This document shows positions 1 through 56,025 of a stretch of 56,025 nt of DNA, piece by piece. The translations under genes and the position numbers were made by a program. The notes beneath the pieces were generated by a model, which ran no database searches, was not told the origin of the DNA, and saw only the letters and a program-made list of their open reading frames with translations. The stretch is from Candidatus Aenigmatarchaeota archaeon (lineage in GTDB: Archaea > EX4484-52): the NCBI GenBank assembly GCA_023137195.1, contig JAGLPV010000006.1, positions 1 through 56,025 on the forward strand. The letters run 5' to 3'. The number at the start of each line of letters is the position of its first letter. Positions within the stretch are counted from its first letter, which is position 1.

Positions 1-341
1 CAATACTGGATTTAGAAGTTATGGCCATTGTGGACGGAACTTTTCACGGACATAACTTATGGAATGAACCAGAGGATTTTTTTTGGCATAAAAAAATATT
101 GCGTTCAAAATCAGATGGTATTATTAACAATTTGAATATCTCAAATGATGTTCAAAAAATATTTGCTAATCGTAAAGGAATCGCGTTGGTTGGACAGTTA
201 AACCCGGGAGACGAGGTAATTAAAAATAAAACGGAACTTGGAAATTTAATGATTGTTGAAAAATCAAGGGAATCTTTGAATGATTCAATAAAGCAAGCAG
301 ATAATTTACTAAGTAATTATGTTGAAATAATAAAGGAGTAA
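1..341 (+). CDS. C-terminal part of a probable ATP-grasp (amino acid ligase-like) protein, 5'-truncated by the window edge
   Basis: The frame is open upstream of the listed ATG at 21 (ATA CTG GAT TTA GAA GTT from position 3). The tail PGDEV...LGNLMIVEKSRESL...ADNLLSNYVEI resembles the C-terminal cap of ATP-grasp ligases. Stop is 2 nt before the next gene. Confidence 0.45.
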   Translation, partial: ILDLEVMAIVDGTFHGHNLWNEPEDFFWHKKILRSKSDGIINNLNISNDVQKIFANRKGIALVGQLNPGDEVIKNKTELGNLMIVEKSRESLNDSIKQADNLLSNYVEIIKE

Positions 342-343
342 AA

Positions 344-2185
344 ATGGAAATACAAAATAAAATGCAGGCAATAATTTTAGCAGCAGGGAATGGAAAAAGA
401 TTATTTCCACTTACCAATGATACCCCCAAAGTTATGATTGAAGTTTGCGGTGAATCAATTATAAAAAGAGCTTTAAATAATCTCGCAGAATTAAACAAAA
501 TTTATGAAGTAATAATCGTAATTGGATATAAAGCTGAAAAAATAAAAGAACATATTGGGACGTCCTACAGGGGTATGAAAATAACTTATGTATTAAACAA
601 AGATTATGCTTCAACCAACAACATCTATTCTTTATGGCTTGCAAAAGACTATATTAAAGATGATGTTATTTTACTGGAAGGAGACGTTATATTTGAAAAA
701 GAACTTTTAATGCCACACATGAATTCAAATCGCCCTAGTTTGTCATTAGTTGCAAAATACAATGAAAATATTACCGGCACAGTAATCACCACGGATGAAG
801 AGACTAAAAGAATAAATAGTTTTATTGGGTCAAAAAATCAAGAACAAAAAAAAGATTATTTTGATGATAAATATAAAACAATTAATATCTACTTATTTAA
901 AAAAGAGTTTTTGGATAAATACTTCATGCCCAGTTTAGATAATCATATTAGCATTCATGGGAAAAATGATTATTATGAAGTTGTTCTTGGAGCTTTAGCC
1001 TATATTGGGGTCGAACTTCATTTTCATTTAGTAGAGGATGTCAATTGGTATGAGATAGATGATGTAAATGATTTAGAAAAAGCATCAATGATGTTTTCAA
1101 AGAATGAGTACCTTGAAAATATAGAGAATAGGTATGGCGGTTATTGGAATTATGATTTCGTGGATTTTTGTTACCTATACAATCTATACTTCCCAAACAA
1201 AGAACTATATGAAAGTTTACAAAACAAGCTTCCAAAACTGATTAATTATTATCCATCTACTCAAGTAGAGATAGCAAAGCTTTTATCAGGCTGGTTTAAA
1301 GATGATTTTGAGCATACTGATTTAATTGTAGGTAATGGAGCTTCTGAATTGATTAGACTTATTAATCTAAGATTAATAAAAAAAATTACAATTCCGGTTC
1401 CTAGTTTTGATGAATATTTTGGACAGTTAAAAGAAAATCAAATCAATTTCTTTTTATTGGATAAAAAAAAGGATTTCAAAATAGATGTTGTTAAGTTGGT
1501 CGATTCTGTAAAATCATCAAATAGTAATTCTGTCCTCTTAATAAATCCAAATAATCCTACATCACAAATTCTGGATAATGATAATATTCGTTATGTTTTA
1601 GAAAATGTAGGGTCGGAGGTTTTAGTTTTTGTCGATGAATCATTTATTGATTTTGCAAATAATAAAGAAAAATATTCCTGTCAAAAGCTTATTGCGGAAT
1701 TTTCTAATTTGGTGATTATTAGGAGTATAAGTAAGGAATTTGGAGTTCCGGGCATAAGATTGGGTTATATTTTAACTAAAAATGAATTAGTAAAAGAAGA
1801 AATTAAAAAAGGATTACCTATTTGGAATATAAATTCAGTTGCAGAAATGTTTATTGAATTATTTACAAGATATAATTCATTTTATGAATCTTCAATGAAC
1901 AAAATTGTTTCAGATAGAGATTATTTAACTAAGAAACTTGAAAATATAAATTTTTTGAAAATTTACAAACCATGGGCAAATTTCATATTGTGTGAATTGG
2001 TTACTGATAAAATTGATTCAAAGGGATTGACGACAGAACTCTTTAACGAATATAATCTTTTAATTAAAGGTTTTAAAATTAAAAAAGGTTTAGAGGACGG
2101 AAAATTTATTAGAATCTCTGTAAGAACAAAAGAGGATACAGATAAATTAGTGGTGGCTCTGGAAGAGATAGAAGGAAAATTGTAA
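344..2185 (+). CDS. Bifunctional nucleotidyl(cytidylyl)transferase (LicC-like) fused to class I/II PLP enzyme (HisC/CobD-like)
   Basis: N-terminal AIILAAGNGKRL..LT...PK, NNIYSLWLA, LLEGDV and WYEIDDVNDL motifs. C-terminal GNGASELI, INPNNPT, VDESFIDF and the PLP-lysine motif RSISKEFGVPGIRLGY. Confidence 0.85.
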   Translation: MEIQNKMQAIILAAGNGKRLFPLTNDTPKVMIEVCGESIIKRALNNLAELNKIYEVIIVIGYKAEKIKEHIGTSYRGMKITYVLNKDYASTNNIYSLWLAKDYIKDDVILLEGDVIFEKELLMPHMNSNRPSLSLVAKYNENITGTVITTDEETKRINSFIGSKNQEQKKDYFDDKYKTINIYLFKKEFLDKYFMPSLDNHISIHGKNDYYEVVLGALAYIGVELHFHLVEDVNWYEIDDVNDLEKASMMFSKNEYLENIENRYGGYWNYDFVDFCYLYNLYFPNKELYESLQNKLPKLINYYPSTQVEIAKLLSGWFKDDFEHTDLIVGNGASELIRLINLRLIKKITIPVPSFDEYFGQLKENQINFFLLDKKKDFKIDVVKLVDSVKSSNSNSVLLINPNNPTSQILDNDNIRYVLENVGSEVLVFVDESFIDFANNKEKYSCQKLIAEFSNLVIIRSISKEFGVPGIRLGYILTKNELVKEEIKKGLPIWNINSVAEMFIELFTRYNSFYESSMNKIVSDRDYLTKKLENINFLKIYKPWANFILCELVTDKIDSKGLTTELFNEYNLLIKGFKIKKGLEDGKFIRISVRTKEDTDKLVVALEEIEGKL

Positions 2186-2405
2186 TTAATTCTGGTTTAG
2201 GGAATGGAATTGATGAATAGAAGATAATGTCTTGTGGGGACGAACTTCCTCCTCGTAGAAGAAGTAGGAATATAAGATTTGGGGGGATACGAAGTGTCTT
2301 TGGCAAATTGGAGAACAAGTGCGACGTAGTGAACCGATGTCTTGTTCTGCACTCCGGGGCGAAGGAGAGTGTGTGATGTGGTTGAGGAGTGAAGTGACGA
2401 AGAAG

Positions 2406-2441
2406 TTTTGCGAACTAAAAATACGCCTTATGTTCGCAAAA
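2406..2441. repeat. 10-bp perfect inverted repeat (hairpin)
   Basis: TTTTGCGAAC (2406-2415) and GTTCGCAAAA (2432-2441). Confidence 0.7.
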
Positions 2442-2518
2442 TTGCGTCGAACAATAGATTAATATATATTATTACAGATAATCTATTAATACAGAGGGTT
2501 ATCTTAACTTTTGTGTTC

Positions 2519-2544
2519 CTTACGCTTACGAATTTTTTTCTGCA
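2519..2544 (+). repeat. Direct repeat copy 1, CTTACGCTTACGAATTTTTT(T)CTGCA
   Basis: Identical to 7389-7413 except for one T in the T-run. Both copies are preceded by TTAA(A)CTTTT. Confidence 0.85.
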
Positions 2545-2846
2545 TCCCATGTCCTGAATTCATCATTGCCTTTTTTTATTAAATTTTCAGAATAAACCTT
2601 GAATCCGGGCGTCAGGCTTTTTGTTGCCAGTCTTTCCGCTGATAGAAGAAAAAGAAGGGTTTGATATTATGTATTGTGATATATTCTCTTTTTCTTTTTT
2701 TGGTTTAAATTTCTTTTTGTCGTGGTGGTGTTCAAAGCGTTTTTTTTGTTTGCTGGTTTAAATCCGGAATTAAAGGATTTTTTATTCGAATTTTTGAAGT
2801 CACCTGATTTTTTCTTGAATTTTAGATTATATCTATTTTCGCCCAT
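2526..2846 (-). pseudogene. flpA: Truncated 5' fragment of fibrillarin-like rRNA/tRNA 2'-O-methyltransferase
   Basis: Manual translation from ATG 2846 gives a Lys-rich leader, an in-frame TAA, then [36 protein letters not shown]. This matches the fibrillarin N-terminal motif (LATKNL.PG..VYGE.L....EYR.W) and stops just before RSKLAA. Confidence 0.7.
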
Positions 2847-2900
2847 GATTAATTAAAGAAATAATAAAAAGATGTTCATTTTTGGGGTTTTGGTTTGATG

Positions 2901-3106
2901 TTGGGTCTGAAGAATGTGTTTGTGTCTAACTGGTTCATGAGCCGAGAGGCGATGGATAAGATACTTCCGTATCTTGATGCTATCAATGTCGATGTCAAGT
3001 GAAGAGTTCTATCATGGGGTGTAGGGATGTTCAACCCGTGCTTGATAATATCAAGTATATGCATGAGAAAGGTATCGAGTCGAGGTAACTACGCTTATCG
3101 TCGACC
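2901..3106 (+). pseudogene. amrS: Internal, multiply frameshifted fragment of AmmeMemoRadiSam-type / PFL-activase-like radical SAM enzyme
   Basis: Successive frames give GLKNVFVSNWFMSREAMDKILPYLDAINVDVK, EEFYHGV, DVQPVLDNIKYMHEKGI and VEVTTLIV, in the order expected for this family. Confidence 0.7.
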
Positions 3107-3116
3107 TTTTTGAATT

Positions 3117-4508
3117 TTATTTTGCTTTCAAAGTTAGGTTTTCAAAAGGACCATATAACCGCGTACTAATATCCGGACCACCCGCCAAATAAATCCAATA
3201 TTTATCCAAACCATCACAATAAAATATATATTTTTCTCCCCACTTATCAGATTTAGAATCTGTTTCTATATATCGAACTTGTTTTACTCTTTTATTATTA
3301 TTTTTACAAATAAATATTACTGAAGCTTCATCTCCATTATGTGAGGGACCACCATAACTACCACCATAATATAATAAAGAATTATCATTTAAAGCAATAC
3401 TATTTGAAAAATAAATGAGATTATCCTCAATCTGTGGAGGTGGCGGGAACATTTTGAATAATAAACCTTCGCGTCTGTTCTTAGCAAATTTATACAATGA
3501 ACTATTTTCATCTGTCTTAGAAAATACATCCACGAGTAACTTATTATATTCTAACATCGCTCTTTCATATTCTCCTATCTCTTCGTAAACAATTGCTGTA
3601 TTTAAATCAACATAGGGATCATATACATCTCTTACAATTGTAATACTCATTTCAATATCTTCGGTACTGATGTTCATTCCTTCTTCTTTTGACATTTCTC
3701 TTAACTCATTTTTCATATCTTCTGCAAAACCGAAAACATCGACTTTTTGTCTTCTTGCGATTTCAAGCAAAATCAGAGCTTCATCATAATGTCCCATCGC
3801 CATATAAACAGTCGATTTATCAAGCAATACCTCTTTATTTTCGGGTTCAATTACTAAAACTCGATTAAAATATCTTAAAGATTCTTCATATCGTTCTAAA
3901 CTGGCTAAAATCCTGGCCTTTGTCAATAAAAATGTCATATTATCTTTATCACGACTTAGTGCTTTGTCGATATATATTAGTGCATCTTCATATTTACTTA
4001 AACTCATGAGTGCGAGCGATTTCTCATAATCTATATTTGTACTATTATATGTGTTCTCTAATTTTTTCTTTTTCAAATAATCTAAAATAATGCTTGATTT
4101 ATCATAAACAAAATAGTAGAGTTTCATGTAATAGGGCGAACTTTCTATTTGTATCTCATCCATCTTTTCTTTTCCAATATCCAACTTAAATTGTTTATAG
4201 GATAAATCCGCTAACTCCGTCTGATTATATGGATCTGTCATGTAGATATGAACATTGCCCGTACCTCCAAGAAACAAAAGGGGTAAAATGAAAAAAAACC
4301 AAGGGGATTTTATATTTTTTATCTTGTTTAAGGATCCAATAATATTCTCCGAAACCCTACTTTTTGTGTCTTTAGCTTTAAGTTCTTTATATCTACGTTT
4401 TATCGCATTTTTAGATCTATCAAGCCTTTTGGATAGCTCTTCTAAACTGAGTTTATCATATAATTCGAATAAAATTTTATCGTCTTCTGCGTTCCATTTT
4501 CTTGTCAT
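3117..4508 (-). CDS. TPR protein with N-terminal Myb/SANT-like helix-turn-helix and a hydrophobic segment
   Basis: KWNAEDDKILFELY...EELSKRLDRSKNAIKRRY (Myb-like W..EDD.L / L.RS..AI..R), then WFFFILPLLFL, then TPRs such as YEDALIYIDKAL, YEESLRYFNRVLVIEPEN and YERAMLEYNKLL. Confidence 0.8.
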   Translation of the reverse strand: MTRKWNAEDDKILFELYDKLSLEELSKRLDRSKNAIKRRYKELKAKDTKSRVSENIIGSLNKIKNIKSPWFFFILPLLFLGGTGNVHIYMTDPYNQTELADLSYKQFKLDIGKEKMDEIQIESSPYYMKLYYFVYDKSSIILDYLKKKKLENTYNSTNIDYEKSLALMSLSKYEDALIYIDKALSRDKDNMTFLLTKARILASLERYEESLRYFNRVLVIEPENKEVLLDKSTVYMAMGHYDEALILLEIARRQKVDVFGFAEDMKNELREMSKEEGMNISTEDIEMSITIVRDVYDPYVDLNTAIVYEEIGEYERAMLEYNKLLVDVFSKTDENSSLYKFAKNRREGLLFKMFPPPPQIEDNLIYFSNSIALNDNSLLYYGGSYGGPSHNGDEASVIFICKNNNKRVKQVRYIETDSKSDKWGEKYIFYCDGLDKYWIYLAGGPDISTRLYGPFENLTLKAK

Positions 4509-5008
4509 AACGGGTTAGTATCATAAAAATATAAAATACTATTGGAAGAAAAAATAGAAGAAGTTTGAAAGGAATGACAAAAAATCCATAAAAAGAGATA
4601 GAATAATCACCAAAACAAAATCGTCGCAGTTATGATGGAAACCACAGCAATCCTCCAGATTATAATACATTCTGTTATATTTATTGTCATTTTCATTAAC
4701 ACCTTTATGGATAGTTTTAATAACAATGCTATAGTCGTTGCAATAATTAGCGTAAATTTTTTCCAACCAATTTAGGATTGTATAATAAAAGTATCTTTTT
4801 ATTTTTTCTAATTTGATTGCACCTAACCATAAGATTAAACATACTTTAGTACGAATAATGTCCATTAGGCGACATATTTTCAAGTTTCTTTTGAATAAGC
4901 AATGAGTGAATTTTTTTTCTTTATTTTATGGGGGGAGAAATAATGCGTTTTCTCAAATGTAGCTCCGAAAACGATTTTTTATAAATATTTACGGATATTA
5001 TTATTGTG

Positions 5009-7351
5009 ATGAGAAAAAGAGAAGTGATAATAAAGGATATAAAAAATTTGATAAATACAAAAGGCTACATTTATGCCCTTTGTATGATTCTTTTTGAAGA
5101 TTTTTATATTAACCCTGAAAAACTACAAGAAATCAATTACGGAAAAAGACTGGGTACAAAAGAAGCCTCTTTATTACTTGGATTTTTAATTCAAAAAGAA
5201 ATTGATTTTTCAACACCCGATACTCCACAAGACTTAATTCAACTAAAACAAAAAACTTACGAATTGATGGAAGAATTACACTATTCTTTCATGATTCCAT
5301 TTTTAGAAAAACTAGAAAAAAGTTTTCAAAAAGAACATAAAAAAGAAAATCTTAGAATGGAACAAAAAGAATTCTTCGGCAAAGGAGATATGCTTACAGA
5401 ACCAATATTTTATTCTGGAACAGGTGTTTATGATTTTCAATATTTAGATTTCTTAGAAAGAAAGTACAAATATGATAAAAAGTGGCTTTCGGAAAAAAAG
5501 AATTTTAATATTGAGCAAGTAAAAAATATAGTTACTCATATAAAAAATATTTTAGAAGAGAAATCAAAAAAAGTTCGTTTGTATGACTTAAAAGAAAGAT
5601 TACCTCAAACAATTGAGGAAAATAAAAAGAAAAATCCAAATGAGGATTGGGAGAAGCATACAAAAGAAGTTTTGCCAATGATGGAATTATATCAATACGT
5701 GAAACTATTCTTTGAATACAAAAAAGACAAAAATAAATTGAATCTGGATGATATTGGAGAAGAAGAATGGAAATCTTTTTACAAGGAGCTGATAGAATTA
5801 TTTGTTATCAGAAAATCAGATTTTGATAGCAATATAGATATTGAATCATTTTTCAATAATTTTTCTATTTCTTTTGAAGAAAATCTAAATTCTCAATTTC
5901 AGACTATTGGCAATTTTAATCTCATAAATGCTTGTCCTATCATCAAATTTGATGAAGAAAGATATTTCGTACCAATTAGTTTTTTATTATTTGAAGCAGT
6001 TTATGAGAGTCCTTTTTATTGGATGATAAAAGACAAAGAATATGAAGATTTGACAGGGAAAAATAGAGGAAAAGTGGGCGAAGAAATTACATACTCCTTT
6101 TTGTCGAAAGTTTTTAAATCAGAAAAAGTTTTTAAATCAGTAAAAATTCAATCTCCTAAAACAAAAAAATCTACAAAAAAGAAAAAGGACGATACGGATA
6201 TAGATGTACTTTGTATTCTCGGGAGCAAGGCTTTGTGCGTGCAGGTCAAATCTAAAAAATTAACCGAACTTTCAAGAATGGGTAATGATGAACAATTACA
6301 GAAAGATTTTCAAGAGGCTGTTCAAGATGCTTATGAACAAGGTATTGTATCACGTCAAAAAATACTAGAGAGGAATGCAAAATTTATAGATGAAAGCGGA
6401 AATGAAATAAAACTTTCAGAAGAAATTGATGAGGTTTACATAATGGGTATTACAACGGAAAATTATCCCTCTTTAACTCATCAGGCTCATGTCCTGTTGG
6501 ACAAGAAAGATGATAATCCATTTCCGATAGTTTTAACTATTTTTGATTTAGAATTGCTCACTTATTACTTGAATGATCCATATGATTTTTTGTACTACAT
6601 CAGACAAAGAAGTTCATTAATGGATTATTTTAAAGCTGACGGAGAGATGAGCTTTCTTGGTTATCATTTAGAAAAGAAATTGTGGAAACTTCCGAAAGTA
6701 GATTATTGCAGTATAGAAGCCAGTTTCGCTCAAAGTATTGATAGAAATTTTTACCCCATTAAAGCAGGTATAAATGTTTCGGATGAAGGCGATATAATCA
6801 AAAATAGATGGAAAAATGAAGAGTTTAATCAATTGTGCAATCAGTTAAAAACTTTAAACCAAGCAAAAATAACAGATATTATCTTTCATCTTTTAGATTG
6901 GTCTGGATATGCAAGGAAAAATCTTGTTAACCTTCTTGTTAAGCTAAAACAGCAAACTTTGAACGATGGAAAAATTCATAATTTTTCTATGCCACCAGAC
7001 GACAGTTATTCTTCCCGTGTTGGCGTTACTTATATTTCATTAAACTCTGATAATGCCGAAGAATTAAGAAAAAAATTATTAACTTTGTGTCCATTAAGAA
7101 AATATAAAAGCAGAGGTGACGTTTGGATTGGTTTTGGTAGTCTAAACAATAGTTATAATATGATAGATATTGTATCTTTTAATGATCAAAAATGGGAATA
7201 TAATGAAGAATTAGAAAAGATGTCAAAAACCCTGTTGGAGGGAAGAGGGCAAGGTAGGTTGGTTAGAATTGGGAAGAAGATTGGTAGAAACGAAAAATGT
7301 CCTTGTGGAAGTAATTTAAAATATAAAAAGTGTTGTGGTAGTTTTATATAG
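5009..7351 (+). CDS. NERD-like PD-(D/E)xK nuclease-fold protein with C-terminal SEC-C zinc-binding motif
   Basis: RGKVGEE helix, DIDVL...CVQVKSK nuclease-like core, and terminal KIGRNEKCPCGSNLKYKKCCG. ATG 5009 is preferred over GTG 5006. Confidence 0.75.
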   Translation: MRKREVIIKDIKNLINTKGYIYALCMILFEDFYINPEKLQEINYGKRLGTKEASLLLGFLIQKEIDFSTPDTPQDLIQLKQKTYELMEELHYSFMIPFLEKLEKSFQKEHKKENLRMEQKEFFGKGDMLTEPIFYSGTGVYDFQYLDFLERKYKYDKKWLSEKKNFNIEQVKNIVTHIKNILEEKSKKVRLYDLKERLPQTIEENKKKNPNEDWEKHTKEVLPMMELYQYVKLFFEYKKDKNKLNLDDIGEEEWKSFYKELIELFVIRKSDFDSNIDIESFFNNFSISFEENLNSQFQTIGNFNLINACPIIKFDEERYFVPISFLLFEAVYESPFYWMIKDKEYEDLTGKNRGKVGEEITYSFLSKVFKSEKVFKSVKIQSPKTKKSTKKKKDDTDIDVLCILGSKALCVQVKSKKLTELSRMGNDEQLQKDFQEAVQDAYEQGIVSRQKILERNAKFIDESGNEIKLSEEIDEVYIMGITTENYPSLTHQAHVLLDKKDDNPFPIVLTIFDLELLTYYLNDPYDFLYYIRQRSSLMDYFKADGEMSFLGYHLEKKLWKLPKVDYCSIEASFAQSIDRNFYPIKAGINVSDEGDIIKNRWKNEEFNQLCNQLKTLNQAKITDIIFHLLDWSGYARKNLVNLLVKLKQQTLNDGKIHNFSMPPDDSYSSRVGVTYISLNSDNAEELRKKLLTLCPLRKYKSRGDVWIGFGSLNNSYNMIDIVSFNDQKWEYNEELEKMSKTLLEGRGQGRLVRIGKKIGRNEKCPCGSNLKYKKCCGSFI

Positions 7352-7388
7352 GCATAAAATACCCAACCGTAATTAAACTTTTACTGCT

Positions 7389-7413
7389 CTTACGCTTACG
7401 AATTTTTTCTGCA
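7389..7413 (+). repeat. Direct repeat copy 2, also the left arm of a hairpin
   Basis: Matches 2519-2544. TTTTTTCTGCA (7403-7413) pairs with TGCAGAAAAAA (7431-7441). Confidence 0.85.
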
Positions 7414-7487
7414 GTCCTATGAAATTTGCGTGCAGAAAAAAACCATGAAAATCGCTGGTCTTACAAGTTATACCGCGCTTTTCAAGG

Positions 7488-7551
7488 TGTTTCGGTGCTC
7501 ACTGCGGAATTTGCTCTTTAGGGACAAATTCCTTTGTTCACTACCGAAACA
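7488..7551. repeat. Nested hairpin abutting the tRNA 3' end
   Basis: Outer arms TGTTTCGGT (7488-7496) and ACCGAAACA (7543-7551). Inner arms GGAATTTG (7506-7513) and CAAATTCC (7525-7532). Confidence 0.7.
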
Positions 7552-7634
7552 TGCAGGGAGAGGGATTCGAACCCACGAAGGTCTGCACCACAGGATCTTA
7601 AGTCCTGCCCCTTTAGCCACTCGGGTATCCCTGC
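7552..7634 (-). tRNA. tRNA-Leu(UAA), no intron, CCA not encoded
   Basis: Minus strand reads GCAGGGA TA CCCGAGTGGCTAAAGGG G CAGGA CTTAAGA TCCTG, a long variable arm, GTGGG TTCGAAT CCCTC, TCCCTGC A. Anticodon is TAA. Confidence 0.97.
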
Positions 7635-7652
7635 TTAATAGGTTATTTCTAC

Positions 7653-7762
7653 TTATATCGCGGCACAGTAATGCAAGTATGTGGCGCGATATACTAGCAA
7701 AATACATAAATACTATCTAAATACAGATATTATATCTTGTATTATTTATGTGTTTTGTTATA
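7653..7762 (+). repeat. Internally deleted copy of 10721-11049, including a copy of the glyS 3' end
   Basis: Blocks TTATATCGCGGCACA, AATGCAAGTATGTGGCGCGATATA and ATATACTAGCAAAATACATAAAT...TATTATTTATGTGTTTTGTTATA occur here contiguously and at 10721, 10878 and 10975. Confidence 0.9.
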
Positions 7763-7765
7763 CAT

Positions 7766-8683
7766 CTAAAAAGAAATCATTTTTTTAAATTCATCAATTC
7801 TTTTCCCAATATCATCTTCTGTTAATTCTTTCAATTTTTCAACGCCAAATTCCTCAACAGTAAAAGACGCAACCATATTCCCCCAGACCGTTGCCTTTTT
7901 GATAGTATCAAAATCAACACCATCATTTTTCGCAATATAACTCAAAAATCCACCAGCAAACGAATCACCCGCCCCGGTAGGATCTTTAGTCTCAGTAGTA
8001 GGATAAGCCGGAGCAATAAAATAATCATTTTTGTAAAATATTATCGTCCCGTTTTCGCCTTTTTTAATCAACACAAGTTCAGGACCCATGTTTTGCAGAA
8101 GTCTTCCTGCCTTAATCAAGTTCCATTCCCCGCTCAATTGTCTTGCCTCTGTATCATTTACAGATATTGCATTGACCTTTTTTATTACATTAATCAGCTC
8201 ATCTTTTTTTATGTCAATCCACAGGTTCATTGTGTCCAGAAGCACAAAATCAAGATTTGTCATCTGGTCAAGTACAGACATTTGCAGAACAGGGTCGATA
8301 TTTGCCAGAAACAGGTAATTGACCGCCTTATAGTTTTCATTGATTGTAGGCTTGAATTTTTCAAATACATTAAGGTGAGTATGCAGGGTGTATGCTTGGG
8401 CCATATCTTCCTCGTATTTGCCCCCCCAGTTGAATGTATTTCCTTCTGTCTTGATAAGCCCGGACGTATCTATATTTTTTGAATTCAGAAAATCACAATA
8501 TTTACTTTCAAAATCATCCCCAACAACGCCGACAATCCCTGGTTTTGCCAGGATGGAGGCAGATAGTGAAGAGTAAACAGCAGAACCGCCCAGTAGCTTG
8601 TCTTTTTTCCCGTGCGGAGTTTCTATAGAATCAAATGCAACAGAACCCACAATTACCATGTTAGGATTAGTATTAACGACCAT
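7766..8683 (-). CDS. PfkB/ribokinase-family sugar or nucleoside kinase
   Basis: VGSVAFDSIETP...LGGSA N-terminus, IKKGENG, and the anion-hole motif DPTGAGDSFAGGF. Confidence 0.92.
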   Translation of the reverse strand: MVVNTNPNMVIVGSVAFDSIETPHGKKDKLLGGSAVYSSLSASILAKPGIVGVVGDDFESKYCDFLNSKNIDTSGLIKTEGNTFNWGGKYEEDMAQAYTLHTHLNVFEKFKPTINENYKAVNYLFLANIDPVLQMSVLDQMTNLDFVLLDTMNLWIDIKKDELINVIKKVNAISVNDTEARQLSGEWNLIKAGRLLQNMGPELVLIKKGENGTIIFYKNDYFIAPAYPTTETKDPTGAGDSFAGGFLSYIAKNDGVDFDTIKKATVWGNMVASFTVEEFGVEKLKELTEDDIGKRIDEFKKMISF

Positions 8684-8707
8684 AATATTACTAATTCAAA
8701 TAATACA

Positions 8708-8715
8708 TTTTTAAA
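8708..8715. promoter_or_regulatory. Putative bidirectional TATA box between the pfkB gene and rps4e
   Basis: TTTTTAAA lies centrally in a 52-bp divergent gap, ~21-32 nt from both ATGs. Confidence 0.5.
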
Positions 8716-8735
8716 GCTAATTACAAACTTACTTT

Positions 8736-9449
8736 ATGCATCTAAAAAGAATAATAGTTCCGGACAGTTACAGGCAGAAGAAAAAGGAGTTGACTTTTTC
8801 AATAGCAGTATGCCCGGGTCCGCATAAGGCAAAAAAGAGCATTCCTCTGGCAACAACATTAAGGGATGTTTTAAAATACGCATCTATTGCAAAAGAGGCA
8901 AAAAGAATATTATCAAAGAAAGAGATATTCGTTGATGCAAAGGCAAGAACAAATTACAAATACGGCATCGGATTCATGGATATTATTTCTATTCCAAAAA
9001 CAGGAGACTTCTTCAGGGTTGTGATAAAGGACAAAAAACTAAACTTGACAGCCATTGACAAAAAAGAAGCAGACAAAAAAATATGCCAAATCACAGGAAA
9101 ATCAAAAATCAAAAAAGGAATTGTCCAGCTTCATCTTCACGACGGGAAAAACATACTCGTTGATTCAAAAGACAAGAATGCTTCAAACTACTCTGTAGGA
9201 GACAGTATTTTAATAACTCTTCCAAAACAGGAAATAAAAGAGCACCTTCCTTTATCAAAAGACGCTTTTGTAATGATAACAGATGGTAAAAATAAAGGTC
9301 TTATTGGCAATATCGCAGAAATTAAGGAAGTAAAAGGATTTAAACCGGCATCTTATGTTGTTAAGACAAAAGAAGAAGAAAAACACATAACAATGAAGCC
9401 ATACATTTTCGTTATTGGAAATAAAGAGGCATCAGTTAAGATAAACTAA
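8736..9449 (+). CDS. rps4e: 30S ribosomal protein eS4 (S4e)
   Basis: MHLKR...PGPH...SIPL...LRD.LKYA, VD.K.RT...Y.IGFMD, QLHLHDGKNIL, ITDGKNKG. Confidence 0.97.
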   Translation: MHLKRIIVPDSYRQKKKELTFSIAVCPGPHKAKKSIPLATTLRDVLKYASIAKEAKRILSKKEIFVDAKARTNYKYGIGFMDIISIPKTGDFFRVVIKDKKLNLTAIDKKEADKKICQITGKSKIKKGIVQLHLHDGKNILVDSKDKNASNYSVGDSILITLPKQEIKEHLPLSKDAFVMITDGKNKGLIGNIAEIKEVKGFKPASYVVKTKEEEKHITMKPYIFVIGNKEASVKIN

Positions 9450-9456
9450 TTATATT

Positions 9457-10023
9457 ATGGATAAAAAAGTTGAGCAGAAAACAAAGCAAACAGACAAACC
9501 AAAAAAAGACAAATCTCAAAATCCAATGAGAAAAATAAAAATAGAAAAAGTATTACTCAGCGTCGGTCTAAAAGAAAGCGGAGAACCTGTAGAGAGAGTA
9601 TTCAAGCTTGTAAAAAAAATAACAGGTTCAAACCCGACAAGGACACAGACAACAAGAAATGCAAGGACATTCAGGTTAAGAAGAGGTCTTGACATAGGAG
9701 TCAAGGTAACACTACGCGGAAAAAAAGCAGAGCTATTTTTGAAAAAAGCCCTGGGTGGTGTTGAAGATAAATTGAAAAAATCATGTTTCGACAATAACGG
9801 GAATGTAAGTTTCGGCATAAAAGAACATCTTGACATTCCGGGAGAAGAGTTTGACCCAACAATAGGAATATTCGGTTTTAATATAAATACAACCCTTACA
9901 AGGGGCGGATTCAGGATAAGGCGAAGAAAAGTTAAAGCAAAAAGTATTCCGACTTCCATCAGGATAAAACAGGACGAATCAATTGATTTTTTTAAAAAAA
10001 ATTATAATGTTAGCCTTCTTTAA
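9457..10023 (+). CDS. rpl5: 50S ribosomal protein uL5
   Basis: NPMRKIKIEKV, IGVKVTLRG, FDNNGNVSFGIKEHLDIPG..FDP.IGIFG. Confidence 0.97.
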   Translation: MDKKVEQKTKQTDKPKKDKSQNPMRKIKIEKVLLSVGLKESGEPVERVFKLVKKITGSNPTRTQTTRNARTFRLRRGLDIGVKVTLRGKKAELFLKKALGGVEDKLKKSCFDNNGNVSFGIKEHLDIPGEEFDPTIGIFGFNINTTLTRGGFRIRRRKVKAKSIPTSIRIKQDESIDFFKKNYNVSLL

Positions 10024-10065
10024 ATCACAACATTTATATATTTCTAAAACTATATAATCAATAGA

Positions 10066-10719
10066 ATGATTCCAATTAATTTTGACATACACGAAGCCAT
10101 TGAAGTTTTAAAGCCATTGGCATTTTTTGTCTTAGGCATGACAGTATATGCAATATTTATTTTCAAGTTCTACCGGTTTTTGGCAAGAAAAGACATCATT
10201 CCCCTAAACTTAAACCAATACAACAGGGCAGAACACCCATTACTAATAAAAACATTTAGTATTTTTTTTTATTTGATTGAATATATTATATTGTTCCCGA
10301 TATTTACATTCTTCTGGTTCGCAGTATTTGTAGTGTTGCTTTCGTTTATGGCAAAAGGTCAGCCATTGGAAAGCATTTTACTGGTTTCCATAGCCGTGGT
10401 CGGAGTGATAAGAGTTACTGCATATTATAATGAGGATTTGTCCAAGGATCTTGCCAAGATGCTTCCATTTGCATTGCTGGGAATATTTCTGGTTGATATA
10501 TCTTATTTTTCATTTGGAGAATCATTCGATACCATAAAACAGATTCCGGAAATGCAGGGTATTTTAATATATTATCTGGTATTTGTGGTTGCTTTAGAGT
10601 TCGTTCTAAGGGTCAGTAGCAACACAATCTCTCTTTTTATCAAAAAAGAAGAAGAAATTGATATTTTCGAGGAAGAGATAGAAAATAATCCAAGTCTGGA
10701 CGAAAAGTCTGAAAATTAA
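10066..10719 (+). CDS. Hypothetical multi-pass membrane protein
   Basis: About 5 hydrophobic segments, conserved-looking FYRFLARKDI and RVTAYYNEDLSKDLAKMLPFALLG, acidic tail, and TTTATATA at 10033-10040 upstream. Confidence 0.8.
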   Translation: MIPINFDIHEAIEVLKPLAFFVLGMTVYAIFIFKFYRFLARKDIIPLNLNQYNRAEHPLLIKTFSIFFYLIEYIILFPIFTFFWFAVFVVLLSFMAKGQPLESILLVSIAVVGVIRVTAYYNEDLSKDLAKMLPFALLGIFLVDISYFSFGESFDTIKQIPEMQGILIYYLVFVVALEFVLRVSSNTISLFIKKEEEIDIFEEEIENNPSLDEKSEN

Positions 10720-10720
10720 T

Positions 10721-10902
10721 TTATATCGCGGCACAAAAGTAATCATGGAAGTTTCCTTATGATTATTACTACTTCCAAGAGTCATTTTGTGAAGCAAAAT
10801 GTCTCAAATATTGTAAACTGCGTTAGTAAATATTTGCAGATTTTTCTTGTTTCCTTGCAGTTATGCAACAACAAAAAAATGCAAGTATGTGGCGCGATAT
10901 AA
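10721..10902. mobile_element. Putative MITE-like non-coding element with 15-bp terminal inverted repeats
   Basis: TTATATCGCGGCACA (10721-10735) and TGTGGCGCGATATAA (10888-10902), one mismatch. A collapsed copy lies at 7654-7693. No transposase in the window. Confidence 0.45.
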
Positions 10903-11028
10903 TCTCAAACGCAATTATATTACCCGTTATGCTAATTGCGTCTTCGAATATATTCACCCGCTCTTTGCGGTCGAATATACTAGCAAAATACATAAATGCT
11001 ATCTAAATACAGATATTATATAGTTATA

Positions 11029-12543
11029 TTATTTATGTGTTTTGTTATATAATCGTTCCTTCAAAACACGGCAAATATCCTTTATCTTTATCCGCTCCTG
11101 TTTTTTTGTATCTCGGTCTCTTAAAGTAACACATTTATCATCCCTGGACTCATAATCAACCGTTATGCAAAAAGGCGTGCCGATTTCATCCTGTCGGGCA
11201 TATCTCCTGCCGATTGAACCGGATGTATCATACTGGACATTTATTCCCAGATCAAGTATTTGTGTATATACTTCTTTTGCCTCTGTTTTTAGTTTATTGA
11301 CTAATGGCAAAACAGCCGCTTTCACAGGGGAGAGAGATTTTTCAAAATGCATAATTGTGTAATCCGCTCCTTTATCATCTTTAAAGGTATCTGCGTTTTC
11401 AAACAAAAGTGACAAAAATATCCTGTCCAGCCCGGATGAGGGTTCAATGCAGTGAGGAATGACTTTTTCTTCTTTATTGTTCAATATCTCCTGGTTCTGT
11501 CCTGAGAATTTCTGGTGCTGTGTGAGATCAAACTGTCCTCTGTCCGCAATGCCAACAATTTCCTTGAATCCAAACGGAAACCTGTATTCAATATCAAATG
11601 TCTGGCTCGAATAGTGAGATAGTTCTTCTGTCAGATGCTGTCTAATTCTCAAATTTTCATTTTTTATGCCTATTTTTTTAAACCACACAATATATTGCCA
11701 AATCCAGTAAGCAAGCCATCTTTCCTTGATTATTTTCTTTTTTATCAATTCATCAAAGCTGTATGCTTTTTCCTCAAGCTCTTTTTTCTGCATGTCTTCT
11801 GTCCAGACAAGCACTTTTTCCTTTAGCATTTCAGAAATATCTTTTAGTTCGCATGCTTCATCTTTCGGGTCAACAAAGAACTCAATTTCCATCTGCTCAA
11901 ATTCACGCGACCTGAACAAAAAGTTCCTGGGAGATATTTCATTCCTATATGCCTTCCCAATCTGCGCAATGCCGAAGGGAAGTTTCTTTCTCGAGGAATT
12001 CTGGACCAGTTTAAAGTTTGAAAAAATCAGTTGCGCTGTTTCAGGTCTTAAAATCGCTTTTGATTCATCTGATTCAATAGGACCTACATTTGTCTCAAAA
12101 AGCAGGTTGAATGGTTTAGCTTCGCCAAAAGCCCCTTTGCATCCGGGACATGTTATTTTCTTTTCTTTTATGAGCTCATTTATTTTTTCAGCACTCATCC
12201 CGTCAGTCTGTATTTTCAGGACATCTTCAATCAAATGATCTGCACGAAAGGAGCCATTGCATTTTTCACATTTTACAAGCACATCTGTAAAATTCTGCGT
12301 GTGTCCGCTCGCATCCCATACTTGCTTTTTAGAGAGGATTGAAGCATCAATCCCGATTACATTTTCATTCATGTAGATAAAGTGAGACCACCACGAGGAC
12401 TTTATATTGTTTTTCAATTCAACGCCAAGGTGTCCATAATCCCAGACACCAGCCAACCCATTGCCTCCATACAAAATAGAATTCGGAAAGACAAATCCTT
12501 TTTCCTTGCAAAAAGACTGTACTCCTGTAATCGTTTTTTTCAT
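11029..12543 (-). CDS. glyS: Glycine--tRNA ligase (alpha2, archaeal/eukaryotic type)
   Basis: WDYGHLGVELKNNI, LRPETAQ, FGIAQIGKAYRNEISPRNFLFRSREFEQMEIE, IEPSSGLDR and SGSIGRRYARQDEIGTPFCITVD. Start placed at ATG 12543, with a TATA-like box at 12567-12574. Confidence 0.97.
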   Translation of the reverse strand: MKKTITGVQSFCKEKGFVFPNSILYGGNGLAGVWDYGHLGVELKNNIKSSWWSHFIYMNENVIGIDASILSKKQVWDASGHTQNFTDVLVKCEKCNGSFRADHLIEDVLKIQTDGMSAEKINELIKEKKITCPGCKGAFGEAKPFNLLFETNVGPIESDESKAILRPETAQLIFSNFKLVQNSSRKKLPFGIAQIGKAYRNEISPRNFLFRSREFEQMEIEFFVDPKDEACELKDISEMLKEKVLVWTEDMQKKELEEKAYSFDELIKKKIIKERWLAYWIWQYIVWFKKIGIKNENLRIRQHLTEELSHYSSQTFDIEYRFPFGFKEIVGIADRGQFDLTQHQKFSGQNQEILNNKEEKVIPHCIEPSSGLDRIFLSLLFENADTFKDDKGADYTIMHFEKSLSPVKAAVLPLVNKLKTEAKEVYTQILDLGINVQYDTSGSIGRRYARQDEIGTPFCITVDYESRDDKCVTLRDRDTKKQERIKIKDICRVLKERLYNKTHK

Positions 12544-12698
12544 AATAAATATATTAATGCGCAATATTTTTAAATTAACATAGTTTTTAGTAATAAACAA
12601 AGATGCATGGAATTTATTTTGTTATATTGCGAAATAAAAATACAAAAATTTACTCGACATAAGTTTATATTATTTTTGAGTTAAAAATAGTAGATATT

Positions 12699-13334
12699 AT
12701 GGAAACCAAAAGAAAGATAGTCTTTTTAAGTGCCTTATTTGTTATTGGTATTTTGCTGGTTGGTTTAACTATTGCAAAGCCAAACGATAGAGCACAAAAA
12801 GCATGCAGAGACGGAATAGACAACGATGGAGATGGATATGTGGATCTGGACGACCCAGGATGTAGTTCAAAAAATGATATAAGCGAACTAAATTCCGGCG
12901 TGGAATGTGATGACGGAATAGACAACGATGGAGATAATTCAGTAGACTACAACGATGCCGGATGCAGTGGACCAACAGACAATGATGAAACCAATTGCGG
13001 AGATAGTGTTTGTGAAGGAGGAGAGACACAACAAACCTGCCTGGAAGACTGCGGATACCCAGAATACTGTGGAGATGGTACATGCAACGCTAACGAAACA
13101 CAACAAACCTGCCCGGAAGACTGCGGATACCCCTTTTCGTGCCATGATACAGATGGAGGCTTTTCAATAGATATACAAGGGACTGTAATCGGATACAATG
13201 GAATAAATTATACATATACAGATTATTGTTCTAATAACATCACATTGACAGAATATTACTGTCTTGGAAATGAGCCACAGAGTTATGAATTATCTTGTAA
13301 TATGAGCTATTGCCATATAGGAAGATGCGTTTAA
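12699..13334 (+). CDS. Secreted or membrane-anchored Cys-rich protein with Ca-binding-like repeats
   Basis: N-terminal hydrophobic helix, 2x C.DGIDNDGD..VD..D.GC, 2x CGD..C...ETQQTC.EDCGYP, and a C.DTDGG...G...YTDYC...L.EYYC module. Confidence 0.85.
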   Translation: METKRKIVFLSALFVIGILLVGLTIAKPNDRAQKACRDGIDNDGDGYVDLDDPGCSSKNDISELNSGVECDDGIDNDGDNSVDYNDAGCSGPTDNDETNCGDSVCEGGETQQTCLEDCGYPEYCGDGTCNANETQQTCPEDCGYPFSCHDTDGGFSIDIQGTVIGYNGINYTYTDYCSNNITLTEYYCLGNEPQSYELSCNMSYCHIGRCV

Positions 13335-13339
13335 ATTAA

Positions 13340-13360
13340 TTTTTTCTTTTTTTTTCTTTA
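13340..13360 (+). terminator. Oligo-T archaeal terminator candidate
   Basis: T-rich run (TTTTTTCTTTTTTTTTCTT) directly after the stop at 13334. Confidence 0.5.
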
Positions 13361-13515
13361 TAAAAATTTATTTTTTTATAGTATATTGCTAAAGAAACAA
13401 AATACATTATACATAAATAAGAATCAATCAATCTCTTCTGTTAAATAAACCACAATAAGCAGGACAAAGAAAAGACATATTTTTAAAGCTTTTTACTTCT
13501 TTAAATACATTGATT

Positions 13516-13854
13516 ATGACAGGAGCAAAAAACATTGGCGTTAAAGTGAGCGTCAAGCCAAAAGAAGAATGCAGTGATGACAATTGTCCTTTCCACAACA
13601 CAGTAAAAATAAGAGGAAATATATTTGAAGGCATCGTTGTTTCAGATAAGATGGACAAGACAGTAGTGGTTGAAATCAACTATCTTCATAAATTAAAGAA
13701 ATACAAGGCATATGAACGAAGAAAAACAAAGCTATATGTTCATGTACCGGAATGTTTGGACGCGAAAAAAGGAGAAAAAGTAAAGATTGGAGAATGCAGA
13801 CCGCTTTCAAAAACAAAGAAATTTGTGCTTATAGATAAATTAAAGAAGGATTAA
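13516..13854 (+). CDS. rps17: 30S ribosomal protein uS17
   Basis: NIG..V..P...C.D.NCPFH, G.VVSDKMDKTVVV, IGECRPLSKTKKF. TTTTTAAA at 13480-13487 supports ATG 13516. Confidence 0.97.
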   Translation: MTGAKNIGVKVSVKPKEECSDDNCPFHNTVKIRGNIFEGIVVSDKMDKTVVVEINYLHKLKKYKAYERRKTKLYVHVPECLDAKKGEKVKIGECRPLSKTKKFVLIDKLKKD

Positions 13855-13855
13855 A

Positions 13856-14254
13856 ATGAAGGCAATGACAATTAAAAACACAAAAGGCATTTTAGTAGGA
13901 ACAAGATTAAAATGCGCTGATAATACAGGAGCAAAAAGACTAAATGTTATTGCTGTTAAAGGTTTTAGGGGAGTGAAGAACAGGATTCCTTCTGCCGGTG
14001 TAGGTTCAGTAATAATTTGCTCTGTAATAGCAGGAAAACAAAAAATAATGCATGAAGTTGTAAAAGCAGTTGTTGTAAGGCAAAAAAGACCATTTAGGCG
14101 TCCAAATGGAGTGCATGTCCGTTTTGAAGACAACGCAGCAGTAATTGTTGATGACAAATACGAGCCAAAAGGAAAAGAAGTAAAATCTGTCATTGCAAAG
14201 GAAGTAATAGAGCGATTCTCGACAATAGGAAAGATTGCAAGGGTTGTTGCTTAA
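13856..14254 (+). CDS. rpl14: 50S ribosomal protein uL14
   Basis: CADNTGAK, AVVVRQKRPFRRPNG, FEDNAAVIV. Confidence 0.98.
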   Translation: MKAMTIKNTKGILVGTRLKCADNTGAKRLNVIAVKGFRGVKNRIPSAGVGSVIICSVIAGKQKIMHEVVKAVVVRQKRPFRRPNGVHVRFEDNAAVIVDDKYEPKGKEVKSVIAKEVIERFSTIGKIARVVA

Positions 14255-14283
14255 ATTATTTTTGAATACACTTTTGTTTTTTA

Positions 14284-14726
14284 ATTGTGTATAAACTATA
14301 TCTTACGTATAAGTTTAGACATTATATACAAATCATTTTGGATATAACATTAAATGTATTTTCTCCGAAGGAGAAAACATTGGAAGTAGTATTGCTCGTA
14401 GGGAAACTTCCATTGGTAAATTTCATAAGACTCTTTTATTGCAACATGAAAAAATCCTGCACAATCTAAAAAAATCAAATTCGCAGGATTTTGTTATTGT
14501 ATATAAAGTGTAAATTTCGTAAGGAACTTTAGATATTGTGTATAAAATGTATCTTGCGTACAATTTTAGACACAACATTAAAAGAAGTAACTTTCATAAG
14601 ACTCTTTTATTGCAACATGAAAATTTTTTCCATATTTTTCGTTAAAAAATTTGCTTGTTACAGTAAATTACGAAAGGAAGTAATAACAAAAGCTTAAAAT
14701 TAGTAGGTTGCGTAAGACTCTTTTAT
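14284..14726. repeat. Composite intergenic repeat cluster (modules A, B, C)
   Basis: A: ATTGTGTATAAA..TATCTT.CGTA.AA.TTTAGACA at 14284-14321 and 14535-14572, degenerate at 14496-14535. B: exact 32-mer TTTCATAAGACTCTTTTATTGCAACATGAAAA at 14421 and 14592, partial at 14713. C: hairpin TGGAAGT...ACTTCCA at 14381-14412. Confidence 0.85.
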
Positions 14727-14938
14727 GATTTTTGCTTGCAATATCTCAAAATTCAACAGTTCTTTTTTTTGGGGATTTTATCAAACTCAAATTCAACCGG
14801 TTCTGTATTGACCGTTTTTCTCCTGCATTTCGGACATCTTTGTTCAAGAGTGTATTTTTTGCAGTTTCTGCAAAAATTAATGTTAGGCATAGTGTATATT
14901 AATTAATACATTTAAAATATTTATCGTTCAGGAAAACT

Positions 14939-16165
14939 ATGGTTTCAGTATGCTTCTATTTTCAGGTTCATCAACCCAGGAGAGTGAAGTATTTTTCCGA
15001 CATGAAAAATCCAAAATCCATAGAGGAATTGGAAGAAGCGATTTTCTTTGACAAAAAAAACAAAGAAGTGATGGAAAAAGTAGCAGGGAAATGCTATATG
15101 CCGGCAAACCGGACAATGCTGGACCAGATAGATTTATACAAGGGAGAGAAAAAGAAATTCAAGATAAGCTATTCTATTTCAGGCATATTTCTGGATCAGC
15201 TCGAGATGTTTGGCATGGACGAGCTTCTGGATTCATTCAAAGATTTGTCAAAAACAGGATGCGTTGAATTCCTAAATGAAACATATTACCATTCTCTTTC
15301 AAGCTTTTACGGCAAAGGCACAGACAGACCCGAATTCAAAGAGCAGATACAGATGCACAACAAAAAAATAAAAGAATTATTCAAATACGATGCAAAGGTA
15401 TTCAGAAATACAGAACTATTATTCAACAATTCAATTGCAAAAACCGTAGAGCAGATGGGATATATGGGAATACTTGCAGAAGGCGTTGAAAGAGTACTAA
15501 TTAACCCACCTTACACCCCGGAGCACATCTATAAATTAAAGGACGAAGAATCCCATATTTCTGTGCTTCTTCGCCACTATAAATTAAGCGACGACATAGC
15601 ATACAGGTTTTCTGCAAAGTGGGCAGATGCATGGCCTCTTACCGCAGATAAATTCGGCAATTGGATAAAGGAGTGCCAGGGAGAGACAATAAACCTCTTC
15701 ATGGATTATGAAACATTTGGCGAACACCAGTGGGAAGACACAGGCATATTTGATTTTATGAAATTCCTCCCTTACGAAGTGATAAAACAAGACCACATGG
15801 ATTTTGCAACCCCCACAGAAGTAATCTCCAGATACCCCCAGAGAGGAATTATTGATGTAGAGGATTTATCAACAAATTCATGGGCGGATCTGGAAAGAGA
15901 CTGTTCTGCATGGCTGGGAAATGATATGCAAAGATATGTTTTCGACCAGATAAAACAAAGAGGAGATAAAGTAAGACAGGCAAACAACGAAAAACTCACC
16001 GCAATATGGAGAAGCCTCCAGACCTCAGATATGCTCTATTATATGTGCACAAAATACTGGGGCGATGGAGATGTGCATAAATATTTCAGTCCTTACGATA
16101 CGCCGCACCAGGCATTTGAAAACATGCTCGGCGCTTTATCCTGCTTGGACAGGGTTCTGCCTTAG
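14939..16165 (+). CDS. Glycoside hydrolase family 57 (alpha-amylase type)
   Basis: YFQVHQP.R, ETYYHSL, FRNTEL (nucleophile Glu), LSDDIAYRFS, INLFMDYETFGEHQW, SWAD.ERD.SAWLGN. Confidence 0.95.
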   Translation: MVSVCFYFQVHQPRRVKYFSDMKNPKSIEELEEAIFFDKKNKEVMEKVAGKCYMPANRTMLDQIDLYKGEKKKFKISYSISGIFLDQLEMFGMDELLDSFKDLSKTGCVEFLNETYYHSLSSFYGKGTDRPEFKEQIQMHNKKIKELFKYDAKVFRNTELLFNNSIAKTVEQMGYMGILAEGVERVLINPPYTPEHIYKLKDEESHISVLLRHYKLSDDIAYRFSAKWADAWPLTADKFGNWIKECQGETINLFMDYETFGEHQWEDTGIFDFMKFLPYEVIKQDHMDFATPTEVISRYPQRGIIDVEDLSTNSWADLERDCSAWLGNDMQRYVFDQIKQRGDKVRQANNEKLTAIWRSLQTSDMLYYMCTKYWGDGDVHKYFSPYDTPHQAFENMLGALSCLDRVLP

Positions 16166-17262
16166 AAAAATATGACTAAGATAGGAATCAGAAAAAATAT
16201 AGTTACAACATAGATTAAAGGAATTATTCTCGAAGTCATTGCGCTATCTCCGATTTTTCTTGAAAGATAAAGGGGAATGAACCGGATAGGGTATATGAGA
16301 AATATGCCAAATATATTAAACAGGCAATGTACTAGAGCAACTGCAAGAGCAGCAGAACTTCCTAAGGCAAGAGAAGCCAAAAGAGCAGTGATGGTTGTTC
16401 CTACATTAGCTCCAAGAATATAGGGATAAACCGATTCCAGGACAACAAACCCTGTTCCTGCAAATGGGACAATCAGGGATGTTGTAACAGAACTGCTCTG
16501 TACAAATGCAGTCAACAATAAGCCAAGTACAAAACACCTTTTATGGCTTTTAAAAATCGAATGGTGTATGACATCCCGAAATTCTGTTTTTGCAAGCGGC
16601 TTTAGGATATTTACAAAAGAAGCAAGAGATAAGAACAGCATGGCAAAAGAAAGTATTGCCAGGGCATGCGCATTGTTGCTGAAAATATATTTGAAAAAAT
16701 CCACAGATGGACTAATGATATAGGCAAGCGGACTTTTAAAAGAAAGATTTGTTATTGTCCCTGCGGCAGACCCGAATAATAAATCAGTAATAAACAATGC
16801 CGATTTTTCCAGGATATGAAAACGCAGCTCAAGCGGGAAAAAAATAAGGACAGCAAGGACATTGTGCGTGTCATGAAGAATTGCCGCCTCAAAAGCATTC
16901 TTAAATTCCTTTCTTTTGCGTATATGCGTAATCGAAACAATAGTGTTTGTAATTGTAGTGCCTATGTTCGCCCCCAGTATTATTGGAATTGCATTAGTCA
17001 ATGTCAAACATTCACATGCGACCAAGCCCACTACAAGAGCAGTTGTGAAAGAAGAACTCTGGACGACGCTCGTCACAAGAACGCCGATAAATAAAGCAAC
17101 AAAAGGATTTGCAGTCATAGACACGAGAGACTCGGCAAAATCGTTTCCAAATAGTTTAAATGAAGAAGACATCAGTTTTATGCTCAAAAGAAAAAAATAG
17201 AGAAGAACGAGTGAGATAAGTATTTTTTTTGTTATTTCTTTTTGGTGTGATTTTAGTTTCAT
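16162..17262 (-). CDS. Na+/phosphate cotransporter (NptA/SLC34 family)
   Basis: Two repeats of VQSSS and GAN(I/V)GTTIT, with many TM helices. Confidence 0.93.
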   Translation of the reverse strand: MKLKSHQKEITKKILISLVLLYFFLLSIKLMSSSFKLFGNDFAESLVSMTANPFVALFIGVLVTSVVQSSSFTTALVVGLVACECLTLTNAIPIILGANIGTTITNTIVSITHIRKRKEFKNAFEAAILHDTHNVLAVLIFFPLELRFHILEKSALFITDLLFGSAAGTITNLSFKSPLAYIISPSVDFFKYIFSNNAHALAILSFAMLFLSLASFVNILKPLAKTEFRDVIHHSIFKSHKRCFVLGLLLTAFVQSSSVTTSLIVPFAGTGFVVLESVYPYILGANVGTTITALLASLALGSSAALAVALVHCLFNIFGIFLIYPIRFIPLYLSRKIGDSAMTSRIIPLIYVVTIFFLIPILVIFF

Positions 17263-17305
17263 ATATAATCTTATCTTTTTTAAATCTCCAATATATAAAT
17301 AGTTT

Positions 17306-18256
17306 ATGTTATCAAAATCGTGCCAAAAAAAAATAGTTCAGGTTATTGAAAAAATAAAACCAAAAAGGATTGCAGTGACAATGCCGGAAGGCATGAAAAT
17401 GGATTTGAAAGAAATTGCTCAACTTATAGAATACAACAACTGCGAAGTTGTTTTAATTGTTGAGCCATGTTTCGGAGCATGTGACCTAAGAGATTGGGAG
17501 GCACAGTTGCTTGACTGCGATTTATTGCTCCATTTAGGACACAGTGATTTTGGTCTAAAGACAATGGTTCCGACAGAATATATTGAAGTTTTCAGCGACT
17601 ATTCTCCATTCCAACAGGTAAAAAACAATCTTAAAAAATTAGAAAAATACAAAAAAATTGCCCTTTGCTCAACAGTCCAGCATATTTTAGAACTGGAAAA
17701 AATAAAGGACTTTTTAGAGCAAAACAAAAAAATCGTATTTGTTCCAAAATCAAAAAAAGCAAAATACGACGGTCAGGTTTTAGGCTGTGATGCCTCCGGT
17801 CCAGAGACAATAAACAGCAATATTGACTGTGTGTTATTCGTTGGAGGAGGACTATTTCACGCTTTTCAGATTCTGGAAAAAACAACCATACCTGTGTTGA
17901 CCATAGGACCGGACAAAAAAGAAATTACAGACATAACAGGAAAAAGAGAGTTGATATTAAAGAGAAAGATAATAAAGCAAAAAAAATTTGAATATTCTAA
18001 AACAATAGGACTGTTGGTATCCTTCAAGCGAGGTCAACTCAAAAAAAACATCTTTGAAATCAAAAAAAAACTAGAAGGGCAGGGAAAAGAAGTATATATT
18101 CTTGCAATGGATTATATTTCAAAAGAAAAAATTCTCGGGATTGATGCAGAGGTACTCGTAAATACCGCCTGCCCAAGAATCGAGGAAGATAATATTTTTG
18201 ATGTTCCTGTGATTAATTTAGAGGACATTATTTTTCAGCAACAAAAACAAAAATAA
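17306..18256 (+). CDS. dph2: Diphthamide biosynthesis enzyme Dph2
   Basis: PEG.K, PCFGACDL, HLGHS, GQVLGC, GGGLFH and NTACPRI, including the three Fe-S cysteines. Confidence 0.95.
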   Translation: MLSKSCQKKIVQVIEKIKPKRIAVTMPEGMKMDLKEIAQLIEYNNCEVVLIVEPCFGACDLRDWEAQLLDCDLLLHLGHSDFGLKTMVPTEYIEVFSDYSPFQQVKNNLKKLEKYKKIALCSTVQHILELEKIKDFLEQNKKIVFVPKSKKAKYDGQVLGCDASGPETINSNIDCVLFVGGGLFHAFQILEKTTIPVLTIGPDKKEITDITGKRELILKRKIIKQKKFEYSKTIGLLVSFKRGQLKKNIFEIKKKLEGQGKEVYILAMDYISKEKILGIDAEVLVNTACPRIEEDNIFDVPVINLEDIIFQQQKQK

Positions 18257-18303
18257 ATTAATTTCAATAGCTTTATATTATTTATGTATAAATATGGGTT
18301 AAT

Positions 18304-18687
18304 ATGGGCGTATGGCATTTAAGATCAAAGCGAAAAAATACAGGCGGATTACTGAGAAGAGATTCTAAATCCAAGAAAAGTCAAATGGGATCTCTCCCAA
18401 CACAAACAACAATAGCACCAATTAAGCTAAAAGAAAAAAAGACAAGAGGTGGAAGCGTAAAGAAAACCATAATTTCCACAGATAAAATAAATGTATTTGA
18501 TAAAACAAAAAAGGCATTTAAAATAGCAAAAATAATTTCTATTGTAAAAAATCCCGCAAATCCTCATTTTATAAGAAGAACCCTTATGACAAAAGGAGCA
18601 ATCATAAAAACAGATATGGGAAATGTCAAAATAACATCAAGACCGGGTCAAAATCCGTCTTTAAATGGCGTTTTAGCAGAGAAATAA
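18304..18687 (+). CDS. rps8e: 30S ribosomal protein eS8 (S8e)
   Basis: RSKRKNTGG, TRGG, NPANPHF.RR..MTKGAII.T..G...ITSRPGQ...LNGVL. Confidence 0.97.
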   Translation: MGVWHLRSKRKNTGGLLRRDSKSKKSQMGSLPTQTTIAPIKLKEKKTRGGSVKKTIISTDKINVFDKTKKAFKIAKIISIVKNPANPHFIRRTLMTKGAIIKTDMGNVKITSRPGQNPSLNGVLAEK

Positions 18688-18692
18688 AAAAT

Positions 18693-19121
18693 ATGATAGC
18701 AAATATAAATATAATAAATATTTCTGCTTCCAATAAAATTGATTTTAAAAAACAGGAAAAAAAAATAGAAATCGGAAACATGCTTTCTATTAAAAATGTA
18801 GTTGAAAACACAGACAGCAAAACGATTGCAATTTCTTTTGAATTCAAGATTATCTACAAAACAGAAAAAGAAGAGTTGGGAGATGTAATTTTTCTCGGCT
18901 CTCTCTTGTGGAAAGAAGATGATTCAGAAAATACATTCAAAACCACATGGGAAAAAGACAAAAAACTCCCGGAAAAACATTCTTTTGTAATCATGAATTC
19001 AATATTGAGAAAATGCATCTTGTCTGCAATTGACATCGCACAGCAGATAAACATGCCTCCACCAATAAACATCCCTGTTATACAGGAAAAAAAAGTGCAG
19101 AATATTGAATATATCGGATAA
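18693..19121 (+). CDS. Conserved archaeal hypothetical protein, possibly SecB-like fold
   Basis: 5 nt after rps8e. Alternating beta pattern (ISFEFKIIY, GDVIFLGSLLW) followed by a helix and MPPPINIP. Confidence 0.7.
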   Translation: MIANINIINISASNKIDFKKQEKKIEIGNMLSIKNVVENTDSKTIAISFEFKIIYKTEKEELGDVIFLGSLLWKEDDSENTFKTTWEKDKKLPEKHSFVIMNSILRKCILSAIDIAQQINMPPPINIPVIQEKKVQNIEYIG

Positions 19122-19264
19122 AACCAGATATCCCACAAATAAAGTATTGTTTTTCGTATTCAAATAATAGTTCATACTTATTTTTAATTATTTGTGGTAT
19201 TGCCGAAAATCCAGAGGATAATTTCAGATACAGAGATATTTATAAAAATCGCAAGAATTATCGT

Positions 19265-19456
19265 TTAAAATTTTTTTGCTTTTTTAAGATTAGATAGACA
19301 AGAAGCGAGTTTGTTTCTCGTACTTTTGCTTTTTATCAATTGAAGTTCCTTAAGAAGTTTTTTATTTTCCTCAAAATTTGTTGTAACTTTGTCTTCTATT
19401 ACAGCAAATAGTCTTTTTGCATTGTTTTTAATGTAAAGAGGTCTTATGTTTCCCAT
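19265..19456 (-). CDS. rps17e: 30S ribosomal protein eS17 (S17e)
   Basis: MGNIRP.YIK..A..L, T.NFEENK, SK..RNKLA. Confidence 0.93.
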   Translation of the reverse strand: MGNIRPLYIKNNAKRLFAVIEDKVTTNFEENKKLLKELQLIKSKSTRNKLASCLSNLKKAKKF

Positions 19457-19555
19457 TATTGATGGATAAAAGAAATTTATATAAATGTATCGACTAAAAC
19501 ATATGTTTTGGATGTCAAAATAAAGTTTGTAAGTTATAGCATAATATATTGCCTG

Positions 19556-19670
19556 TATCTAAACTTCCTTGCGAAATTATACGCATATATATACAATGAA
19601 AAAAGCAGACGAATTATTGGTTTTTTTGGCGCATAAATTAAGGAGAAATTCATAAAATAGTCCTATGAAA
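19556..19670 (-). repeat. Inverted copies of intergenic modules A and B
   Basis: 19556-19597 is close to the reverse complement of 14496-14535. 19652-19670 (ATAAAATAGTCCTATGAAA) is the reverse complement of the first 19 nt of module B with 2 mismatches. Confidence 0.7.
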
Positions 19671-19741
19671 AATACTATTTTTGAACTGAATTTCTTGCTC
19701 ATGGAGGGGTATAACAATAAAAGAATAAACAAAACAATAAA

Positions 19742-19751
19742 TTATATAAAA
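19742..19751 (+). promoter_or_regulatory. TATA box candidate for the giant gene
   Basis: TTATATAAAA 20-29 nt before ATG 19771, preceded by an A-rich BRE-like stretch. Confidence 0.55.
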
Positions 19752-19770
19752 CTGATAATCTATATTTAAT

Positions 19771-22700
19771 ATGCGAAAAAAATCACAGACGAATCTAAAA
19801 TTTACTACATTTTTATTAACATTTACCGTCATTTTCGCATCATTATTTTTTCTTTCTTCAACCGGAAATTTTTGGACTTGGGGACAGGAAAAAACAGACA
19901 TTATTACAATAAATTCACCCACACCAAACAGTGTTCTTGACTCAAAAACAATTCCAATAAACCTGACTCTTCTAAACACAACATCCGGCTATGTTTACAT
20001 ATCAATTTTTCAAAACCAGGCGATAATAAATTCAACAGCAATTGAGCTTGAAGGAGAAACAGGTAAAAATTATGAATCAAGTATATCTGTCTTTGATGAC
20101 GGAACATATAATGTTGATTTGACAGTATGCAATTCAACAGATAACTGCACCTCTCACACCATAGAAAATATTTCCATAATGACTTCTGGTAATTCTTCTT
20201 TCGAACAGGAAAACACCACAATCCAACTCCCTCAAATATACGATATTATTCCAAATTCGTATTCAATATTCTTAGGAGATATGCTGTCCATCCTGGCAAA
20301 GTTAAGTTACTCCAATCAAACCTCTGTCCAAAACAGCAAAATCACATATGAAGAAAACCAGACGATTCTAGGCACAAATTATACCGACCAGACCGGTTGG
20401 TCTGTACTTTATATAAATACAACTGGCAAAGGGGTTGGAAACCACACCATAAATGTGACTTCAATCTACGGCACATACAATACAACTATTGTGGAGTTTT
20501 TTTCACCAAATAATTCTGATGAAACACAAGACAATGCCACCAATGAAATCGAGGAAAACATTACAATCCAACTCCCTCAAATATACGAAATCATCCCCAA
20601 TTCTTATTCCATTTTTTTAGGAGATATGCTCTCTATCCTAGCAAGATTGGGTTATTCAAACAATACCTCTGTCCAAAACAGCACCCTTACTTTCTGGCAA
20701 AACCAGGAGATAATAGGACAGAATAATACTAATCAAAATGGCTGGTCTACACTCCACATAAATACAACTAACAAAGAGTTTGGAAACCACACAATAAATA
20801 TAACTTCAGTTTACGGAACATACAATACAACCACCATAGAGTTTAAAGAACAGGAAAATACAACCAATACAACTGGTGAAACAGTTGAAAATACAACAAA
20901 ACAAAAAGACAATCAAACTACCCTCAATATCTTTAATTCTACGACAATTGAAGATAATTGGACGGTTAAATTTAATACAACCGGAATTGCAGACCTCTGG
21001 ATATCAGTTGTTGACGGCACAACATGGAGCGACGCTGACGAAACAGAAGATTTGAAATTCATTCAAATAAGATGCGGAAGTCAAACATTGGATTATATAT
21101 GGAGGAACAATTCTGTTTTGGTTCAAAATTATTCATGCACACAAGCAGGTTATGTAATCTCTAAAATATTTACCGCAGGAAAACACAATCTAAAATTCAC
21201 ATTCGGCAACAACACAGCTTATGCCAATTGCACCAGTATAGATAAGTTAACAGATTTACAAAAAGAATATGACCCACAGACCAAAACAATCACAATCACA
21301 AAAAAACCAAAGAAAAAATTACTATCTCTTAAACTAGGAGGGAAAGAAAAAATCGCAGAATTCCAGTTGATTAATAATACAGACCACTGCTTCATCGACT
21401 GCGAGGCAGTAATAAAATTCACAGCATATCAGAACATCCCAATCCCAAAAGACAAGGACAACAAATTCAAGTTCAAAGGAAACCTGAAATCATTTTCATC
21501 TGAAATAGATGGAGCTGATTTCTTTGACAAGAATTACAAAGCAGGAGAATATTACATAACTTTGAAAGGAAAAAAGAATCCTTTTGACAACGTAGACTGG
21601 ATTCCAAGAATATTCGGCATAGACTTTGACGAATGGGCATGGTGGAATTCAACCTTTGACAAGAAGCAGGAAATCCAGATAAACAATACAGACAAGGAAG
21701 TTGCCAATTATTCTTTGCTTATCAATGTCTCGTATGATTCTGACATGCTCTCCAACTTTGCTGACCTACGGTTTGCCGATGCTTCTGAAAACGAAGAATT
21801 GTCTTACTGGATTGAGAACAAATCAGACGGAAGTTATGCAGATGTCTGGGTAAAGATTCCATACACTTTGACGAATACGACGAATACGACAATCTATATG
21901 TATTATGATAATGCAAGTGCAGTTGAAAGTAAAAGCAACATAACTAATGCATTTTTATTTGCAGACGATTTCAACGATAACTCTTACGACACAGGCAAAT
22001 GGGACGAAGTATACTTCTTAGGTTCGGCTTGCGGTTCCATAACAGAAGCAAATGGCAGGCTAAACATAAGCGCTACAAGAAGCGGCACCAACTGTTATCT
22101 CTATTCTATATCAAAAACAAATCTTTCCGGGATTGATACAATCACAACAGGGGATATAGTTGATTCAAGTATATTGGGTTCTGATTATCACGGGGGTGGA
22201 TTACACTATGAAATAAATAATACAGATAATATTTTTATCGGAACATATAAACTTTATAATACTGATGGATTCTATATGAGGAGCTACCATAGTCCCGATA
22301 GTTACCAGCCTTCTGATGTTTCACATAGTTCTGTATCATGGAATGCGACAATCATACACACAAATACATGGATAACAAAATATGATAATACAGTTCACAT
22401 GAATGCTTATACTGAAACTAACCCTCTTTCAGGTGAATTCCCTGCAATCTATACCTCCTCGCCCACAACCGATGGCAACTCCTGGATTGAATATGACAAT
22501 ATAATCAGTCGCGTATATCTTTCAACAACCCCGACATATTCATTTGTAACAGAAGAAGATCAGCCCCCCCACATAGACTTTGTTAATTCGACAACCGCTC
22601 CAGGGACATACAAGCAGACCTATATTGAAGCAAACATAACCGCCTCTGATGATAATATTGACACAATAACTCTTTATCTTTACAACTCAACATCTTTGGT

Positions 22701-25700
22701 GCAAACTGATACTTCATCAACTTCGCCTTTATTTGTAAATTACACAAGTCTGCCTCTTGAGACCTATTATATAAACGCAACAGTAAACGACACTGCAGCA
22801 AATACAAACCAGACCGGGACAAGAACAATATCTCTAAAGGATATCTCTCTTTCTATTAATCTCAACAGCACAACAGTCAATCCAGAAGAAACAATCGAAA
22901 TATCCGGTTATGCAACCTTACAACCCGACGGGACAAATGTCACAAACAACACAATATATATCTGGCAGGACAATTCTTTGATAAATATTATAAATAAACC
23001 AGATTATGTTTCTATTTGGTGGAACACAACTTTCCAGAAAAAGAAAGCAATCCAGATAAATAACACAGATATAGAAGTCGCAAATTATTCTCTTTTACTA
23101 AACATAACTTACGACTCTGACATGAACTCAGACTTCTCAGACATAAGATTCACAAATGTTTCAGAAAATGAAAAACTCAACTATTGGATAGAAAGCAAAG
23201 TCGATAGCTCTTATGCAAACATCTGGGTAAATATACCCTACACTTTGACAAATACAACAAACACGACAATCTATATATATTATGGTAACACTTCTGCCGT
23301 GAGCAGCGAAAGCAATGGCTCTGCAACATTCGATGCATTTGGTTCTGGTGGAGATATAACATCTTATGATAAATATCTTATCCATACTTTTACTGAATCC
23401 AGTACATTTACACCAACTGTAAATATGAATACAGAATACTTAGTCATAGCTGGTGGAGGTGGAGGTGGCACTGCAAATAATGGAAATTCTGGTGGTGGTG
23501 GCGCAGGAGGATATAGAAGTTCAGTTTCTGGGGATTCATCTGGTGGAGGCGCAGCAGCAGAATCACCTCTAGTTCTAACAGCAGACACAGGATATACTGT
23601 AACTATTGGTGCCGGCGGCGCAGAATATACAAACGGAGGCAACTCTGTCTTTGGTAGTATCACTTCCATAGGTGGTGGGAAAGGAGGATATTATAACGCG
23701 GTTGCCGCAGGCAGTGGTGGTTCTGGAGGAGGGGGAGGACAATCTCATGATCTTGGAGCATCTGGAACAGCAAATCAGGGATATGCAGGAGGTCGTTCAA
23801 GTGCAACAGGTGGTATTGGTGCTGGAGCTGGTGGTGGCGCAGGAGCAGTTGGAGGCGCTTCATATGGCACTGATGGTCGTGAAGGCGGTCATGGTGGTAT
23901 AGGAGTAGCAAGTACTATAACAGGAACATCTATCTATAGAGCAGGCGGTGGAGGCGGCTCTACTCATGGTCAAGGAACAGCAGGTATTCCTTCAGGTGGA
24001 AATGGCGGTGGTGGTAATGGTAAGTATGCATCATCTGTAAACGCTACAAACGGCACTATAAATACAGGTGGCGGCGGCGGCGGCGGCGGCGAAAATAATC
24101 CATCAGGAATTGGTGGTTCTGGTATCGTAATAGTGCGATATGTATCTAGAACTAATATAAGTACAGAACCAACCACATCATTCAGTTCAGAACAATCCCT
24201 AACCCGAACAGACTCAAACGGGCAATACAATTACACTTTCACAGCATCTCAATACGCTGGTGCTTACACAGTCAAAGTAAACCTGACAGACTCAAACTCA
24301 ATCTACGGAGAGAACGAAACAACATTAAACATAAAAATCAATCTTACAAGTCCGACAGCAACATCAACCACATCCGGCACAGTCTATACAAACCCAACGG
24401 AGACAATCAACCTGACTGTAACTATCCCAACCTCAAACATTAACTGCCCAACATTGAACCTCTCCAATGTCTGGGCAAACATAACAAAACCAACAGGTTC
24501 TGAACTAGTCCAGTTATCCGGCTCTGTGCAGGGAAACACTTGGGACGGAACCTTCACAAATACTGATGAAACAGGAACATACAATATAACATACTATGCC
24601 AATCTGACTGATGGTTTCAGCCACGTAACCACGACAACAACCTCATTCTATGTCAAGAACATCTCAGTCACGCTAAATCTTGATAATACAATAGTAAACC
24701 CATCTCAGAACGTGGAAGTTTCAGGAAAGGCAACATTGCAGCCAGACAATACAAACATTACAAACAACACAATCTCAATATGGCAGGACAACACCCTAAA
24801 ATTAGGAGGATCTTGGTGGAACACAACCTTCCAGAAAAAGAAAGCAATCCAGATAAACAATACAGACAACAATATAGCAAACTATTCCTTACTCCTAAAC
24901 ATTACATACGATTCAGACATGAACCCAGACTTCTCAGACATAAGATTCACAAACAGTTCAGATAATGAAGAATTAAGTTACTGGATAGAAAGCAAATCAG
25001 ACAGTTCTTATGCAGATGTCTGGGTAAAAATACCATATAATTTGACAAATACCACAAACACGACAATCTATATGTACTATGATAATACATCTACTGTTTC
25101 GAGCCAAAGCAATGGAAACAATGCATTTGAATATTTTGAAGATGGTGAAGATGCAAGTGATTGGTCTTTCACTCTTGGAAGCGGAACAGTAGAGTCTTCA
25201 ACAGATCAAGCCTTTGAAGGCAGCAAATCTATTAAAATATCCGCTGTTGGTGGAGCAGATACAGCTACAACCTATTTTGATTCTGTAACCAGAGATGCGC
25301 TTACTCATGCTTTTGGATACAGGGTCATGATCTCAAGTACATCTATGACAACACGACAATATTTACTTAATCCTAACAGTGAAGATGAAGTAAGTGTTTT
25401 CACAGATTGGGTTGCAACTGATCCAAATGGATGGAGTCATAAAAATAATTCTGGCAGTGTTGTAGCATTTAGTCCTGTAATAGATGTTGTAGCAAATGAA
25501 TGGATGAAATTAAATTATGAAAATATCACTTCAACAGAATGTGATTTTTATATAGATGATTATTTCAGACATGATACTTGTTCTAATGGAGCTCAAGACC
25601 AATTCCATAGTTTTGGTGTTACTTTAGATGAAACACAAACAGTATATATTGATGCATTAATAATTAGAAAATACATAATCCCTCCAACATCCTCTTTCGG

Positions 25701-28700
25701 CACAGAACAAAACCTTACCCAGACCGACTCAAATGCACAATACAACTACACCTTCACAGCATCTCAATACGCAGGAAACTACACAGTCAAGGTCAACCTC
25801 ACAGATTCAAACTCAATCTACGGAGAGAACGAAACAACCCTGAACGTAAAAATCAACCTCTCAAGTCCGACAGCAACTTCAACCACATCAGGAACAGTCT
25901 ATGCAAACCCGACAGAAACAATCAACCTGACAGTAAATATCCCAACATCAAACATAAACTATCCAACATTGAACCTCTCCAATGTCTGGGCAAACATAAC
26001 AAAACCGACAGGTTCTGAATTAGTCCAGTTATCCGGTTCTGTCCAAGGAAACACATGGGATGGAACATTCACAAACACAGATGAAACCGGAACTTACAAC
26101 ATAACATACTACGCAAACCTGACCGACGGTTTCAGCTATGTGACCACAACAACAACTTCTTTTTATGTCAAGAATGTTTCAGTTTCAATCAATCTAAACA
26201 ATCCAATCTCAAACCCATCTGAAAGTGTCGAAGTGTCCGGATATGCAACCTTGCAGCCAGATGATACAAACATAACAAACAACACAATTCATATTTGGCA
26301 GGATGACTCATATGCAATAAGCTGGTGGAACACAACCTTTGAGAAAAAGAAAGAGATCCAGATCAACAACACAGACAACGAAGTTGCCAATTACTCATTA
26401 CTCCTCAACATAACTTATGACTCTGATATGAACTCAGATTTCTCTGACATAAGATTCACAAACAGTTCCGAAGATGAAGAACTATCTTACTGGATCGAGT
26501 CCAAAGTAGATTCTTCTTATGCAGATGTCTGGGTAAAGATTCCATACACATTGATCAACACAACAAACACGACAATCTATATGTATTATGGAAACACATC
26601 GATTGTGAGTAGTGAAAGCGATTATTTTAATGCTTTTCTATTAAGTGATAATTTTGATGATAATTCAATAGATACATCATTATGGACATCTGAAAGTGGA
26701 ACTCCGACAGAAAGTAGTGGTATTTTAACAGTAGATGGAACCGATGGCACAAGAGATGCTTTATGTAGTGTCGTCAATATTTCACGACCATTTATTATCG
26801 AAGTAGATGGTAAATCAACTGCAAACGATAATTGGAATCTCTATTTAGCTTGGACTCCTGATTCAGCAACATCTAATACTCACATGACTTTACGGTATCA
26901 TGGAGGTGTAAATTATTGGGCAGATGATGATGGTGCTGGAAATTATCATGCGTGGGCTGTATCTGATGATGATAATAAGTGGGTAAATATGACTATGATT
27001 GGTAGGGAAAACATGACCTCATATTTTAAGAAAGTGTCTTCAACAGCAACACAGATTAAAGATTATAACAATGTTGGTTCACACACAGAACATTTAGTCT
27101 GTTTGATGCAATGGGGAGAAGGTGCAGGCACAGGTCTTGGATATTTTGATAATATTATAGTTAGACGATATTTAGAGACAACTCCAACATCCTCATTTGG
27201 TACAGAACAACTCTACACTCAAACAGACTCAAACGGGCAATACAACTACACCTTCACAGCATCCCAATACGCCGGAAACTACACAGTCAAGGTCAACCTC
27301 ACAGACTCAAATTCAATCTACGGAGAGAACGAAACAATCCTGAATGTAAAAATTAATCTTACAAGCCCAACTGCAACATCAACTACCTCAGGCACAGTCT
27401 ACGCAAATCCAAGTGAAACAATAAACCTGACAGTAAATATCCCGACCTCAAACATCAACTCCCCGACACTTAACCTTTCTAATGTCTGGGCAAACATAAC
27501 CAAACCCACAGGTTCTGAATTAGTCCAGTTGTCCGGATCCGAAGAAGGAAACCAATGGGACGGAACCTTTACAAATACACAAGATAGTGGAACCTACAAC
27601 ATAACCTATTATGCAAACCTGACCGACGGTTTCACTCATATAACCACAACCACAACATCTTTCTATGTCAAGAATATCTCAGTCACGCTAAACCTTGATA
27701 ACACAATAGTAAACCCATCCCAGAACGTAGAAGTTTCAGGAAAAGCTACATTGCAACCCGACAATACCAATATCACAAACAACACAATCTATATCTATCA
27801 GGATGATGTATCCGTAATAACCTGGTGGAACTCAACCTTTGAAAGAAAGAAAGAAATCCAGATAAACAACACAGACATAGAAGTTGCAAATTACTCATTG
27901 CTTCTAAACATCACATACGATTCAGATATGAACTCTGACTTCTCTGACTTAAGATTCACAAACAGTTCAGAAGACAGATTATTAAACTACTGGATCGAAT
28001 CTAAAGTAGACAGTTCTTACGCCGATGTCTGGGTAAAGATTCCATACAATCTGACCAACACCACAAACACGACGATCTATATGTATTATAATAATAATAC
28101 GGTCATTGAAAATGTAATTAGTTATACTAATGCCTTTTATTATTCTGATGATTTTGAAGATAATGACTATACATCTAATCCTGTATGGTCTGTTGAAGAC
28201 GGTACATGGGTTATAGATACAAAAACATTAAAAGGAGGTAGTGCAGGTTCAAGTTATGGGCATATTTACTCTGATATGCCTTCATCAATTAATTTAGTGG
28301 ATGTAGAATTTAAATTTAAATTTTCCGATCTAGCTGCAGCAGGAGAAAGCATTTCTTTTTATCTGCAAACTGATTCAAATGTAGGTTATGTATTGTATAT
28401 CCAACAGAGTGGGGGGTATGATTTATATATTGGTGATTTTTCATCAAATATTATTGATGTTTCATGGTCTCCGGATACGAATTGGCATACTGCAAGGATT
28501 ACAAGACGAAAAGACTCAAATCTGACAATATATTTAGATGACACAGTTAAAGGTTCAGTTGTGGATATGACAATGAATTCATTTAATAGGATAAGAATAA
28601 GGAGAGGTAATTATGCAAATTTCTACATGTATGCAGACAATATATCAATTAATCATTTTATTATAGCTCCAACTTATTCATTCGGATCAGAACTGTTAAA

Positions 28701-31700
28701 GACCGACTCAAACGGGCAATACAACTACACCTTCACATCTTCATCAACTCTTGGTCAACATACAATCAAGATAAATCTTACAAATCCAAACTCAATCAAA
28801 GGCGAGAACGAGACAACAATAGACGTACGAAACCTTACATATTCACAGTTCAACCTATCCGATTCAGACAGCCAGTTGAACAACATATTAAACCCGGCAG
28901 AATCCTACAACGCAACAGTAAAGATACGTGAATACAACGGCTCGGATTACTTCGATGTAACTTCCGGGACATTCACAACAACAATAGCAGGAACAACCTA
29001 TTCTCTAAACCATATAGGAAGTTCAGTCTGGCACACAAATGAGACCCTAACAGCATTGTCATCTTTAGGCCAGCAATCCTTCCTTGCAAACATAACTGGA
29101 ACTTCAGGAAACGGCATAACAGACTCAATACAAGACACAAACTATACTTACAATGTCAAGAACATCTCAGTCTCAATAAATCTCAACAGCACAATAGTTA
29201 GTCCGGAAGACACAATAGAAGTTTCAGGATATGCAACATTACAACCCGACGCAACAAACGTGACGAACAATAATATCTTGATCTGGCAGGACAACATAAA
29301 AATAGCAGGAGCAAGCACCTGGTGGAACGCAACATTCCAAAAAAAAAAAAAGATAAAGATAAACAACACAGACAATGAAATCGCAAATTATTCATTATTA
29401 TTAAACATATCTTATGACTCTGACATGAACCCAGACTTCTCTGATCTAAGATTTGCAAATGGTTCAGATAATGAGGAATTATCTTACTGGATCGAAAGCA
29501 AATCAGACAGTTCTTACGCAGATGTTTGGGTAAAGATCCCCTACACTCTTTCAAACACAACAAATACGACTATTTATATGTACTACAAGAATTCAACGGT
29601 TGTTACAAGTAGAAGCAATATTACTACAGCAGGTATATTTGGCGATGATTTTGAAGATCATGTAACTGACTGGGAAAATGAGAACAGTTGGACAACATCC
29701 AATAATGGTGGATATATTGATTTGAAGAGTACTGATTGTTATGCTGGCACGAAATGTGGATTAATTGAAGTAGCACCATCTAATGATCCACACGTAGGGT
29801 TTGAGCCATTACAATTATCATCCGGTAGACTACAATTCATGATGCGTGAGAGTTTCGCAGGTTCAGTTGGCAGAATATCATTCCAAACTTTTGATGGTGC
29901 AACAAAATATATATATTCTTTTTTCGGAACTTCGAGTGCAAAGGATTTGAAATATTATGTGTCATCATCTATAGATACAGGCACAGATTATACACCTGAT
30001 GTATGGAAGAAAGTTATATATGAATGGGATAGTTCTACTTTTGATTGGTATTATGACGGCATAAAAATAGTTGATGATGGATTATATCAGGATAGTGGTT
30101 CGTATACAAATGGTATTGACGAAATAAGATTCGTTGGGATGGCAGTCAATGACCAAGCAGAAATCGATAATGTATTCTATACAGCATCTCTATCAACAAC
30201 CCCAACCTCATCATTCGGCGCAGAACAATCATTGATACAAACCGACTCAAACGGACAATACAATTACACCTACACAGCATCTCAATACGCCGGAAACCAC
30301 ACAGTCAAGGTCAACCTCACAGACTCAAACTCAATCTATGGTGAAAACGAAACAACCCTAAACGTAAAAATCAACCTGACAGACCAAACAGCAACATCAA
30401 CTTCAACAGGAAATTCAAACGCAAACCCATCAGACACAATCAATCTGACAGTAAACATCCCAACATCAAACATCAACTACCCGACCCTAAACATCTCCAA
30501 TGTCTGGGCAAACATAACAAAACCAACCGGCTCAGAAATAGTCCAGTTATCCGGCTCAGTACAGGGAAATACATGGGACGGAACATTCGCAAACACAAAT
30601 GAAAAAGGAACATATAACATAACCTATTATGCAAACCTCTCAGACGGTTTCAGCCACGTAACCACAACCACAACATCATTCTATGTAAAGAACATCTCAG
30701 TCACACTAAACCTTGACAACACAATAATAAACCAATCCCAGAACGTAGAAGTTTCAGGATATGCAACCTTACAACCAGACAATACAAATATCACAAACAA
30801 CTCTATCTCAATCTGGCAGGATAATTCTTTGTTAAATGCATGGTGGAACACAACTTTCCAAAAAAAGAAAGAGATCCAAATAAATAACACAGACAACGAG
30901 GTCGCAAACTATTCATTATTATTGAACATAACCTACGACTCAGACATGAACCCGGACTTCTCTGATCTAAGATTCACAAACAGTTCAGAAAATGAAGAAC
31001 TAAACTATTGGATTGAAAGCAAATCAGACAGTTCTTATGCTAATGTCTGGGTAAAGATACCTTATGAATTAACCAACACAACAATCTATATGTATTATAA
31101 GAATAATACAGCAGTTGAAAGTGAAAGTAATATAAAAACCGCTTTTATCTTAGGTGATTTTGAAACCGGCACATCAACAATAGATACAGATATATGGACA
31201 CAAGGTACAAATCCCGTAACAGCAACAGCGAATGGAGATTGGACAACATTAACAACAGGTGCAACTGACCCATCTTTTATAAAGTCAAATATTTGGTTTG
31301 ACCGTGCTGGTTATATGATTCATTTAGATTGGGAAAATAATAATATTAATCCATATGTAGCGGTTGGTATAATGGATGGCGCGATGGATGGTGCTACAAA
31401 TACAATATATCAAATGCTCGGCGCACCAAATTATATAAAATTAAGAACAGAAAAAGATAACGTTCAAACAGACCCAGCCCAAAATATTTTATCTAATCAT
31501 AATATAGTTCATAATATGGTTTTATATTTCAACAGTACAGAAGCAACATGGGCTGATAATTCAAGTGATGGTAATTTTGCAGGTTCATCAACAACAAATA
31601 TTCCCACCATAGATTTAGAATTTTGGATTGCCGGATATATTGGTGGCAGTCATCCTTTTAGTATAGAAGTAAGGAATTTGTATATTACGAAATGGTTACA

Positions 31701-34700
31701 AACAACTCCAACATCTTCCTTCGGTACAGAACAATCTCTAACCCAGACTGATTCAAACGGACAATACAATTACACTTACACAGCATCCCAATACGCCGGA
31801 GAATACACAGTCAAGGTCAACCTGACAGACTCAAACTCAATCTACGGAGAAAACGAAACAACCCTGAATGTAAAAATCAATTTAACCAGCCCGACAGCAA
31901 CCTCAACATCAACAGGAAATTCAAATGCAAACCCATCAGACACAATCAACCTGACCGTAAACATCCCAACTTCAAACATAAATTACCCAACCCTAAACAT
32001 CTCAAACGTCTGGGCAAACATAACCAAACCAACAGGTTCTGAACTAGTCCAGCTCTCCGGCTCTGTGCAGGGAAATACATGGGACGGGACATTCACAAAC
32101 ACAGCGGAGAGCGGAACCTACAACGTAACTTACTATGCAAACCTTACAGACGGTTTCAGCCACGTAACCACAACAACAACCCAGTTCTATGTCAAGGACA
32201 TATCCGTCACGATCAACCTCAACGACACAATAGTTAACCCCTCTCAAACTGTAGAAGTTTCAGGCTATGCAACATTACAGCCAGACGGAACAAACATAAC
32301 AGATAATATAATTAAGATATATCTCGATAATAAAAACATTTTCATAAATCTTACTGCAAATGGGATTTATTCTCATTTCAATCTAATCCAGTCAACTGAC
32401 AGCCATTTCAATTCAGGTACAACAAATAATACTGTTATAAGCGGATCTGGTGAAAATGGATATATAGGATTGTCTTCTTATTCCGCAGAAAAAGATATGT
32501 GGGATATATCTCCTGCAGATAGTGCAACTTTTTCTACAGGTGCGGATTTATCCTATCCTGGTTCAGGGGATTATATCTATGCTACAAAAGGCTCAGGTCA
32601 GGAGTTCTACCGTTACTCAATTTCGATTGACAGCTGGAGCGGTCTTGCAAATCTTCCTGCCAGTATCGGTGAAGGTTCTGATTCCATTGCAATAGATGAT
32701 TATGTTTACGTTGTCAGAGGAAATGGTTATACTGATTTTTGGAAGTATTCCATAACTTATAATAATTGGTCTGTTTTAACATCATCTCTTGCAAGTATTA
32801 ATTGGGGAGATTCAATAACATATCCTGGATCAGGCGATTACATTTATATCCCCCGCGGATATGATACTTCTACTTTTTGGAAATATTCCATTTCAGGAGA
32901 TAACTGGTCTACTTTAACCTCTGCTCCCGACGGTATTACGTATGGTTCAGAATTGGTTTCTGACCTGGCATTAGGAGATTATATATATACTATAGGAGGG
33001 TATTCATATGATTTCTATCGCTATTCTATTTCAGGAAACAATTGGTCTGCTACTGATGAACTTGCTGATGTACCGGGATATATAGGTAATGGCGGATGCG
33101 CTGTATATCCTGGCTCTGGCGATTATATTTATGCTTTGAAGGGAAATGGTGGACTCCCCTTCTATCGCTATTCTATTTCAGGAAACAATTGGGATAGTAT
33201 GGCTGATGCTCCTGCAACTATTGAGTATAGTTCATCTTTAGTTTATCCTGGCTCGGATAATTATATTTATGCTATTCGTGGAGGAAATAGTAATGATTTT
33301 TGGCGCTACCAGTTCAGGGAAAGCATATTTTATTCATCTGCAAATTTCACATCTTCAGTTATATATAGCAACCAGCAACCTGATTTCAAAAACATGACAT
33401 GGTCTGCAACAACAAATGAAAACACTACAGTAAAATTCCAGTTGTCTTCGTCATCAGACAATATCAGCTGGACATCTTTTGTAGGTCCGAACGGAACAAG
33501 CGAGGATTATTATAATATTTCCGGAACCACACCATGGTCAGGCCACAAGGGACATAGATATATTAGATATATGGCTTTCCTTGATACAACAAACATAACT
33601 CAGACCCCTCAACTGCATAATATTACAATTAATTATACGACGTCTATGACCGACTCAAACGCCAAATACAATTACACTTACACAGCATCTCCAACACTCG
33701 GAACCCACACCCTAAAAGTAAACCTCACAGACTCAAACTCAATCTACGGAGAAAACGAAACAACATTTGATGTAAGAAACCTAACCTTCACCCAGTTCAA
33801 CCTCTCAGACTCAGACACCCAGATGAACAACATCTTAAACCCACAAGAATCATACAACGCAACAGTAAAGATAAGAGAATACAACGGCTCCGATTACTTC
33901 GACGTAACTTTAGGGACATTCACAACAATAATAGCAGGAACAACCTATTCCCTAAACCATATCGGCAGTTCAGTCTGGCACACCAATGAAACTCTAACAG
34001 CTCCATCCTCTTTAGGACAGCATTCCTTCCTCGCAAACATAACAGGAACATCAGGCAACGATATAACAGACTCAATTCAAAATTCAAATTATACCTATTA
34101 TGTCAAGAACATCTCAGTCACACTAAACCTCGACGAAACAATAGTAAACCCATCACAGAACATAGAAATTTCCGGTAAAGCAACCCTACAACCCGACGCA
34201 ACAAACATAGCAAATAACACAATGTATATCTGGCAGGATAATTCACTGGCAGATAGTTCAAATCCGGGAAGGTATATGTCTACTCTGGGGGGAACATGGA
34301 AATACAGGAAAGCAATAACAATAAACAACACAGACAATGAAGTCGCAAATTACTCATTACTCCTCAATATAACCTATGACTCTGACATGAACCCTGACTT
34401 CTCTGACATAAGATTCACAAACAGTTCAGATAACGGGAAATTGAGTTACTGGATAGAAAGTAAAGTTGACAGTTCATACGCAGATGTCTGGGTCAAGATT
34501 CCATACGCTTTGACAAACACAACAAATACGACAATATATATGTATTATAGTAATACTTCTGCTGTTTCAAATGAGAGCAGTAGTGTAGATGTTTTCGGTG
34601 CAGATGCTACCTACGATACTTTCTCCGGATGGACAGAAGTAGATACATCCGGTAGAATATTATACACAAATAATAGAATAGAATATACCAACATGAATCT

Positions 34701-37700
34701 TGGCGATGATTCGCATACATATATGACTTTACCCGATTCCGGAACAAATTATGAAGCCACATTTAAATGGTTAATTTCATCATATACCGGGCAGGTTAAT
34801 AATTTGATTGGTTTTGGAGATGTTGCAGGAACTATGTGTGGTGACACTCCTTTTAATCAGGGTTCATCAATAATATTTAATATTGTAAGCGGACCTTCTA
34901 AAATGCGCCTTTATCTAATTGCAGGAAATTCAACAACATCTTCAGTGGTTAATTCAACGTCAACATATTATGGAAATAGTGATGTTATTGATTATAATAC
35001 TGTAGTCTATTCAAAATTATTATATGATGGAGAACATGCATGGATGTATAGTTATTCCGATGAAGCAATGACATCAGAAATAGCAGATAGTCGTCTGTCT
35101 GTTGCAGTAACAAATTTAGCTGATTTTAATTACTTCATGTCAATCGCAGCATATAAGGATTTTATTGCAGGCAGATATAGTACTGGTTGGGTTGATGATG
35201 TTAAAGTCCATAAATATCTTTCAACAACCCCAACATCTTCATTCAGTTCAGAACAATCTCTGACCCAGACCGACTCAAACGGACAATACAACTATACCTT
35301 CACAGCATCCCAATATGCAGGAACCCACACAATCAAGACAAACCTCACAGATTCAAATTCAATCTACGGAGAAAACTCAACAACCCTAAACGTAAAAATC
35401 AACCTCACAACCCCAACAGCAACCTCAACCACATCAGGCACAGCCTATGCAAATCCATCAGAAACAATCAACCTTACAGTGACCATCCCGACCTCAAACA
35501 TCAACTATCCAACTTTAAACCTCTCAAACGTCTGGGCAAACATAACAAAACCAACGGGTTCTGAATTAGTCCAATTATCCGGCTCTGTGCAGGGAAATAC
35601 ATGGGACGGAACCTTTACAGATACAAATGAAATAGGAACATACAACGTAACATACTACGCAAACCTTACAGATGGTTTCAGCCATATAACTACAACAACA
35701 ACTTCTTTCTATGTAAAGAACATCTCAGTTACGCTAAACCTCAATGATACAATAGTCAATTCGGCAGACCGTATTGAAGTATCGGGATATGCAACATTAC
35801 AACCCGACGCAACAAATATAACAAACAACACAATCTCAATCTGGCAGGACAATACAGTTATATTGGGGGGCAATTGGTGGAACTCAACCTTTGAGAGAAA
35901 GAAAGCAATCCATGTAAACAACACAGACAATGAAATCATCAACTACTCATTATTACTAAACATAACATACGACCCGGACATGAACCCGGACTTTTCGGAT
36001 TTGCGTTTTACAAATAGTGCAGGAGACACTTCATTAAGTTATTGGATTGAAAATAACATATCTTCAACTTACGCAGATGTTTGGGTAAAAATACCATACA
36101 CTTTGACAAACACAACAAACACGACAATCTATATGTATTATGGAAACACCACTGCTGTAAATACAACAGGAAACGCAACAAACACATTTATATTCTGGGA
36201 TGATTTCGAGGATAACGATATTTCCGATTGGAATATAGTACTTGCTGGTGGTGCATCTTGTACTGTGAGTGGTGGAATAGTACATACAGAAGCAATACAT
36301 AGTACAGAAAGATGTTATATGCAAAAAATAGGTATATCAAATGAATATGATAATGTAATTGAATCAAGAGCAAAACAAACATTTGTATCGGGCAATAGTA
36401 TTGGTGTAATAGGTTATGGTGGTAAGTTCATATATATGGGCAGAGAAGATACTGACCAGACAGAAGTTATGTATCGATATTATGACCCCGGCAATGTTGA
36501 ACAGAATATATTGAATATTGATGTTGGTGTCAATATCCAAACACAATATAATATCTGGAGTATCAGTTTCAATCATGGCACAACAAATTATGCCCGATTC
36601 GCAATCAATTATAACTTTTCTACAGATTATGCTGTATATGCTAGTGGAACAACAGATATATGGTTAGGACAATCGGGTTATAATACGGGACATGATACTT
36701 ATTTTGATTGGGTACGAAAGAGGAAATTTTTAAATACAACCCCAATAACATCATTCGGTGCAGAACGATTTATTGCCCAAACCGATTCAAACGCACAATA
36801 CAACTACACCTTCACATCCTCATCTACACTCGGAACCCACACATTAAAAGTAAACCTAACCGACCCAAACAACATAGCAGGAGAGAACGAGACAACATTC
36901 GATGTAAGAAACCTAACCTTCACACAATTCAACCTCTCAGACTCAGACACCCAGATGAACAACATATTAAACCCGGCAGAAGCCTACAACGCAACAGTAA
37001 AGATAAGAGAATACAACGGCTCCGATTACTTTAATGTAACAAGTGGCACATTCACAACAATAATAGCAGGAACAACATATTCTCTAAACCACATAGGAAG
37101 TTCAGTCTGGCACACAAACGAATCCTTCACAGCTCCATCCTCATCAGGACAGCACTCCTTCATTACAAACATAACAGGAACATCAGGTAACGGCATAACA
37201 GATTCAATACAAAATGCAAACTACACATATTATGTCAAGAACATCTCAGTCACACTTGATCTTGACGATACAATAGTCAACCCATCCCAGAACGTGGAAG
37301 TTTCAGGAAAAGCAACACTACAACCGGACGCGACAAACATAACAAGCAACATAATTTCTATCTGGCAGGACAATACCTATATAACAGGAGCGAGCAATTG
37401 GTGGAACACAACTTTCCAAAGGAAGAAAGAGATACAGATAAACAACACAGACCTGGAAATTGCAAACTATTCTCTTTTACTGAATATAACCTACGATTCA
37501 GATATGAACCCGGACTTTTCTGATTTGCGATTCGTAAATGGCTCGCATAATTCAGAGCTAAATTACTGGATAGAAAGCAAATCAGACAGCTCTTATGCCG
37601 ATGTTTGGGTAAAGATTCCATATGAACTAATCAACACAACAAATACGACAATATATTTATACTATAAGAATAATACAGCCGTTTCAAGCAACAGCAACAT

Positions 37701-40700
37701 AAAAACCGCCTTTGTTTTCGGTGATGATTTTGAGGATACAGACTTTAGTGAATGGACAGTAGATGCTGCGCAGACATGGTCTAGAAGCACAACACAGGCA
37801 CAGGATGGAACATATTCTCTAAAGATTGTTCAGAATCCAAATACCGCAACAATAAGTTACAAGGATATTACAGCAGATCAATATGTGATATCAGGATGGA
37901 TATATCAGTTTGCAAACGGTGGTTTTGTAACACCTTATCAATATCATTTCCAGATTAGAGAAGGAGGAGGGAGTAGTACACAAAGTCTTGCTTATGAGAC
38001 ATATATTGGCGATACAGAAGAGCCACAGGCGACCTATAGGTATGGAGGAGCATACCATAAAGATGGAGTAACAAGAACAGCAAAATGGCGTAAGATAAAT
38101 ACAGTGACAAATAGCAGTGGTACTTTCTTATATGTTGATGACACATACCGGGGGAGTGATACATGGACAACAGTAGACAGAATACAGTTTTATTTTTACC
38201 ACAAAAATGGAATAAGTGGTGATACAGGATATATTGACACAGTATATGTAAGAAAATATCTTTCAACAACCCCGACATCCTCTTTTGGTGCAGAACAATC
38301 TCTAACAACAACAGACTCAAACGGACAATACAACTACACTTTTTCCACATCTCCAACACCCGGAACCCACACATTAAAAGTGAACCTAACAAACTCAAAC
38401 AACATAGCAGGAGAAAACCAGACAACATTCAGCGTAAGAAACTTAAAAATAGACAACTGGCAGATTTTAGATGCTCACACAGAAACAGATGCAGTCCTTT
38501 ACTCCCTTGAAAACTTCAACATAACAATGCTGATCAGAGAATACAACGGCTCAGATTACTTCAACATAACATCCGGAACATTCAATATAAGAATAGAGGA
38601 AACAAGCGACTACAAATCATTGACACACCAGTCCGGTGCAGAATGGAAAGCAGAATTCACCGCCCCAAACTCAAGTGGCACATATACAATAGAACTAAAC
38701 GGCACAACTCCAAACGGAATCAACGGCAATAACCAAACGACCTTCGAAATCCCCGAAAACTTCAACATAACTTTACTAAATTCCACAGGCAGCCCAATCC
38801 AGAACAACAAGATAACAGTCTACCAGACAGGAACATCTACGGTTGGATGCGAAGCAGACACCGATGCAAACGGAAAAATAAAATGCAATCTGGAAAACAC
38901 AACAAACTACGACATAGACATAGACAATTACGACGGAAACATCCTGAACATTTCCGCCCCTCTAAACATCACACTCCAGCCATTAAACATAACAGTACTC
39001 AACCACAACTCAATTCCAAAGCAGGATGTAGTTGTAGACATATATTCAGCAGGCAATTTAATCTCGACAGCAACAACACACTCCAACGGCAAAACAAACT
39101 TCACTCTAAACAATTCCGCCCTATACAACATCACAGTGTTCGGAAATACCGAGCCTTCAATACAGGAAGTATCAGTTCCATCCTCAAAAACAATAAACCT
39201 AAACCTCACATTAACCGCAACCATGGCAGACACAATCATAATGCCCGGCATTACAAATACAGTATCCGGAACAATTATCCTTCTGCCGGACAACACAGCA
39301 ACAGCTTTCAACCCAGTCAACATTTACCTAAACGAAACCCTCCTCACTGTCGGAAGTTTCCTGAACAAGACATACAGCACAAATGACGATTTATCCAATG
39401 GCACCTCTGTAAATGTCACAAATTCCTCAGACACATTAACACTTGACCCGAGAGGAGAATATTATTTTGAGGCAGAAAACTACATCTCGTCATCAGGCAT
39501 AACCGTCAGAAATAATGGCTACCAGCCGTGGGATGGAGACCCTTCAGGAAACCAATACGCAGAAGGCACACATCCTGCATGGGCAAATTACAATATAACA
39601 AATATCCCGGATGGCAATTATTACATATTTGTAAAGATGTATGCAGGCGCGACAGACAGGATGGTAAATATTACATGGGATGGAAATATAGTAGACACTA
39701 CAGCCTTCGGTTCATATTCCGGCGACATCTTATGGAGCAATGCCTTGTCTCAAACAGTCACAAAGAATTCAACATCGCACACATTGGGTTTCAATTCAAC
39801 CTCCAGCAACCCGTACATAGATGTAATCCTCCTTACAACAAACGCTTCCTTTACCCCTGACAACATAGACCAGAACTACACCAACACCCCTCTAAAATAC
39901 AGCGGTCATTTCACATCAAACAAGACAACAACAACAACTCATCCAATAATCTCCATCACCCCATCATGGCAGTCAAATGAGCCTTCTGGCTCAAACATAA
40001 CAATAGACATCTCAGCAGACAACGGAACAAACTGGTGCGAAGATGTAACCCAATCCCAGGAATACAGAACCGGCGCTTCATGCGGTTCAATCGGCACAGG
40101 CACAGAAATTGTATGGCGCGCAACTCTAAATACAAACAACTCTTTTGCAGATTTAAAACTCCACAACATCACATTAAACTACGAGACAGGAAACGCAACA
40201 AAGACAAACACCTCGGGTCAATACACATTTACCTTCTCCAGCGGCTCAACCCCTGGATGGTACACAGTCAAGATAAATACAACAGATTCAAACAGCATCT
40301 CGGGAAACATTACAACCACATACTTGGTTGACACTTTTTCCATTACAACAGACACTCTGCCCAACACAGCAGATGCAGATACGCTCTCACAGACAATAAC
40401 CACAAGCATAAACTCAAACACAGGAAGGACATCAGGAAAAAGGCACAACATAACAGCAACAATCACAAATCCTGACTCAACGCAGGACACAATACAAAAT
40501 TCAAGCATCTCCTGTTCAGACAATTATCCAATGACTTGTTCTGCCACATGGACCCCGGGAACAACACAGCCTTTCGGCTGGTACAACATAACCATAAACT
40601 ACGAGGACAACGAAAGCATAACAGGACAGAACACGACATACAATGACTTCAAAGTTGACAATATTACAACAAGTTTTACTTACATACCAGCAATACCGAT

Positions 40701-43700
40701 ACTATCAACAGAGAATATTACAGTAAACGGCACTGCGAATTTCTTCTATGACGGAAGTCCTGTCCAGAACAGGTCTGTTGGCATTTATATTGATGATGAA
40801 CCGGTCACATTAGACTGGTGGAATTCAACTTTCCAGAAAAAGAAAGAGCTACAGATAAACAACACAGATATAAAAGTCGCAAACTATTCCTTGCTCTTAA
40901 ATATAACCTATGATTCTGACATGAACTCAGACTTCTCTGACCTAAGATTCACAAACAGTTCAGAAGATGAAGAATTATCCTACTGGATAGAAAGTAAAGT
41001 CGACAGTTCATATGCAGACATTTGGGTAAAGATTCCCTGCTCTCTAACCAACACGACAAATACAACAATCTATATGTATTATAAAAACACTACAGAAGTA
41101 TCGACCGAAAGCAACATCAAGACAGCATTTTTAATTGGTGATGATTTCGAGGATGGGACATTAGATGCATGGAATATAAATCTTGATGGCGCAACAATTG
41201 GCGTGAAACAATATTCAAATAATAATTATGTAGCATATATAAAAGATAGTGGTGGATCATTAAGATCTCATGTAACACAGATGACTACTATATCCTCAGA
41301 ATATGTTATTGAAGTTGAAGTAAATCAGACTGGTAATAATGCAGTTGGTGTTGGTCAAGTAGAATCATTAGGAAATGTTCCAATTTTACCATTATATCAA
41401 ACTTACGATGGAATTGCATATATACATGATGGTGTTGACCAGCAAGAAGGAAGTGCATGCTGTACTTTTGATATATTCAATTCATGGGAAGCAGTTCAAA
41501 CAGGTACATCATGGGAACTCTTTGTTAATGATGTTTCAAAAGCAACAAACACAGGAACAGCAAGCGCAAAACAAGGATTTGGTTTTATGGGTAGTGATGG
41601 GGGAGCTGGTGATTTTGATAATTTTAGAGTACGAAAATACCTCTCATCAACTCCAACCTCATCATTCGGATTAGAACAATCCAGCGCATTAGTCCAGACC
41701 GATTCAAATGGAAACTACGGAAAAACATTCCCCGCCCCAACACAAATAGGAACCCACATAATAAAAATCAACCTCACAGACTCAACAGGCAACCTCCAAG
41801 GCACAAACCAAACCCAGGTAGAAGTCTGGGCGCCAACAATAGTAAACTATACAACCACCACAACATACAACACAAATACAGACTACAACATAACCGGATA
41901 CTACTGGAGAACAGACACAACCAATCCAATACAGGGACTGATAAACACAACAATATACAACAACACATACTCAATCTCAAAAACCTGCGAAAATACCGAA
42001 TGCCTAAAAACATTCACAATAGGACCAACAGGGGAATTAATAGGCGGAAACTACACAGTAAACATAACCGCCAACAACAACTCCGCATACTACATGCCAA
42101 ACTCAACCCAGTACAACATATACCTAGAAGAGCCCAAAGCCACGGGAACCCTGAACGCCGACAACAAGATAATAGCAGACATGACATATGGAATAGACTA
42201 TTCATTCAACCAGACAATAACACTAAACAACACCCATAAAGCAAAAATGCACACCCCAACCATAGCAGAACTGATTAACTACATTGGATGCAGCGAAATC
42301 AAATCCATTGAAAATCTGACATCCATGAACTGTTCAGACACACCGGTAAACTCCGCATGCTCTGTCAAGTTCAACGTAACCGTTACAGGCAGTGCATGCT
42401 CTCAACCACCATGCCCGATAGGATGTCTTGACTGGAATTCCAGCTGGATAAACAACGACAACACCGGAAGTTCAACCACCAACACAGATTATTTAGTATA
42501 TGTCAGCGGCAACCCAGACATGAATCTTTCCAAATATTTAATCAACATAACCGACAACATAGGAACAACCAACACAACGTCAATCAGTGTAGATAACATA
42601 GGAAATGAGAAACTGGGAGAAAGTAGCAACCCATCAAATAGCATATTCGTAGATTACATAAACCAGACGATGCCTTCTTCATGGATACAATTCTATTCAA
42701 CCGCCGCCCAGTGGAATGATGCAAACGACTACTGGGACTACCTGAACACCGAATACGGCTACACTCTCCAGGTAAACATAACAGCGGACAATTACACAGC
42801 AGGGACCTACACAGGAATCATAAACATAACATCTTACCGCCTCGGCAGTATCCAGACCTACAAAGAAATCAACGTCAGCATTACAATATCACCCGGATTG
42901 GCATTATCACAGGACTCGATAAACCACACAGAATACATCGGCACATCAAACATAACAAACATATCTGTGCAAAGCACAGGAAATTCACCAGTAACAAACA
43001 TCACAATAAATTACATCCTTGGAACACTTCCCGCAGAATGGATAGATTTTGCTTCCATAGAAGCAGGATGGAACGACACCTTAAATTCATTCAACAGCAT
43101 AACAGAATACACAAGCAAGATATTATCAGTAAACATAACCGCTCTGGACTACACTCCCGGCACATACACAGGAAAAATAAACCTAACAACAAATGAAAAC
43201 CTATACCGGACAATAAATGTTTCAACAACAATCACCCCGGCAATAAACACAACAATCAATTCAATCAACATCACCCAAAACATAAGCCATGCACAATCCA
43301 TATGCCCAAAAATACAAAGCACAGGCAATGCCCCGTTAACAAACATAACCATAGTACTAACAAACAGCACAATCCCATCAGGATGGCTGACAATAAATTC
43401 AACAGCACCAGAATGGAACCAGTCAACAAGCAGTTTCACAAGAATAACAGAAGAGACAAACAGAACATTAAACATAACAATTAAGGCGACAAGCTATATC
43501 CAGGGCACCTACACCGGAATATTAAACATCACCTCCTACGAAAACCAGAACACCCAAATAAACCTGAGCATAACAATAAATCCAAATGCCACAACATATA
43601 ATTTACAAAGAAACAACGAGCACGGAGAGATTATAGAACTATACCACATAATAAACTCAACAGGAAACACGCCATTGCTAAATGCAAACGCCACATACAT

Positions 43701-46700
43701 AGAATCAACCCTTCCGGCAAGCTGGCTGACCTTAAAATACGAATCACAGAATGGCAGTTCAGTAGATGCAGGAAACATAACAGAAAACTCGCACAAAAAC
43801 ATTACAGTAGAAATTACAATCCCTGAGTACCAAGACCCGGGAATCTATACAGGATACATAAACACAACATTCGACAACGAACCAACACAACAAATAATAG
43901 TCAGCCTGACAGTAAATACAAATTCCTCGTGGTTTTTAGAACCCATTGTCAATAAGACAAACATGTTCCTCCTGAGTGAATCAGGAGTGATAGGAAATGT
44001 CACGATAAAAAATACAGGAAACATCCCTCTAAATTACACCATAATCTACGACACCAATGCAGTATGCGACAGTTATACCTGTATGGGAAGCACAGCACAG
44101 TACAACCCAGCTTACGTATATGTCGCCAAGAACAGTACCCATGTATTCGGGGTATGGCAGCAGGGCACAAGCAGTACAAAGACAAATGCGCAGATAGAAG
44201 TCAACGTCACAAATTCAACCGGGACGCCGCAATACTCGCTTGCATACATGTTCTGGAATATAACAAATGCCCCTCCTGTCCTAATAAACCTAACAACTCT
44301 TCCAAAAAACTATGTTGAACTAGACCAATCAATCACACTATATGCAATAATATCTGACGATGAAAACGAATTGCCAACAACAGGAATGAACCTAAGCTCA
44401 GTTTACTTCAATGTTACAGACCCATCAGGATACATCTATCACATAGACAACAATTCAATATCTTATGTAGATGATGGCGACCATGAAGGAAATGAGCAGG
44501 ACAGGAAAAAATTCAACCACACATTTACAAACACATCCATGTCAGGCATCCACAACCTGACAGTCTACATAAAAGACAAATCAAACAACGAGATAAACAT
44601 CTCATTATTCCAGTTCAACGTAATCGGGACGACAGACATTAGCATAACCGCAGCAGCCCCTCCAACAGCCCAGAATGTAACAATTCTTCACGGCGAAAAC
44701 CTGACAATACCAGTAAACATAACAAATACCGGACAGTCAGTCGCATACAATATCACAATAACAGGAACATTTGGAAGCGGAGCAGAATCATGGACCGTAT
44801 GGAACAAGACATACACAAACATAACAGAAACCCAGGCAATACAGGAAAACATAACAATAACAGTTGCCTCAACAACTGTCGCAGGAAATTACCAGTTCAC
44901 TCCAAAAGTCACATGGAATCAGCCAAATTCATCTTTATATGAAAACACAACTAGCTCTCCATTAACCGTAAATGTAGCAGAGAATCCTGAAATAATACCG
45001 CAAACTCAGGTAGAAGAGTCAATGAATCATGGAGAACAAAAGTTAATCAACATCCCTGTAAATTCAACAGGAAACGATGACTACGACTTACCCTCATTTT
45101 ATATTGTTGAAGGAACAGCATCAGGATGGGTATGTTTCAGCAATTACTGTTCAAACAGCGGAACAACCACCTACTCTTTCTGGACCGAACTGATGAAGGG
45201 AAGCTCATATAATCTCCCGGTTTACCTGGAAGTTCCTCAAGGAACAGTTCCGGGAAACTACACATCACAAATTGAAATAAATTCAACTTCCTATGCCTCT
45301 TCAAGATATAAAACAGTAAATATAACAATAACAGTTCTGGATGACAGGAACTGGACCGTCTCCGAACCATACAACCACACTTCATTTGACCTGAACACCC
45401 CTGGCATTATAAAGATAATAACAGTAAACAGCACAGGAAATATCGGGACAAACTTCACAATAAATTACACCAACTGGTCGAATACCAACTATCACGCATA
45501 CTCGGGAATTTTCAACGAGAGCCAGAACAATTCGGGAACTCTCGTCAATCCAAAAAGCGTTTACATTGGACCAAACGAGGCAAAGAACATAACAATATAC
45601 CAAAATGGTCACTATGCAGGTTTAGAGAACATAGGCATAAACATAAGCATTTCAAATTCATCGGCATCCCCAAACACAAGAACAATACTGACAAGATTCA
45701 ACCTAACAGAAGCATCACCACAGATAACAGGTATAACATTCTTCAACAATTCCTATGTAGAACTAAACAATACAATAGGCATAAAAATAATCGCATTAGA
45801 TGACGCGGCATTAAATATAAGCACAATGAAATTAAATATTACCTATCCCGACAATTCATCAATACTGGTATCCCCTCAATACACAACTCAAAACCAGACC
45901 GCCTACGGAAAATACATCAAAATGAATTACACTTATCTTTTCAATTCAACAGCCATTGCAGGAACATACACAGCAGCAGCAAATCTTTACGATGAATTCG
46001 GGTATTGGGTGCAGTCACCAGGATATGATTTTTCTGTAATCGGCTCAACAAGTTTCACCATAACGCCAAATGAATCATCTTATTCCATAGACGGCATCAG
46101 CCAGGCATTGAGCAATAACCTGACAATCCCAATAAATGTAACAAATACAGGACAGGTAACAGCTTACAATGCAGTCCTCACAGGTTTTTCAAGTTCAAAT
46201 GCAAGCCAATGGACAATCCATAACAAATCCCTCGGGAATATTTCGGCCTCTTCCAACATACAGACCAACATAACAATAACCGTCAAAAACACAACATGGC
46301 CCGGAGAATATCAATTCACGCCAAAAGTCACATGGCAGCAGCCAAACGGCAGCAGTCAGCAACAAACAACATCTACTGTTTCCATCATAGTAGAGTCCAA
46401 CAAGACAATAGTATTTGAAGAATATAACTCAAATTTCACAATCCGGCATGGAGAAACTAATTCAAGCCAGATAAAGATAAGTGCAATAGGAAATGACAAT
46501 GTAACATTAATACAATTATTCAGGCAATATCCATCAAACCTGACTGTGACCTTAAACGAAACAGAATTCTCAGCCATAACAGCAGGTCAGTCAGAATACG
46601 TACAACTAAACGTAAGCACTGCTTCAGGATCCCCCAACAACACATATCAGTTTGACATAGAATTATACGCAAACAACAGCCTGCAAAAAACATATGATTT

Positions 46701-49700
46701 TAATGTAGAGATTCCTGCATCTTTTTCATGGGAAAAAAGCACAAATGAGACAACTCTAAACGGTGTTTCAAACCAGAATGCAATGGACACAAGCCTTTCT
46801 GTCACAAACACAGGAAACAATCCAATAGACTTTACCTTTGCGCTTGTAGGGAACGTAACATCTTCAGGCATTATGGAATTGGCAGAAACTTCTCAAACAA
46901 TCCAGCCTCTCGACTCTTATCAAATCCAACTCAATCACACAGCCAATTATGAAAACGCCTATTATGAAGGAACACTCCAGGTAAAAAACACAACCTATTC
47001 AGAAAATATAAAAATCAAGTACCACTCCTACATAGCAGAGTTAAACATCATAAACATCACCCCTAACTACAACATAATCTCCCCGGGCAACATCAACATA
47101 ACAACACAATTCACATTTGGTTCCAATAATATTACAGAGAACACAACTTACACAATAAAAATAAACAACACAAACTGCACCGCCATACAAAACACAACAC
47201 AAGGAGGATATATTGCCCACACCTGCGCAACGCCATCAGTACCGGACGGCAGATACCACGACATAGAAGCTATAGCAGACTACACATGGGAAACAGGCAT
47301 CATAAGAGTCACTCAGACAAATACAAGCGCAGTATATTACAAAGATATAACTGCGCCAACAATAACCCTTGCAAACACATCCGTATCAGATATAGAAATA
47401 ACTACAAACATAACCATAAACTTCACAGCAACAGACAATCTTGCAGTAGATACAAGACAAATAACTCTTTACTATCCAAACTCAACACAATACCAGTCAA
47501 AAACATTAACCTCCGGTTCAACAACAGTGGCGATTCCAACAACAATAGGCACATACACAATAAACTACACAGTAAACGACACAACAGGAAACACAAACTC
47601 CACAGCAACTACTTTCGAAGCATACGAATGGAAAAACTTTTCCGGCTATTTGCTGGATTTAGATGGAGTTGTAGTGCCGACATCTTTTGAGATATCAGAC
47701 AACGGAACAATTCTTCATTCCTTTTCCACAAACACAAGTGGCTATTACAACGCAACAGTAAAAAGAAAGACTTACGATTTAAAGATGAGTTTCCTTGATG
47801 CAAATGTAACAATGGAAGATGTAGATTTCTCCGGTACACCTTCTGATTTCATAGACATCGATACCCCCCTTCTGGGAGATTTTGGTTTCGGGGAAACATT
47901 TACCGTAATAAAAGGATTTGCAATAAATACAAGCATTTCTAATTCCGGTTCCATAACATACACATATACCTCGGAGGATGTCGGAGCCCTTTCAACAGAC
48001 TATCTTGAAATTTACAGGTGCACCAACTGGAATTATGGTGATGTAAGTTGCAACGGCATTCTGGCAGAGATAACAGACACAAAGAACAAGGCGCAAAAAA
48101 AGCTCAATGCTTCCTTTTCTTCATTGACAGCGATTGTTTTAGTCCACAAACCACCCGCAGAACAACCAGAAATGACAATCCCATCCACAAATATGGTTGT
48201 TTATGCAAACCATGGAGAGCAGAAGAACGCAACGCTTACAATTCAGTCCACAGGATCAGTCCAGCTTTCAAACATTATGTTTACCTGTTCAAGCGGTAAC
48301 GTATGCACTCTCTTTTCATTAGCAGGAGACACAATAGTCGGTCTGGATGCAGGCGCCTCTTACGATGCGCCACTGACAATGAACATACCTCAATACACCG
48401 CCCCCGGAGCATACACAGGGCAACTGGTTGTTTCCTCCAACCAGCAGTCAGTATATGCCCAGGAAAAGACAATTGATGTAACCGTTAATGTAGTGGAAAA
48501 CAGCAATTTTTCAATAGACAACACACAAAACAACATCTCGGCAGGAGCAAACGCGCAAGGACAACTTTCAACAATAACAATAACCAACATAGCAAACGCG
48601 CAAAAGACATATTCATTAACCCAAAACTCAACAATTATAAACCCATCCACAAGTTCCTTAATCCTGGCAAAAAACACAAGCGATTCTATATCCTTAAATT
48701 ACACCGCTCCAAACACAACAGGACTCTACACTGCAACACTAAACATAAGCACAAACAGTATATATAATATATTGAACTTCACGATAAACATAACATTCAT
48801 GATAAACACCATCACAATAAACAAGACAACCAACATTTCAGCAGGAGATGTTTTATTGATAAACACATCCATTTACCCGGACACCACCCCCGCATACAGC
48901 GTATTGGTAGACAATCAAACATGCCGGATAATCAATTACACCCAGTACACCATAACATGCATTGCTCCAAATATAACAGCCGCAATGTCGCACAACCTGA
49001 CAGTATCTACAACAGGATTTAACGTCACAGCATATAAGACAAGCGATATTTCCTATATAGACACACTCCCACCTCTCGTAGAGCAAAACATAACTTCCGC
49101 ATTTATAAACTCAACCACAAACATAAACGTGACACTCACAGATCAAAACAATATAACCGGAATAAATGTCTCGATATCTTATCCAAATGGAACATTATTA
49201 AACACAACACAACTACAAATCATCAACAACACAGGAGCAAACTTTAATTTCACAGGAGACCGGAAAGGAGATTACATATTCCTATACAACGCATGCGACA
49301 ATTTAACAAATTGCGGAAACACAAGCTATTACTTTGAAGTATACGAAAACATAAATTTCACGACTAACATCACCACAGACGTTGCTATATATGCAAATTT
49401 CTACAGACCGGAAAAAGAATTTACATCTGGTTCATTGTTAAAATCAATAACAATTGATTCTGACGGCGAATACAACACATCAACCCAGATACACGACAGG
49501 GCATACGATTTAGAAGTATATACTTCCTCAAGCAACAACATCAAAATGGAAAATGTCAACATGACAAGATACAACAACAACTTCATCGAACAAATGACAA
49601 CAGTTTCAGGAAGCCAGATGGGAGCCATACCATACAGCAATTATTCCTCCGTAACACCAATCTCAGGCATCGCAGTAAAAACAAATATAACCACTTCAAG

Positions 49701-52503
49701 CACAATAACACTCACCTACGTAAGGCAGAGCGGACAGAACGAGGACAATTTCAGGCTATTCAAATGCAATCAATGGGATTTCAGCGACTACGAATGCAGA
49801 ACAGATTGGACAGAAATAACTGACGCAACTCTTGATACAATTAATAACCGTGTAACAGCATCTATAAGCAGTTTTTCAGCATACATCGTAGGAGAAATAA
49901 AGGAAAAAGAAGAACTGCCTGATTCTTCATCCTCTTCATCCACCTCATCAACATCAAGTAGTAGTGGCGGTGGAGGAGGCACAACAATATTAGGCGACAG
50001 TCTGGCAAAAAATATCGAAATAATTTCAGAAAAACTAAAACATTACATAGAAGGCTCAACAGAATTCAAGATAGACACAAAATCCATCAACAAGCAGATG
50101 TATCCCGGTGAAAACCTAACGGTTACCTTAGTAGTAGAAAACACACTAAATAAAACAAACACAATATACGCAAAGCCAATAGGAGAAATAGACAGTTTCA
50201 TAAACATTTCCGCGGGAAAAATCACATTAAATCCTTACGAAAAAGGCTCCCTGACAATCCCCATCACAATTCCAAAAGACGTGTTCCCCGGAACCTACGA
50301 AGGCAAGATTCTTCTTGACAACGGCAATTCAACAACACAGGTTCCAATCTCGATAAGAATCCTCGATTTAAGGAACCTCCCCGTTTCAATAGACATTCAG
50401 CCGCTTATGGACAAGGTATACCCGGGAAGAGATCTAAGATATTCATTTAAATTATTCAACAGCGGGAAAACCCAGATACCGCTGAATTACACAATATCTT
50501 TCGTAAACCCCCAGACAGGAGAAATAATAACCTCATTTAGCGGAAACACCACATTGGTTTCTTCATACGAGAAGGAGTTAAAAATACACATCCCAAAAAA
50601 CATAAGCCTCGACAAGGGTAGCATAGAAGGATTAACCAACGTACTAAGCAAAAGATATATGCTTAAGGCAGATATCATCTATTTCGAAAAAGGACACAAG
50701 ATAGAAGCATCCGAGGTAGCATTCGTCTCTGTTGAAAAAATAAGTTACATCCCTGATTACATGATTGCAGGACTGAAACTAAAACACTGGATATTATTGA
50801 TTGCACTTCTTTTAATCCTTGTATCCTCGAGGCATAGTATCTACGAATACATTATGAGCAAAAGAAGATACAAGATGGACGTAAACCTGAGATACCTCCC
50901 AAAGCCGACAAAGCATTCCGGCTTTATCGGTCATGTTGCAGAGACAAAGATAAGGACTTTTGTTGATTTAAACACCCTCCAGACCCACACAATTATTGCC
51001 GGTTCAACCGGCGGAGGCAAGACAGTTTCAGCTCAGGCAATAATAGAAGAAGCCCTCCAAAAGAACAAATCAGTAATAGTATTTGACCCCACAGCGCAAT
51101 GGAGTGGTTTCCTGAGAAAATGCAAGGACAAAAAGATGCTGAAATTATACCCTGGATTCAACATGCCTCTGACAGATGTAAAATCATTCAAGGGAAATGT
51201 CCATATGGTCAACAGCCCATGGGAAATAATAGACATGAAAAAGTACATTGAAAGAAAAGGAGAGATTCACGTATTTACAATAAACAAACTAAAGCCAAGC
51301 GAGATAGACATTTTTGTGTCCAACACAATAAGGCAGGTATTTGAAGCAAACCTAAACGAATCCCAGGAATTAAAATCATTGATTGTCTATGATGAAGTCC
51401 ACCGTCTTCTTTCCAAGTTCGGAGGTTCCGGCGAAGGATTCATCCAGGTAGAAAGAGGCGCAAGAGAATTCCGTAAATGGGGCGTAGGTCTTGTCCTAAT
51501 ATCCCAGGTATTATCAGACTTTGTAGGCGCAATAAAATCAAACATCGGTACAGAAATCCAGATGAGGACAAAGGACGAGGGAGACATGGACAGGATAAGA
51601 CTCAAATACGGAGAAAATACAATGAAATCCCTCCTGAAAGCATCCATAGGTTCAGGAATGTACGTGAATGCAGAATACAACAAGGGAGCCCCTTACTTTG
51701 TCACATTCAGACCACTTTACCACAACATAGAACGCCTTTCTGACGAGGAACTCCAGAAATACTACAAATACAACAACATCCTGGACGACATAGAATATCA
51801 GTCGGAGCAATTAAAGGAAGAAAACGTAGACGTCTTTGACATAGAAATTGAACTAAAGATTGCAAGAAGCAAACTCATGAGCGGCGCATTCAACATGGTG
51901 GACATATACATAGAATCCATAAGGCCAATGCTGAACAACAACTGGAAGAAACTAGGCAAGACCCCAAAGAAGAGGCAGACAAAACTTGTTTCAAAAGATG
52001 CTCTGGTCCAGTCAATAGAAACGGCAAAGCAAAAAAGAGAAGAATACCTGAAAAACAAAGTGGATGAAGTAAAAGCGCAAAATAAAAAACCTCAAAATAA
52101 AAAAGAAGAGATATATCAGATAAAGCAGGAAGTTGCATCAAAAACACAGCTCGTGATGCCAAAAAAAGAAGAGGAAAACAAAAAAGCAAAAGCAGGAGAA
52201 CAACCCGTCAGGGCAGAAACAGAAGATAACAAATCCGCCCCGGGACGCAATGAAGAATCCTCTGAAGAACCAATCGTTGACGAAAAACAGGAAACAGAAA
52301 TAGACAAGATGATAGAGGATTACAACCAAATACTGAACAAAATAAAAGAAAAAGAGGAAAAAGGAGAAAATATGTACCTCATCAAATTAAATACTCTCAA
52401 TCTTTTGAACGAGATAGAATTTTTAAAGAAGTCAGATGTGAAAGAAGAAAAGCAAAAGATGAACGACAAACTCAAGAAATTAAAGAAATTATTAAATACT
52501 TGA
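19771..52503 (+). CDS. Giant (10,910 aa) cell-surface protein: 11 DUF2341 domains, Ig-like stalk, variable payload domains, TM helix and cytoplasmic HerA/VirB4-like (DUF87-type) ATPase
   Basis: Uninterrupted 32.7-kb ORF with an N-terminal signal-like helix. DUF2341 motif (WW...K..I.INN...DFSDLRF...L.YWIE...VWVKIP...IYMYY) starts at 21640, 23017, 24814, 26323, 27823, 29320, 30841, 34297, 35875, 37399 and 40816. TM at ~50788-50829, Walker A GSTGGGKT at 51001-51024, Walker B LIVYDE at 51379-51396, REFRKWGVGLVLISQ at 51463-51507. Confidence 0.93.
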   Translation: MRKKSQTNLKFTTFLLTFTVIFASLFFLSSTGNFWTWGQEKTDIITINSPTPNSVLDSKTIPINLTLLNTTSGYVYISIFQNQAIINSTAIELEGETGKNYESSISVFDDGTYNVDLTVCNSTDNCTSHTIENISIMTSGNSSFEQENTTIQLPQIYDIIPNSYSIFLGDMLSILAKLSYSNQTSVQNSKITYEENQTILGTNYTDQTGWSVLYINTTGKGVGNHTINVTSIYGTYNTTIVEFFSPNNSDETQDNATNEIEENITIQLPQIYEIIPNSYSIFLGDMLSILARLGYSNNTSVQNSTLTFWQNQEIIGQNNTNQNGWSTLHINTTNKEFGNHTINITSVYGTYNTTTIEFKEQENTTNTTGETVENTTKQKDNQTTLNIFNSTTIEDNWTVKFNTTGIADLWISVVDGTTWSDADETEDLKFIQIRCGSQTLDYIWRNNSVLVQNYSCTQAGYVISKIFTAGKHNLKFTFGNNTAYANCTSIDKLTDLQKEYDPQTKTITITKKPKKKLLSLKLGGKEKIAEFQLINNTDHCFIDCEAVIKFTAYQNIPIPKDKDNKFKFKGNLKSFSSEIDGADFFDKNYKAGEYYITLKGKKNPFDNVDWIPRIFGIDFDEWAWWNSTFDKKQEIQINNTDKEVANYSLLINVSYDSDMLSNFADLRFADASENEELSYWIENKSDGSYADVWVKIPYTLTNTTNTTIYMYYDNASAVESKSNITNAFLFADDFNDNSYDTGKWDEVYFLGSACGSITEANGRLNISATRSGTNCYLYSISKTNLSGIDTITTGDIVDSSILGSDYHGGGLHYEINNTDNIFIGTYKLYNTDGFYMRSYHSPDSYQPSDVSHSSVSWNATIIHTNTWITKYDNTVHMNAYTETNPLSGEFPAIYTSSPTTDGNSWIEYDNIISRVYLSTTPTYSFVTEEDQPPHIDFVNSTTAPGTYKQTYIEANITASDDNIDTITLYLYNSTSLVQTDTSSTSPLFVNYTSLPLETYYINATVNDTAANTNQTGTRTISLKDISLSINLNSTTVNPEETIEISGYATLQPDGTNVTNNTIYIWQDNSLINIINKPDYVSIWWNTTFQKKKAIQINNTDIEVANYSLLLNITYDSDMNSDFSDIRFTNVSENEKLNYWIESKVDSSYANIWVNIPYTLTNTTNTTIYIYYGNTSAVSSESNGSATFDAFGSGGDITSYDKYLIHTFTESSTFTPTVNMNTEYLVIAGGGGGGTANNGNSGGGGAGGYRSSVSGDSSGGGAAAESPLVLTADTGYTVTIGAGGAEYTNGGNSVFGSITSIGGGKGGYYNAVAAGSGGSGGGGGQSHDLGASGTANQGYAGGRSSATGGIGAGAGGGAGAVGGASYGTDGREGGHGGIGVASTITGTSIYRAGGGGGSTHGQGTAGIPSGGNGGGGNGKYASSVNATNGTINTGGGGGGGGENNPSGIGGSGIVIVRYVSRTNISTEPTTSFSSEQSLTRTDSNGQYNYTFTASQYAGAYTVKVNLTDSNSIYGENETTLNIKINLTSPTATSTTSGTVYTNPTETINLTVTIPTSNINCPTLNLSNVWANITKPTGSELVQLSGSVQGNTWDGTFTNTDETGTYNITYYANLTDGFSHVTTTTTSFYVKNISVTLNLDNTIVNPSQNVEVSGKATLQPDNTNITNNTISIWQDNTLKLGGSWWNTTFQKKKAIQINNTDNNIANYSLLLNITYDSDMNPDFSDIRFTNSSDNEELSYWIESKSDSSYADVWVKIPYNLTNTTNTTIYMYYDNTSTVSSQSNGNNAFEYFEDGEDASDWSFTLGSGTVESSTDQAFEGSKSIKISAVGGADTATTYFDSVTRDALTHAFGYRVMISSTSMTTRQYLLNPNSEDEVSVFTDWVATDPNGWSHKNNSGSVVAFSPVIDVVANEWMKLNYENITSTECDFYIDDYFRHDTCSNGAQDQFHSFGVTLDETQTVYIDALIIRKYIIPPTSSFGTEQNLTQTDSNAQYNYTFTASQYAGNYTVKVNLTDSNSIYGENETTLNVKINLSSPTATSTTSGTVYANPTETINLTVNIPTSNINYPTLNLSNVWANITKPTGSELVQLSGSVQGNTWDGTFTNTDETGTYNITYYANLTDGFSYVTTTTTSFYVKNVSVSINLNNPISNPSESVEVSGYATLQPDDTNITNNTIHIWQDDSYAISWWNTTFEKKKEIQINNTDNEVANYSLLLNITYDSDMNSDFSDIRFTNSSEDEELSYWIESKVDSSYADVWVKIPYTLINTTNTTIYMYYGNTSIVSSESDYFNAFLLSDNFDDNSIDTSLWTSESGTPTESSGILTVDGTDGTRDALCSVVNISRPFIIEVDGKSTANDNWNLYLAWTPDSATSNTHMTLRYHGGVNYWADDDGAGNYHAWAVSDDDNKWVNMTMIGRENMTSYFKKVSSTATQIKDYNNVGSHTEHLVCLMQWGEGAGTGLGYFDNIIVRRYLETTPTSSFGTEQLYTQTDSNGQYNYTFTASQYAGNYTVKVNLTDSNSIYGENETILNVKINLTSPTATSTTSGTVYANPSETINLTVNIPTSNINSPTLNLSNVWANITKPTGSELVQLSGSEEGNQWDGTFTNTQDSGTYNITYYANLTDGFTHITTTTTSFYVKNISVTLNLDNTIVNPSQNVEVSGKATLQPDNTNITNNTIYIYQDDVSVITWWNSTFERKKEIQINNTDIEVANYSLLLNITYDSDMNSDFSDLRFTNSSEDRLLNYWIESKVDSSYADVWVKIPYNLTNTTNTTIYMYYNNNTVIENVISYTNAFYYSDDFEDNDYTSNPVWSVEDGTWVIDTKTLKGGSAGSSYGHIYSDMPSSINLVDVEFKFKFSDLAAAGESISFYLQTDSNVGYVLYIQQSGGYDLYIGDFSSNIIDVSWSPDTNWHTARITRRKDSNLTIYLDDTVKGSVVDMTMNSFNRIRIRRGNYANFYMYADNISINHFIIAPTYSFGSELLKTDSNGQYNYTFTSSSTLGQHTIKINLTNPNSIKGENETTIDVRNLTYSQFNLSDSDSQLNNILNPAESYNATVKIREYNGSDYFDVTSGTFTTTIAGTTYSLNHIGSSVWHTNETLTALSSLGQQSFLANITGTSGNGITDSIQDTNYTYNVKNISVSINLNSTIVSPEDTIEVSGYATLQPDATNVTNNNILIWQDNIKIAGASTWWNATFQKKKKIKINNTDNEIANYSLLLNISYDSDMNPDFSDLRFANGSDNEELSYWIESKSDSSYADVWVKIPYTLSNTTNTTIYMYYKNSTVVTSRSNITTAGIFGDDFEDHVTDWENENSWTTSNNGGYIDLKSTDCYAGTKCGLIEVAPSNDPHVGFEPLQLSSGRLQFMMRESFAGSVGRISFQTFDGATKYIYSFFGTSSAKDLKYYVSSSIDTGTDYTPDVWKKVIYEWDSSTFDWYYDGIKIVDDGLYQDSGSYTNGIDEIRFVGMAVNDQAEIDNVFYTASLSTTPTSSFGAEQSLIQTDSNGQYNYTYTASQYAGNHTVKVNLTDSNSIYGENETTLNVKINLTDQTATSTSTGNSNANPSDTINLTVNIPTSNINYPTLNISNVWANITKPTGSEIVQLSGSVQGNTWDGTFANTNEKGTYNITYYANLSDGFSHVTTTTTSFYVKNISVTLNLDNTIINQSQNVEVSGYATLQPDNTNITNNSISIWQDNSLLNAWWNTTFQKKKEIQINNTDNEVANYSLLLNITYDSDMNPDFSDLRFTNSSENEELNYWIESKSDSSYANVWVKIPYELTNTTIYMYYKNNTAVESESNIKTAFILGDFETGTSTIDTDIWTQGTNPVTATANGDWTTLTTGATDPSFIKSNIWFDRAGYMIHLDWENNNINPYVAVGIMDGAMDGATNTIYQMLGAPNYIKLRTEKDNVQTDPAQNILSNHNIVHNMVLYFNSTEATWADNSSDGNFAGSSTTNIPTIDLEFWIAGYIGGSHPFSIEVRNLYITKWLQTTPTSSFGTEQSLTQTDSNGQYNYTYTASQYAGEYTVKVNLTDSNSIYGENETTLNVKINLTSPTATSTSTGNSNANPSDTINLTVNIPTSNINYPTLNISNVWANITKPTGSELVQLSGSVQGNTWDGTFTNTAESGTYNVTYYANLTDGFSHVTTTTTQFYVKDISVTINLNDTIVNPSQTVEVSGYATLQPDGTNITDNIIKIYLDNKNIFINLTANGIYSHFNLIQSTDSHFNSGTTNNTVISGSGENGYIGLSSYSAEKDMWDISPADSATFSTGADLSYPGSGDYIYATKGSGQEFYRYSISIDSWSGLANLPASIGEGSDSIAIDDYVYVVRGNGYTDFWKYSITYNNWSVLTSSLASINWGDSITYPGSGDYIYIPRGYDTSTFWKYSISGDNWSTLTSAPDGITYGSELVSDLALGDYIYTIGGYSYDFYRYSISGNNWSATDELADVPGYIGNGGCAVYPGSGDYIYALKGNGGLPFYRYSISGNNWDSMADAPATIEYSSSLVYPGSDNYIYAIRGGNSNDFWRYQFRESIFYSSANFTSSVIYSNQQPDFKNMTWSATTNENTTVKFQLSSSSDNISWTSFVGPNGTSEDYYNISGTTPWSGHKGHRYIRYMAFLDTTNITQTPQLHNITINYTTSMTDSNAKYNYTYTASPTLGTHTLKVNLTDSNSIYGENETTFDVRNLTFTQFNLSDSDTQMNNILNPQESYNATVKIREYNGSDYFDVTLGTFTTIIAGTTYSLNHIGSSVWHTNETLTAPSSLGQHSFLANITGTSGNDITDSIQNSNYTYYVKNISVTLNLDETIVNPSQNIEISGKATLQPDATNIANNTMYIWQDNSLADSSNPGRYMSTLGGTWKYRKAITINNTDNEVANYSLLLNITYDSDMNPDFSDIRFTNSSDNGKLSYWIESKVDSSYADVWVKIPYALTNTTNTTIYMYYSNTSAVSNESSSVDVFGADATYDTFSGWTEVDTSGRILYTNNRIEYTNMNLGDDSHTYMTLPDSGTNYEATFKWLISSYTGQVNNLIGFGDVAGTMCGDTPFNQGSSIIFNIVSGPSKMRLYLIAGNSTTSSVVNSTSTYYGNSDVIDYNTVVYSKLLYDGEHAWMYSYSDEAMTSEIADSRLSVAVTNLADFNYFMSIAAYKDFIAGRYSTGWVDDVKVHKYLSTTPTSSFSSEQSLTQTDSNGQYNYTFTASQYAGTHTIKTNLTDSNSIYGENSTTLNVKINLTTPTATSTTSGTAYANPSETINLTVTIPTSNINYPTLNLSNVWANITKPTGSELVQLSGSVQGNTWDGTFTDTNEIGTYNVTYYANLTDGFSHITTTTTSFYVKNISVTLNLNDTIVNSADRIEVSGYATLQPDATNITNNTISIWQDNTVILGGNWWNSTFERKKAIHVNNTDNEIINYSLLLNITYDPDMNPDFSDLRFTNSAGDTSLSYWIENNISSTYADVWVKIPYTLTNTTNTTIYMYYGNTTAVNTTGNATNTFIFWDDFEDNDISDWNIVLAGGASCTVSGGIVHTEAIHSTERCYMQKIGISNEYDNVIESRAKQTFVSGNSIGVIGYGGKFIYMGREDTDQTEVMYRYYDPGNVEQNILNIDVGVNIQTQYNIWSISFNHGTTNYARFAINYNFSTDYAVYASGTTDIWLGQSGYNTGHDTYFDWVRKRKFLNTTPITSFGAERFIAQTDSNAQYNYTFTSSSTLGTHTLKVNLTDPNNIAGENETTFDVRNLTFTQFNLSDSDTQMNNILNPAEAYNATVKIREYNGSDYFNVTSGTFTTIIAGTTYSLNHIGSSVWHTNESFTAPSSSGQHSFITNITGTSGNGITDSIQNANYTYYVKNISVTLDLDDTIVNPSQNVEVSGKATLQPDATNITSNIISIWQDNTYITGASNWWNTTFQRKKEIQINNTDLEIANYSLLLNITYDSDMNPDFSDLRFVNGSHNSELNYWIESKSDSSYADVWVKIPYELINTTNTTIYLYYKNNTAVSSNSNIKTAFVFGDDFEDTDFSEWTVDAAQTWSRSTTQAQDGTYSLKIVQNPNTATISYKDITADQYVISGWIYQFANGGFVTPYQYHFQIREGGGSSTQSLAYETYIGDTEEPQATYRYGGAYHKDGVTRTAKWRKINTVTNSSGTFLYVDDTYRGSDTWTTVDRIQFYFYHKNGISGDTGYIDTVYVRKYLSTTPTSSFGAEQSLTTTDSNGQYNYTFSTSPTPGTHTLKVNLTNSNNIAGENQTTFSVRNLKIDNWQILDAHTETDAVLYSLENFNITMLIREYNGSDYFNITSGTFNIRIEETSDYKSLTHQSGAEWKAEFTAPNSSGTYTIELNGTTPNGINGNNQTTFEIPENFNITLLNSTGSPIQNNKITVYQTGTSTVGCEADTDANGKIKCNLENTTNYDIDIDNYDGNILNISAPLNITLQPLNITVLNHNSIPKQDVVVDIYSAGNLISTATTHSNGKTNFTLNNSALYNITVFGNTEPSIQEVSVPSSKTINLNLTLTATMADTIIMPGITNTVSGTIILLPDNTATAFNPVNIYLNETLLTVGSFLNKTYSTNDDLSNGTSVNVTNSSDTLTLDPRGEYYFEAENYISSSGITVRNNGYQPWDGDPSGNQYAEGTHPAWANYNITNIPDGNYYIFVKMYAGATDRMVNITWDGNIVDTTAFGSYSGDILWSNALSQTVTKNSTSHTLGFNSTSSNPYIDVILLTTNASFTPDNIDQNYTNTPLKYSGHFTSNKTTTTTHPIISITPSWQSNEPSGSNITIDISADNGTNWCEDVTQSQEYRTGASCGSIGTGTEIVWRATLNTNNSFADLKLHNITLNYETGNATKTNTSGQYTFTFSSGSTPGWYTVKINTTDSNSISGNITTTYLVDTFSITTDTLPNTADADTLSQTITTSINSNTGRTSGKRHNITATITNPDSTQDTIQNSSISCSDNYPMTCSATWTPGTTQPFGWYNITINYEDNESITGQNTTYNDFKVDNITTSFTYIPAIPILSTENITVNGTANFFYDGSPVQNRSVGIYIDDEPVTLDWWNSTFQKKKELQINNTDIKVANYSLLLNITYDSDMNSDFSDLRFTNSSEDEELSYWIESKVDSSYADIWVKIPCSLTNTTNTTIYMYYKNTTEVSTESNIKTAFLIGDDFEDGTLDAWNINLDGATIGVKQYSNNNYVAYIKDSGGSLRSHVTQMTTISSEYVIEVEVNQTGNNAVGVGQVESLGNVPILPLYQTYDGIAYIHDGVDQQEGSACCTFDIFNSWEAVQTGTSWELFVNDVSKATNTGTASAKQGFGFMGSDGGAGDFDNFRVRKYLSSTPTSSFGLEQSSALVQTDSNGNYGKTFPAPTQIGTHIIKINLTDSTGNLQGTNQTQVEVWAPTIVNYTTTTTYNTNTDYNITGYYWRTDTTNPIQGLINTTIYNNTYSISKTCENTECLKTFTIGPTGELIGGNYTVNITANNNSAYYMPNSTQYNIYLEEPKATGTLNADNKIIADMTYGIDYSFNQTITLNNTHKAKMHTPTIAELINYIGCSEIKSIENLTSMNCSDTPVNSACSVKFNVTVTGSACSQPPCPIGCLDWNSSWINNDNTGSSTTNTDYLVYVSGNPDMNLSKYLINITDNIGTTNTTSISVDNIGNEKLGESSNPSNSIFVDYINQTMPSSWIQFYSTAAQWNDANDYWDYLNTEYGYTLQVNITADNYTAGTYTGIINITSYRLGSIQTYKEINVSITISPGLALSQDSINHTEYIGTSNITNISVQSTGNSPVTNITINYILGTLPAEWIDFASIEAGWNDTLNSFNSITEYTSKILSVNITALDYTPGTYTGKINLTTNENLYRTINVSTTITPAINTTINSINITQNISHAQSICPKIQSTGNAPLTNITIVLTNSTIPSGWLTINSTAPEWNQSTSSFTRITEETNRTLNITIKATSYIQGTYTGILNITSYENQNTQINLSITINPNATTYNLQRNNEHGEIIELYHIINSTGNTPLLNANATYIESTLPASWLTLKYESQNGSSVDAGNITENSHKNITVEITIPEYQDPGIYTGYINTTFDNEPTQQIIVSLTVNTNSSWFLEPIVNKTNMFLLSESGVIGNVTIKNTGNIPLNYTIIYDTNAVCDSYTCMGSTAQYNPAYVYVAKNSTHVFGVWQQGTSSTKTNAQIEVNVTNSTGTPQYSLAYMFWNITNAPPVLINLTTLPKNYVELDQSITLYAIISDDENELPTTGMNLSSVYFNVTDPSGYIYHIDNNSISYVDDGDHEGNEQDRKKFNHTFTNTSMSGIHNLTVYIKDKSNNEINISLFQFNVIGTTDISITAAAPPTAQNVTILHGENLTIPVNITNTGQSVAYNITITGTFGSGAESWTVWNKTYTNITETQAIQENITITVASTTVAGNYQFTPKVTWNQPNSSLYENTTSSPLTVNVAENPEIIPQTQVEESMNHGEQKLINIPVNSTGNDDYDLPSFYIVEGTASGWVCFSNYCSNSGTTTYSFWTELMKGSSYNLPVYLEVPQGTVPGNYTSQIEINSTSYASSRYKTVNITITVLDDRNWTVSEPYNHTSFDLNTPGIIKIITVNSTGNIGTNFTINYTNWSNTNYHAYSGIFNESQNNSGTLVNPKSVYIGPNEAKNITIYQNGHYAGLENIGINISISNSSASPNTRTILTRFNLTEASPQITGITFFNNSYVELNNTIGIKIIALDDAALNISTMKLNITYPDNSSILVSPQYTTQNQTAYGKYIKMNYTYLFNSTAIAGTYTAAANLYDEFGYWVQSPGYDFSVIGSTSFTITPNESSYSIDGISQALSNNLTIPINVTNTGQVTAYNAVLTGFSSSNASQWTIHNKSLGNISASSNIQTNITITVKNTTWPGEYQFTPKVTWQQPNGSSQQQTTSTVSIIVESNKTIVFEEYNSNFTIRHGETNSSQIKISAIGNDNVTLIQLFRQYPSNLTVTLNETEFSAITAGQSEYVQLNVSTASGSPNNTYQFDIELYANNSLQKTYDFNVEIPASFSWEKSTNETTLNGVSNQNAMDTSLSVTNTGNNPIDFTFALVGNVTSSGIMELAETSQTIQPLDSYQIQLNHTANYENAYYEGTLQVKNTTYSENIKIKYHSYIAELNIINITPNYNIISPGNINITTQFTFGSNNITENTTYTIKINNTNCTAIQNTTQGGYIAHTCATPSVPDGRYHDIEAIADYTWETGIIRVTQTNTSAVYYKDITAPTITLANTSVSDIEITTNITINFTATDNLAVDTRQITLYYPNSTQYQSKTLTSGSTTVAIPTTIGTYTINYTVNDTTGNTNSTATTFEAYEWKNFSGYLLDLDGVVVPTSFEISDNGTILHSFSTNTSGYYNATVKRKTYDLKMSFLDANVTMEDVDFSGTPSDFIDIDTPLLGDFGFGETFTVIKGFAINTSISNSGSITYTYTSEDVGALSTDYLEIYRCTNWNYGDVSCNGILAEITDTKNKAQKKLNASFSSLTAIVLVHKPPAEQPEMTIPSTNMVVYANHGEQKNATLTIQSTGSVQLSNIMFTCSSGNVCTLFSLAGDTIVGLDAGASYDAPLTMNIPQYTAPGAYTGQLVVSSNQQSVYAQEKTIDVTVNVVENSNFSIDNTQNNISAGANAQGQLSTITITNIANAQKTYSLTQNSTIINPSTSSLILAKNTSDSISLNYTAPNTTGLYTATLNISTNSIYNILNFTINITFMINTITINKTTNISAGDVLLINTSIYPDTTPAYSVLVDNQTCRIINYTQYTITCIAPNITAAMSHNLTVSTTGFNVTAYKTSDISYIDTLPPLVEQNITSAFINSTTNINVTLTDQNNITGINVSISYPNGTLLNTTQLQIINNTGANFNFTGDRKGDYIFLYNACDNLTNCGNTSYYFEVYENINFTTNITTDVAIYANFYRPEKEFTSGSLLKSITIDSDGEYNTSTQIHDRAYDLEVYTSSSNNIKMENVNMTRYNNNFIEQMTTVSGSQMGAIPYSNYSSVTPISGIAVKTNITTSSTITLTYVRQSGQNEDNFRLFKCNQWDFSDYECRTDWTEITDATLDTINNRVTASISSFSAYIVGEIKEKEELPDSSSSSSTSSTSSSSGGGGGTTILGDSLAKNIEIISEKLKHYIEGSTEFKIDTKSINKQMYPGENLTVTLVVENTLNKTNTIYAKPIGEIDSFINISAGKITLNPYEKGSLTIPITIPKDVFPGTYEGKILLDNGNSTTQVPISIRILDLRNLPVSIDIQPLMDKVYPGRDLRYSFKLFNSGKTQIPLNYTISFVNPQTGEIITSFSGNTTLVSSYEKELKIHIPKNISLDKGSIEGLTNVLSKRYMLKADIIYFEKGHKIEASEVAFVSVEKISYIPDYMIAGLKLKHWILLIALLLILVSSRHSIYEYIMSKRRYKMDVNLRYLPKPTKHSGFIGHVAETKIRTFVDLNTLQTHTIIAGSTGGGKTVSAQAIIEEALQKNKSVIVFDPTAQWSGFLRKCKDKKMLKLYPGFNMPLTDVKSFKGNVHMVNSPWEIIDMKKYIERKGEIHVFTINKLKPSEIDIFVSNTIRQVFEANLNESQELKSLIVYDEVHRLLSKFGGSGEGFIQVERGAREFRKWGVGLVLISQVLSDFVGAIKSNIGTEIQMRTKDEGDMDRIRLKYGENTMKSLLKASIGSGMYVNAEYNKGAPYFVTFRPLYHNIERLSDEELQKYYKYNNILDDIEYQSEQLKEENVDVFDIEIELKIARSKLMSGAFNMVDIYIESIRPMLNNNWKKLGKTPKKRQTKLVSKDALVQSIETAKQKREEYLKNKVDEVKAQNKKPQNKKEEIYQIKQEVASKTQLVMPKKEEENKKAKAGEQPVRAETEDNKSAPGRNEESSEEPIVDEKQETEIDKMIEDYNQILNKIKEKEEKGENMYLIKLNTLNLLNEIEFLKKSDVKEEKQKMNDKLKKLKKLLNT
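20209..20850 (+). repeat. Tandem duplicated ~100-aa Ig-like domain near the giant protein N-terminus
   Basis: EN.TIQLPQIY.IIPNSYSIFLGDMLSILA.L.YSN.TSVQNS...GNHTIN.TS.YGTYNTT occurs twice, ~345 nt apart. Confidence 0.85.
22840..38430 (+). repeat. ~1.5-kb-period intragenic array of 10 units (split Ig host, inserted cassette, linker Ig of type A or B)
   Basis: Recurring SG(Y/K)ATLQPD.TN.TNN and TDSN(G/A)QYNYT(F/Y)T. Linker A (NVWANITKPTGSE.VQLSGS) occurs 6 times, linker B (KIREYNGSDYF) 3 times, plus one diverged B copy at ~38.5 kb. Confidence 0.92.
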
Positions 52504-52523
52504 AAAACTATATTTAATAAACT

Positions 52524-55500
52524 ATGTTATTTGACAAAAAAAAAGAAAAAGATATGACAGCAGGAACAGACATGAACAGCATTGAAAAATACATCTCCTC
52601 TGTAGTTGTTGACATAAAAGCAGACATAGACCGTCTGAAAGCGCACAGTGAGGCAGAAAAAGAGATACGCTCTTCTGTGCAGGAGCGATTTTCCCACGTA
52701 AATGAAACAATGGGTCAGTTGAGGGAAATGCTAATTGAATCAGAGAAAAAATACCAGACTCTCGAGGAAAAATCAACAAAATCCATAGATTTGATGAATG
52801 AATTAGAGCCTGAAAAAATCAATTCAATGATTCAGGCGCAGGATTTTAAGGTGCAAAAGCAGGATGCAAAATCACTGGCAAATGCTTCAATGATAAAAAA
52901 TTTAATCGATGAATTAAAATCCCTTAAATCATCTTTTTCCCGGTTCAAGGGAGTTGAAAAAATAATCGAGACAGCGGATGATATAAAAAGAGAAGTCAGC
53001 ACATTCAATAAAATAAAATCAAACACAGAGCGGCAGGCAGAAAAAGTAGGAAATATCTTTGTAGAAGTAGAGAGAAATTTCAATGACTTCAAGAAATACC
53101 AGCAAAAGCAAAAAGATCTGGAAAAGGATTTCAGGGAAGTGTTAAAGGATTTTGATGTCATAAAAATTGACAATGAAAAGAACAAGAACATTTCGGGATC
53201 ATTGGAAGATATTCAAAAACGCAGTAAATTATATGAGGAGAAGATAGATACTTTTGTTTTTTCATTGGAAAAAATAAAAGAAGAAGGTAAAAAGTCAAAC
53301 CAAATCCTTCTGGAACAAATAGGGGCTATTGAAGAAATAAAGGAAAAATATATAAAAAAAGTTGATGAAGAAGACAATTTTGTGAATGAGAAAATCAAGG
53401 AATTTGAAAAGGCAAAGGAAAGATACGAATCAAAATTCAATGCTAAATTATTTTTATTAGAGGATATATTAGAGCAAAGAGCCAAGAAAATGGATGCGTT
53501 GGATAAAAATATCAGCATAAATGTTTCAAAGGAAACGCAGTTGTTGAGTAAGATAAAATCACTGGAAAAGGCAAACAAAGGCATTCAAAAATCAATGGAT
53601 GAAAAACTAAAAAAGACAATCAAAGGGGAACAAAATCGGTTAAATACACAATTGAACAGGGAAGTTTCAAAAATAATAAAAGAGATAGAGGAAAAGACAG
53701 CCAAAGCCGCCAAGAATCAGGATGTGGGTATAAGCGCGCAATTTAAAGAAGAATTCACAGACATGAAAAACAAGATTGAAGAAGTCCATGATAATTTAAC
53801 TACAAAGTCAGAGGAAATAAGAGAATTAGACAAAAGAATAGGAATTGATTCTTTAAGTGAAGCCCGGCTGACAGATAAGATAAAACATCTGGAATCACTG
53901 GATGCTAAATTCCTATCAAAAGAAGACATTCAAAAAGCCAACATTGAGCTGCAAAAAGCAATAGATGAAAAAATAAACAAAACCATCGAAGAAAAACAAG
54001 CCCTATTAAATGCACAAATAAATCAGGACATTTCAGCAAAAGTAGACAATATAAGAAAAGAAATAAAAGAAAATACCTGCTCATTTATTTCAGTCCAGGA
54101 CAAAATAACAGGACTCCAAAGCACAATAAACAATAAAACACAGGAGATAAATAAACTAGACAAAAAAATAGGCTCTTTTGAACTGCTCCAAAACAAGATT
54201 ACCCATATTGAAAACACCATAGACAACAAGTTCAGCAAGATGAACGAATTGGACAAAGACGTGATTAAAAATGCCGACAGGCAAACAAAATTAATGGACA
54301 AAATAATATCATTCGAAGATTCAAAAAATAAGTTTGTTTCAAAAAAAGATCTTCGGAAGTTCAATGTAGATATAATAAAAGAGATAGAGGAAAAGACAGC
54401 CAAAGCCGCCAAGAGCCACAAATTATATCTAAGCACACAATTTAAAGAAGAATTCACAGGCATGGAAAACAAGATTGAAGAATTCCAGGATAAGTTAATC
54501 ACCAAGTCAGAGGAAATAAGAGAATTAAACAAAAGAATAGGGATTAATTCTTCAAAGGAAGCCCATCTGACAGACAAGATAAAACAGATGGAAGCAGAAG
54601 AGACCACATTCCTCTCAAAAGAAGACATCCGTAAAGCCAACATCGAGATGCAAAAGGCATTGAATGAAAAATTGAACAAAATCATGCAGGATGCAGGGAT
54701 CAACACCGATGCCAAGTTAGAGGAATTAAGCAAAAACATAGTTTCAAACTCCGGGAAAGAGAAGGACTTGATGAATGAATTAAAGACACTAGAAGTAGTG
54801 GCAGGTAATTTCATCCAGAGACAGGACCTACAGAAATCCAACTCAGATATACAAAAAACACTGAATGAAAAGATAACCAAACTCATGCAGGATGCAGGAA
54901 TCAACACAGACGCCAAATTAAGCAAAGTGAACAAAAAGCTAAAAGCAGTAAATCTTGTCAAAAACAAAATACTCAATATACAGGACACATTGAACAGGAG
55001 AGCAGAACGGCTGGATGAATTAAACAAGGACATTGAAATAAATTCTTCAAAAGAAGCAATATTGATGAAAAGAATCAATTCATTAGAATCAGCAAACAAG
55101 GAGTTGCAAAAAACAATGGATGAAAAAATAAACAAAACCATCGAAGAAGAACATGCTAAGTTAAATTCACAGTTAAGCAGTGAAGTTTCAAAAATAAATA
55201 AAATCAAAAAAGACATAAAAGAAAATACAAACTCTTTTATTTTCACCAAGGATAAAGTAGAAGAGCTTCAAAACACCATAAACAGCAAAACAGGAGAATT
55301 CAGCAAATTAGACAAAAAACTGAAATTATTTGACTCAGCAATAGAAGAAAAGATTTCAAAAATAGATGACACATTAAAGGACAGAACAGAGAAAATAGAC
55401 CTTTTGAACAAAGGAGTTGATATAAATGCAATGGCGGAGGCACAACTAACAGACAAGCTAAAACAAATAGAAGCAGAAGAAACCCACTTCCTCTCAAAAG

Positions 55501-56025
55501 AAGACATCCGTAAAGCCAACATCAATATGCAAAAAGCATTGAATGAAAAACTAACTAAAATCATGCAGGACGCAGGAATCAACGTAGATTCAAAATTCAA
55601 TGAATTAAACAAAAATATAGTCTTAAACTCCCGAAAAGAGAAGAAATTAATGAATGAATTAAAGACGCTTGAAGAGACCGCAGCCAATTTTATCGACAAA
55701 GAAGACCTCAGGAAATCCAACTTAGACACACAAAAAGCATTAAATGAAAAACTAACCAAACTCATGCAGGATTCAGGAATCAACACCGATGCCAAATTCA
55801 GCAAAGTAGACAAAAAACTAAAATCCATGGACTCTGTTAAAAACAAAATTTCAGATATCCAAAGCACATTGAATGATAGAGCAAAAAGAATGGACGAATT
55901 AAACAAAGACATAGGTCTAAATGCTTCAAAAGAAACAAAACTAATGAACAGAATCCAATCCCTTGAAGCAGAGAATCAGAAGCTGCAAAAGATAAACCCT
56001 GAGTTTCAAAAAACAATGGACGAAA
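52524..56025 (+). CDS. Long repetitive coiled-coil protein, 3'-truncated by the window edge (at least 1,167 codons)
   Basis: ATG 52524 is 20 nt after the giant gene stop. It reads MLFDKKKEKDMTAG...DIDRLKAHSEAEKEIR...ERFSHVNETMGQLREML, and the same frame gives ...KLQKINPEFQKTMDE at the window end. It is absent from the ORF track, consistent with having no stop. K/E/I/L-rich heptads, no TM seen. Confidence 0.88.
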   Translation, partial: MLFDKKKEKDMTAGTDMNSIEKYISSVVVDIKADIDRLKAHSEAEKEIRSSVQERFSHVNETMGQLREMLIESEKKYQTLEEKSTKSIDLMNELEPEKINSMIQAQDFKVQKQDAKSLANASMIKNLIDELKSLKSSFSRFKGVEKIIETADDIKREVSTFNKIKSNTERQAEKVGNIFVEVERNFNDFKKYQQKQKDLEKDFREVLKDFDVIKIDNEKNKNISGSLEDIQKRSKLYEEKIDTFVFSLEKIKEEGKKSNQILLEQIGAIEEIKEKYIKKVDEEDNFVNEKIKEFEKAKERYESKFNAKLFLLEDILEQRAKKMDALDKNISINVSKETQLLSKIKSLEKANKGIQKSMDEKLKKTIKGEQNRLNTQLNREVSKIIKEIEEKTAKAAKNQDVGISAQFKEEFTDMKNKIEEVHDNLTTKSEEIRELDKRIGIDSLSEARLTDKIKHLESLDAKFLSKEDIQKANIELQKAIDEKINKTIEEKQALLNAQINQDISAKVDNIRKEIKENTCSFISVQDKITGLQSTINNKTQEINKLDKKIGSFELLQNKITHIENTIDNKFSKMNELDKDVIKNADRQTKLMDKIISFEDSKNKFVSKKDLRKFNVDIIKEIEEKTAKAAKSHKLYLSTQFKEEFTGMENKIEEFQDKLITKSEEIRELNKRIGINSSKEAHLTDKIKQMEAEETTFLSKEDIRKANIEMQKALNEKLNKIMQDAGINTDAKLEELSKNIVSNSGKEKDLMNELKTLEVVAGNFIQRQDLQKSNSDIQKTLNEKITKLMQDAGINTDAKLSKVNKKLKAVNLVKNKILNIQDTLNRRAERLDELNKDIEINSSKEAILMKRINSLESANKELQKTMDEKINKTIEEEHAKLNSQLSSEVSKINKIKKDIKENTNSFIFTKDKVEELQNTINSKTGEFSKLDKKLKLFDSAIEEKISKIDDTLKDRTEKIDLLNKGVDINAMAEAQLTDKLKQIEAEETHFLSKEDIRKANINMQKALNEKLTKIMQDAGINVDSKFNELNKNIVLNSRKEKKLMNELKTLEETAANFIDKEDLRKSNLDTQKALNEKLTKLMQDSGINTDAKFSKVDKKLKSMDSVKNKISDIQSTLNDRAKRMDELNKDIGLNASKETKLMNRIQSLEAENQKLQKINPEFQKTMDE
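53673..56025 (+). repeat. In-frame internal repeats of the coiled-coil gene
   Basis: ATAATAAAAGAGATAGAGGAAAAGACAGCCAAAGCCGCCAAGA at 53673 and 54372 (699 nt apart). FLSKEDI.KANI at 53910, 54609 and 55488 (699 and 879 nt). MQD(A/S)GIN(T/V)D occurs four times. Confidence 0.85.

What the first reader, a model, noticed from the sequence alone, without database searches (positions are those of the whole stretch)
19771..56025. Candidate new trans-envelope machine: 10,910-aa multi-ligand surface protein fused to a HerA/VirB4-like ATPase, with a coupled coiled-coil partner
Seen: one ORF with a signal-like N-terminus, ~10,300 aa of beta-rich repeats, a hydrophobic helix at aa ~10,340, and an ATPase with intact Walker A (GSTGGGKT), VIVFDP, Walker B (LIVYDEVH) and the RKWG...ISQ motif. 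A >1,167-aa coiled-coil gene follows 20 nt later. Established: FtsK-HerA superfamily ATPases (HerA, VirB4, TrwB, CedB) are ring motors that move DNA or power secretion, and are normally separate from adhesins. Inference: this is a host-attachment organelle of a DPANN-like symbiont in which a ring of ATPases carries several ~1.2-MDa stalks. It would couple host binding to ATP-driven uptake, secretion or mechanical work. I know of no characterised system with this architecture, but cannot exclude unannotated homologues.
Basis: partly seen in the sequence, partly recalled or inferred. Interest (0 to 1): 0.95.

Follow-up and report, generated by a model that had tools for sequence, protein, structure and literature searches.

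The report
Giant archaeal adhesin fused to ATPase
A 10,910-residue surface protein of a small, symbiont-type archaeon ends in a membrane anchor and an internal ATP-driven motor domain; this design is real and widespread but was already described as 'SPEARE' proteins, whose function is still unknown.

Summary
ORF 19771-52503 (+) encodes 10,910 aa with only two hydrophobic segments (aa 9-32 and 10,331-10,358). A coiled-coil gene starts 20 nt downstream.

The fusion is not a mis-join. Contigs from other samples bridge the helix/ATPase junction. The ATPase module recurs behind a hydrophobic helix in hundreds of DPANN proteins, in open frames of up to 12,145 aa.

The claim of an undescribed architecture fails. 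Hamm et al. 2019 (SPEARE proteins) and a 2023 Frontiers paper describe signal peptide + giant adhesin + TM helix + cytoplasmic ATPase + coiled coil, and note relatives in Woese-, Aenigm- and Micrarchaeota.

- By sequence the ATPase is closer to HerA than to VirB4/TraG.
- The downstream coiled-coil protein is a real family: it lies downstream in 52 of 80 public loci and 16 of 20 relatives' loci.
- A clade of about 780-aa forms lacks this partner.

Verdict: new, very large member of a known but functionally unsolved kind.

The parts
19771..19866 (+). Signal-like N-terminus (aa 1-32: basic start, hydrophobic core aa 9-32)
   Evidence: This is one of only two hydrophobic segments in the protein.
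19867..21687 (+). N-terminal beta-rich, N-x-S/T-rich region with an internal ~115-aa duplication. No Pfam match.
   Evidence: slice 19867-21690: 0 families. (20207-20486 against 20552-20831, 79% DNA identity).
21688..41790 (+). Eleven units of about 500 aa. Each holds Ig-like stretches, one DUF2341 and a divergent ~200-aa insert.
   Evidence: DUF2341, 8+3 stretches. (motif positions aa 645-7,037, spacing mostly 499-507 aa). (units at most 85% identical in DNA). (inserts alike only at their ends). (inserts have no Pfam match).
23368..24210 (+). Glycine-rich domain (Gly_rich_2) inside unit 2, aa ~1,200-1,480
   Evidence: PF21722, E 1.1e-14, aa 1,210-1,457.
31768..33690 (+). Kelch-like propeller region (aa ~4,000-4,640)
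   Evidence: Kelch_6, E 7e-10. Repeated 'YIY..GG...F.RYSIS.N.W' is visible.
41788..49911 (+). Array of Ig/CARDB-like (NPCBM_assoc, TRAP_beta-like) domains, aa ~7,340-10,047
49912..49980 (+). Ser/Gly-rich linker (aa ~10,048-10,070) between the variable stalk and the conserved module
   Evidence: Read directly.
50038..50760 (+). Conserved membrane-proximal extracellular module (two Ig-like domains), shared with the ~780-aa family members
   Evidence: alignment A1 spans it; Y168 is nearly invariant.
50761..50844 (+). Single transmembrane helix, aa 10,331-10,358
   Evidence: It is conserved in 131 of 144 testable homologues. An independent contig, X3 record 22, bridges it (50620-51579).
50863..51765 (+). 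Cytoplasmic HerA-clade P-loop ATPase. Walker A is at 51001-51024, Walker B at 51379-51402 and RKWG..ISQ from 51472.
   Evidence: The catalytic motifs are invariant in 45 aligned sequences.
51766..52503 (+). Cytoplasmic tail: a conserved helical segment (..DVFD.E.ELK.A..K...G.F..VDIY.E..) followed by a K/E-rich, low-complexity, coiled-coil-like end and the stop codon
   Evidence: An in-frame 6-nt insertion polymorphism lies at 52290.
52524..56025 (+). Co-oriented coiled-coil partner gene. It has a conserved ~230-aa N-terminal core (aa ~35-250) followed by window-specific repeats, and it runs off the contig. It probably ends in contig C3.
   Evidence: The 27 inserted letters of the X4 joint match the C3 continuation.
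19122..19770 (+). AT-rich 650-nt upstream intergenic region with TATA-like boxes. The nearest is about 20-30 nt before the ATG.
   Evidence: read directly. No archaeal promoter tool was available.

Best explanation
This is a very large member of the SPEARE-type family of DPANN archaea. The protein is exported by a Sec-type signal peptide. It has a heavily glycosylatable ectodomain of about 1.13 MDa, built from 11 DUF2341 units with divergent inserts, a Kelch-like propeller and Ig/CARDB-like arrays. One transmembrane helix anchors it. About 50 residues after that helix a cytoplasmic HerA-clade P-loop ATPase begins, followed by a helical, K/E-rich tail. A coiled-coil gene from a conserved DPANN-specific family follows 20 nt later and is probably co-transcribed.

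Shown here: the anatomy, the continuity of the gene, conservation of the helix + ATPase module, intact catalytic motifs under purifying selection, and the conserved partner gene.

Inferred:
- The ATPase forms a ring under the membrane, as solved HerA/FtsK relatives do, which would bundle several stalks.
- The ectodomain binds the host surface.
- The ring uses ATP to move a polymer (DNA or unfolded protein) or to do mechanical work at the contact site.
- The partner acts as a cytoplasmic adaptor or scaffold.

I put about 0.85 on family identity and topology. I put only about 0.3 on polymer translocation as the actual job.
For: Anatomy and family size:
- Anatomy.
- ATPase alone against 1.84 billion representatives: 1,094 hits at E<=1e-3 and 350 at E<=1e-30. 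The best 150 are 253-6,253 aa long, and 51 of those 150 are >=2,000 aa.
- 131 of 144 testable hits have a hydrophobic helix within 75 aa upstream of the ATPase.
- 21 of 31 genomes of the same order, the window's own genome G000 included, have a match. None has internal stops, and the open frames reach 12,145, 9,591, 8,146 and 7,378 aa.
- 533 of 599 pattern matches in species-representative genomes are confirmed relatives. All 80 kept records carry archaeal titles, mostly DPANN lineages; ten are titled 'uncultured Methanosarcinales archaeon'.

Link to SPEARE:
- The same topology is described in print.
- I get the same spurious ResIII hit that gave SPEARE its 'RE' (PF04851, E 8.3e-7).
- Giant proteins of named nanohaloarchaea share the module. 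Ca. Nanosalina sp. VS9-1 has a 3,306-aa protein at 49% identity, E 1e-105. Another Ca. Nanosalina protein of 4,079 aa is 51% identical.
- Hamm 2019 reports relatives in Woese-, Aenigm-, Micrarchaeota and Altiarchaeales, matching my record titles.

HerA clade:
- Best solved relatives are HerA chains. Single sequence: 8wiv E 2.7e-9 and 4d2i 4.4e-7, against FtsK 0.085, DotL 0.59 and VirB4 0.91. Profile: 4d2i E 1.1e-10.
- Walker A, Walker B, GGSG.G, ER..REFRKWG.G and SQ are invariant in 45 sequences.

Continuity and selection:
- X1 unitig 44000-53702 has no differences.
- X3 record 22 (50620-51579) bridges the helix and Walker A.
- X2 record 14 (50761-52871) runs from the helix into the partner gene.
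- 15 of 15 listed X4 variants between 51153 and 51444 fall on third codon positions (my arithmetic).

Partner:
- jackhmmer converges on a family that hits only genes beside these ATPase genes, plus one paralogue in the own genome. It does not hit the other long ORFs of contig C4 (5,339, 2,032, 1,876 and 1,450 aa), which I judged coiled-coil-like from their first residues only.
- It lies downstream in 52 of 80 loci, 51 on the same strand and 29 within 400 nt.
- It is present in 22 of 26 loci with ORFs >=2,000 aa and at least 1.5 kb of downstream sequence, and in 16 of 18 loci with complete 851-1,999-aa ORFs.
- It is present in 16 of 20 relatives' loci by position and composition; 11 of those 16 were hit by a single phmmer search and all 16 by jackhmmer.
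- It is the only broadly shared neighbour: 51 of 80 loci, against 14 of 80 for the next family.
Against: - No direct alignment with the type SPEARE proteins (NAR1_1133, AOV94740.1, SVXNc_0300) was possible.
- No laminin-G or protease Pfam hit was found in this ectodomain, although Hamm 2019 says all SPEARE ectodomains have a laminin-G domain.
- In the cultivated nanohaloarchaea the downstream gene is said to be a second VirB4/TraG-type ATPase, not a coiled-coil protein.
- Partner absences: 22 of 80 loci have downstream room but no partner, 10 of 11 complete forms <=850 aa with room lack it, and 4 of 20 relatives' loci lack it.
- One TM helix per subunit would make a very narrow six-helix channel, so a translocation pore is not obvious.
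- Oligomeric state, partner binding and substrate are all untested.
- Hamm 2019 found the cytoplasmic/TM part and the ectodomain in different gel size fractions. The two parts may therefore be separated after synthesis, which would weaken any mechanical coupling.
Confidence: 0.75

Rival explanations
1. Type IV secretion-like injector (the reading of PMC10266531). The ATPase is a VirB4/TraG-type secretion motor, and the giant protein acts as a 'straw' that delivers effectors into the host.
For: - This reading was published for homologous-looking proteins.
- There are weak P-loop-region hits to TrwB_AAD_bind (E 1.1e-5) and to the TraD, TraC and VirB4 NCBIfam models.
- The membrane-anchored ATPase topology resembles coupling proteins (recalled).
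Against: - Every T4SS model scores far below its cut-off: 15-29 bits against cut-offs of 366-648.
- Solved VirB4 and DotL are much weaker matches than HerA: E 0.91 and 0.59 against 2.7e-9.
- No CagE_TrbE_VirB domain was found anywhere in the 84.8%-complete genome.
- No other T4SS-like family recurs beside the gene in the 80 loci.
- A beta-rich Ig/DUF2341 chain has no evident lumen (inference).
Confidence: 0.12
2. DNA-uptake or DNA-processing device (the reading of Hamm 2019, modified). The cytoplasmic domain handles host DNA entering at the contact site. It would act as a HerA/FtsK-like DNA pump rather than as a restriction enzyme.
For: - The nearest solved and curated relatives are DNA motors: HerA 4d2i, and the weak top NCBIfam hits 'DNA-translocating ATPase CedD' and HerA.
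- DPANN archaea generally lack nucleotide synthesis (recalled).
- Hamm 2019 proposed DNA degradation by this domain.
Against: - No nuclease domain was found. The ResIII hit covers only the P-loop core (aa 401-548 of the last 910).
- The CedD hit is 30 bits against a cut-off of 600.
- No DNA-binding domain and no NurA-like neighbour was seen.
- No channel-forming partner has been identified.
Confidence: 0.2
3. Anchoring or regulatory module with no transport role. The ATPase and coiled coils cluster the adhesins, tie them to a cytoplasmic scaffold and change ectodomain state (inside-out control). Alternatively they help assemble or turn over the giant protein.
For: - There is a single TM helix and no pore component.
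- The conserved partner and the tail are coiled-coil-like.
- Cytoplasmic tails vary between subfamilies (TPR tails in the ~1,300-aa forms), as adaptor regions do.
Against: - Strict conservation of all catalytic motifs and synonymous-only variation argue for real ATP turnover.
- FtsK-HerA ATPases are known as translocases (recalled from Iyer et al. 2004, which is not held).
- The ~780-aa clade keeps the ATPase with almost no ectodomain and no partner.
Confidence: 0.2
4. Assembly artefact: the stalk and the ATPase are joined wrongly, or the repeats are mis-assembled into one ORF.
For: - This is a metagenome-assembled contig.
- The gene contains eleven ~1.5-kb repeat units.
- The contig ends inside the repeats of the next gene.
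Against: - Repeat units are at most 85% identical in DNA.
- A 16.7-kb unitig covers 44000-53702 without differences, and contigs from other samples bridge the junction.
- Hundreds of homologues have the same fusion.
- The exact number of DUF2341 units upstream of 44000 was not checked against reads.
Confidence: 0.02

Closest known systems
SPEARE proteins of Nanohaloarchaeota (Ca. Nanohaloarchaeum antarcticus NAR1_1133, 5,998 aa; Ca. Nanopetramus SG9, up to 8,553 aa) and the giant surface proteins SVXNc_0300 / BNXNv_0298 (9,409 / 8,880 aa)
   Same: - Signal peptide, mostly extracytoplasmic adhesin, one TM helix near the C-terminus and a conserved cytoplasmic P-loop domain (mis-hit as a type III restriction helicase), ending in a coiled coil.
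- Named nanohaloarchaeal giants share the ATPase at 49-51% identity.
- Synthesis of one SPEARE protein was shown by proteomics in Hamm 2019 (passage read).
   Different: - Longer than any of those in print that I read (10,910 aa).
- The ectodomain is built on DUF2341 units rather than ~75 Ig-like domains or protease/toxin-like regions.
- No laminin-G Pfam hit.
- The downstream gene is a coiled-coil protein, not a second VirB4-like ATPase.
- The runs that hold it are labelled cold-seep rather than hypersaline.
- A direct alignment to the type proteins was not possible.
HerA (archaeal double-strand-break repair helicase; PDB 4d2i) and HerA-like ATPases (YjgR/DUF853, anti-phage HerA)
   Same: RecA-like core with Walker A, hhhhDE.H Walker B and the (E)R..RE.RK.G.G....SQ motif. 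These are the best sequence matches among solved structures and Pfam DUF87.
   Different: - The HAS-barrel N-domain is replaced by a TM helix and a giant ectodomain.
- HerA equivalog models score 24-30 bits against cut-offs of 800-970.
- No NurA-type neighbour.
- The genome has its own ordinary HerA-like genes on C2 and C8.
Membrane-anchored FtsK-HerA superfamily motors: T4SS coupling proteins (TrwB/VirD4/TraD), VirB4, FtsK/SpoIIIE, Ced system ATPases
   Same: N-terminal membrane anchor directly followed by a cytoplasmic P-loop motor. Weak P-loop hits.
   Different: - All hits are below the family cut-offs.
- There is one TM helix instead of two or more.
- There is no all-alpha or gamma domain and no T4SS or Ced neighbours.
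- None of these motors carries a megadalton adhesin (recalled).
DPANN coiled-coil proteins (CCPs) of Hamm et al., 'The parasitic lifestyle of an archaeal symbiont' (bioRxiv 10.1101/2023.02.24.529834, section 8 read)
   Same: - They are DPANN cluster-2-specific coiled-coil proteins.
- Their 'Locus 1' includes GatE and a 'P-loop NTP hydrolase'.
- In this genome a partner paralogue (C20:39348) lies beside a GatB/GatE gene.
   Different: - Their loci were selected for type IV pilus genes nearby. Here no T2SSE ATPase lies on C54, C20, C55 or C3.
- Whether the two families are the same could not be tested, because I had no CCP sequences and supplements are closed.
Giant prokaryotic adhesins without a motor (halomucin, large repetitive RTX/Bap-type adhesins)
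   Same: Size, repetitive beta-rich modules and a predicted surface location (recalled; halomucin is mentioned).
   Different: They lack the TM helix + ATPase module.

Membership tests
SPEARE-type giant surface proteins | N-terminal secretion signal with most of the length extracytoplasmic | tested here: met
   hydrophobic aa 9-32, then 10,298 aa with no further hydrophobic segment, and 525 N-x-S/T sequons.
SPEARE-type giant surface proteins | Single TM helix near the C-terminus with a cytoplasmic C-terminal region | tested here: met
   (aa 10,331-10,358). The cytoplasmic part is 552 aa with pI 9.14, against pI 4.38 for the ectodomain.
SPEARE-type giant surface proteins | Conserved intracellular P-loop domain (reported as type III restriction helicase-like, later as VirB4/TraG-like) | tested here: met
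   DUF87 E 1.2e-10, ResIII E 8.3e-7, TrwB_AAD_bind E 1.1e-5, all on the same stretch.
SPEARE-type giant surface proteins | Sequence homology to giant proteins of named Nanohaloarchaeota | tested here: met
   Ca. Nanosalina sp. VS9-1, 3,306 aa, 49% identity, E 1e-105; Ca. Nanosalina sp., 4,079 aa, 51%. The type proteins NAR1_1133 and SVXNc_0300 were not available for comparison.
SPEARE-type giant surface proteins | At least one laminin-G domain plus other adhesion domains in the ectodomain (Hamm 2019) | tested here: inconclusive
   - No Laminin_G Pfam hit.
- Adhesion-type DUF2341, Kelch and NPCBM_assoc are present.
- The inserts start 'F.D...W' and end 'D.V.VRKY', which I recall as LamG-like.
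- Homologues carry PF13385.
SPEARE-type giant surface proteins | Serine protease domain (original definition, disputed in 2023) | tested here: not met
   No peptidase family appears. PMC10266531 argues that the type proteins lack it too.
HerA helicase (repair type) | HAS-barrel N-domain, a score above the equivalog cut-off, and a NurA partner | tested here: not met
   29 bits against a cut-off of 800. A TM helix sits where the barrel would be. No NurA is among the neighbours.
HerA clade of the FtsK-HerA superfamily (broad sense) | Walker A, Walker B hhhhDE.H and the R..RE.RK.G....SQ motif, with best matches to HerA | tested here: met
   No reference phylogeny was made.
VirB4 / TraG-VirD4 type IV secretion ATPases | CagE_TrbE_VirB or T4SS-DNA_transf domains, family-level scores and T4SS neighbours | tested here: not met
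   (15-29 bits against cut-offs of 366-648). (VirB4 E 0.91). (no PF03135 in the genome). (no recurring T4SS gene).
FtsK/SpoIIIE | FtsK_SpoIIIE motor domain above the cut-off, several TM helices and a gamma domain | tested here: not met
   PF01580 at 18 bits against a cut-off of 24. One TM helix.
Hexameric ring motor (how it works) | Homo-oligomeric ring under the membrane | not testable with these tools
This is inferred only from solved relatives.
Conserved coiled-coil partner family | Homologous ~230-aa core encoded next to the ATPase gene | tested here: met
   (R67 and P96 invariant; G64, V91, E130, G143, K149 and F179 at >=90%). Physical binding was not tested.

The most novel reading that the evidence does not exclude
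The helix + HerA-clade ATPase module, its conserved coiled-coil partner and further large surface proteins encoded nearby could form a DPANN-wide class of envelope machine. This class would be distinct from T4SS, T7SS, Ced and type IV filaments. A ring motor covalently tethered to megadalton adhesins would couple host capture to ATP-driven import of host polymers (most plausibly DNA). That would explain how genome-reduced archaeal symbionts feed across two envelopes.
Probability: 0.2. Interest if true: 0.85.

Novelty: new member of a known kind. Interest (0 to 1): 0.45.

Why it matters
How DPANN archaea take material from their hosts is an open question, and SPEARE-type proteins are the leading candidates. 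No function has been shown for them.

This locus extends the family:
- It is not a nanohaloarchaeal oddity. The module occurs in at least 533 loci of species-representative genomes and in 21 of 31 genomes of this order (the window's own included).
- Open frames can exceed 10,000 aa.
- By sequence the motor is HerA-like rather than VirB4-like.
- It usually comes with a dedicated coiled-coil gene.

These points narrow the experiments needed: ATPase and partner biochemistry, and cryo-ET at contact sites in the cultivable nanohaloarchaeal systems. If the motor proves to be a translocase, it would be a new route of inter-cell transfer in archaea. As a sequence observation alone, it is a large new example of something already in print.

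Tried and rejected
Tools that were closed or gave nothing:
- Structure route: structure prediction on alignment A1 was switched off, so no fold search was possible. Complex prediction for ATPase tail + partner was not available.
- I therefore could not check whether P0281 (2,116 aa, on a 9,424-bp hydrothermal-sediment contig) is the RLG14629.1 that Hamm 2019 lists as a SPEARE match. I think it probably is, but this is unverified.
- The Atlas could not read the window's partner. A stored homologue, P0271, gave only 'hypothetical protein' clusters of archaea and no usable fold (pLDDT 0.52, TM <= 0.33).
- Iyer et al. 2004 is not held. What I say of it is recalled.

Literature searches:
- 'DUF87' + 'DPANN' found 0 papers.
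- 'HerA' + 'DPANN' + 'surface protein' found 3 irrelevant papers.
- One search returned noise.
- Makarova 2014 (passages) does not treat this family.
- Supplements (Hamm 2019 Fig. S17 and Table S3; the CCP tables) are closed and may already list relatives or the partner.
- I did not find the partner/ATPase gene pairing stated in the texts I read. Fig. 5 of the 2023 preprint may show it.

Other negative results:
- Tandem Repeats Finder found nothing, because the unit of ~1.5 kb exceeds its period limit. blastn self-comparison was used instead.
- Partner Pfam scans gave only sub-threshold coiled-coil noise.
- No RNA holder was listed among the sequencing runs. Only contigs, not reads, could be laid, so depth and the region upstream of 44000 were not examined.

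Ideas I dropped:
- I first thought the ~780-aa forms were the ancestral core. The FastTree topology (103 rows, midpoint root, no outgroup, supports not inspected for these clades) instead nests 9 of the 12 complete forms <=850 aa in one derived-looking clade, so I dropped that idea.
- C20's 2,767+-aa ORF and the ATPase fragment at the start of C55 might be one gene, but no end overlap was found.

Full report
**1. The observation**

The window is an entire 56,025-bp contig (C54) of a 1.42-Mb, 57-contig, 84.8%-complete genome with about 35% G+C. One search lists one ORF at 19771-52503 (+) of 10,910 aa and a second at 52524-56024 (+) of 1,167 aa that runs off the contig. The gap between them is 20 nt.

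A Kyte-Doolittle scan finds only two hydrophobic 19-mers above 1.8 in the giant protein: aa 9-32 and aa 10,331-10,358.
- GSTGGGKT at aa 10,411
- VIVFDP at 10,435
- LIVYDEVH at 10,537
- RKWG at 10,568
- LISQ at 10,576

The part between the two hydrophobic segments is rich in T, N and S (35% together), acidic (pI 4.38) and carries 525 N-x-S/T sequons. The 552 residues after the helix are basic (pI 9.14). That fits a type I topology with the ATPase inside the cell. Calculated mass is 1,205 kDa.

The neighbours are archaeal housekeeping genes: S4e, L5, L14, S8e, diphthamide synthase, a class II tRNA synthetase and GH57.

**2. Anatomy**

- Pfam finds DUF2341 in 8 + 3 stretches, a Gly_rich_2 domain, NPCBM_assoc/TRAP_beta-like Ig folds and, at the end, DUF87 (HerA central domain) at E 1.2e-10. 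Weaker P-loop hits go to ResIII, TrwB_AAD_bind, HerA_C and FtsK_SpoIIIE.
- Motif mapping shows 11 units spaced mostly 499-507 aa apart between aa 645 and 7,037.
- Each DUF2341 is followed by an insert of about 200 aa. These inserts resemble one another only at their ends. None of the nine ~200-aa inserts or the 351-aa first insert matches Pfam at E<=0.01. A tenth slice holds a Kelch motif.
- The distal third is Ig/CARDB-like.
- A Ser/Gly linker (aa ~10,048-10,070) precedes a membrane-proximal module of about 240 aa. This module is conserved in much shorter relatives.
- In DNA the units are at most 85% identical, so short-read assembly through them is plausible.

**3. Is the fusion real?**

Laid contigs:
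- In run X1, which may be the source, a 16.7-kb unitig covers 44000-53702 with no differences.
- In other samples of the same study, X3 record 22 (50620-51579) bridges the last ectodomain, the helix and Walker A.
- X2 record 14 (50761-52871) runs from the helix through the stop codon into the partner gene.
- X3 record 23 and X4 record 30 also cross the gene boundary.
- No stop or frameshift was reported. The only indel is an in-frame 6-nt insertion at 52290.
- All 15 listed X4 variants between 51153 and 51444 lie on third codon positions (my arithmetic).

Homologues:
- The ATPase alone (aa 10,360-10,680) finds 1,094 cluster representatives at E<=1e-3 and 350 at E<=1e-30. The best 150 are 253-6,253 aa long and 51 of them are >=2,000 aa.
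- In 131 of the 144 hits with enough upstream sequence, a hydrophobic 19-mer lies within 75 aa before the ATPase.
- 21 of 31 genomes of the same order, the window's own included, have a match, none with internal stops. Open frames reach 12,145, 9,591, 8,146 and 7,378 aa.
- In species-representative genomes, 533 of 599 pattern matches are confirmed relatives. All 80 kept records carry archaeal titles, mostly Woese-, Pace-, Nano-, Nanohalo-, Aenigmat-, Micr- or Altiarchaeota. Some are plain 'archaeon' and ten are 'uncultured Methanosarcinales archaeon'.
- 32 of those 80 loci show ORFs >=2,000 aa, and 22 of the 32 are cut by the 10-kb flank or the contig end.

A mis-join is excluded for practical purposes. 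The unit count upstream of 44000 was not checked against reads.

**4. It is already in print**

- Hamm et al. 2019 (PMC6642349, passages read) describe 'SPEARE' proteins of Nanohaloarchaeota of up to 8,553 aa. They are mostly extracytoplasmic, with a TM domain towards the C-terminus. [quoted passage not shown]
- That paper reports similar sequences in Woese-, Aenigm-, Micrarchaeota and Altiarchaeales, and proteomic proof that one SPEARE protein is made.
- PMC10266531 (section 11 read) re-analysed these proteins together with SVXNc_0300 (9,409 aa) and BNXNv_0298 (8,880 aa). It lists Sec signal, about 75 Ig-like domains, a TM domain, a cytoplasmic 'VirB4/TraG-like ATPase' and a terminal coiled coil. 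It argues that no nuclease or protease domain is present and proposes effector secretion.
- My Pfam scan reproduces the ResIII hit (E 8.3e-7). Giant proteins of named nanohaloarchaea (Ca. Nanosalina sp. VS9-1, 3,306 aa; Ca. Nanosalina sp., 4,079 aa) share the module at 49-51% identity.

I therefore file the window's protein as a SPEARE-type protein. Another paper notes 'SPEARE-like' small genes in marine-sediment relatives (PMC9563170, passage).

**5. What kind of ATPase**

- Against all solved chains the best single-sequence matches are HerA proteins: 8wiv E 2.7e-9, 8xau 6.5e-8 and 4d2i 4.4e-7. FtsK scores 0.085, DotL 0.59 and VirB4 0.91.
- With a 45-sequence profile, Sulfolobus HerA 4d2i leads at E 1.1e-10. 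The only T4SS chain listed is DotL at 0.008.
- NCBIfam gives only far sub-threshold hits: CedD 30 bits against 600, HerA 29 against 800, TraD 29 against 366.
- No CagE_TrbE_VirB domain was found anywhere in the genome.
- Walker A, Walker B, GGSG.G, ER..REFRKWG.G and SQ are invariant in alignment A1.

The module is therefore a distinct HerA-clade family. A TM helix takes the place of the HAS barrel. A reference phylogeny was not made.

**6. The partner**

The first ~350 aa of the downstream protein align with the proteins encoded after the ATPase gene in relatives. jackhmmer over all ORFs of 100 loci plus the own genome converges on one family.

How specific the family is:
- It does not pick up the other long ORFs of contig C4 (5,339, 2,032, 1,876 and 1,450 aa). 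I judged these coiled-coil-like only from their first residues.
- Alignment A2 has a conserved core: ERFSR.SEQIGELR, an invariant Arg and Pro, FKG, and HADKVE.IF.
- Pfam, NCBIfam and the Atlas know it only as 'hypothetical protein'.

Where the family occurs:

| Set examined | Loci with partner |
|---|---|
| All public loci | 52 of 80 downstream (51 same strand, 29 within 400 nt) |
| ORF >=2,000 aa with >=1.5 kb downstream | 22 of 26 |
| Complete ORF 851-1,999 aa with room | 16 of 18 |
| Complete ORF <=850 aa with room | 1 of 11 |
| Relatives' loci | 16 of 20 |

It is the only widely shared neighbour: 51 of 80 loci, against 14 of 80 for the next family, another large anchored surface protein.

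In the window the partner has grown a repetitive extension, which breaks the assembly. Contig C3 starts with the last 25 nt of C54 and holds a 98%-identical 295-nt overlap, followed by about 74 more codons and a stop. An X4 contig carries the matching junction letters.

A preprint (10.1101/2023.02.24.529834, section 8 read) describes DPANN-specific coiled-coil proteins in loci with type IV pilus genes, GatE and a 'P-loop NTP hydrolase'. In this genome a partner paralogue on C20 lies beside a GatB/GatE gene and two large secreted proteins. The two families may be the same. I could not test this.

**7. Family structure**

A FastTree of 103 ATPase cores was built (midpoint root, no outgroup, supports not inspected).
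- The giant, partner-linked forms are spread over most of the tree.
- The ~1,300-aa forms with cytoplasmic TPR tails form one clade and have the partner.
- 9 of the 12 complete forms <=850 aa form one clade without the partner.
- The window groups with forms of >=2,469-4,183 aa.

**8. How it most likely works**

Shown:
- Export signal, giant glycosylatable adhesin-type ectodomain and one helix.
- An intact, conserved HerA-type ATPase inside the cell.
- An operon-like partner. The 20-nt gap leaves no room for a promoter, and TATA-like boxes lie only upstream of 19771.

Inferred from solved relatives:
- The ATPase forms a hexameric ring against the membrane, so six stalks would be bundled.
- ATP hydrolysis moves a polymer through the ring or drives a conformational change.
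- The tail and the partner form a cytoplasmic coiled-coil adaptor.

My odds, all conditional on the family assignment (about 0.85): DNA handling about 0.2, T4SS-like secretion about 0.12, a non-transport anchoring or regulatory role about 0.2, and other or unknown for the rest.

Against a simple pore: each subunit has only one helix, and no channel protein recurs nearby. Hamm's gel data also hint that the ectodomain and the motor may be separated after synthesis.

**9. Verdict**

The finding is real and striking, but it is not a new architecture. It is a new and very large member of the SPEARE kind. At 10,910 aa it is longer than the 9,409-aa protein called the largest in cultivated archaea. 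It is not the longest open frame of its own family, which reaches 12,145 aa.

The HerA-clade assignment, the breadth of the family, the conserved partner gene and the partner-less short clade are modest additions. They may be partly anticipated in supplements I could not open.

Noticed in passing
own genome G000: C20:39348-53892 (L123) and C55:3-344 (L124): A second system may be split by the assembly.
- A 654-aa paralogue of the partner lies beside a divergent GatB/GatE gene.
- It is followed by secreted proteins of 1,261 aa and 2,767+ aa, neither with a Pfam match. The second runs off the contig.
- Contig C55 begins with the last 114 aa of a paralogous ATPase tail.
- No end overlap links C20 and C55.
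   Followed up: partly
own genome G000: contig C4 (ORFs from 2792, 18781, 24849, 32729) and C1 (5,679 aa), C25 (1,684 aa): There are several more very long ORFs. On C4 four ORFs (5,339, 2,032, 1,876 and 1,450 aa) look K/E-rich and coiled-coil-like in their first residues. They are not members of the partner family. C1 and C25 hold giant ORFs with similar N-termini.
   Followed up: no
L065, L087, L095 (about 12.6-16 kb in each locus); C-termini of P0165, P0239, P0181: In the ~1,300-aa TPR-type loci the partner gene is flanked by small proteins that share a '...HVN..KNDF..W...' motif. The same motif forms the C-terminal domain of the ~780-aa forms. This recurring cytoplasmic module of the system is not named by the precomputed Pfam lists. 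It is absent from the window's protein.
   Followed up: no
G013:C8 (L026) and L100: Two helix + ATPase fusion genes stand in tandem (12,145-aa open frame + 1,393 aa; 781 aa + 1,527 aa). A single partner gene follows the second.
   Followed up: partly
L018, L020, L022-L024 (relatives of the same order): After the partner gene comes a conserved ~1,960-2,010-aa secreted protein with a K-rich C-terminal end. This suggests a three-gene unit in that family. No equivalent follows the partner if C3 continues C54.
   Followed up: no
window 52290: Two other samples (X3, X4) carry in-frame 6-nt insertions (GAAACA and GAAAAA) in the K/E-rich tail of the giant protein.
   Followed up: no
window 344-2185 (+): A 613-aa ORF joins an N-terminal nucleotidyl transferase domain to a class I/II aminotransferase domain.
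   Followed up: no
window 5006-7351 (+): A 781-aa ORF with a GTG start has the terminal SEC-C motif (E 1.4e-7) as its only Pfam match.
   Followed up: no
window 8736-18687: Ribosomal protein genes (S4e, L5, L14, S8e) are scattered among unrelated genes (a tRNA synthetase, GH57, a Na/Pi cotransporter, diphthamide synthase) rather than standing in one cluster.
   Followed up: no

Follow-up and report, generated by a model that had tools for sequence, protein, structure and literature searches.

Split Ig-like domains with DUF2341 carriers and probably exchanged payloads in a giant, likely SPEARE-type surface protein of a DPANN-like archaeon

The analysed stretch of DNA (the window, 56,025 nucleotides) contains a single ORF at 19771..52503 (+), which encodes a giant surface protein of 10,910 aa with a SPEARE-like layout and encloses all of 22840-41730, the range in which an earlier sequence-only reading had placed a stalk with side branches. 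Only two hydrophobic peaks stood out in the hydropathy profile, one at aa 11 and one at aa 10332. The former belongs to a predicted N-terminal signal or anchor (19771..19866, +; hydrophobic stretch from aa 11), the latter to a predicted transmembrane anchor (aa 10332-10350; 50764..50820, +). A cytoplasmic DUF87/HerA/VirB4-TraG-like P-loop ATPase follows at 50926..51690 (+), assigned by Pfam matches (DUF87 40.7 bits, ResIII 28.1 bits, TrwB_AAD_bind 22.2 bits) and by its Walker A (51001-51024, +) and Walker B (51379-51402, +) motifs. Thus, an N-terminal signal, a multi-thousand-residue ectodomain, a transmembrane helix near the C-terminus and a VirB4/TraG/HerA-like P-loop ATPase, by which SPEARE-type proteins are recognised, were all found. 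At least one LamG/ConA-type extracellular domain also belongs to this definition and is provided by the predicted structure of payload 4; Pfam LamG had no match in the ORF or its inserts. The ectodomain holds 526 N-glycosylation sequons, with a density per 100 aa of 7.9 in the carriers versus 1.0 in the payloads. An NCBIfam match to NirC in the ORF was dismissed as chance. The next ORF downstream is coiled-coil-like, without a Pfam match, and cut by the contig end; a partial ATPase match lies at the start of contig C55.

Upstream of the range above, an unhosted DUF2341 cassette (U0) is located at 21640..22545 (carrier 21640-21906, payload 21967-22509). It is followed by twelve units in which an Ig-like host domain is split by an insert, all on the + strand like U0. 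Unit 1 (22837..24339; host halves 22837-22974 and 24208-24339) combines DUF2341 with a glycine-rich payload at 23344-24150 (Gly_rich_2; phrog_2295, E 8e-63), and unit 2 (24655..25854; 24655-24792 and 25723-25854) combines it with a beta payload at 25141-25662 that has a marginal profile link to the ConA-like family. DUF2341 with a payload that is ConA-like by profile was found in unit 3 (26170..27354; halves 26170-26307 and 27223-27354; payload 26650-27162), unit 5 (29158..30372; 29158-29295 and 30241-30372; 29647-30180), unit 6 (30688..31878; 30688-30825 and 31747-31878; 31159-31686), unit 9 (35716..36912; 35716-35853 and 36781-36912; 36202-36720), unit 10 (37237..38442; 37237-37374 and 38311-38442; 37726-38250) and unit 12 (40657..41829; divergent halves 40657-40797 and 41698-41829; 41143-41631). 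Unit 4 (27670..28833; 27670-27807 and 28702-28833) carries DUF2341 and a ConA/L-lectin/CBM66-like payload at 28150-28647, assigned by an AF2 model and fold searches, and unit 8 (34105..35400; 34105-34242 and 35269-35400) carries DUF2341 and a payload at 34609-35208 without fold assignment. The remaining two units use a second carrier type. In unit 7 (32194..33780; 32194-32331 and 33649-33780), this carrier (~32377-32478 and 33325-33636) surrounds a Kelch propeller payload (~32479-33315), and in unit 11 (39199..40335; divergent halves 39199-39336 and 40204-40335) it surrounds (~39361-39444 and 39904-40194) a small beta payload (~39445-39894).

The inserts of units 1 to 12 measure 411, 310, 305, 298, 315, 307, 439, 342, 309, 312, 289 and 300 aa, and a spacer domain of 107-110 aa follows most units. 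The twelve hosts and the insert range of approximately 290-440 aa given by the sequence-only reading were thereby reproduced (289-439 aa), with N- and C-halves strictly alternating throughout. Its host motif, SG..L.PD, was present in 11 of the 12 N-halves, the exception being a divergent copy. Regarding the insert types, ten DUF2341 inserts and one Kelch insert (insert 7; Kelch_6 above cut-off, 43 bits) were verified by Pfam, while the label CBM-like found no confirmation for insert 11, for which Pfam gave no match of note and the nearest named Atlas cluster, CBM_6, reached only 0.75.

That repeats of several organisms were joined into a chimera during assembly might be suspected, as the gene is repetitive, the assembly is metagenomic, related organisms occurred in the same samples, and no contig piece among the matches listed covers the whole stretch. 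However, the frame runs stop-free over 32.7 kb with exact repeats that are all ≤47 nt, contigs of the same study that derive from other samples run across the junctions between host, carrier and payload (0-7 differences over 0.6-1.8 kb), and the layout was seen again in nine other genomes, which leaves this explanation a negligible probability. Unit 10 is nearly complete on one contig of another sample.

The nature of the hosts could be judged by unsplit copies of the same domain, of which 12 were found in eight related genomes, nine with a plain turn and three with 14 extra residues at the split site. These copies align over both host halves (8-residue gap between the compared columns), and for each host in the window, the identity to the best unsplit match is 39-59% and extends over both halves. 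The halves, with 46 and 44 aa, are complementary parts of a natural Ig domain of 94-97 aa that also occurs unsplit, as expected of a split domain in the sense of the RTX adhesins. In one relative's protein (L036), an unsplit and a DUF2341-filled host are found together, and the unsplit one passes the Pfam cut-offs of Big_6 (30.5 bits, cut-off 27.6), Big_13 (28.5, 27) and Big_7 (25.9, 24.1). Three other unsplit hosts gave Ig-type Pfam matches below cut-off only, and a PDB sequence search with an unsplit host gave weak matches to Bap repeats (E 0.06). In nine related genomes, the same host loop carries FG-GAP, RCC1, LamG3, glycine-rich or carrier-less inserts.

Structure prediction of a single unit, as proposed earlier, was carried out on unit 4 (one of the 12 inserts) and yielded a confident AF2 model with a pLDDT of 88.7 and a pTM of 0.77, the host halves reaching 89-97. 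The underlying alignment included the 12 unsplit hosts, which would bias such a model towards pairing of the halves. The subsequent fold searches spanned residues 75-332, and their lists were filled by lectin-domain matches, without a report on the host or DUF2341 fold. That the flanking halves are instead independent small domains or linkers, which would make the protein a linear string of beads, is very improbable: natural unsplit copies exist in relatives and match the halves as complementary parts, N- and C-halves alternate strictly twelve times, and both halves are modelled with confidence. A nested architecture, with the Ig host split at one hairpin, the carrier inside the host and the payload inside the carrier, is almost certain from sequence comparison and modelling. 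The chain would start a Big_6-like Ig stalk domain, exit at the hairpin after the third main strand, fold the carrier (DUF2341 ten times, the second carrier twice) and leave it for the payload, then come back with one closing strand of the carrier and finish the Ig domain. As entry and exit of every insert share one loop, the payloads would stand out sideways without lengthening the stalk.

Pfam DUF2341 was found above cut-off 11 times in the ORF (58-77 bits), i.e. in ten hosted copies and in the unhosted one upstream (21754). The claimed strong conservation of the carrier was borne out by identities of 66-91% (mean 80.8; 55 pairs from 11 copies), corresponding to 70-85% at the DNA level, and in a tree of 51 carriers the 11 own copies fell into one subtree together with eight foreign ones. 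In other proteins with 97-99% identical carriers, the partner of DUF2341 changes at the same F.F.DDF point, so the swap point recurs outside the giant gene, which supports the proposed role as a display adaptor. DUF2341 is one of several adaptors, as the second carrier and carrier-less inserts also occur. An empty DUF2341, in which the carrier leads directly to the closing strand, was absent among 459 copies, a sample recruited with filled queries; two motif matches to such a form were judged spurious. A PDB sequence search with the empty second carrier returned nothing significant.

The payloads of the 11 DUF2341 copies are 163-269 aa long and share 17-30% identity (mean 22.7; 55 pairs), which is around the level of shuffled payloads (mean 20.3, maximum 27.7). 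Hence, they differ in every copy as stated before, and the all-versus-all comparison placed them at chance, compared to about 81% for the carriers. Neither of the two outcomes named beforehand as refuting the branched reading, independently folding halves and payloads as similar as the carriers, was supported. Further descriptions of the payloads stood in part. The strict motif DDFE opens five of the ten hosted payloads and a looser form seven, and the enrichment in Trp and Tyr is modest, as their share of 4.8-12.6% compares with 7.7% in the whole protein. A ConA/LamG-like nature was supported for payload 4 by structure and for U0, 3, 5, 6, 9, 10 and 12 by profile only; payload 2 was marginal, payload 8 was not linked, and payload 1 is not ConA-like (Pfam Gly_rich_2). 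The profile, built from payload 4 and foreign payloads only, recovered seven of the ten other payloads at full length with E<1e-4 (best shuffled value 0.019). Residues 154-330 of the payload 4 model matched chains of the lectin/CBM66/GH16 fold with Z up to 19.0 (rmsd 2.8, 171 aligned residues). Among these ConA-fold proteins, CBM66, the L-type lectins Emp47p, ERGIC-53 and calreticulin, GH16, the lectin domain of sialidase BT_1020 and a legume lectin of M. jannaschii gave Z of 15-19 over approximately 170 residues at only 7-19% sequence identity, and GH16 enzymes and non-lectin domains scored equal to lectins. A PDB sequence search with insert 4 gave nothing significant, and Pfam matches of payloads below cut-off were dismissed as chance.

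The payloads also differ from their surroundings in codon usage, measured as NNC/(NNC+NNT). All ten hosted DUF2341 payloads lay at 0.09-0.24 and the Kelch payload at 0.20, whereas the fraction was 0.72 for the hosts, 0.66 for the spacers, 0.69 for the cytoplasmic tail and 0.65 for the distal stalk, which is not repeated. A context effect was ruled out as the source of the contrast, as controlling for amino acid and next base gave 85/563 = 0.15 observed versus 0.60 expected. Payload 11 is native-like (0.51), and U0 shows no contrast, with 0.37 in both carrier and payload. Elsewhere, 8 of 16 related split units showed a clear contrast, the six propeller units of two genomes (G038 and G021) showed none, and the payload value was below that of the carrier in only 43 of 68 fetched DUF2341 copies. 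The measure is subject to a strong genome-wide strand effect (~0.45 versus ~0.25), and one native ribosomal gene had 1/18.

A comparison of 586 retrieved DUF2341 pairs with carriers at least 70% identical, which are redundant and not independent, gave payload identities <35% in 253, 35-60% in 13 and ≥60% in 320 pairs. This bimodal distribution and the codon contrast together indicate cassette exchange. In two genes of one genome (G004), the DNA is 100% identical over most of the carrier, falls in identity at the DDF motif and recovers at the closing strand. Behind near-identical carriers, the fold class differs, with ConA-like versus FG-GAP-like payloads at 98% carrier identity and ConA-like versus glycine-rich ones at 93%. 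For all 11 payloads, the best foreign match exceeded the best sibling, with a pool of 459 foreign copies, partly recruited with unit 4, versus 10 siblings. It is conceivable that nothing was imported and the payloads are old residents which diverged in place by diversifying selection while gene conversion homogenised hosts and carriers; the mosaic nearest partners of host halves and carriers and the 70-85% DNA identity of the latter are as conversion would give, one superfamily covers most payloads, and the genome was found without donor copies. However, such residents should resemble the non-repeated distal stalk (0.65) in codon bias, but the payloads show 0.15, and neither the mere 13 intermediate pairs nor the changes of fold class agree with divergence in place, which we consider unlikely.

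Replacement of payloads is thus the probable explanation. The array most likely expanded by duplication of host, carrier and spacer, and payloads would then have been replaced through homologous recombination in the conserved carrier arms flanking them, a swapping that may be ongoing. The longest exact DNA repeat between units is 47 nt, so nothing points to very recent exchange within the giant gene. A tblastn search of the genome (assembly 85% complete) gave neither a second nor a donor copy for any payload, and thus no silent-cassette library; the same-genus genomes G001-G003 (57-75% complete) were without an orthologous array. A search of longer proteins with payloads alone gave nothing at E≤0.001 among 375 candidates, which is weak evidence. 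One viral contig with a DUF2341 cassette among 38 pattern matches is too few to name a donor pool. Read joints that replace a payload (e.g. 34574 to 35192) were set aside, as they show 85% likeness and may stem from co-occurring relatives.

With regard to function, most payloads appear to adopt the ConA sandwich fold and probably bind glycans on the surface of partner cells. The shared fold is insufficient to show glycan binding, and glycan or cell-surface binding is somewhat favoured as their function. Fold and divergence would be compatible with the dozen different binding specificities suggested before, and the branches may serve the recognition of a partner cell (host). Alternatively, they could form a protective or spacing coat, act as virus decoys, or capture or cut environmental polysaccharides. 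This fits the 526 sequons, the GH16 glucanases and sialidase accessory domains among the best fold matches, the occurrence of the cassette in viral proteins and the fact that this organism has no known host. However, GH16 enzymes carry the catalytic pattern E-x-D-x-(x)-E, which was found in 0 of 11 payloads, twelve unrelated heads would be unnecessary for a coat, and the cytoplasmic ATPase ties the protein to giants proposed (not demonstrated) for host contact; hence, a role apart from partner recognition seems rather unlikely.

Overall, the region likely forms the branched binding part of a giant surface protein of the SPEARE type, encoded by a DPANN-like small-genome archaeon, with payloads that were probably exchanged. 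A tentative extension would regard DUF2341 as the socket through which surface binding domains are diversified by recombination, a system common to DPANN and other archaea, to Patescibacteria and to the viruses of these groups. The N-terminal block and the closing strand might serve as homology arms, heads might come from a common pool including viral receptor-binding proteins, and SPEARE giants might collect them into a multi-specific host-recognition array changing on ecological time scales. If true, this system would parallel diversity-generating retroelements by swapping cassettes and set host range in uncultured symbionts. Host choice and attachment of DPANN archaea are an open question, and the host is unknown for most lineages; twelve discrete heads of ~140-280 aa with defined boundaries make it a bounded experiment. 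The apparently swapped heads offer a testable idea of how such archaea vary attachment targets, DUF2341 gains a concrete role as a split pedestal with a partner exchanged at fixed points, and a natural socket for folds as different as lectins, propellers and glycine-rich domains is also relevant to protein display.

SPEARE giants of Nanohaloarchaeota and other DPANN are described as membrane-anchored (PMC6642349; PMC10266531), and related ATPase domains have been named from Woesearchaeota, Pacearchaeota and Aenigmarchaeota. As far as these accounts go, our ORF shares with them the signal peptide, the very long Ig-repeat ectodomain, LamG-type domains, the transmembrane helix, the charged tail, and on the cytoplasmic side the conserved VirB4/TraG-like ATPase, which matches ResIII weakly. 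In the parts available, they describe tandem Ig domains and terminal propellers, without split hosts or DUF2341 cassettes (PMC6642349; PMC10266531). With 10,910 aa, our ORF exceeds the 9,409-aa example given there, and it is followed by the coiled-coil ORF running off the contig, with no visible second ATPase as in SPEARE loci. DUF2341 (PF10102) itself has been reported in the archaeal type IV pilus-associated arCOG03508 (PMC4858521), in Methanococcus MMJJ_08210 (PMC10133366), in large Patescibacteria proteins (PMC11809585) and in Exb/Tol-type stator appendages (PMC12505986), and a pilus-tip adhesin role was already hypothesised. The published accounts, as far as accessible, treat it as a simple domain and not as a split carrier with a distant closing strand and exchangeable payloads (PMC4858521, PMC10133366, PMC11809585, PMC12505986). 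The copies in our ORF belong to the same family, with 11 over the Pfam cut-off.

The closest parallel in design is found in bacteria, where Graham et al. reportedly worked on split Ig-like domains in RTX adhesins in 2024. In RTX adhesins such as AhLap, Ab3a and Lp1a-c, split Ig-like domains project ligand-binding domains, nesting is known with vWFA or CBM domains as the split domains, and up to six CBMs of 20-56% identity occur in one protein, with single-CBM swaps reported (PMC12077191; bioRxiv 10.1101/2025.09.30.679566). The design of a branch from a split domain is therefore already described, and our protein would share it, with a putative binding domain that leaves from a loop in an Ig-like stalk domain before the returning chain completes the latter. 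In contrast, our protein is archaeal and has a signal at the N-terminus, a membrane anchor at the C-terminus and an ATPase on the cytoplasmic side instead of type I secretion and RTX repeats; no RTX-related Pfam or NCBIfam match was found in the whole ORF. The insert site lies mid-domain, whereas in RTX adhesins the insert follows the first strand or precedes the last two, and a dedicated conserved carrier (DUF2341 or the second type) stands between host and payload. Moreover, the heads on its twelve branches are of ConA-fold, Kelch and glycine-rich types, compared to the PA14-like CBM, vWFA and peptide-binding domains of the adhesins. The two systems are alike in design and likely convergent, and the split-domain rule for finding ligand-binding domains, which comes from bacterial RTX adhesins, is extended to giant proteins of archaea.

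The array lies entirely within one open reading frame for a giant surface protein (19771-52503, plus strand; 10,910 aa), in which 12 N-terminal halves of an Ig-like host alternate with 12 C-terminal halves. The inserts between them measured 289-439 aa, in agreement with the sequence-only reading of 12 hosts, each interrupted by about 290-440 aa. Ten of the 12 inserts start with the carrier domain DUF2341, and an eleventh DUF2341 cassette without a host is located at 21640. Insert 7 contains Kelch repeats, and payload 1 was assigned to Gly_rich_2. The proposed composition of ten DUF2341-based, one Kelch-based and one CBM-like insert held for the first two classes; insert 11, the supposed CBM-like one, obtained no family from Pfam or the Atlas clusters. 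All-vs-all alignment over 55 pairs gave identities of 66-91% for carriers versus 17-30% for payloads (shuffled payloads: 20.3%), which bears out a conserved carrier with a different payload in each copy. The observation is real, and the earlier reading is correct in its main lines. The genome's only other DUF2341 (G000:C1:132516-134561, minus strand) is found in a 682-aa frame; it combines a payload of RCC1-like repeats with the same closing strand, the last carrier strand resuming after the payload.

A profile of the two host halves yielded uninterrupted full-length matches in related genomes. Twelve of these unsplit hosts, from 8 genomes, were aligned; the insertion site is a plain turn in 9 and carries 14 additional residues in 3. 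Window hosts share 39-59% identity with their respective best unsplit matches, and both halves contribute. One unsplit host exceeds the Pfam cut-offs for Big_6, Big_13 and Big_7, and three further ones gave weaker, Ig-type Pfam matches only. With naturally unsplit copies matching both halves, the claim that the halves make up one Ig-like domain is supported at the sequence level. An unsplit and a DUF2341-filled host were also found within one ATPase-ended protein (region L036). Among the 40 regions fetched from relatives, which were picked for having matches and are not a census, 9 genomes belonging to 4 families have this loop filled, with up to 5 filled loops per relative. The fillers are DUF2341 with a beta-sandwich, glycine-rich, LamG3 or RCC1-type payload, a related carrier with FG-GAP propellers, or a repeat domain without carrier. 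The hosts of four regions (L071, L072, L077, L079) hold a divergent, Pfam-negative carrier with FG-GAP propellers. Such propeller payloads are conserved across genomes from two families and lack the codon contrast described below. At 20221-20860, the giant protein has two N-terminal repeats that resemble degenerate unsplit hosts; the second one matches Big_1 (E 0.0055), and the match to the host profile is weak.

A 10-row alignment gave only a poor structural model (pLDDT 38). For unit 4, 64 rows were used (9 window units, 7 related split units, 12 unsplit hosts and 36 of 261 retrieved proteins), and the model reached a pLDDT of 88.7 and a pTM of 0.77; the two host halves both scored 89-97 in pLDDT. 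Pairing of the halves in three dimensions is strongly suggested by this prediction, the unsplit-host rows biasing it toward such pairing. Residues 154-330 matched the sialidase BT_1020 (Z 19.0, rmsd 2.8, 171 aligned) and further ConA folds, namely GH16 glucanases, the Emp47p and calnexin lectins, and CBM66. A GH16 catalytic motif was absent from every payload tested. The payload 4 profile, grown on foreign payloads, matched 7 of the 10 other payloads over their full length at E<1e-4 and payload 2 marginally, and left payloads 1 and 8 unmatched. The description of the payloads as mostly ConA/LamG-like is thus supported for payload 4 by the model and for seven others by the profile, and did not extend to payloads 1 and 8. 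Among viral structures (BFVD), the top matches of the unit 4 model included two proteins named DUF2341, Sulfolobus virus proteins and TPX of TTV1. TPX, like structural proteins from several Sulfolobus viruses, matches the carrier-plus-lectin unit (TMq 0.40-0.57), hinting that the cassette may also be used on archaeal virions.

Inserts 7 and 11 have N- and C-terminal blocks in common, which flank their payloads. A profile of this second carrier, built on segments of four relatives with both inserts excluded, matched the C-terminal blocks of insert 7 (E 6e-9) and insert 11 (E 5e-18), with no other match below 0.02 within the giant protein. An apparently empty form of the second carrier is present in region L079. 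Since inserts 7 and 11 share this carrier, all twelve inserts are, judged by sequence, built on three levels: host, carrier and payload. In region L034 (G032:C70, ORF 2-8974, minus strand), a DUF2341 cassette apparently sits within a second carrier at about aa 1020-1410, equivalent to four-level nesting, and the frame of L072 opens with the same DUF2341/second-carrier junction.

Codon usage was followed as the C-ending share in two-fold C/T families. This share was 0.09-0.24 in the hosted DUF2341 payloads, all ten of them, and the Kelch payload had 0.20. By contrast, their carriers reach 0.50-0.66, the hosts 0.72, the spacers 0.66, the non-repeated distal stalk 0.65 and the tail 0.69. The step is sharp at the closing strand, and correction for amino acid and next base left 0.15 observed versus 0.60 expected in payloads. 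The genome median is 0.34 (735 ORFs), with a strand effect present. Payload 11 (0.51) and the hostless cassette at 21640 show no contrast, which counts against a general rule. In relatives, the contrast was clear in 8 of 16 split units and in 10/10 copies of two arrays of genome G032; overall, only 43 of the 68 copies fetched had a payload below its carrier. On the simplest reading, the low-C payloads came later than the stalk, from DNA of different bias. The organism's own genome (1.42 Mb, 85% complete), of which the window is one entire contig, yielded no donor. Phage protein families matched insert 1 (E 8e-63) and insert 7 (E 2e-23), and for insert 4 the nearest Atlas cluster has a listed viral share of 89%, based on few records; as hints to a source, these are leads only. 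At 344-7351, a stretch of 27-33% GC encodes a nucleotidyltransferase-aminotransferase fusion, a TPR protein and a SEC-C protein. The C-ending share of these low-GC genes at the window start (0.14-0.21) is like that of the payloads and unlike that of local genes, suggesting a putative foreign island.

From their translations, we take some of the neighbouring genes to encode archaeal ribosomal proteins, a glycyl-tRNA synthetase and a diphthamide enzyme; a GH57 gene is also among the neighbours. Amid the ribosomal protein genes, 12699-13334 encodes a secreted, Cys-rich protein in which CxDGxDNDGD motifs recur; Pfam gave no match for it. The genome search at phylum level covered the same 42 genomes as at order and class level. 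Because the closest named homologues of carrier and ATPase belong to Aenigmarchaeota, Woesearchaeota and Pacearchaeota, we infer a DPANN lineage. Hydrophobicity peaks twice in the protein, near aa 11 and at aa 10332, the latter followed C-terminally by a DUF87/HerA-like ATPase with Walker A and Walker B motifs. Of 41 genomes searched, 27 (own genome counted) match this ATPase at E<1e-50, often in frames of 2,000-12,000 aa. Ahead of the last extracellular domains and the membrane anchor lies a Ser/Gly low-complexity linker (49831-49890, about aa 10021-10040). A coiled-coil-like ORF with internal repeats (52524-56025; more than 1,167 aa) begins 20 nt past the giant gene and runs off the contig; it has no Pfam match and may be a partner of the cytoplasmic ATPase. 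On contigs C1, C4, C35, C14 and C20, the same genome has other giant ORFs, of 2,700-5,700 aa and lacking DUF2341. ATPase-ended frames of relatives reach 12,145 aa (G013:C8), 9,591 (G018:C30), 8,146 (G006:C16) and 7,378 (G021:C15), with no DUF2341 seen within the parts fetched.

The protein is probably a multi-specific adhesin, a function we infer, with heads replaced via recombination in the carrier arms. The inserts total 3,937 of about 10,300 extracellular residues; these would be held off the stalk axis, and the remaining chain could form roughly 60 Ig-sized domains, together on the order of 200 nm long, going by typical domain size. N-glycosylation sequons amount to 7.9 per 100 aa in carriers versus 1.0 in payloads, which fits a putatively shielded stalk with bare binding heads. 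Divergence of payloads in place, with gene conversion of the flanks, is unlikely, and so is a role of the branches other than recognition. A linear string with separate halves is very improbable given the unsplit hosts. Misassembly of the array is hardly credible: where contigs from other samples of the same study cross junctions of host, carrier and payload, they show 0-7 differences over 0.6-1.8 kb, although none of the contig pieces listed covers the whole stretch.

DUF2341 would act as a socket for payloads, a role followed in retrieved copies of the domain. The closing motif was found in 143 of 350 copies with room downstream (shuffled controls: 6), typically at a spacing of ~190 residues, and 248 of 419 copies are led by the DDF motif that starts the payload. 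Over 586 redundant pairs from 437 copies with carriers at least 70% identical, payload identity was at least 60% in 320, 35-60% in 13 and below 35% in 253. Three bacterial proteins have carriers 98-99% identical and payloads at 20-26%, and an archaeal pair with carriers 98% identical bears a ConA-like payload in one versus an FG-GAP-like payload in the other. Two genes of genome G004 have identical DNA over most of the carrier; their sequences separate at the DDF motif and come back together at the closing strand. In the adhesin reading, payload heads would be exchanged by recombination within the carrier arms.

An adhesin role of DUF2341 has been hypothesised in this literature, and the text available from PMC11809585, PMC4858521, PMC12505986 and PMC10133366 describes no split or carrier architecture for it. 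For archaeal giant proteins, no description of a split or inserted-domain layout like this one was found in mostly open literature and main texts (including 10.1101/2023.11.21.568195 and PMC13059738); the supplementary domain tables on SPEARE, the DPANN giant surface proteins with a cytoplasmic ATPase, may bear on this point. In the portions available of PMC6642349 and PMC10266531, SPEARE proteins have the same layout as the giant protein. RTX adhesins, as far as covered by the available text of PMC12077191 and bioRxiv 10.1101/2025.09.30.679566, project ligand-binding domains from split Ig-like domains, including nesting; one such protein bears six CBMs that are 20-56% identical, and swaps of single domains occur. 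They share the way of working, yet the giant protein is not an RTX adhesin. The split Ig-like domain with a projecting binder is a known design, here in a new form that is notable for its scale of 12 branches, the nesting in two steps and the evidence of payload exchange.
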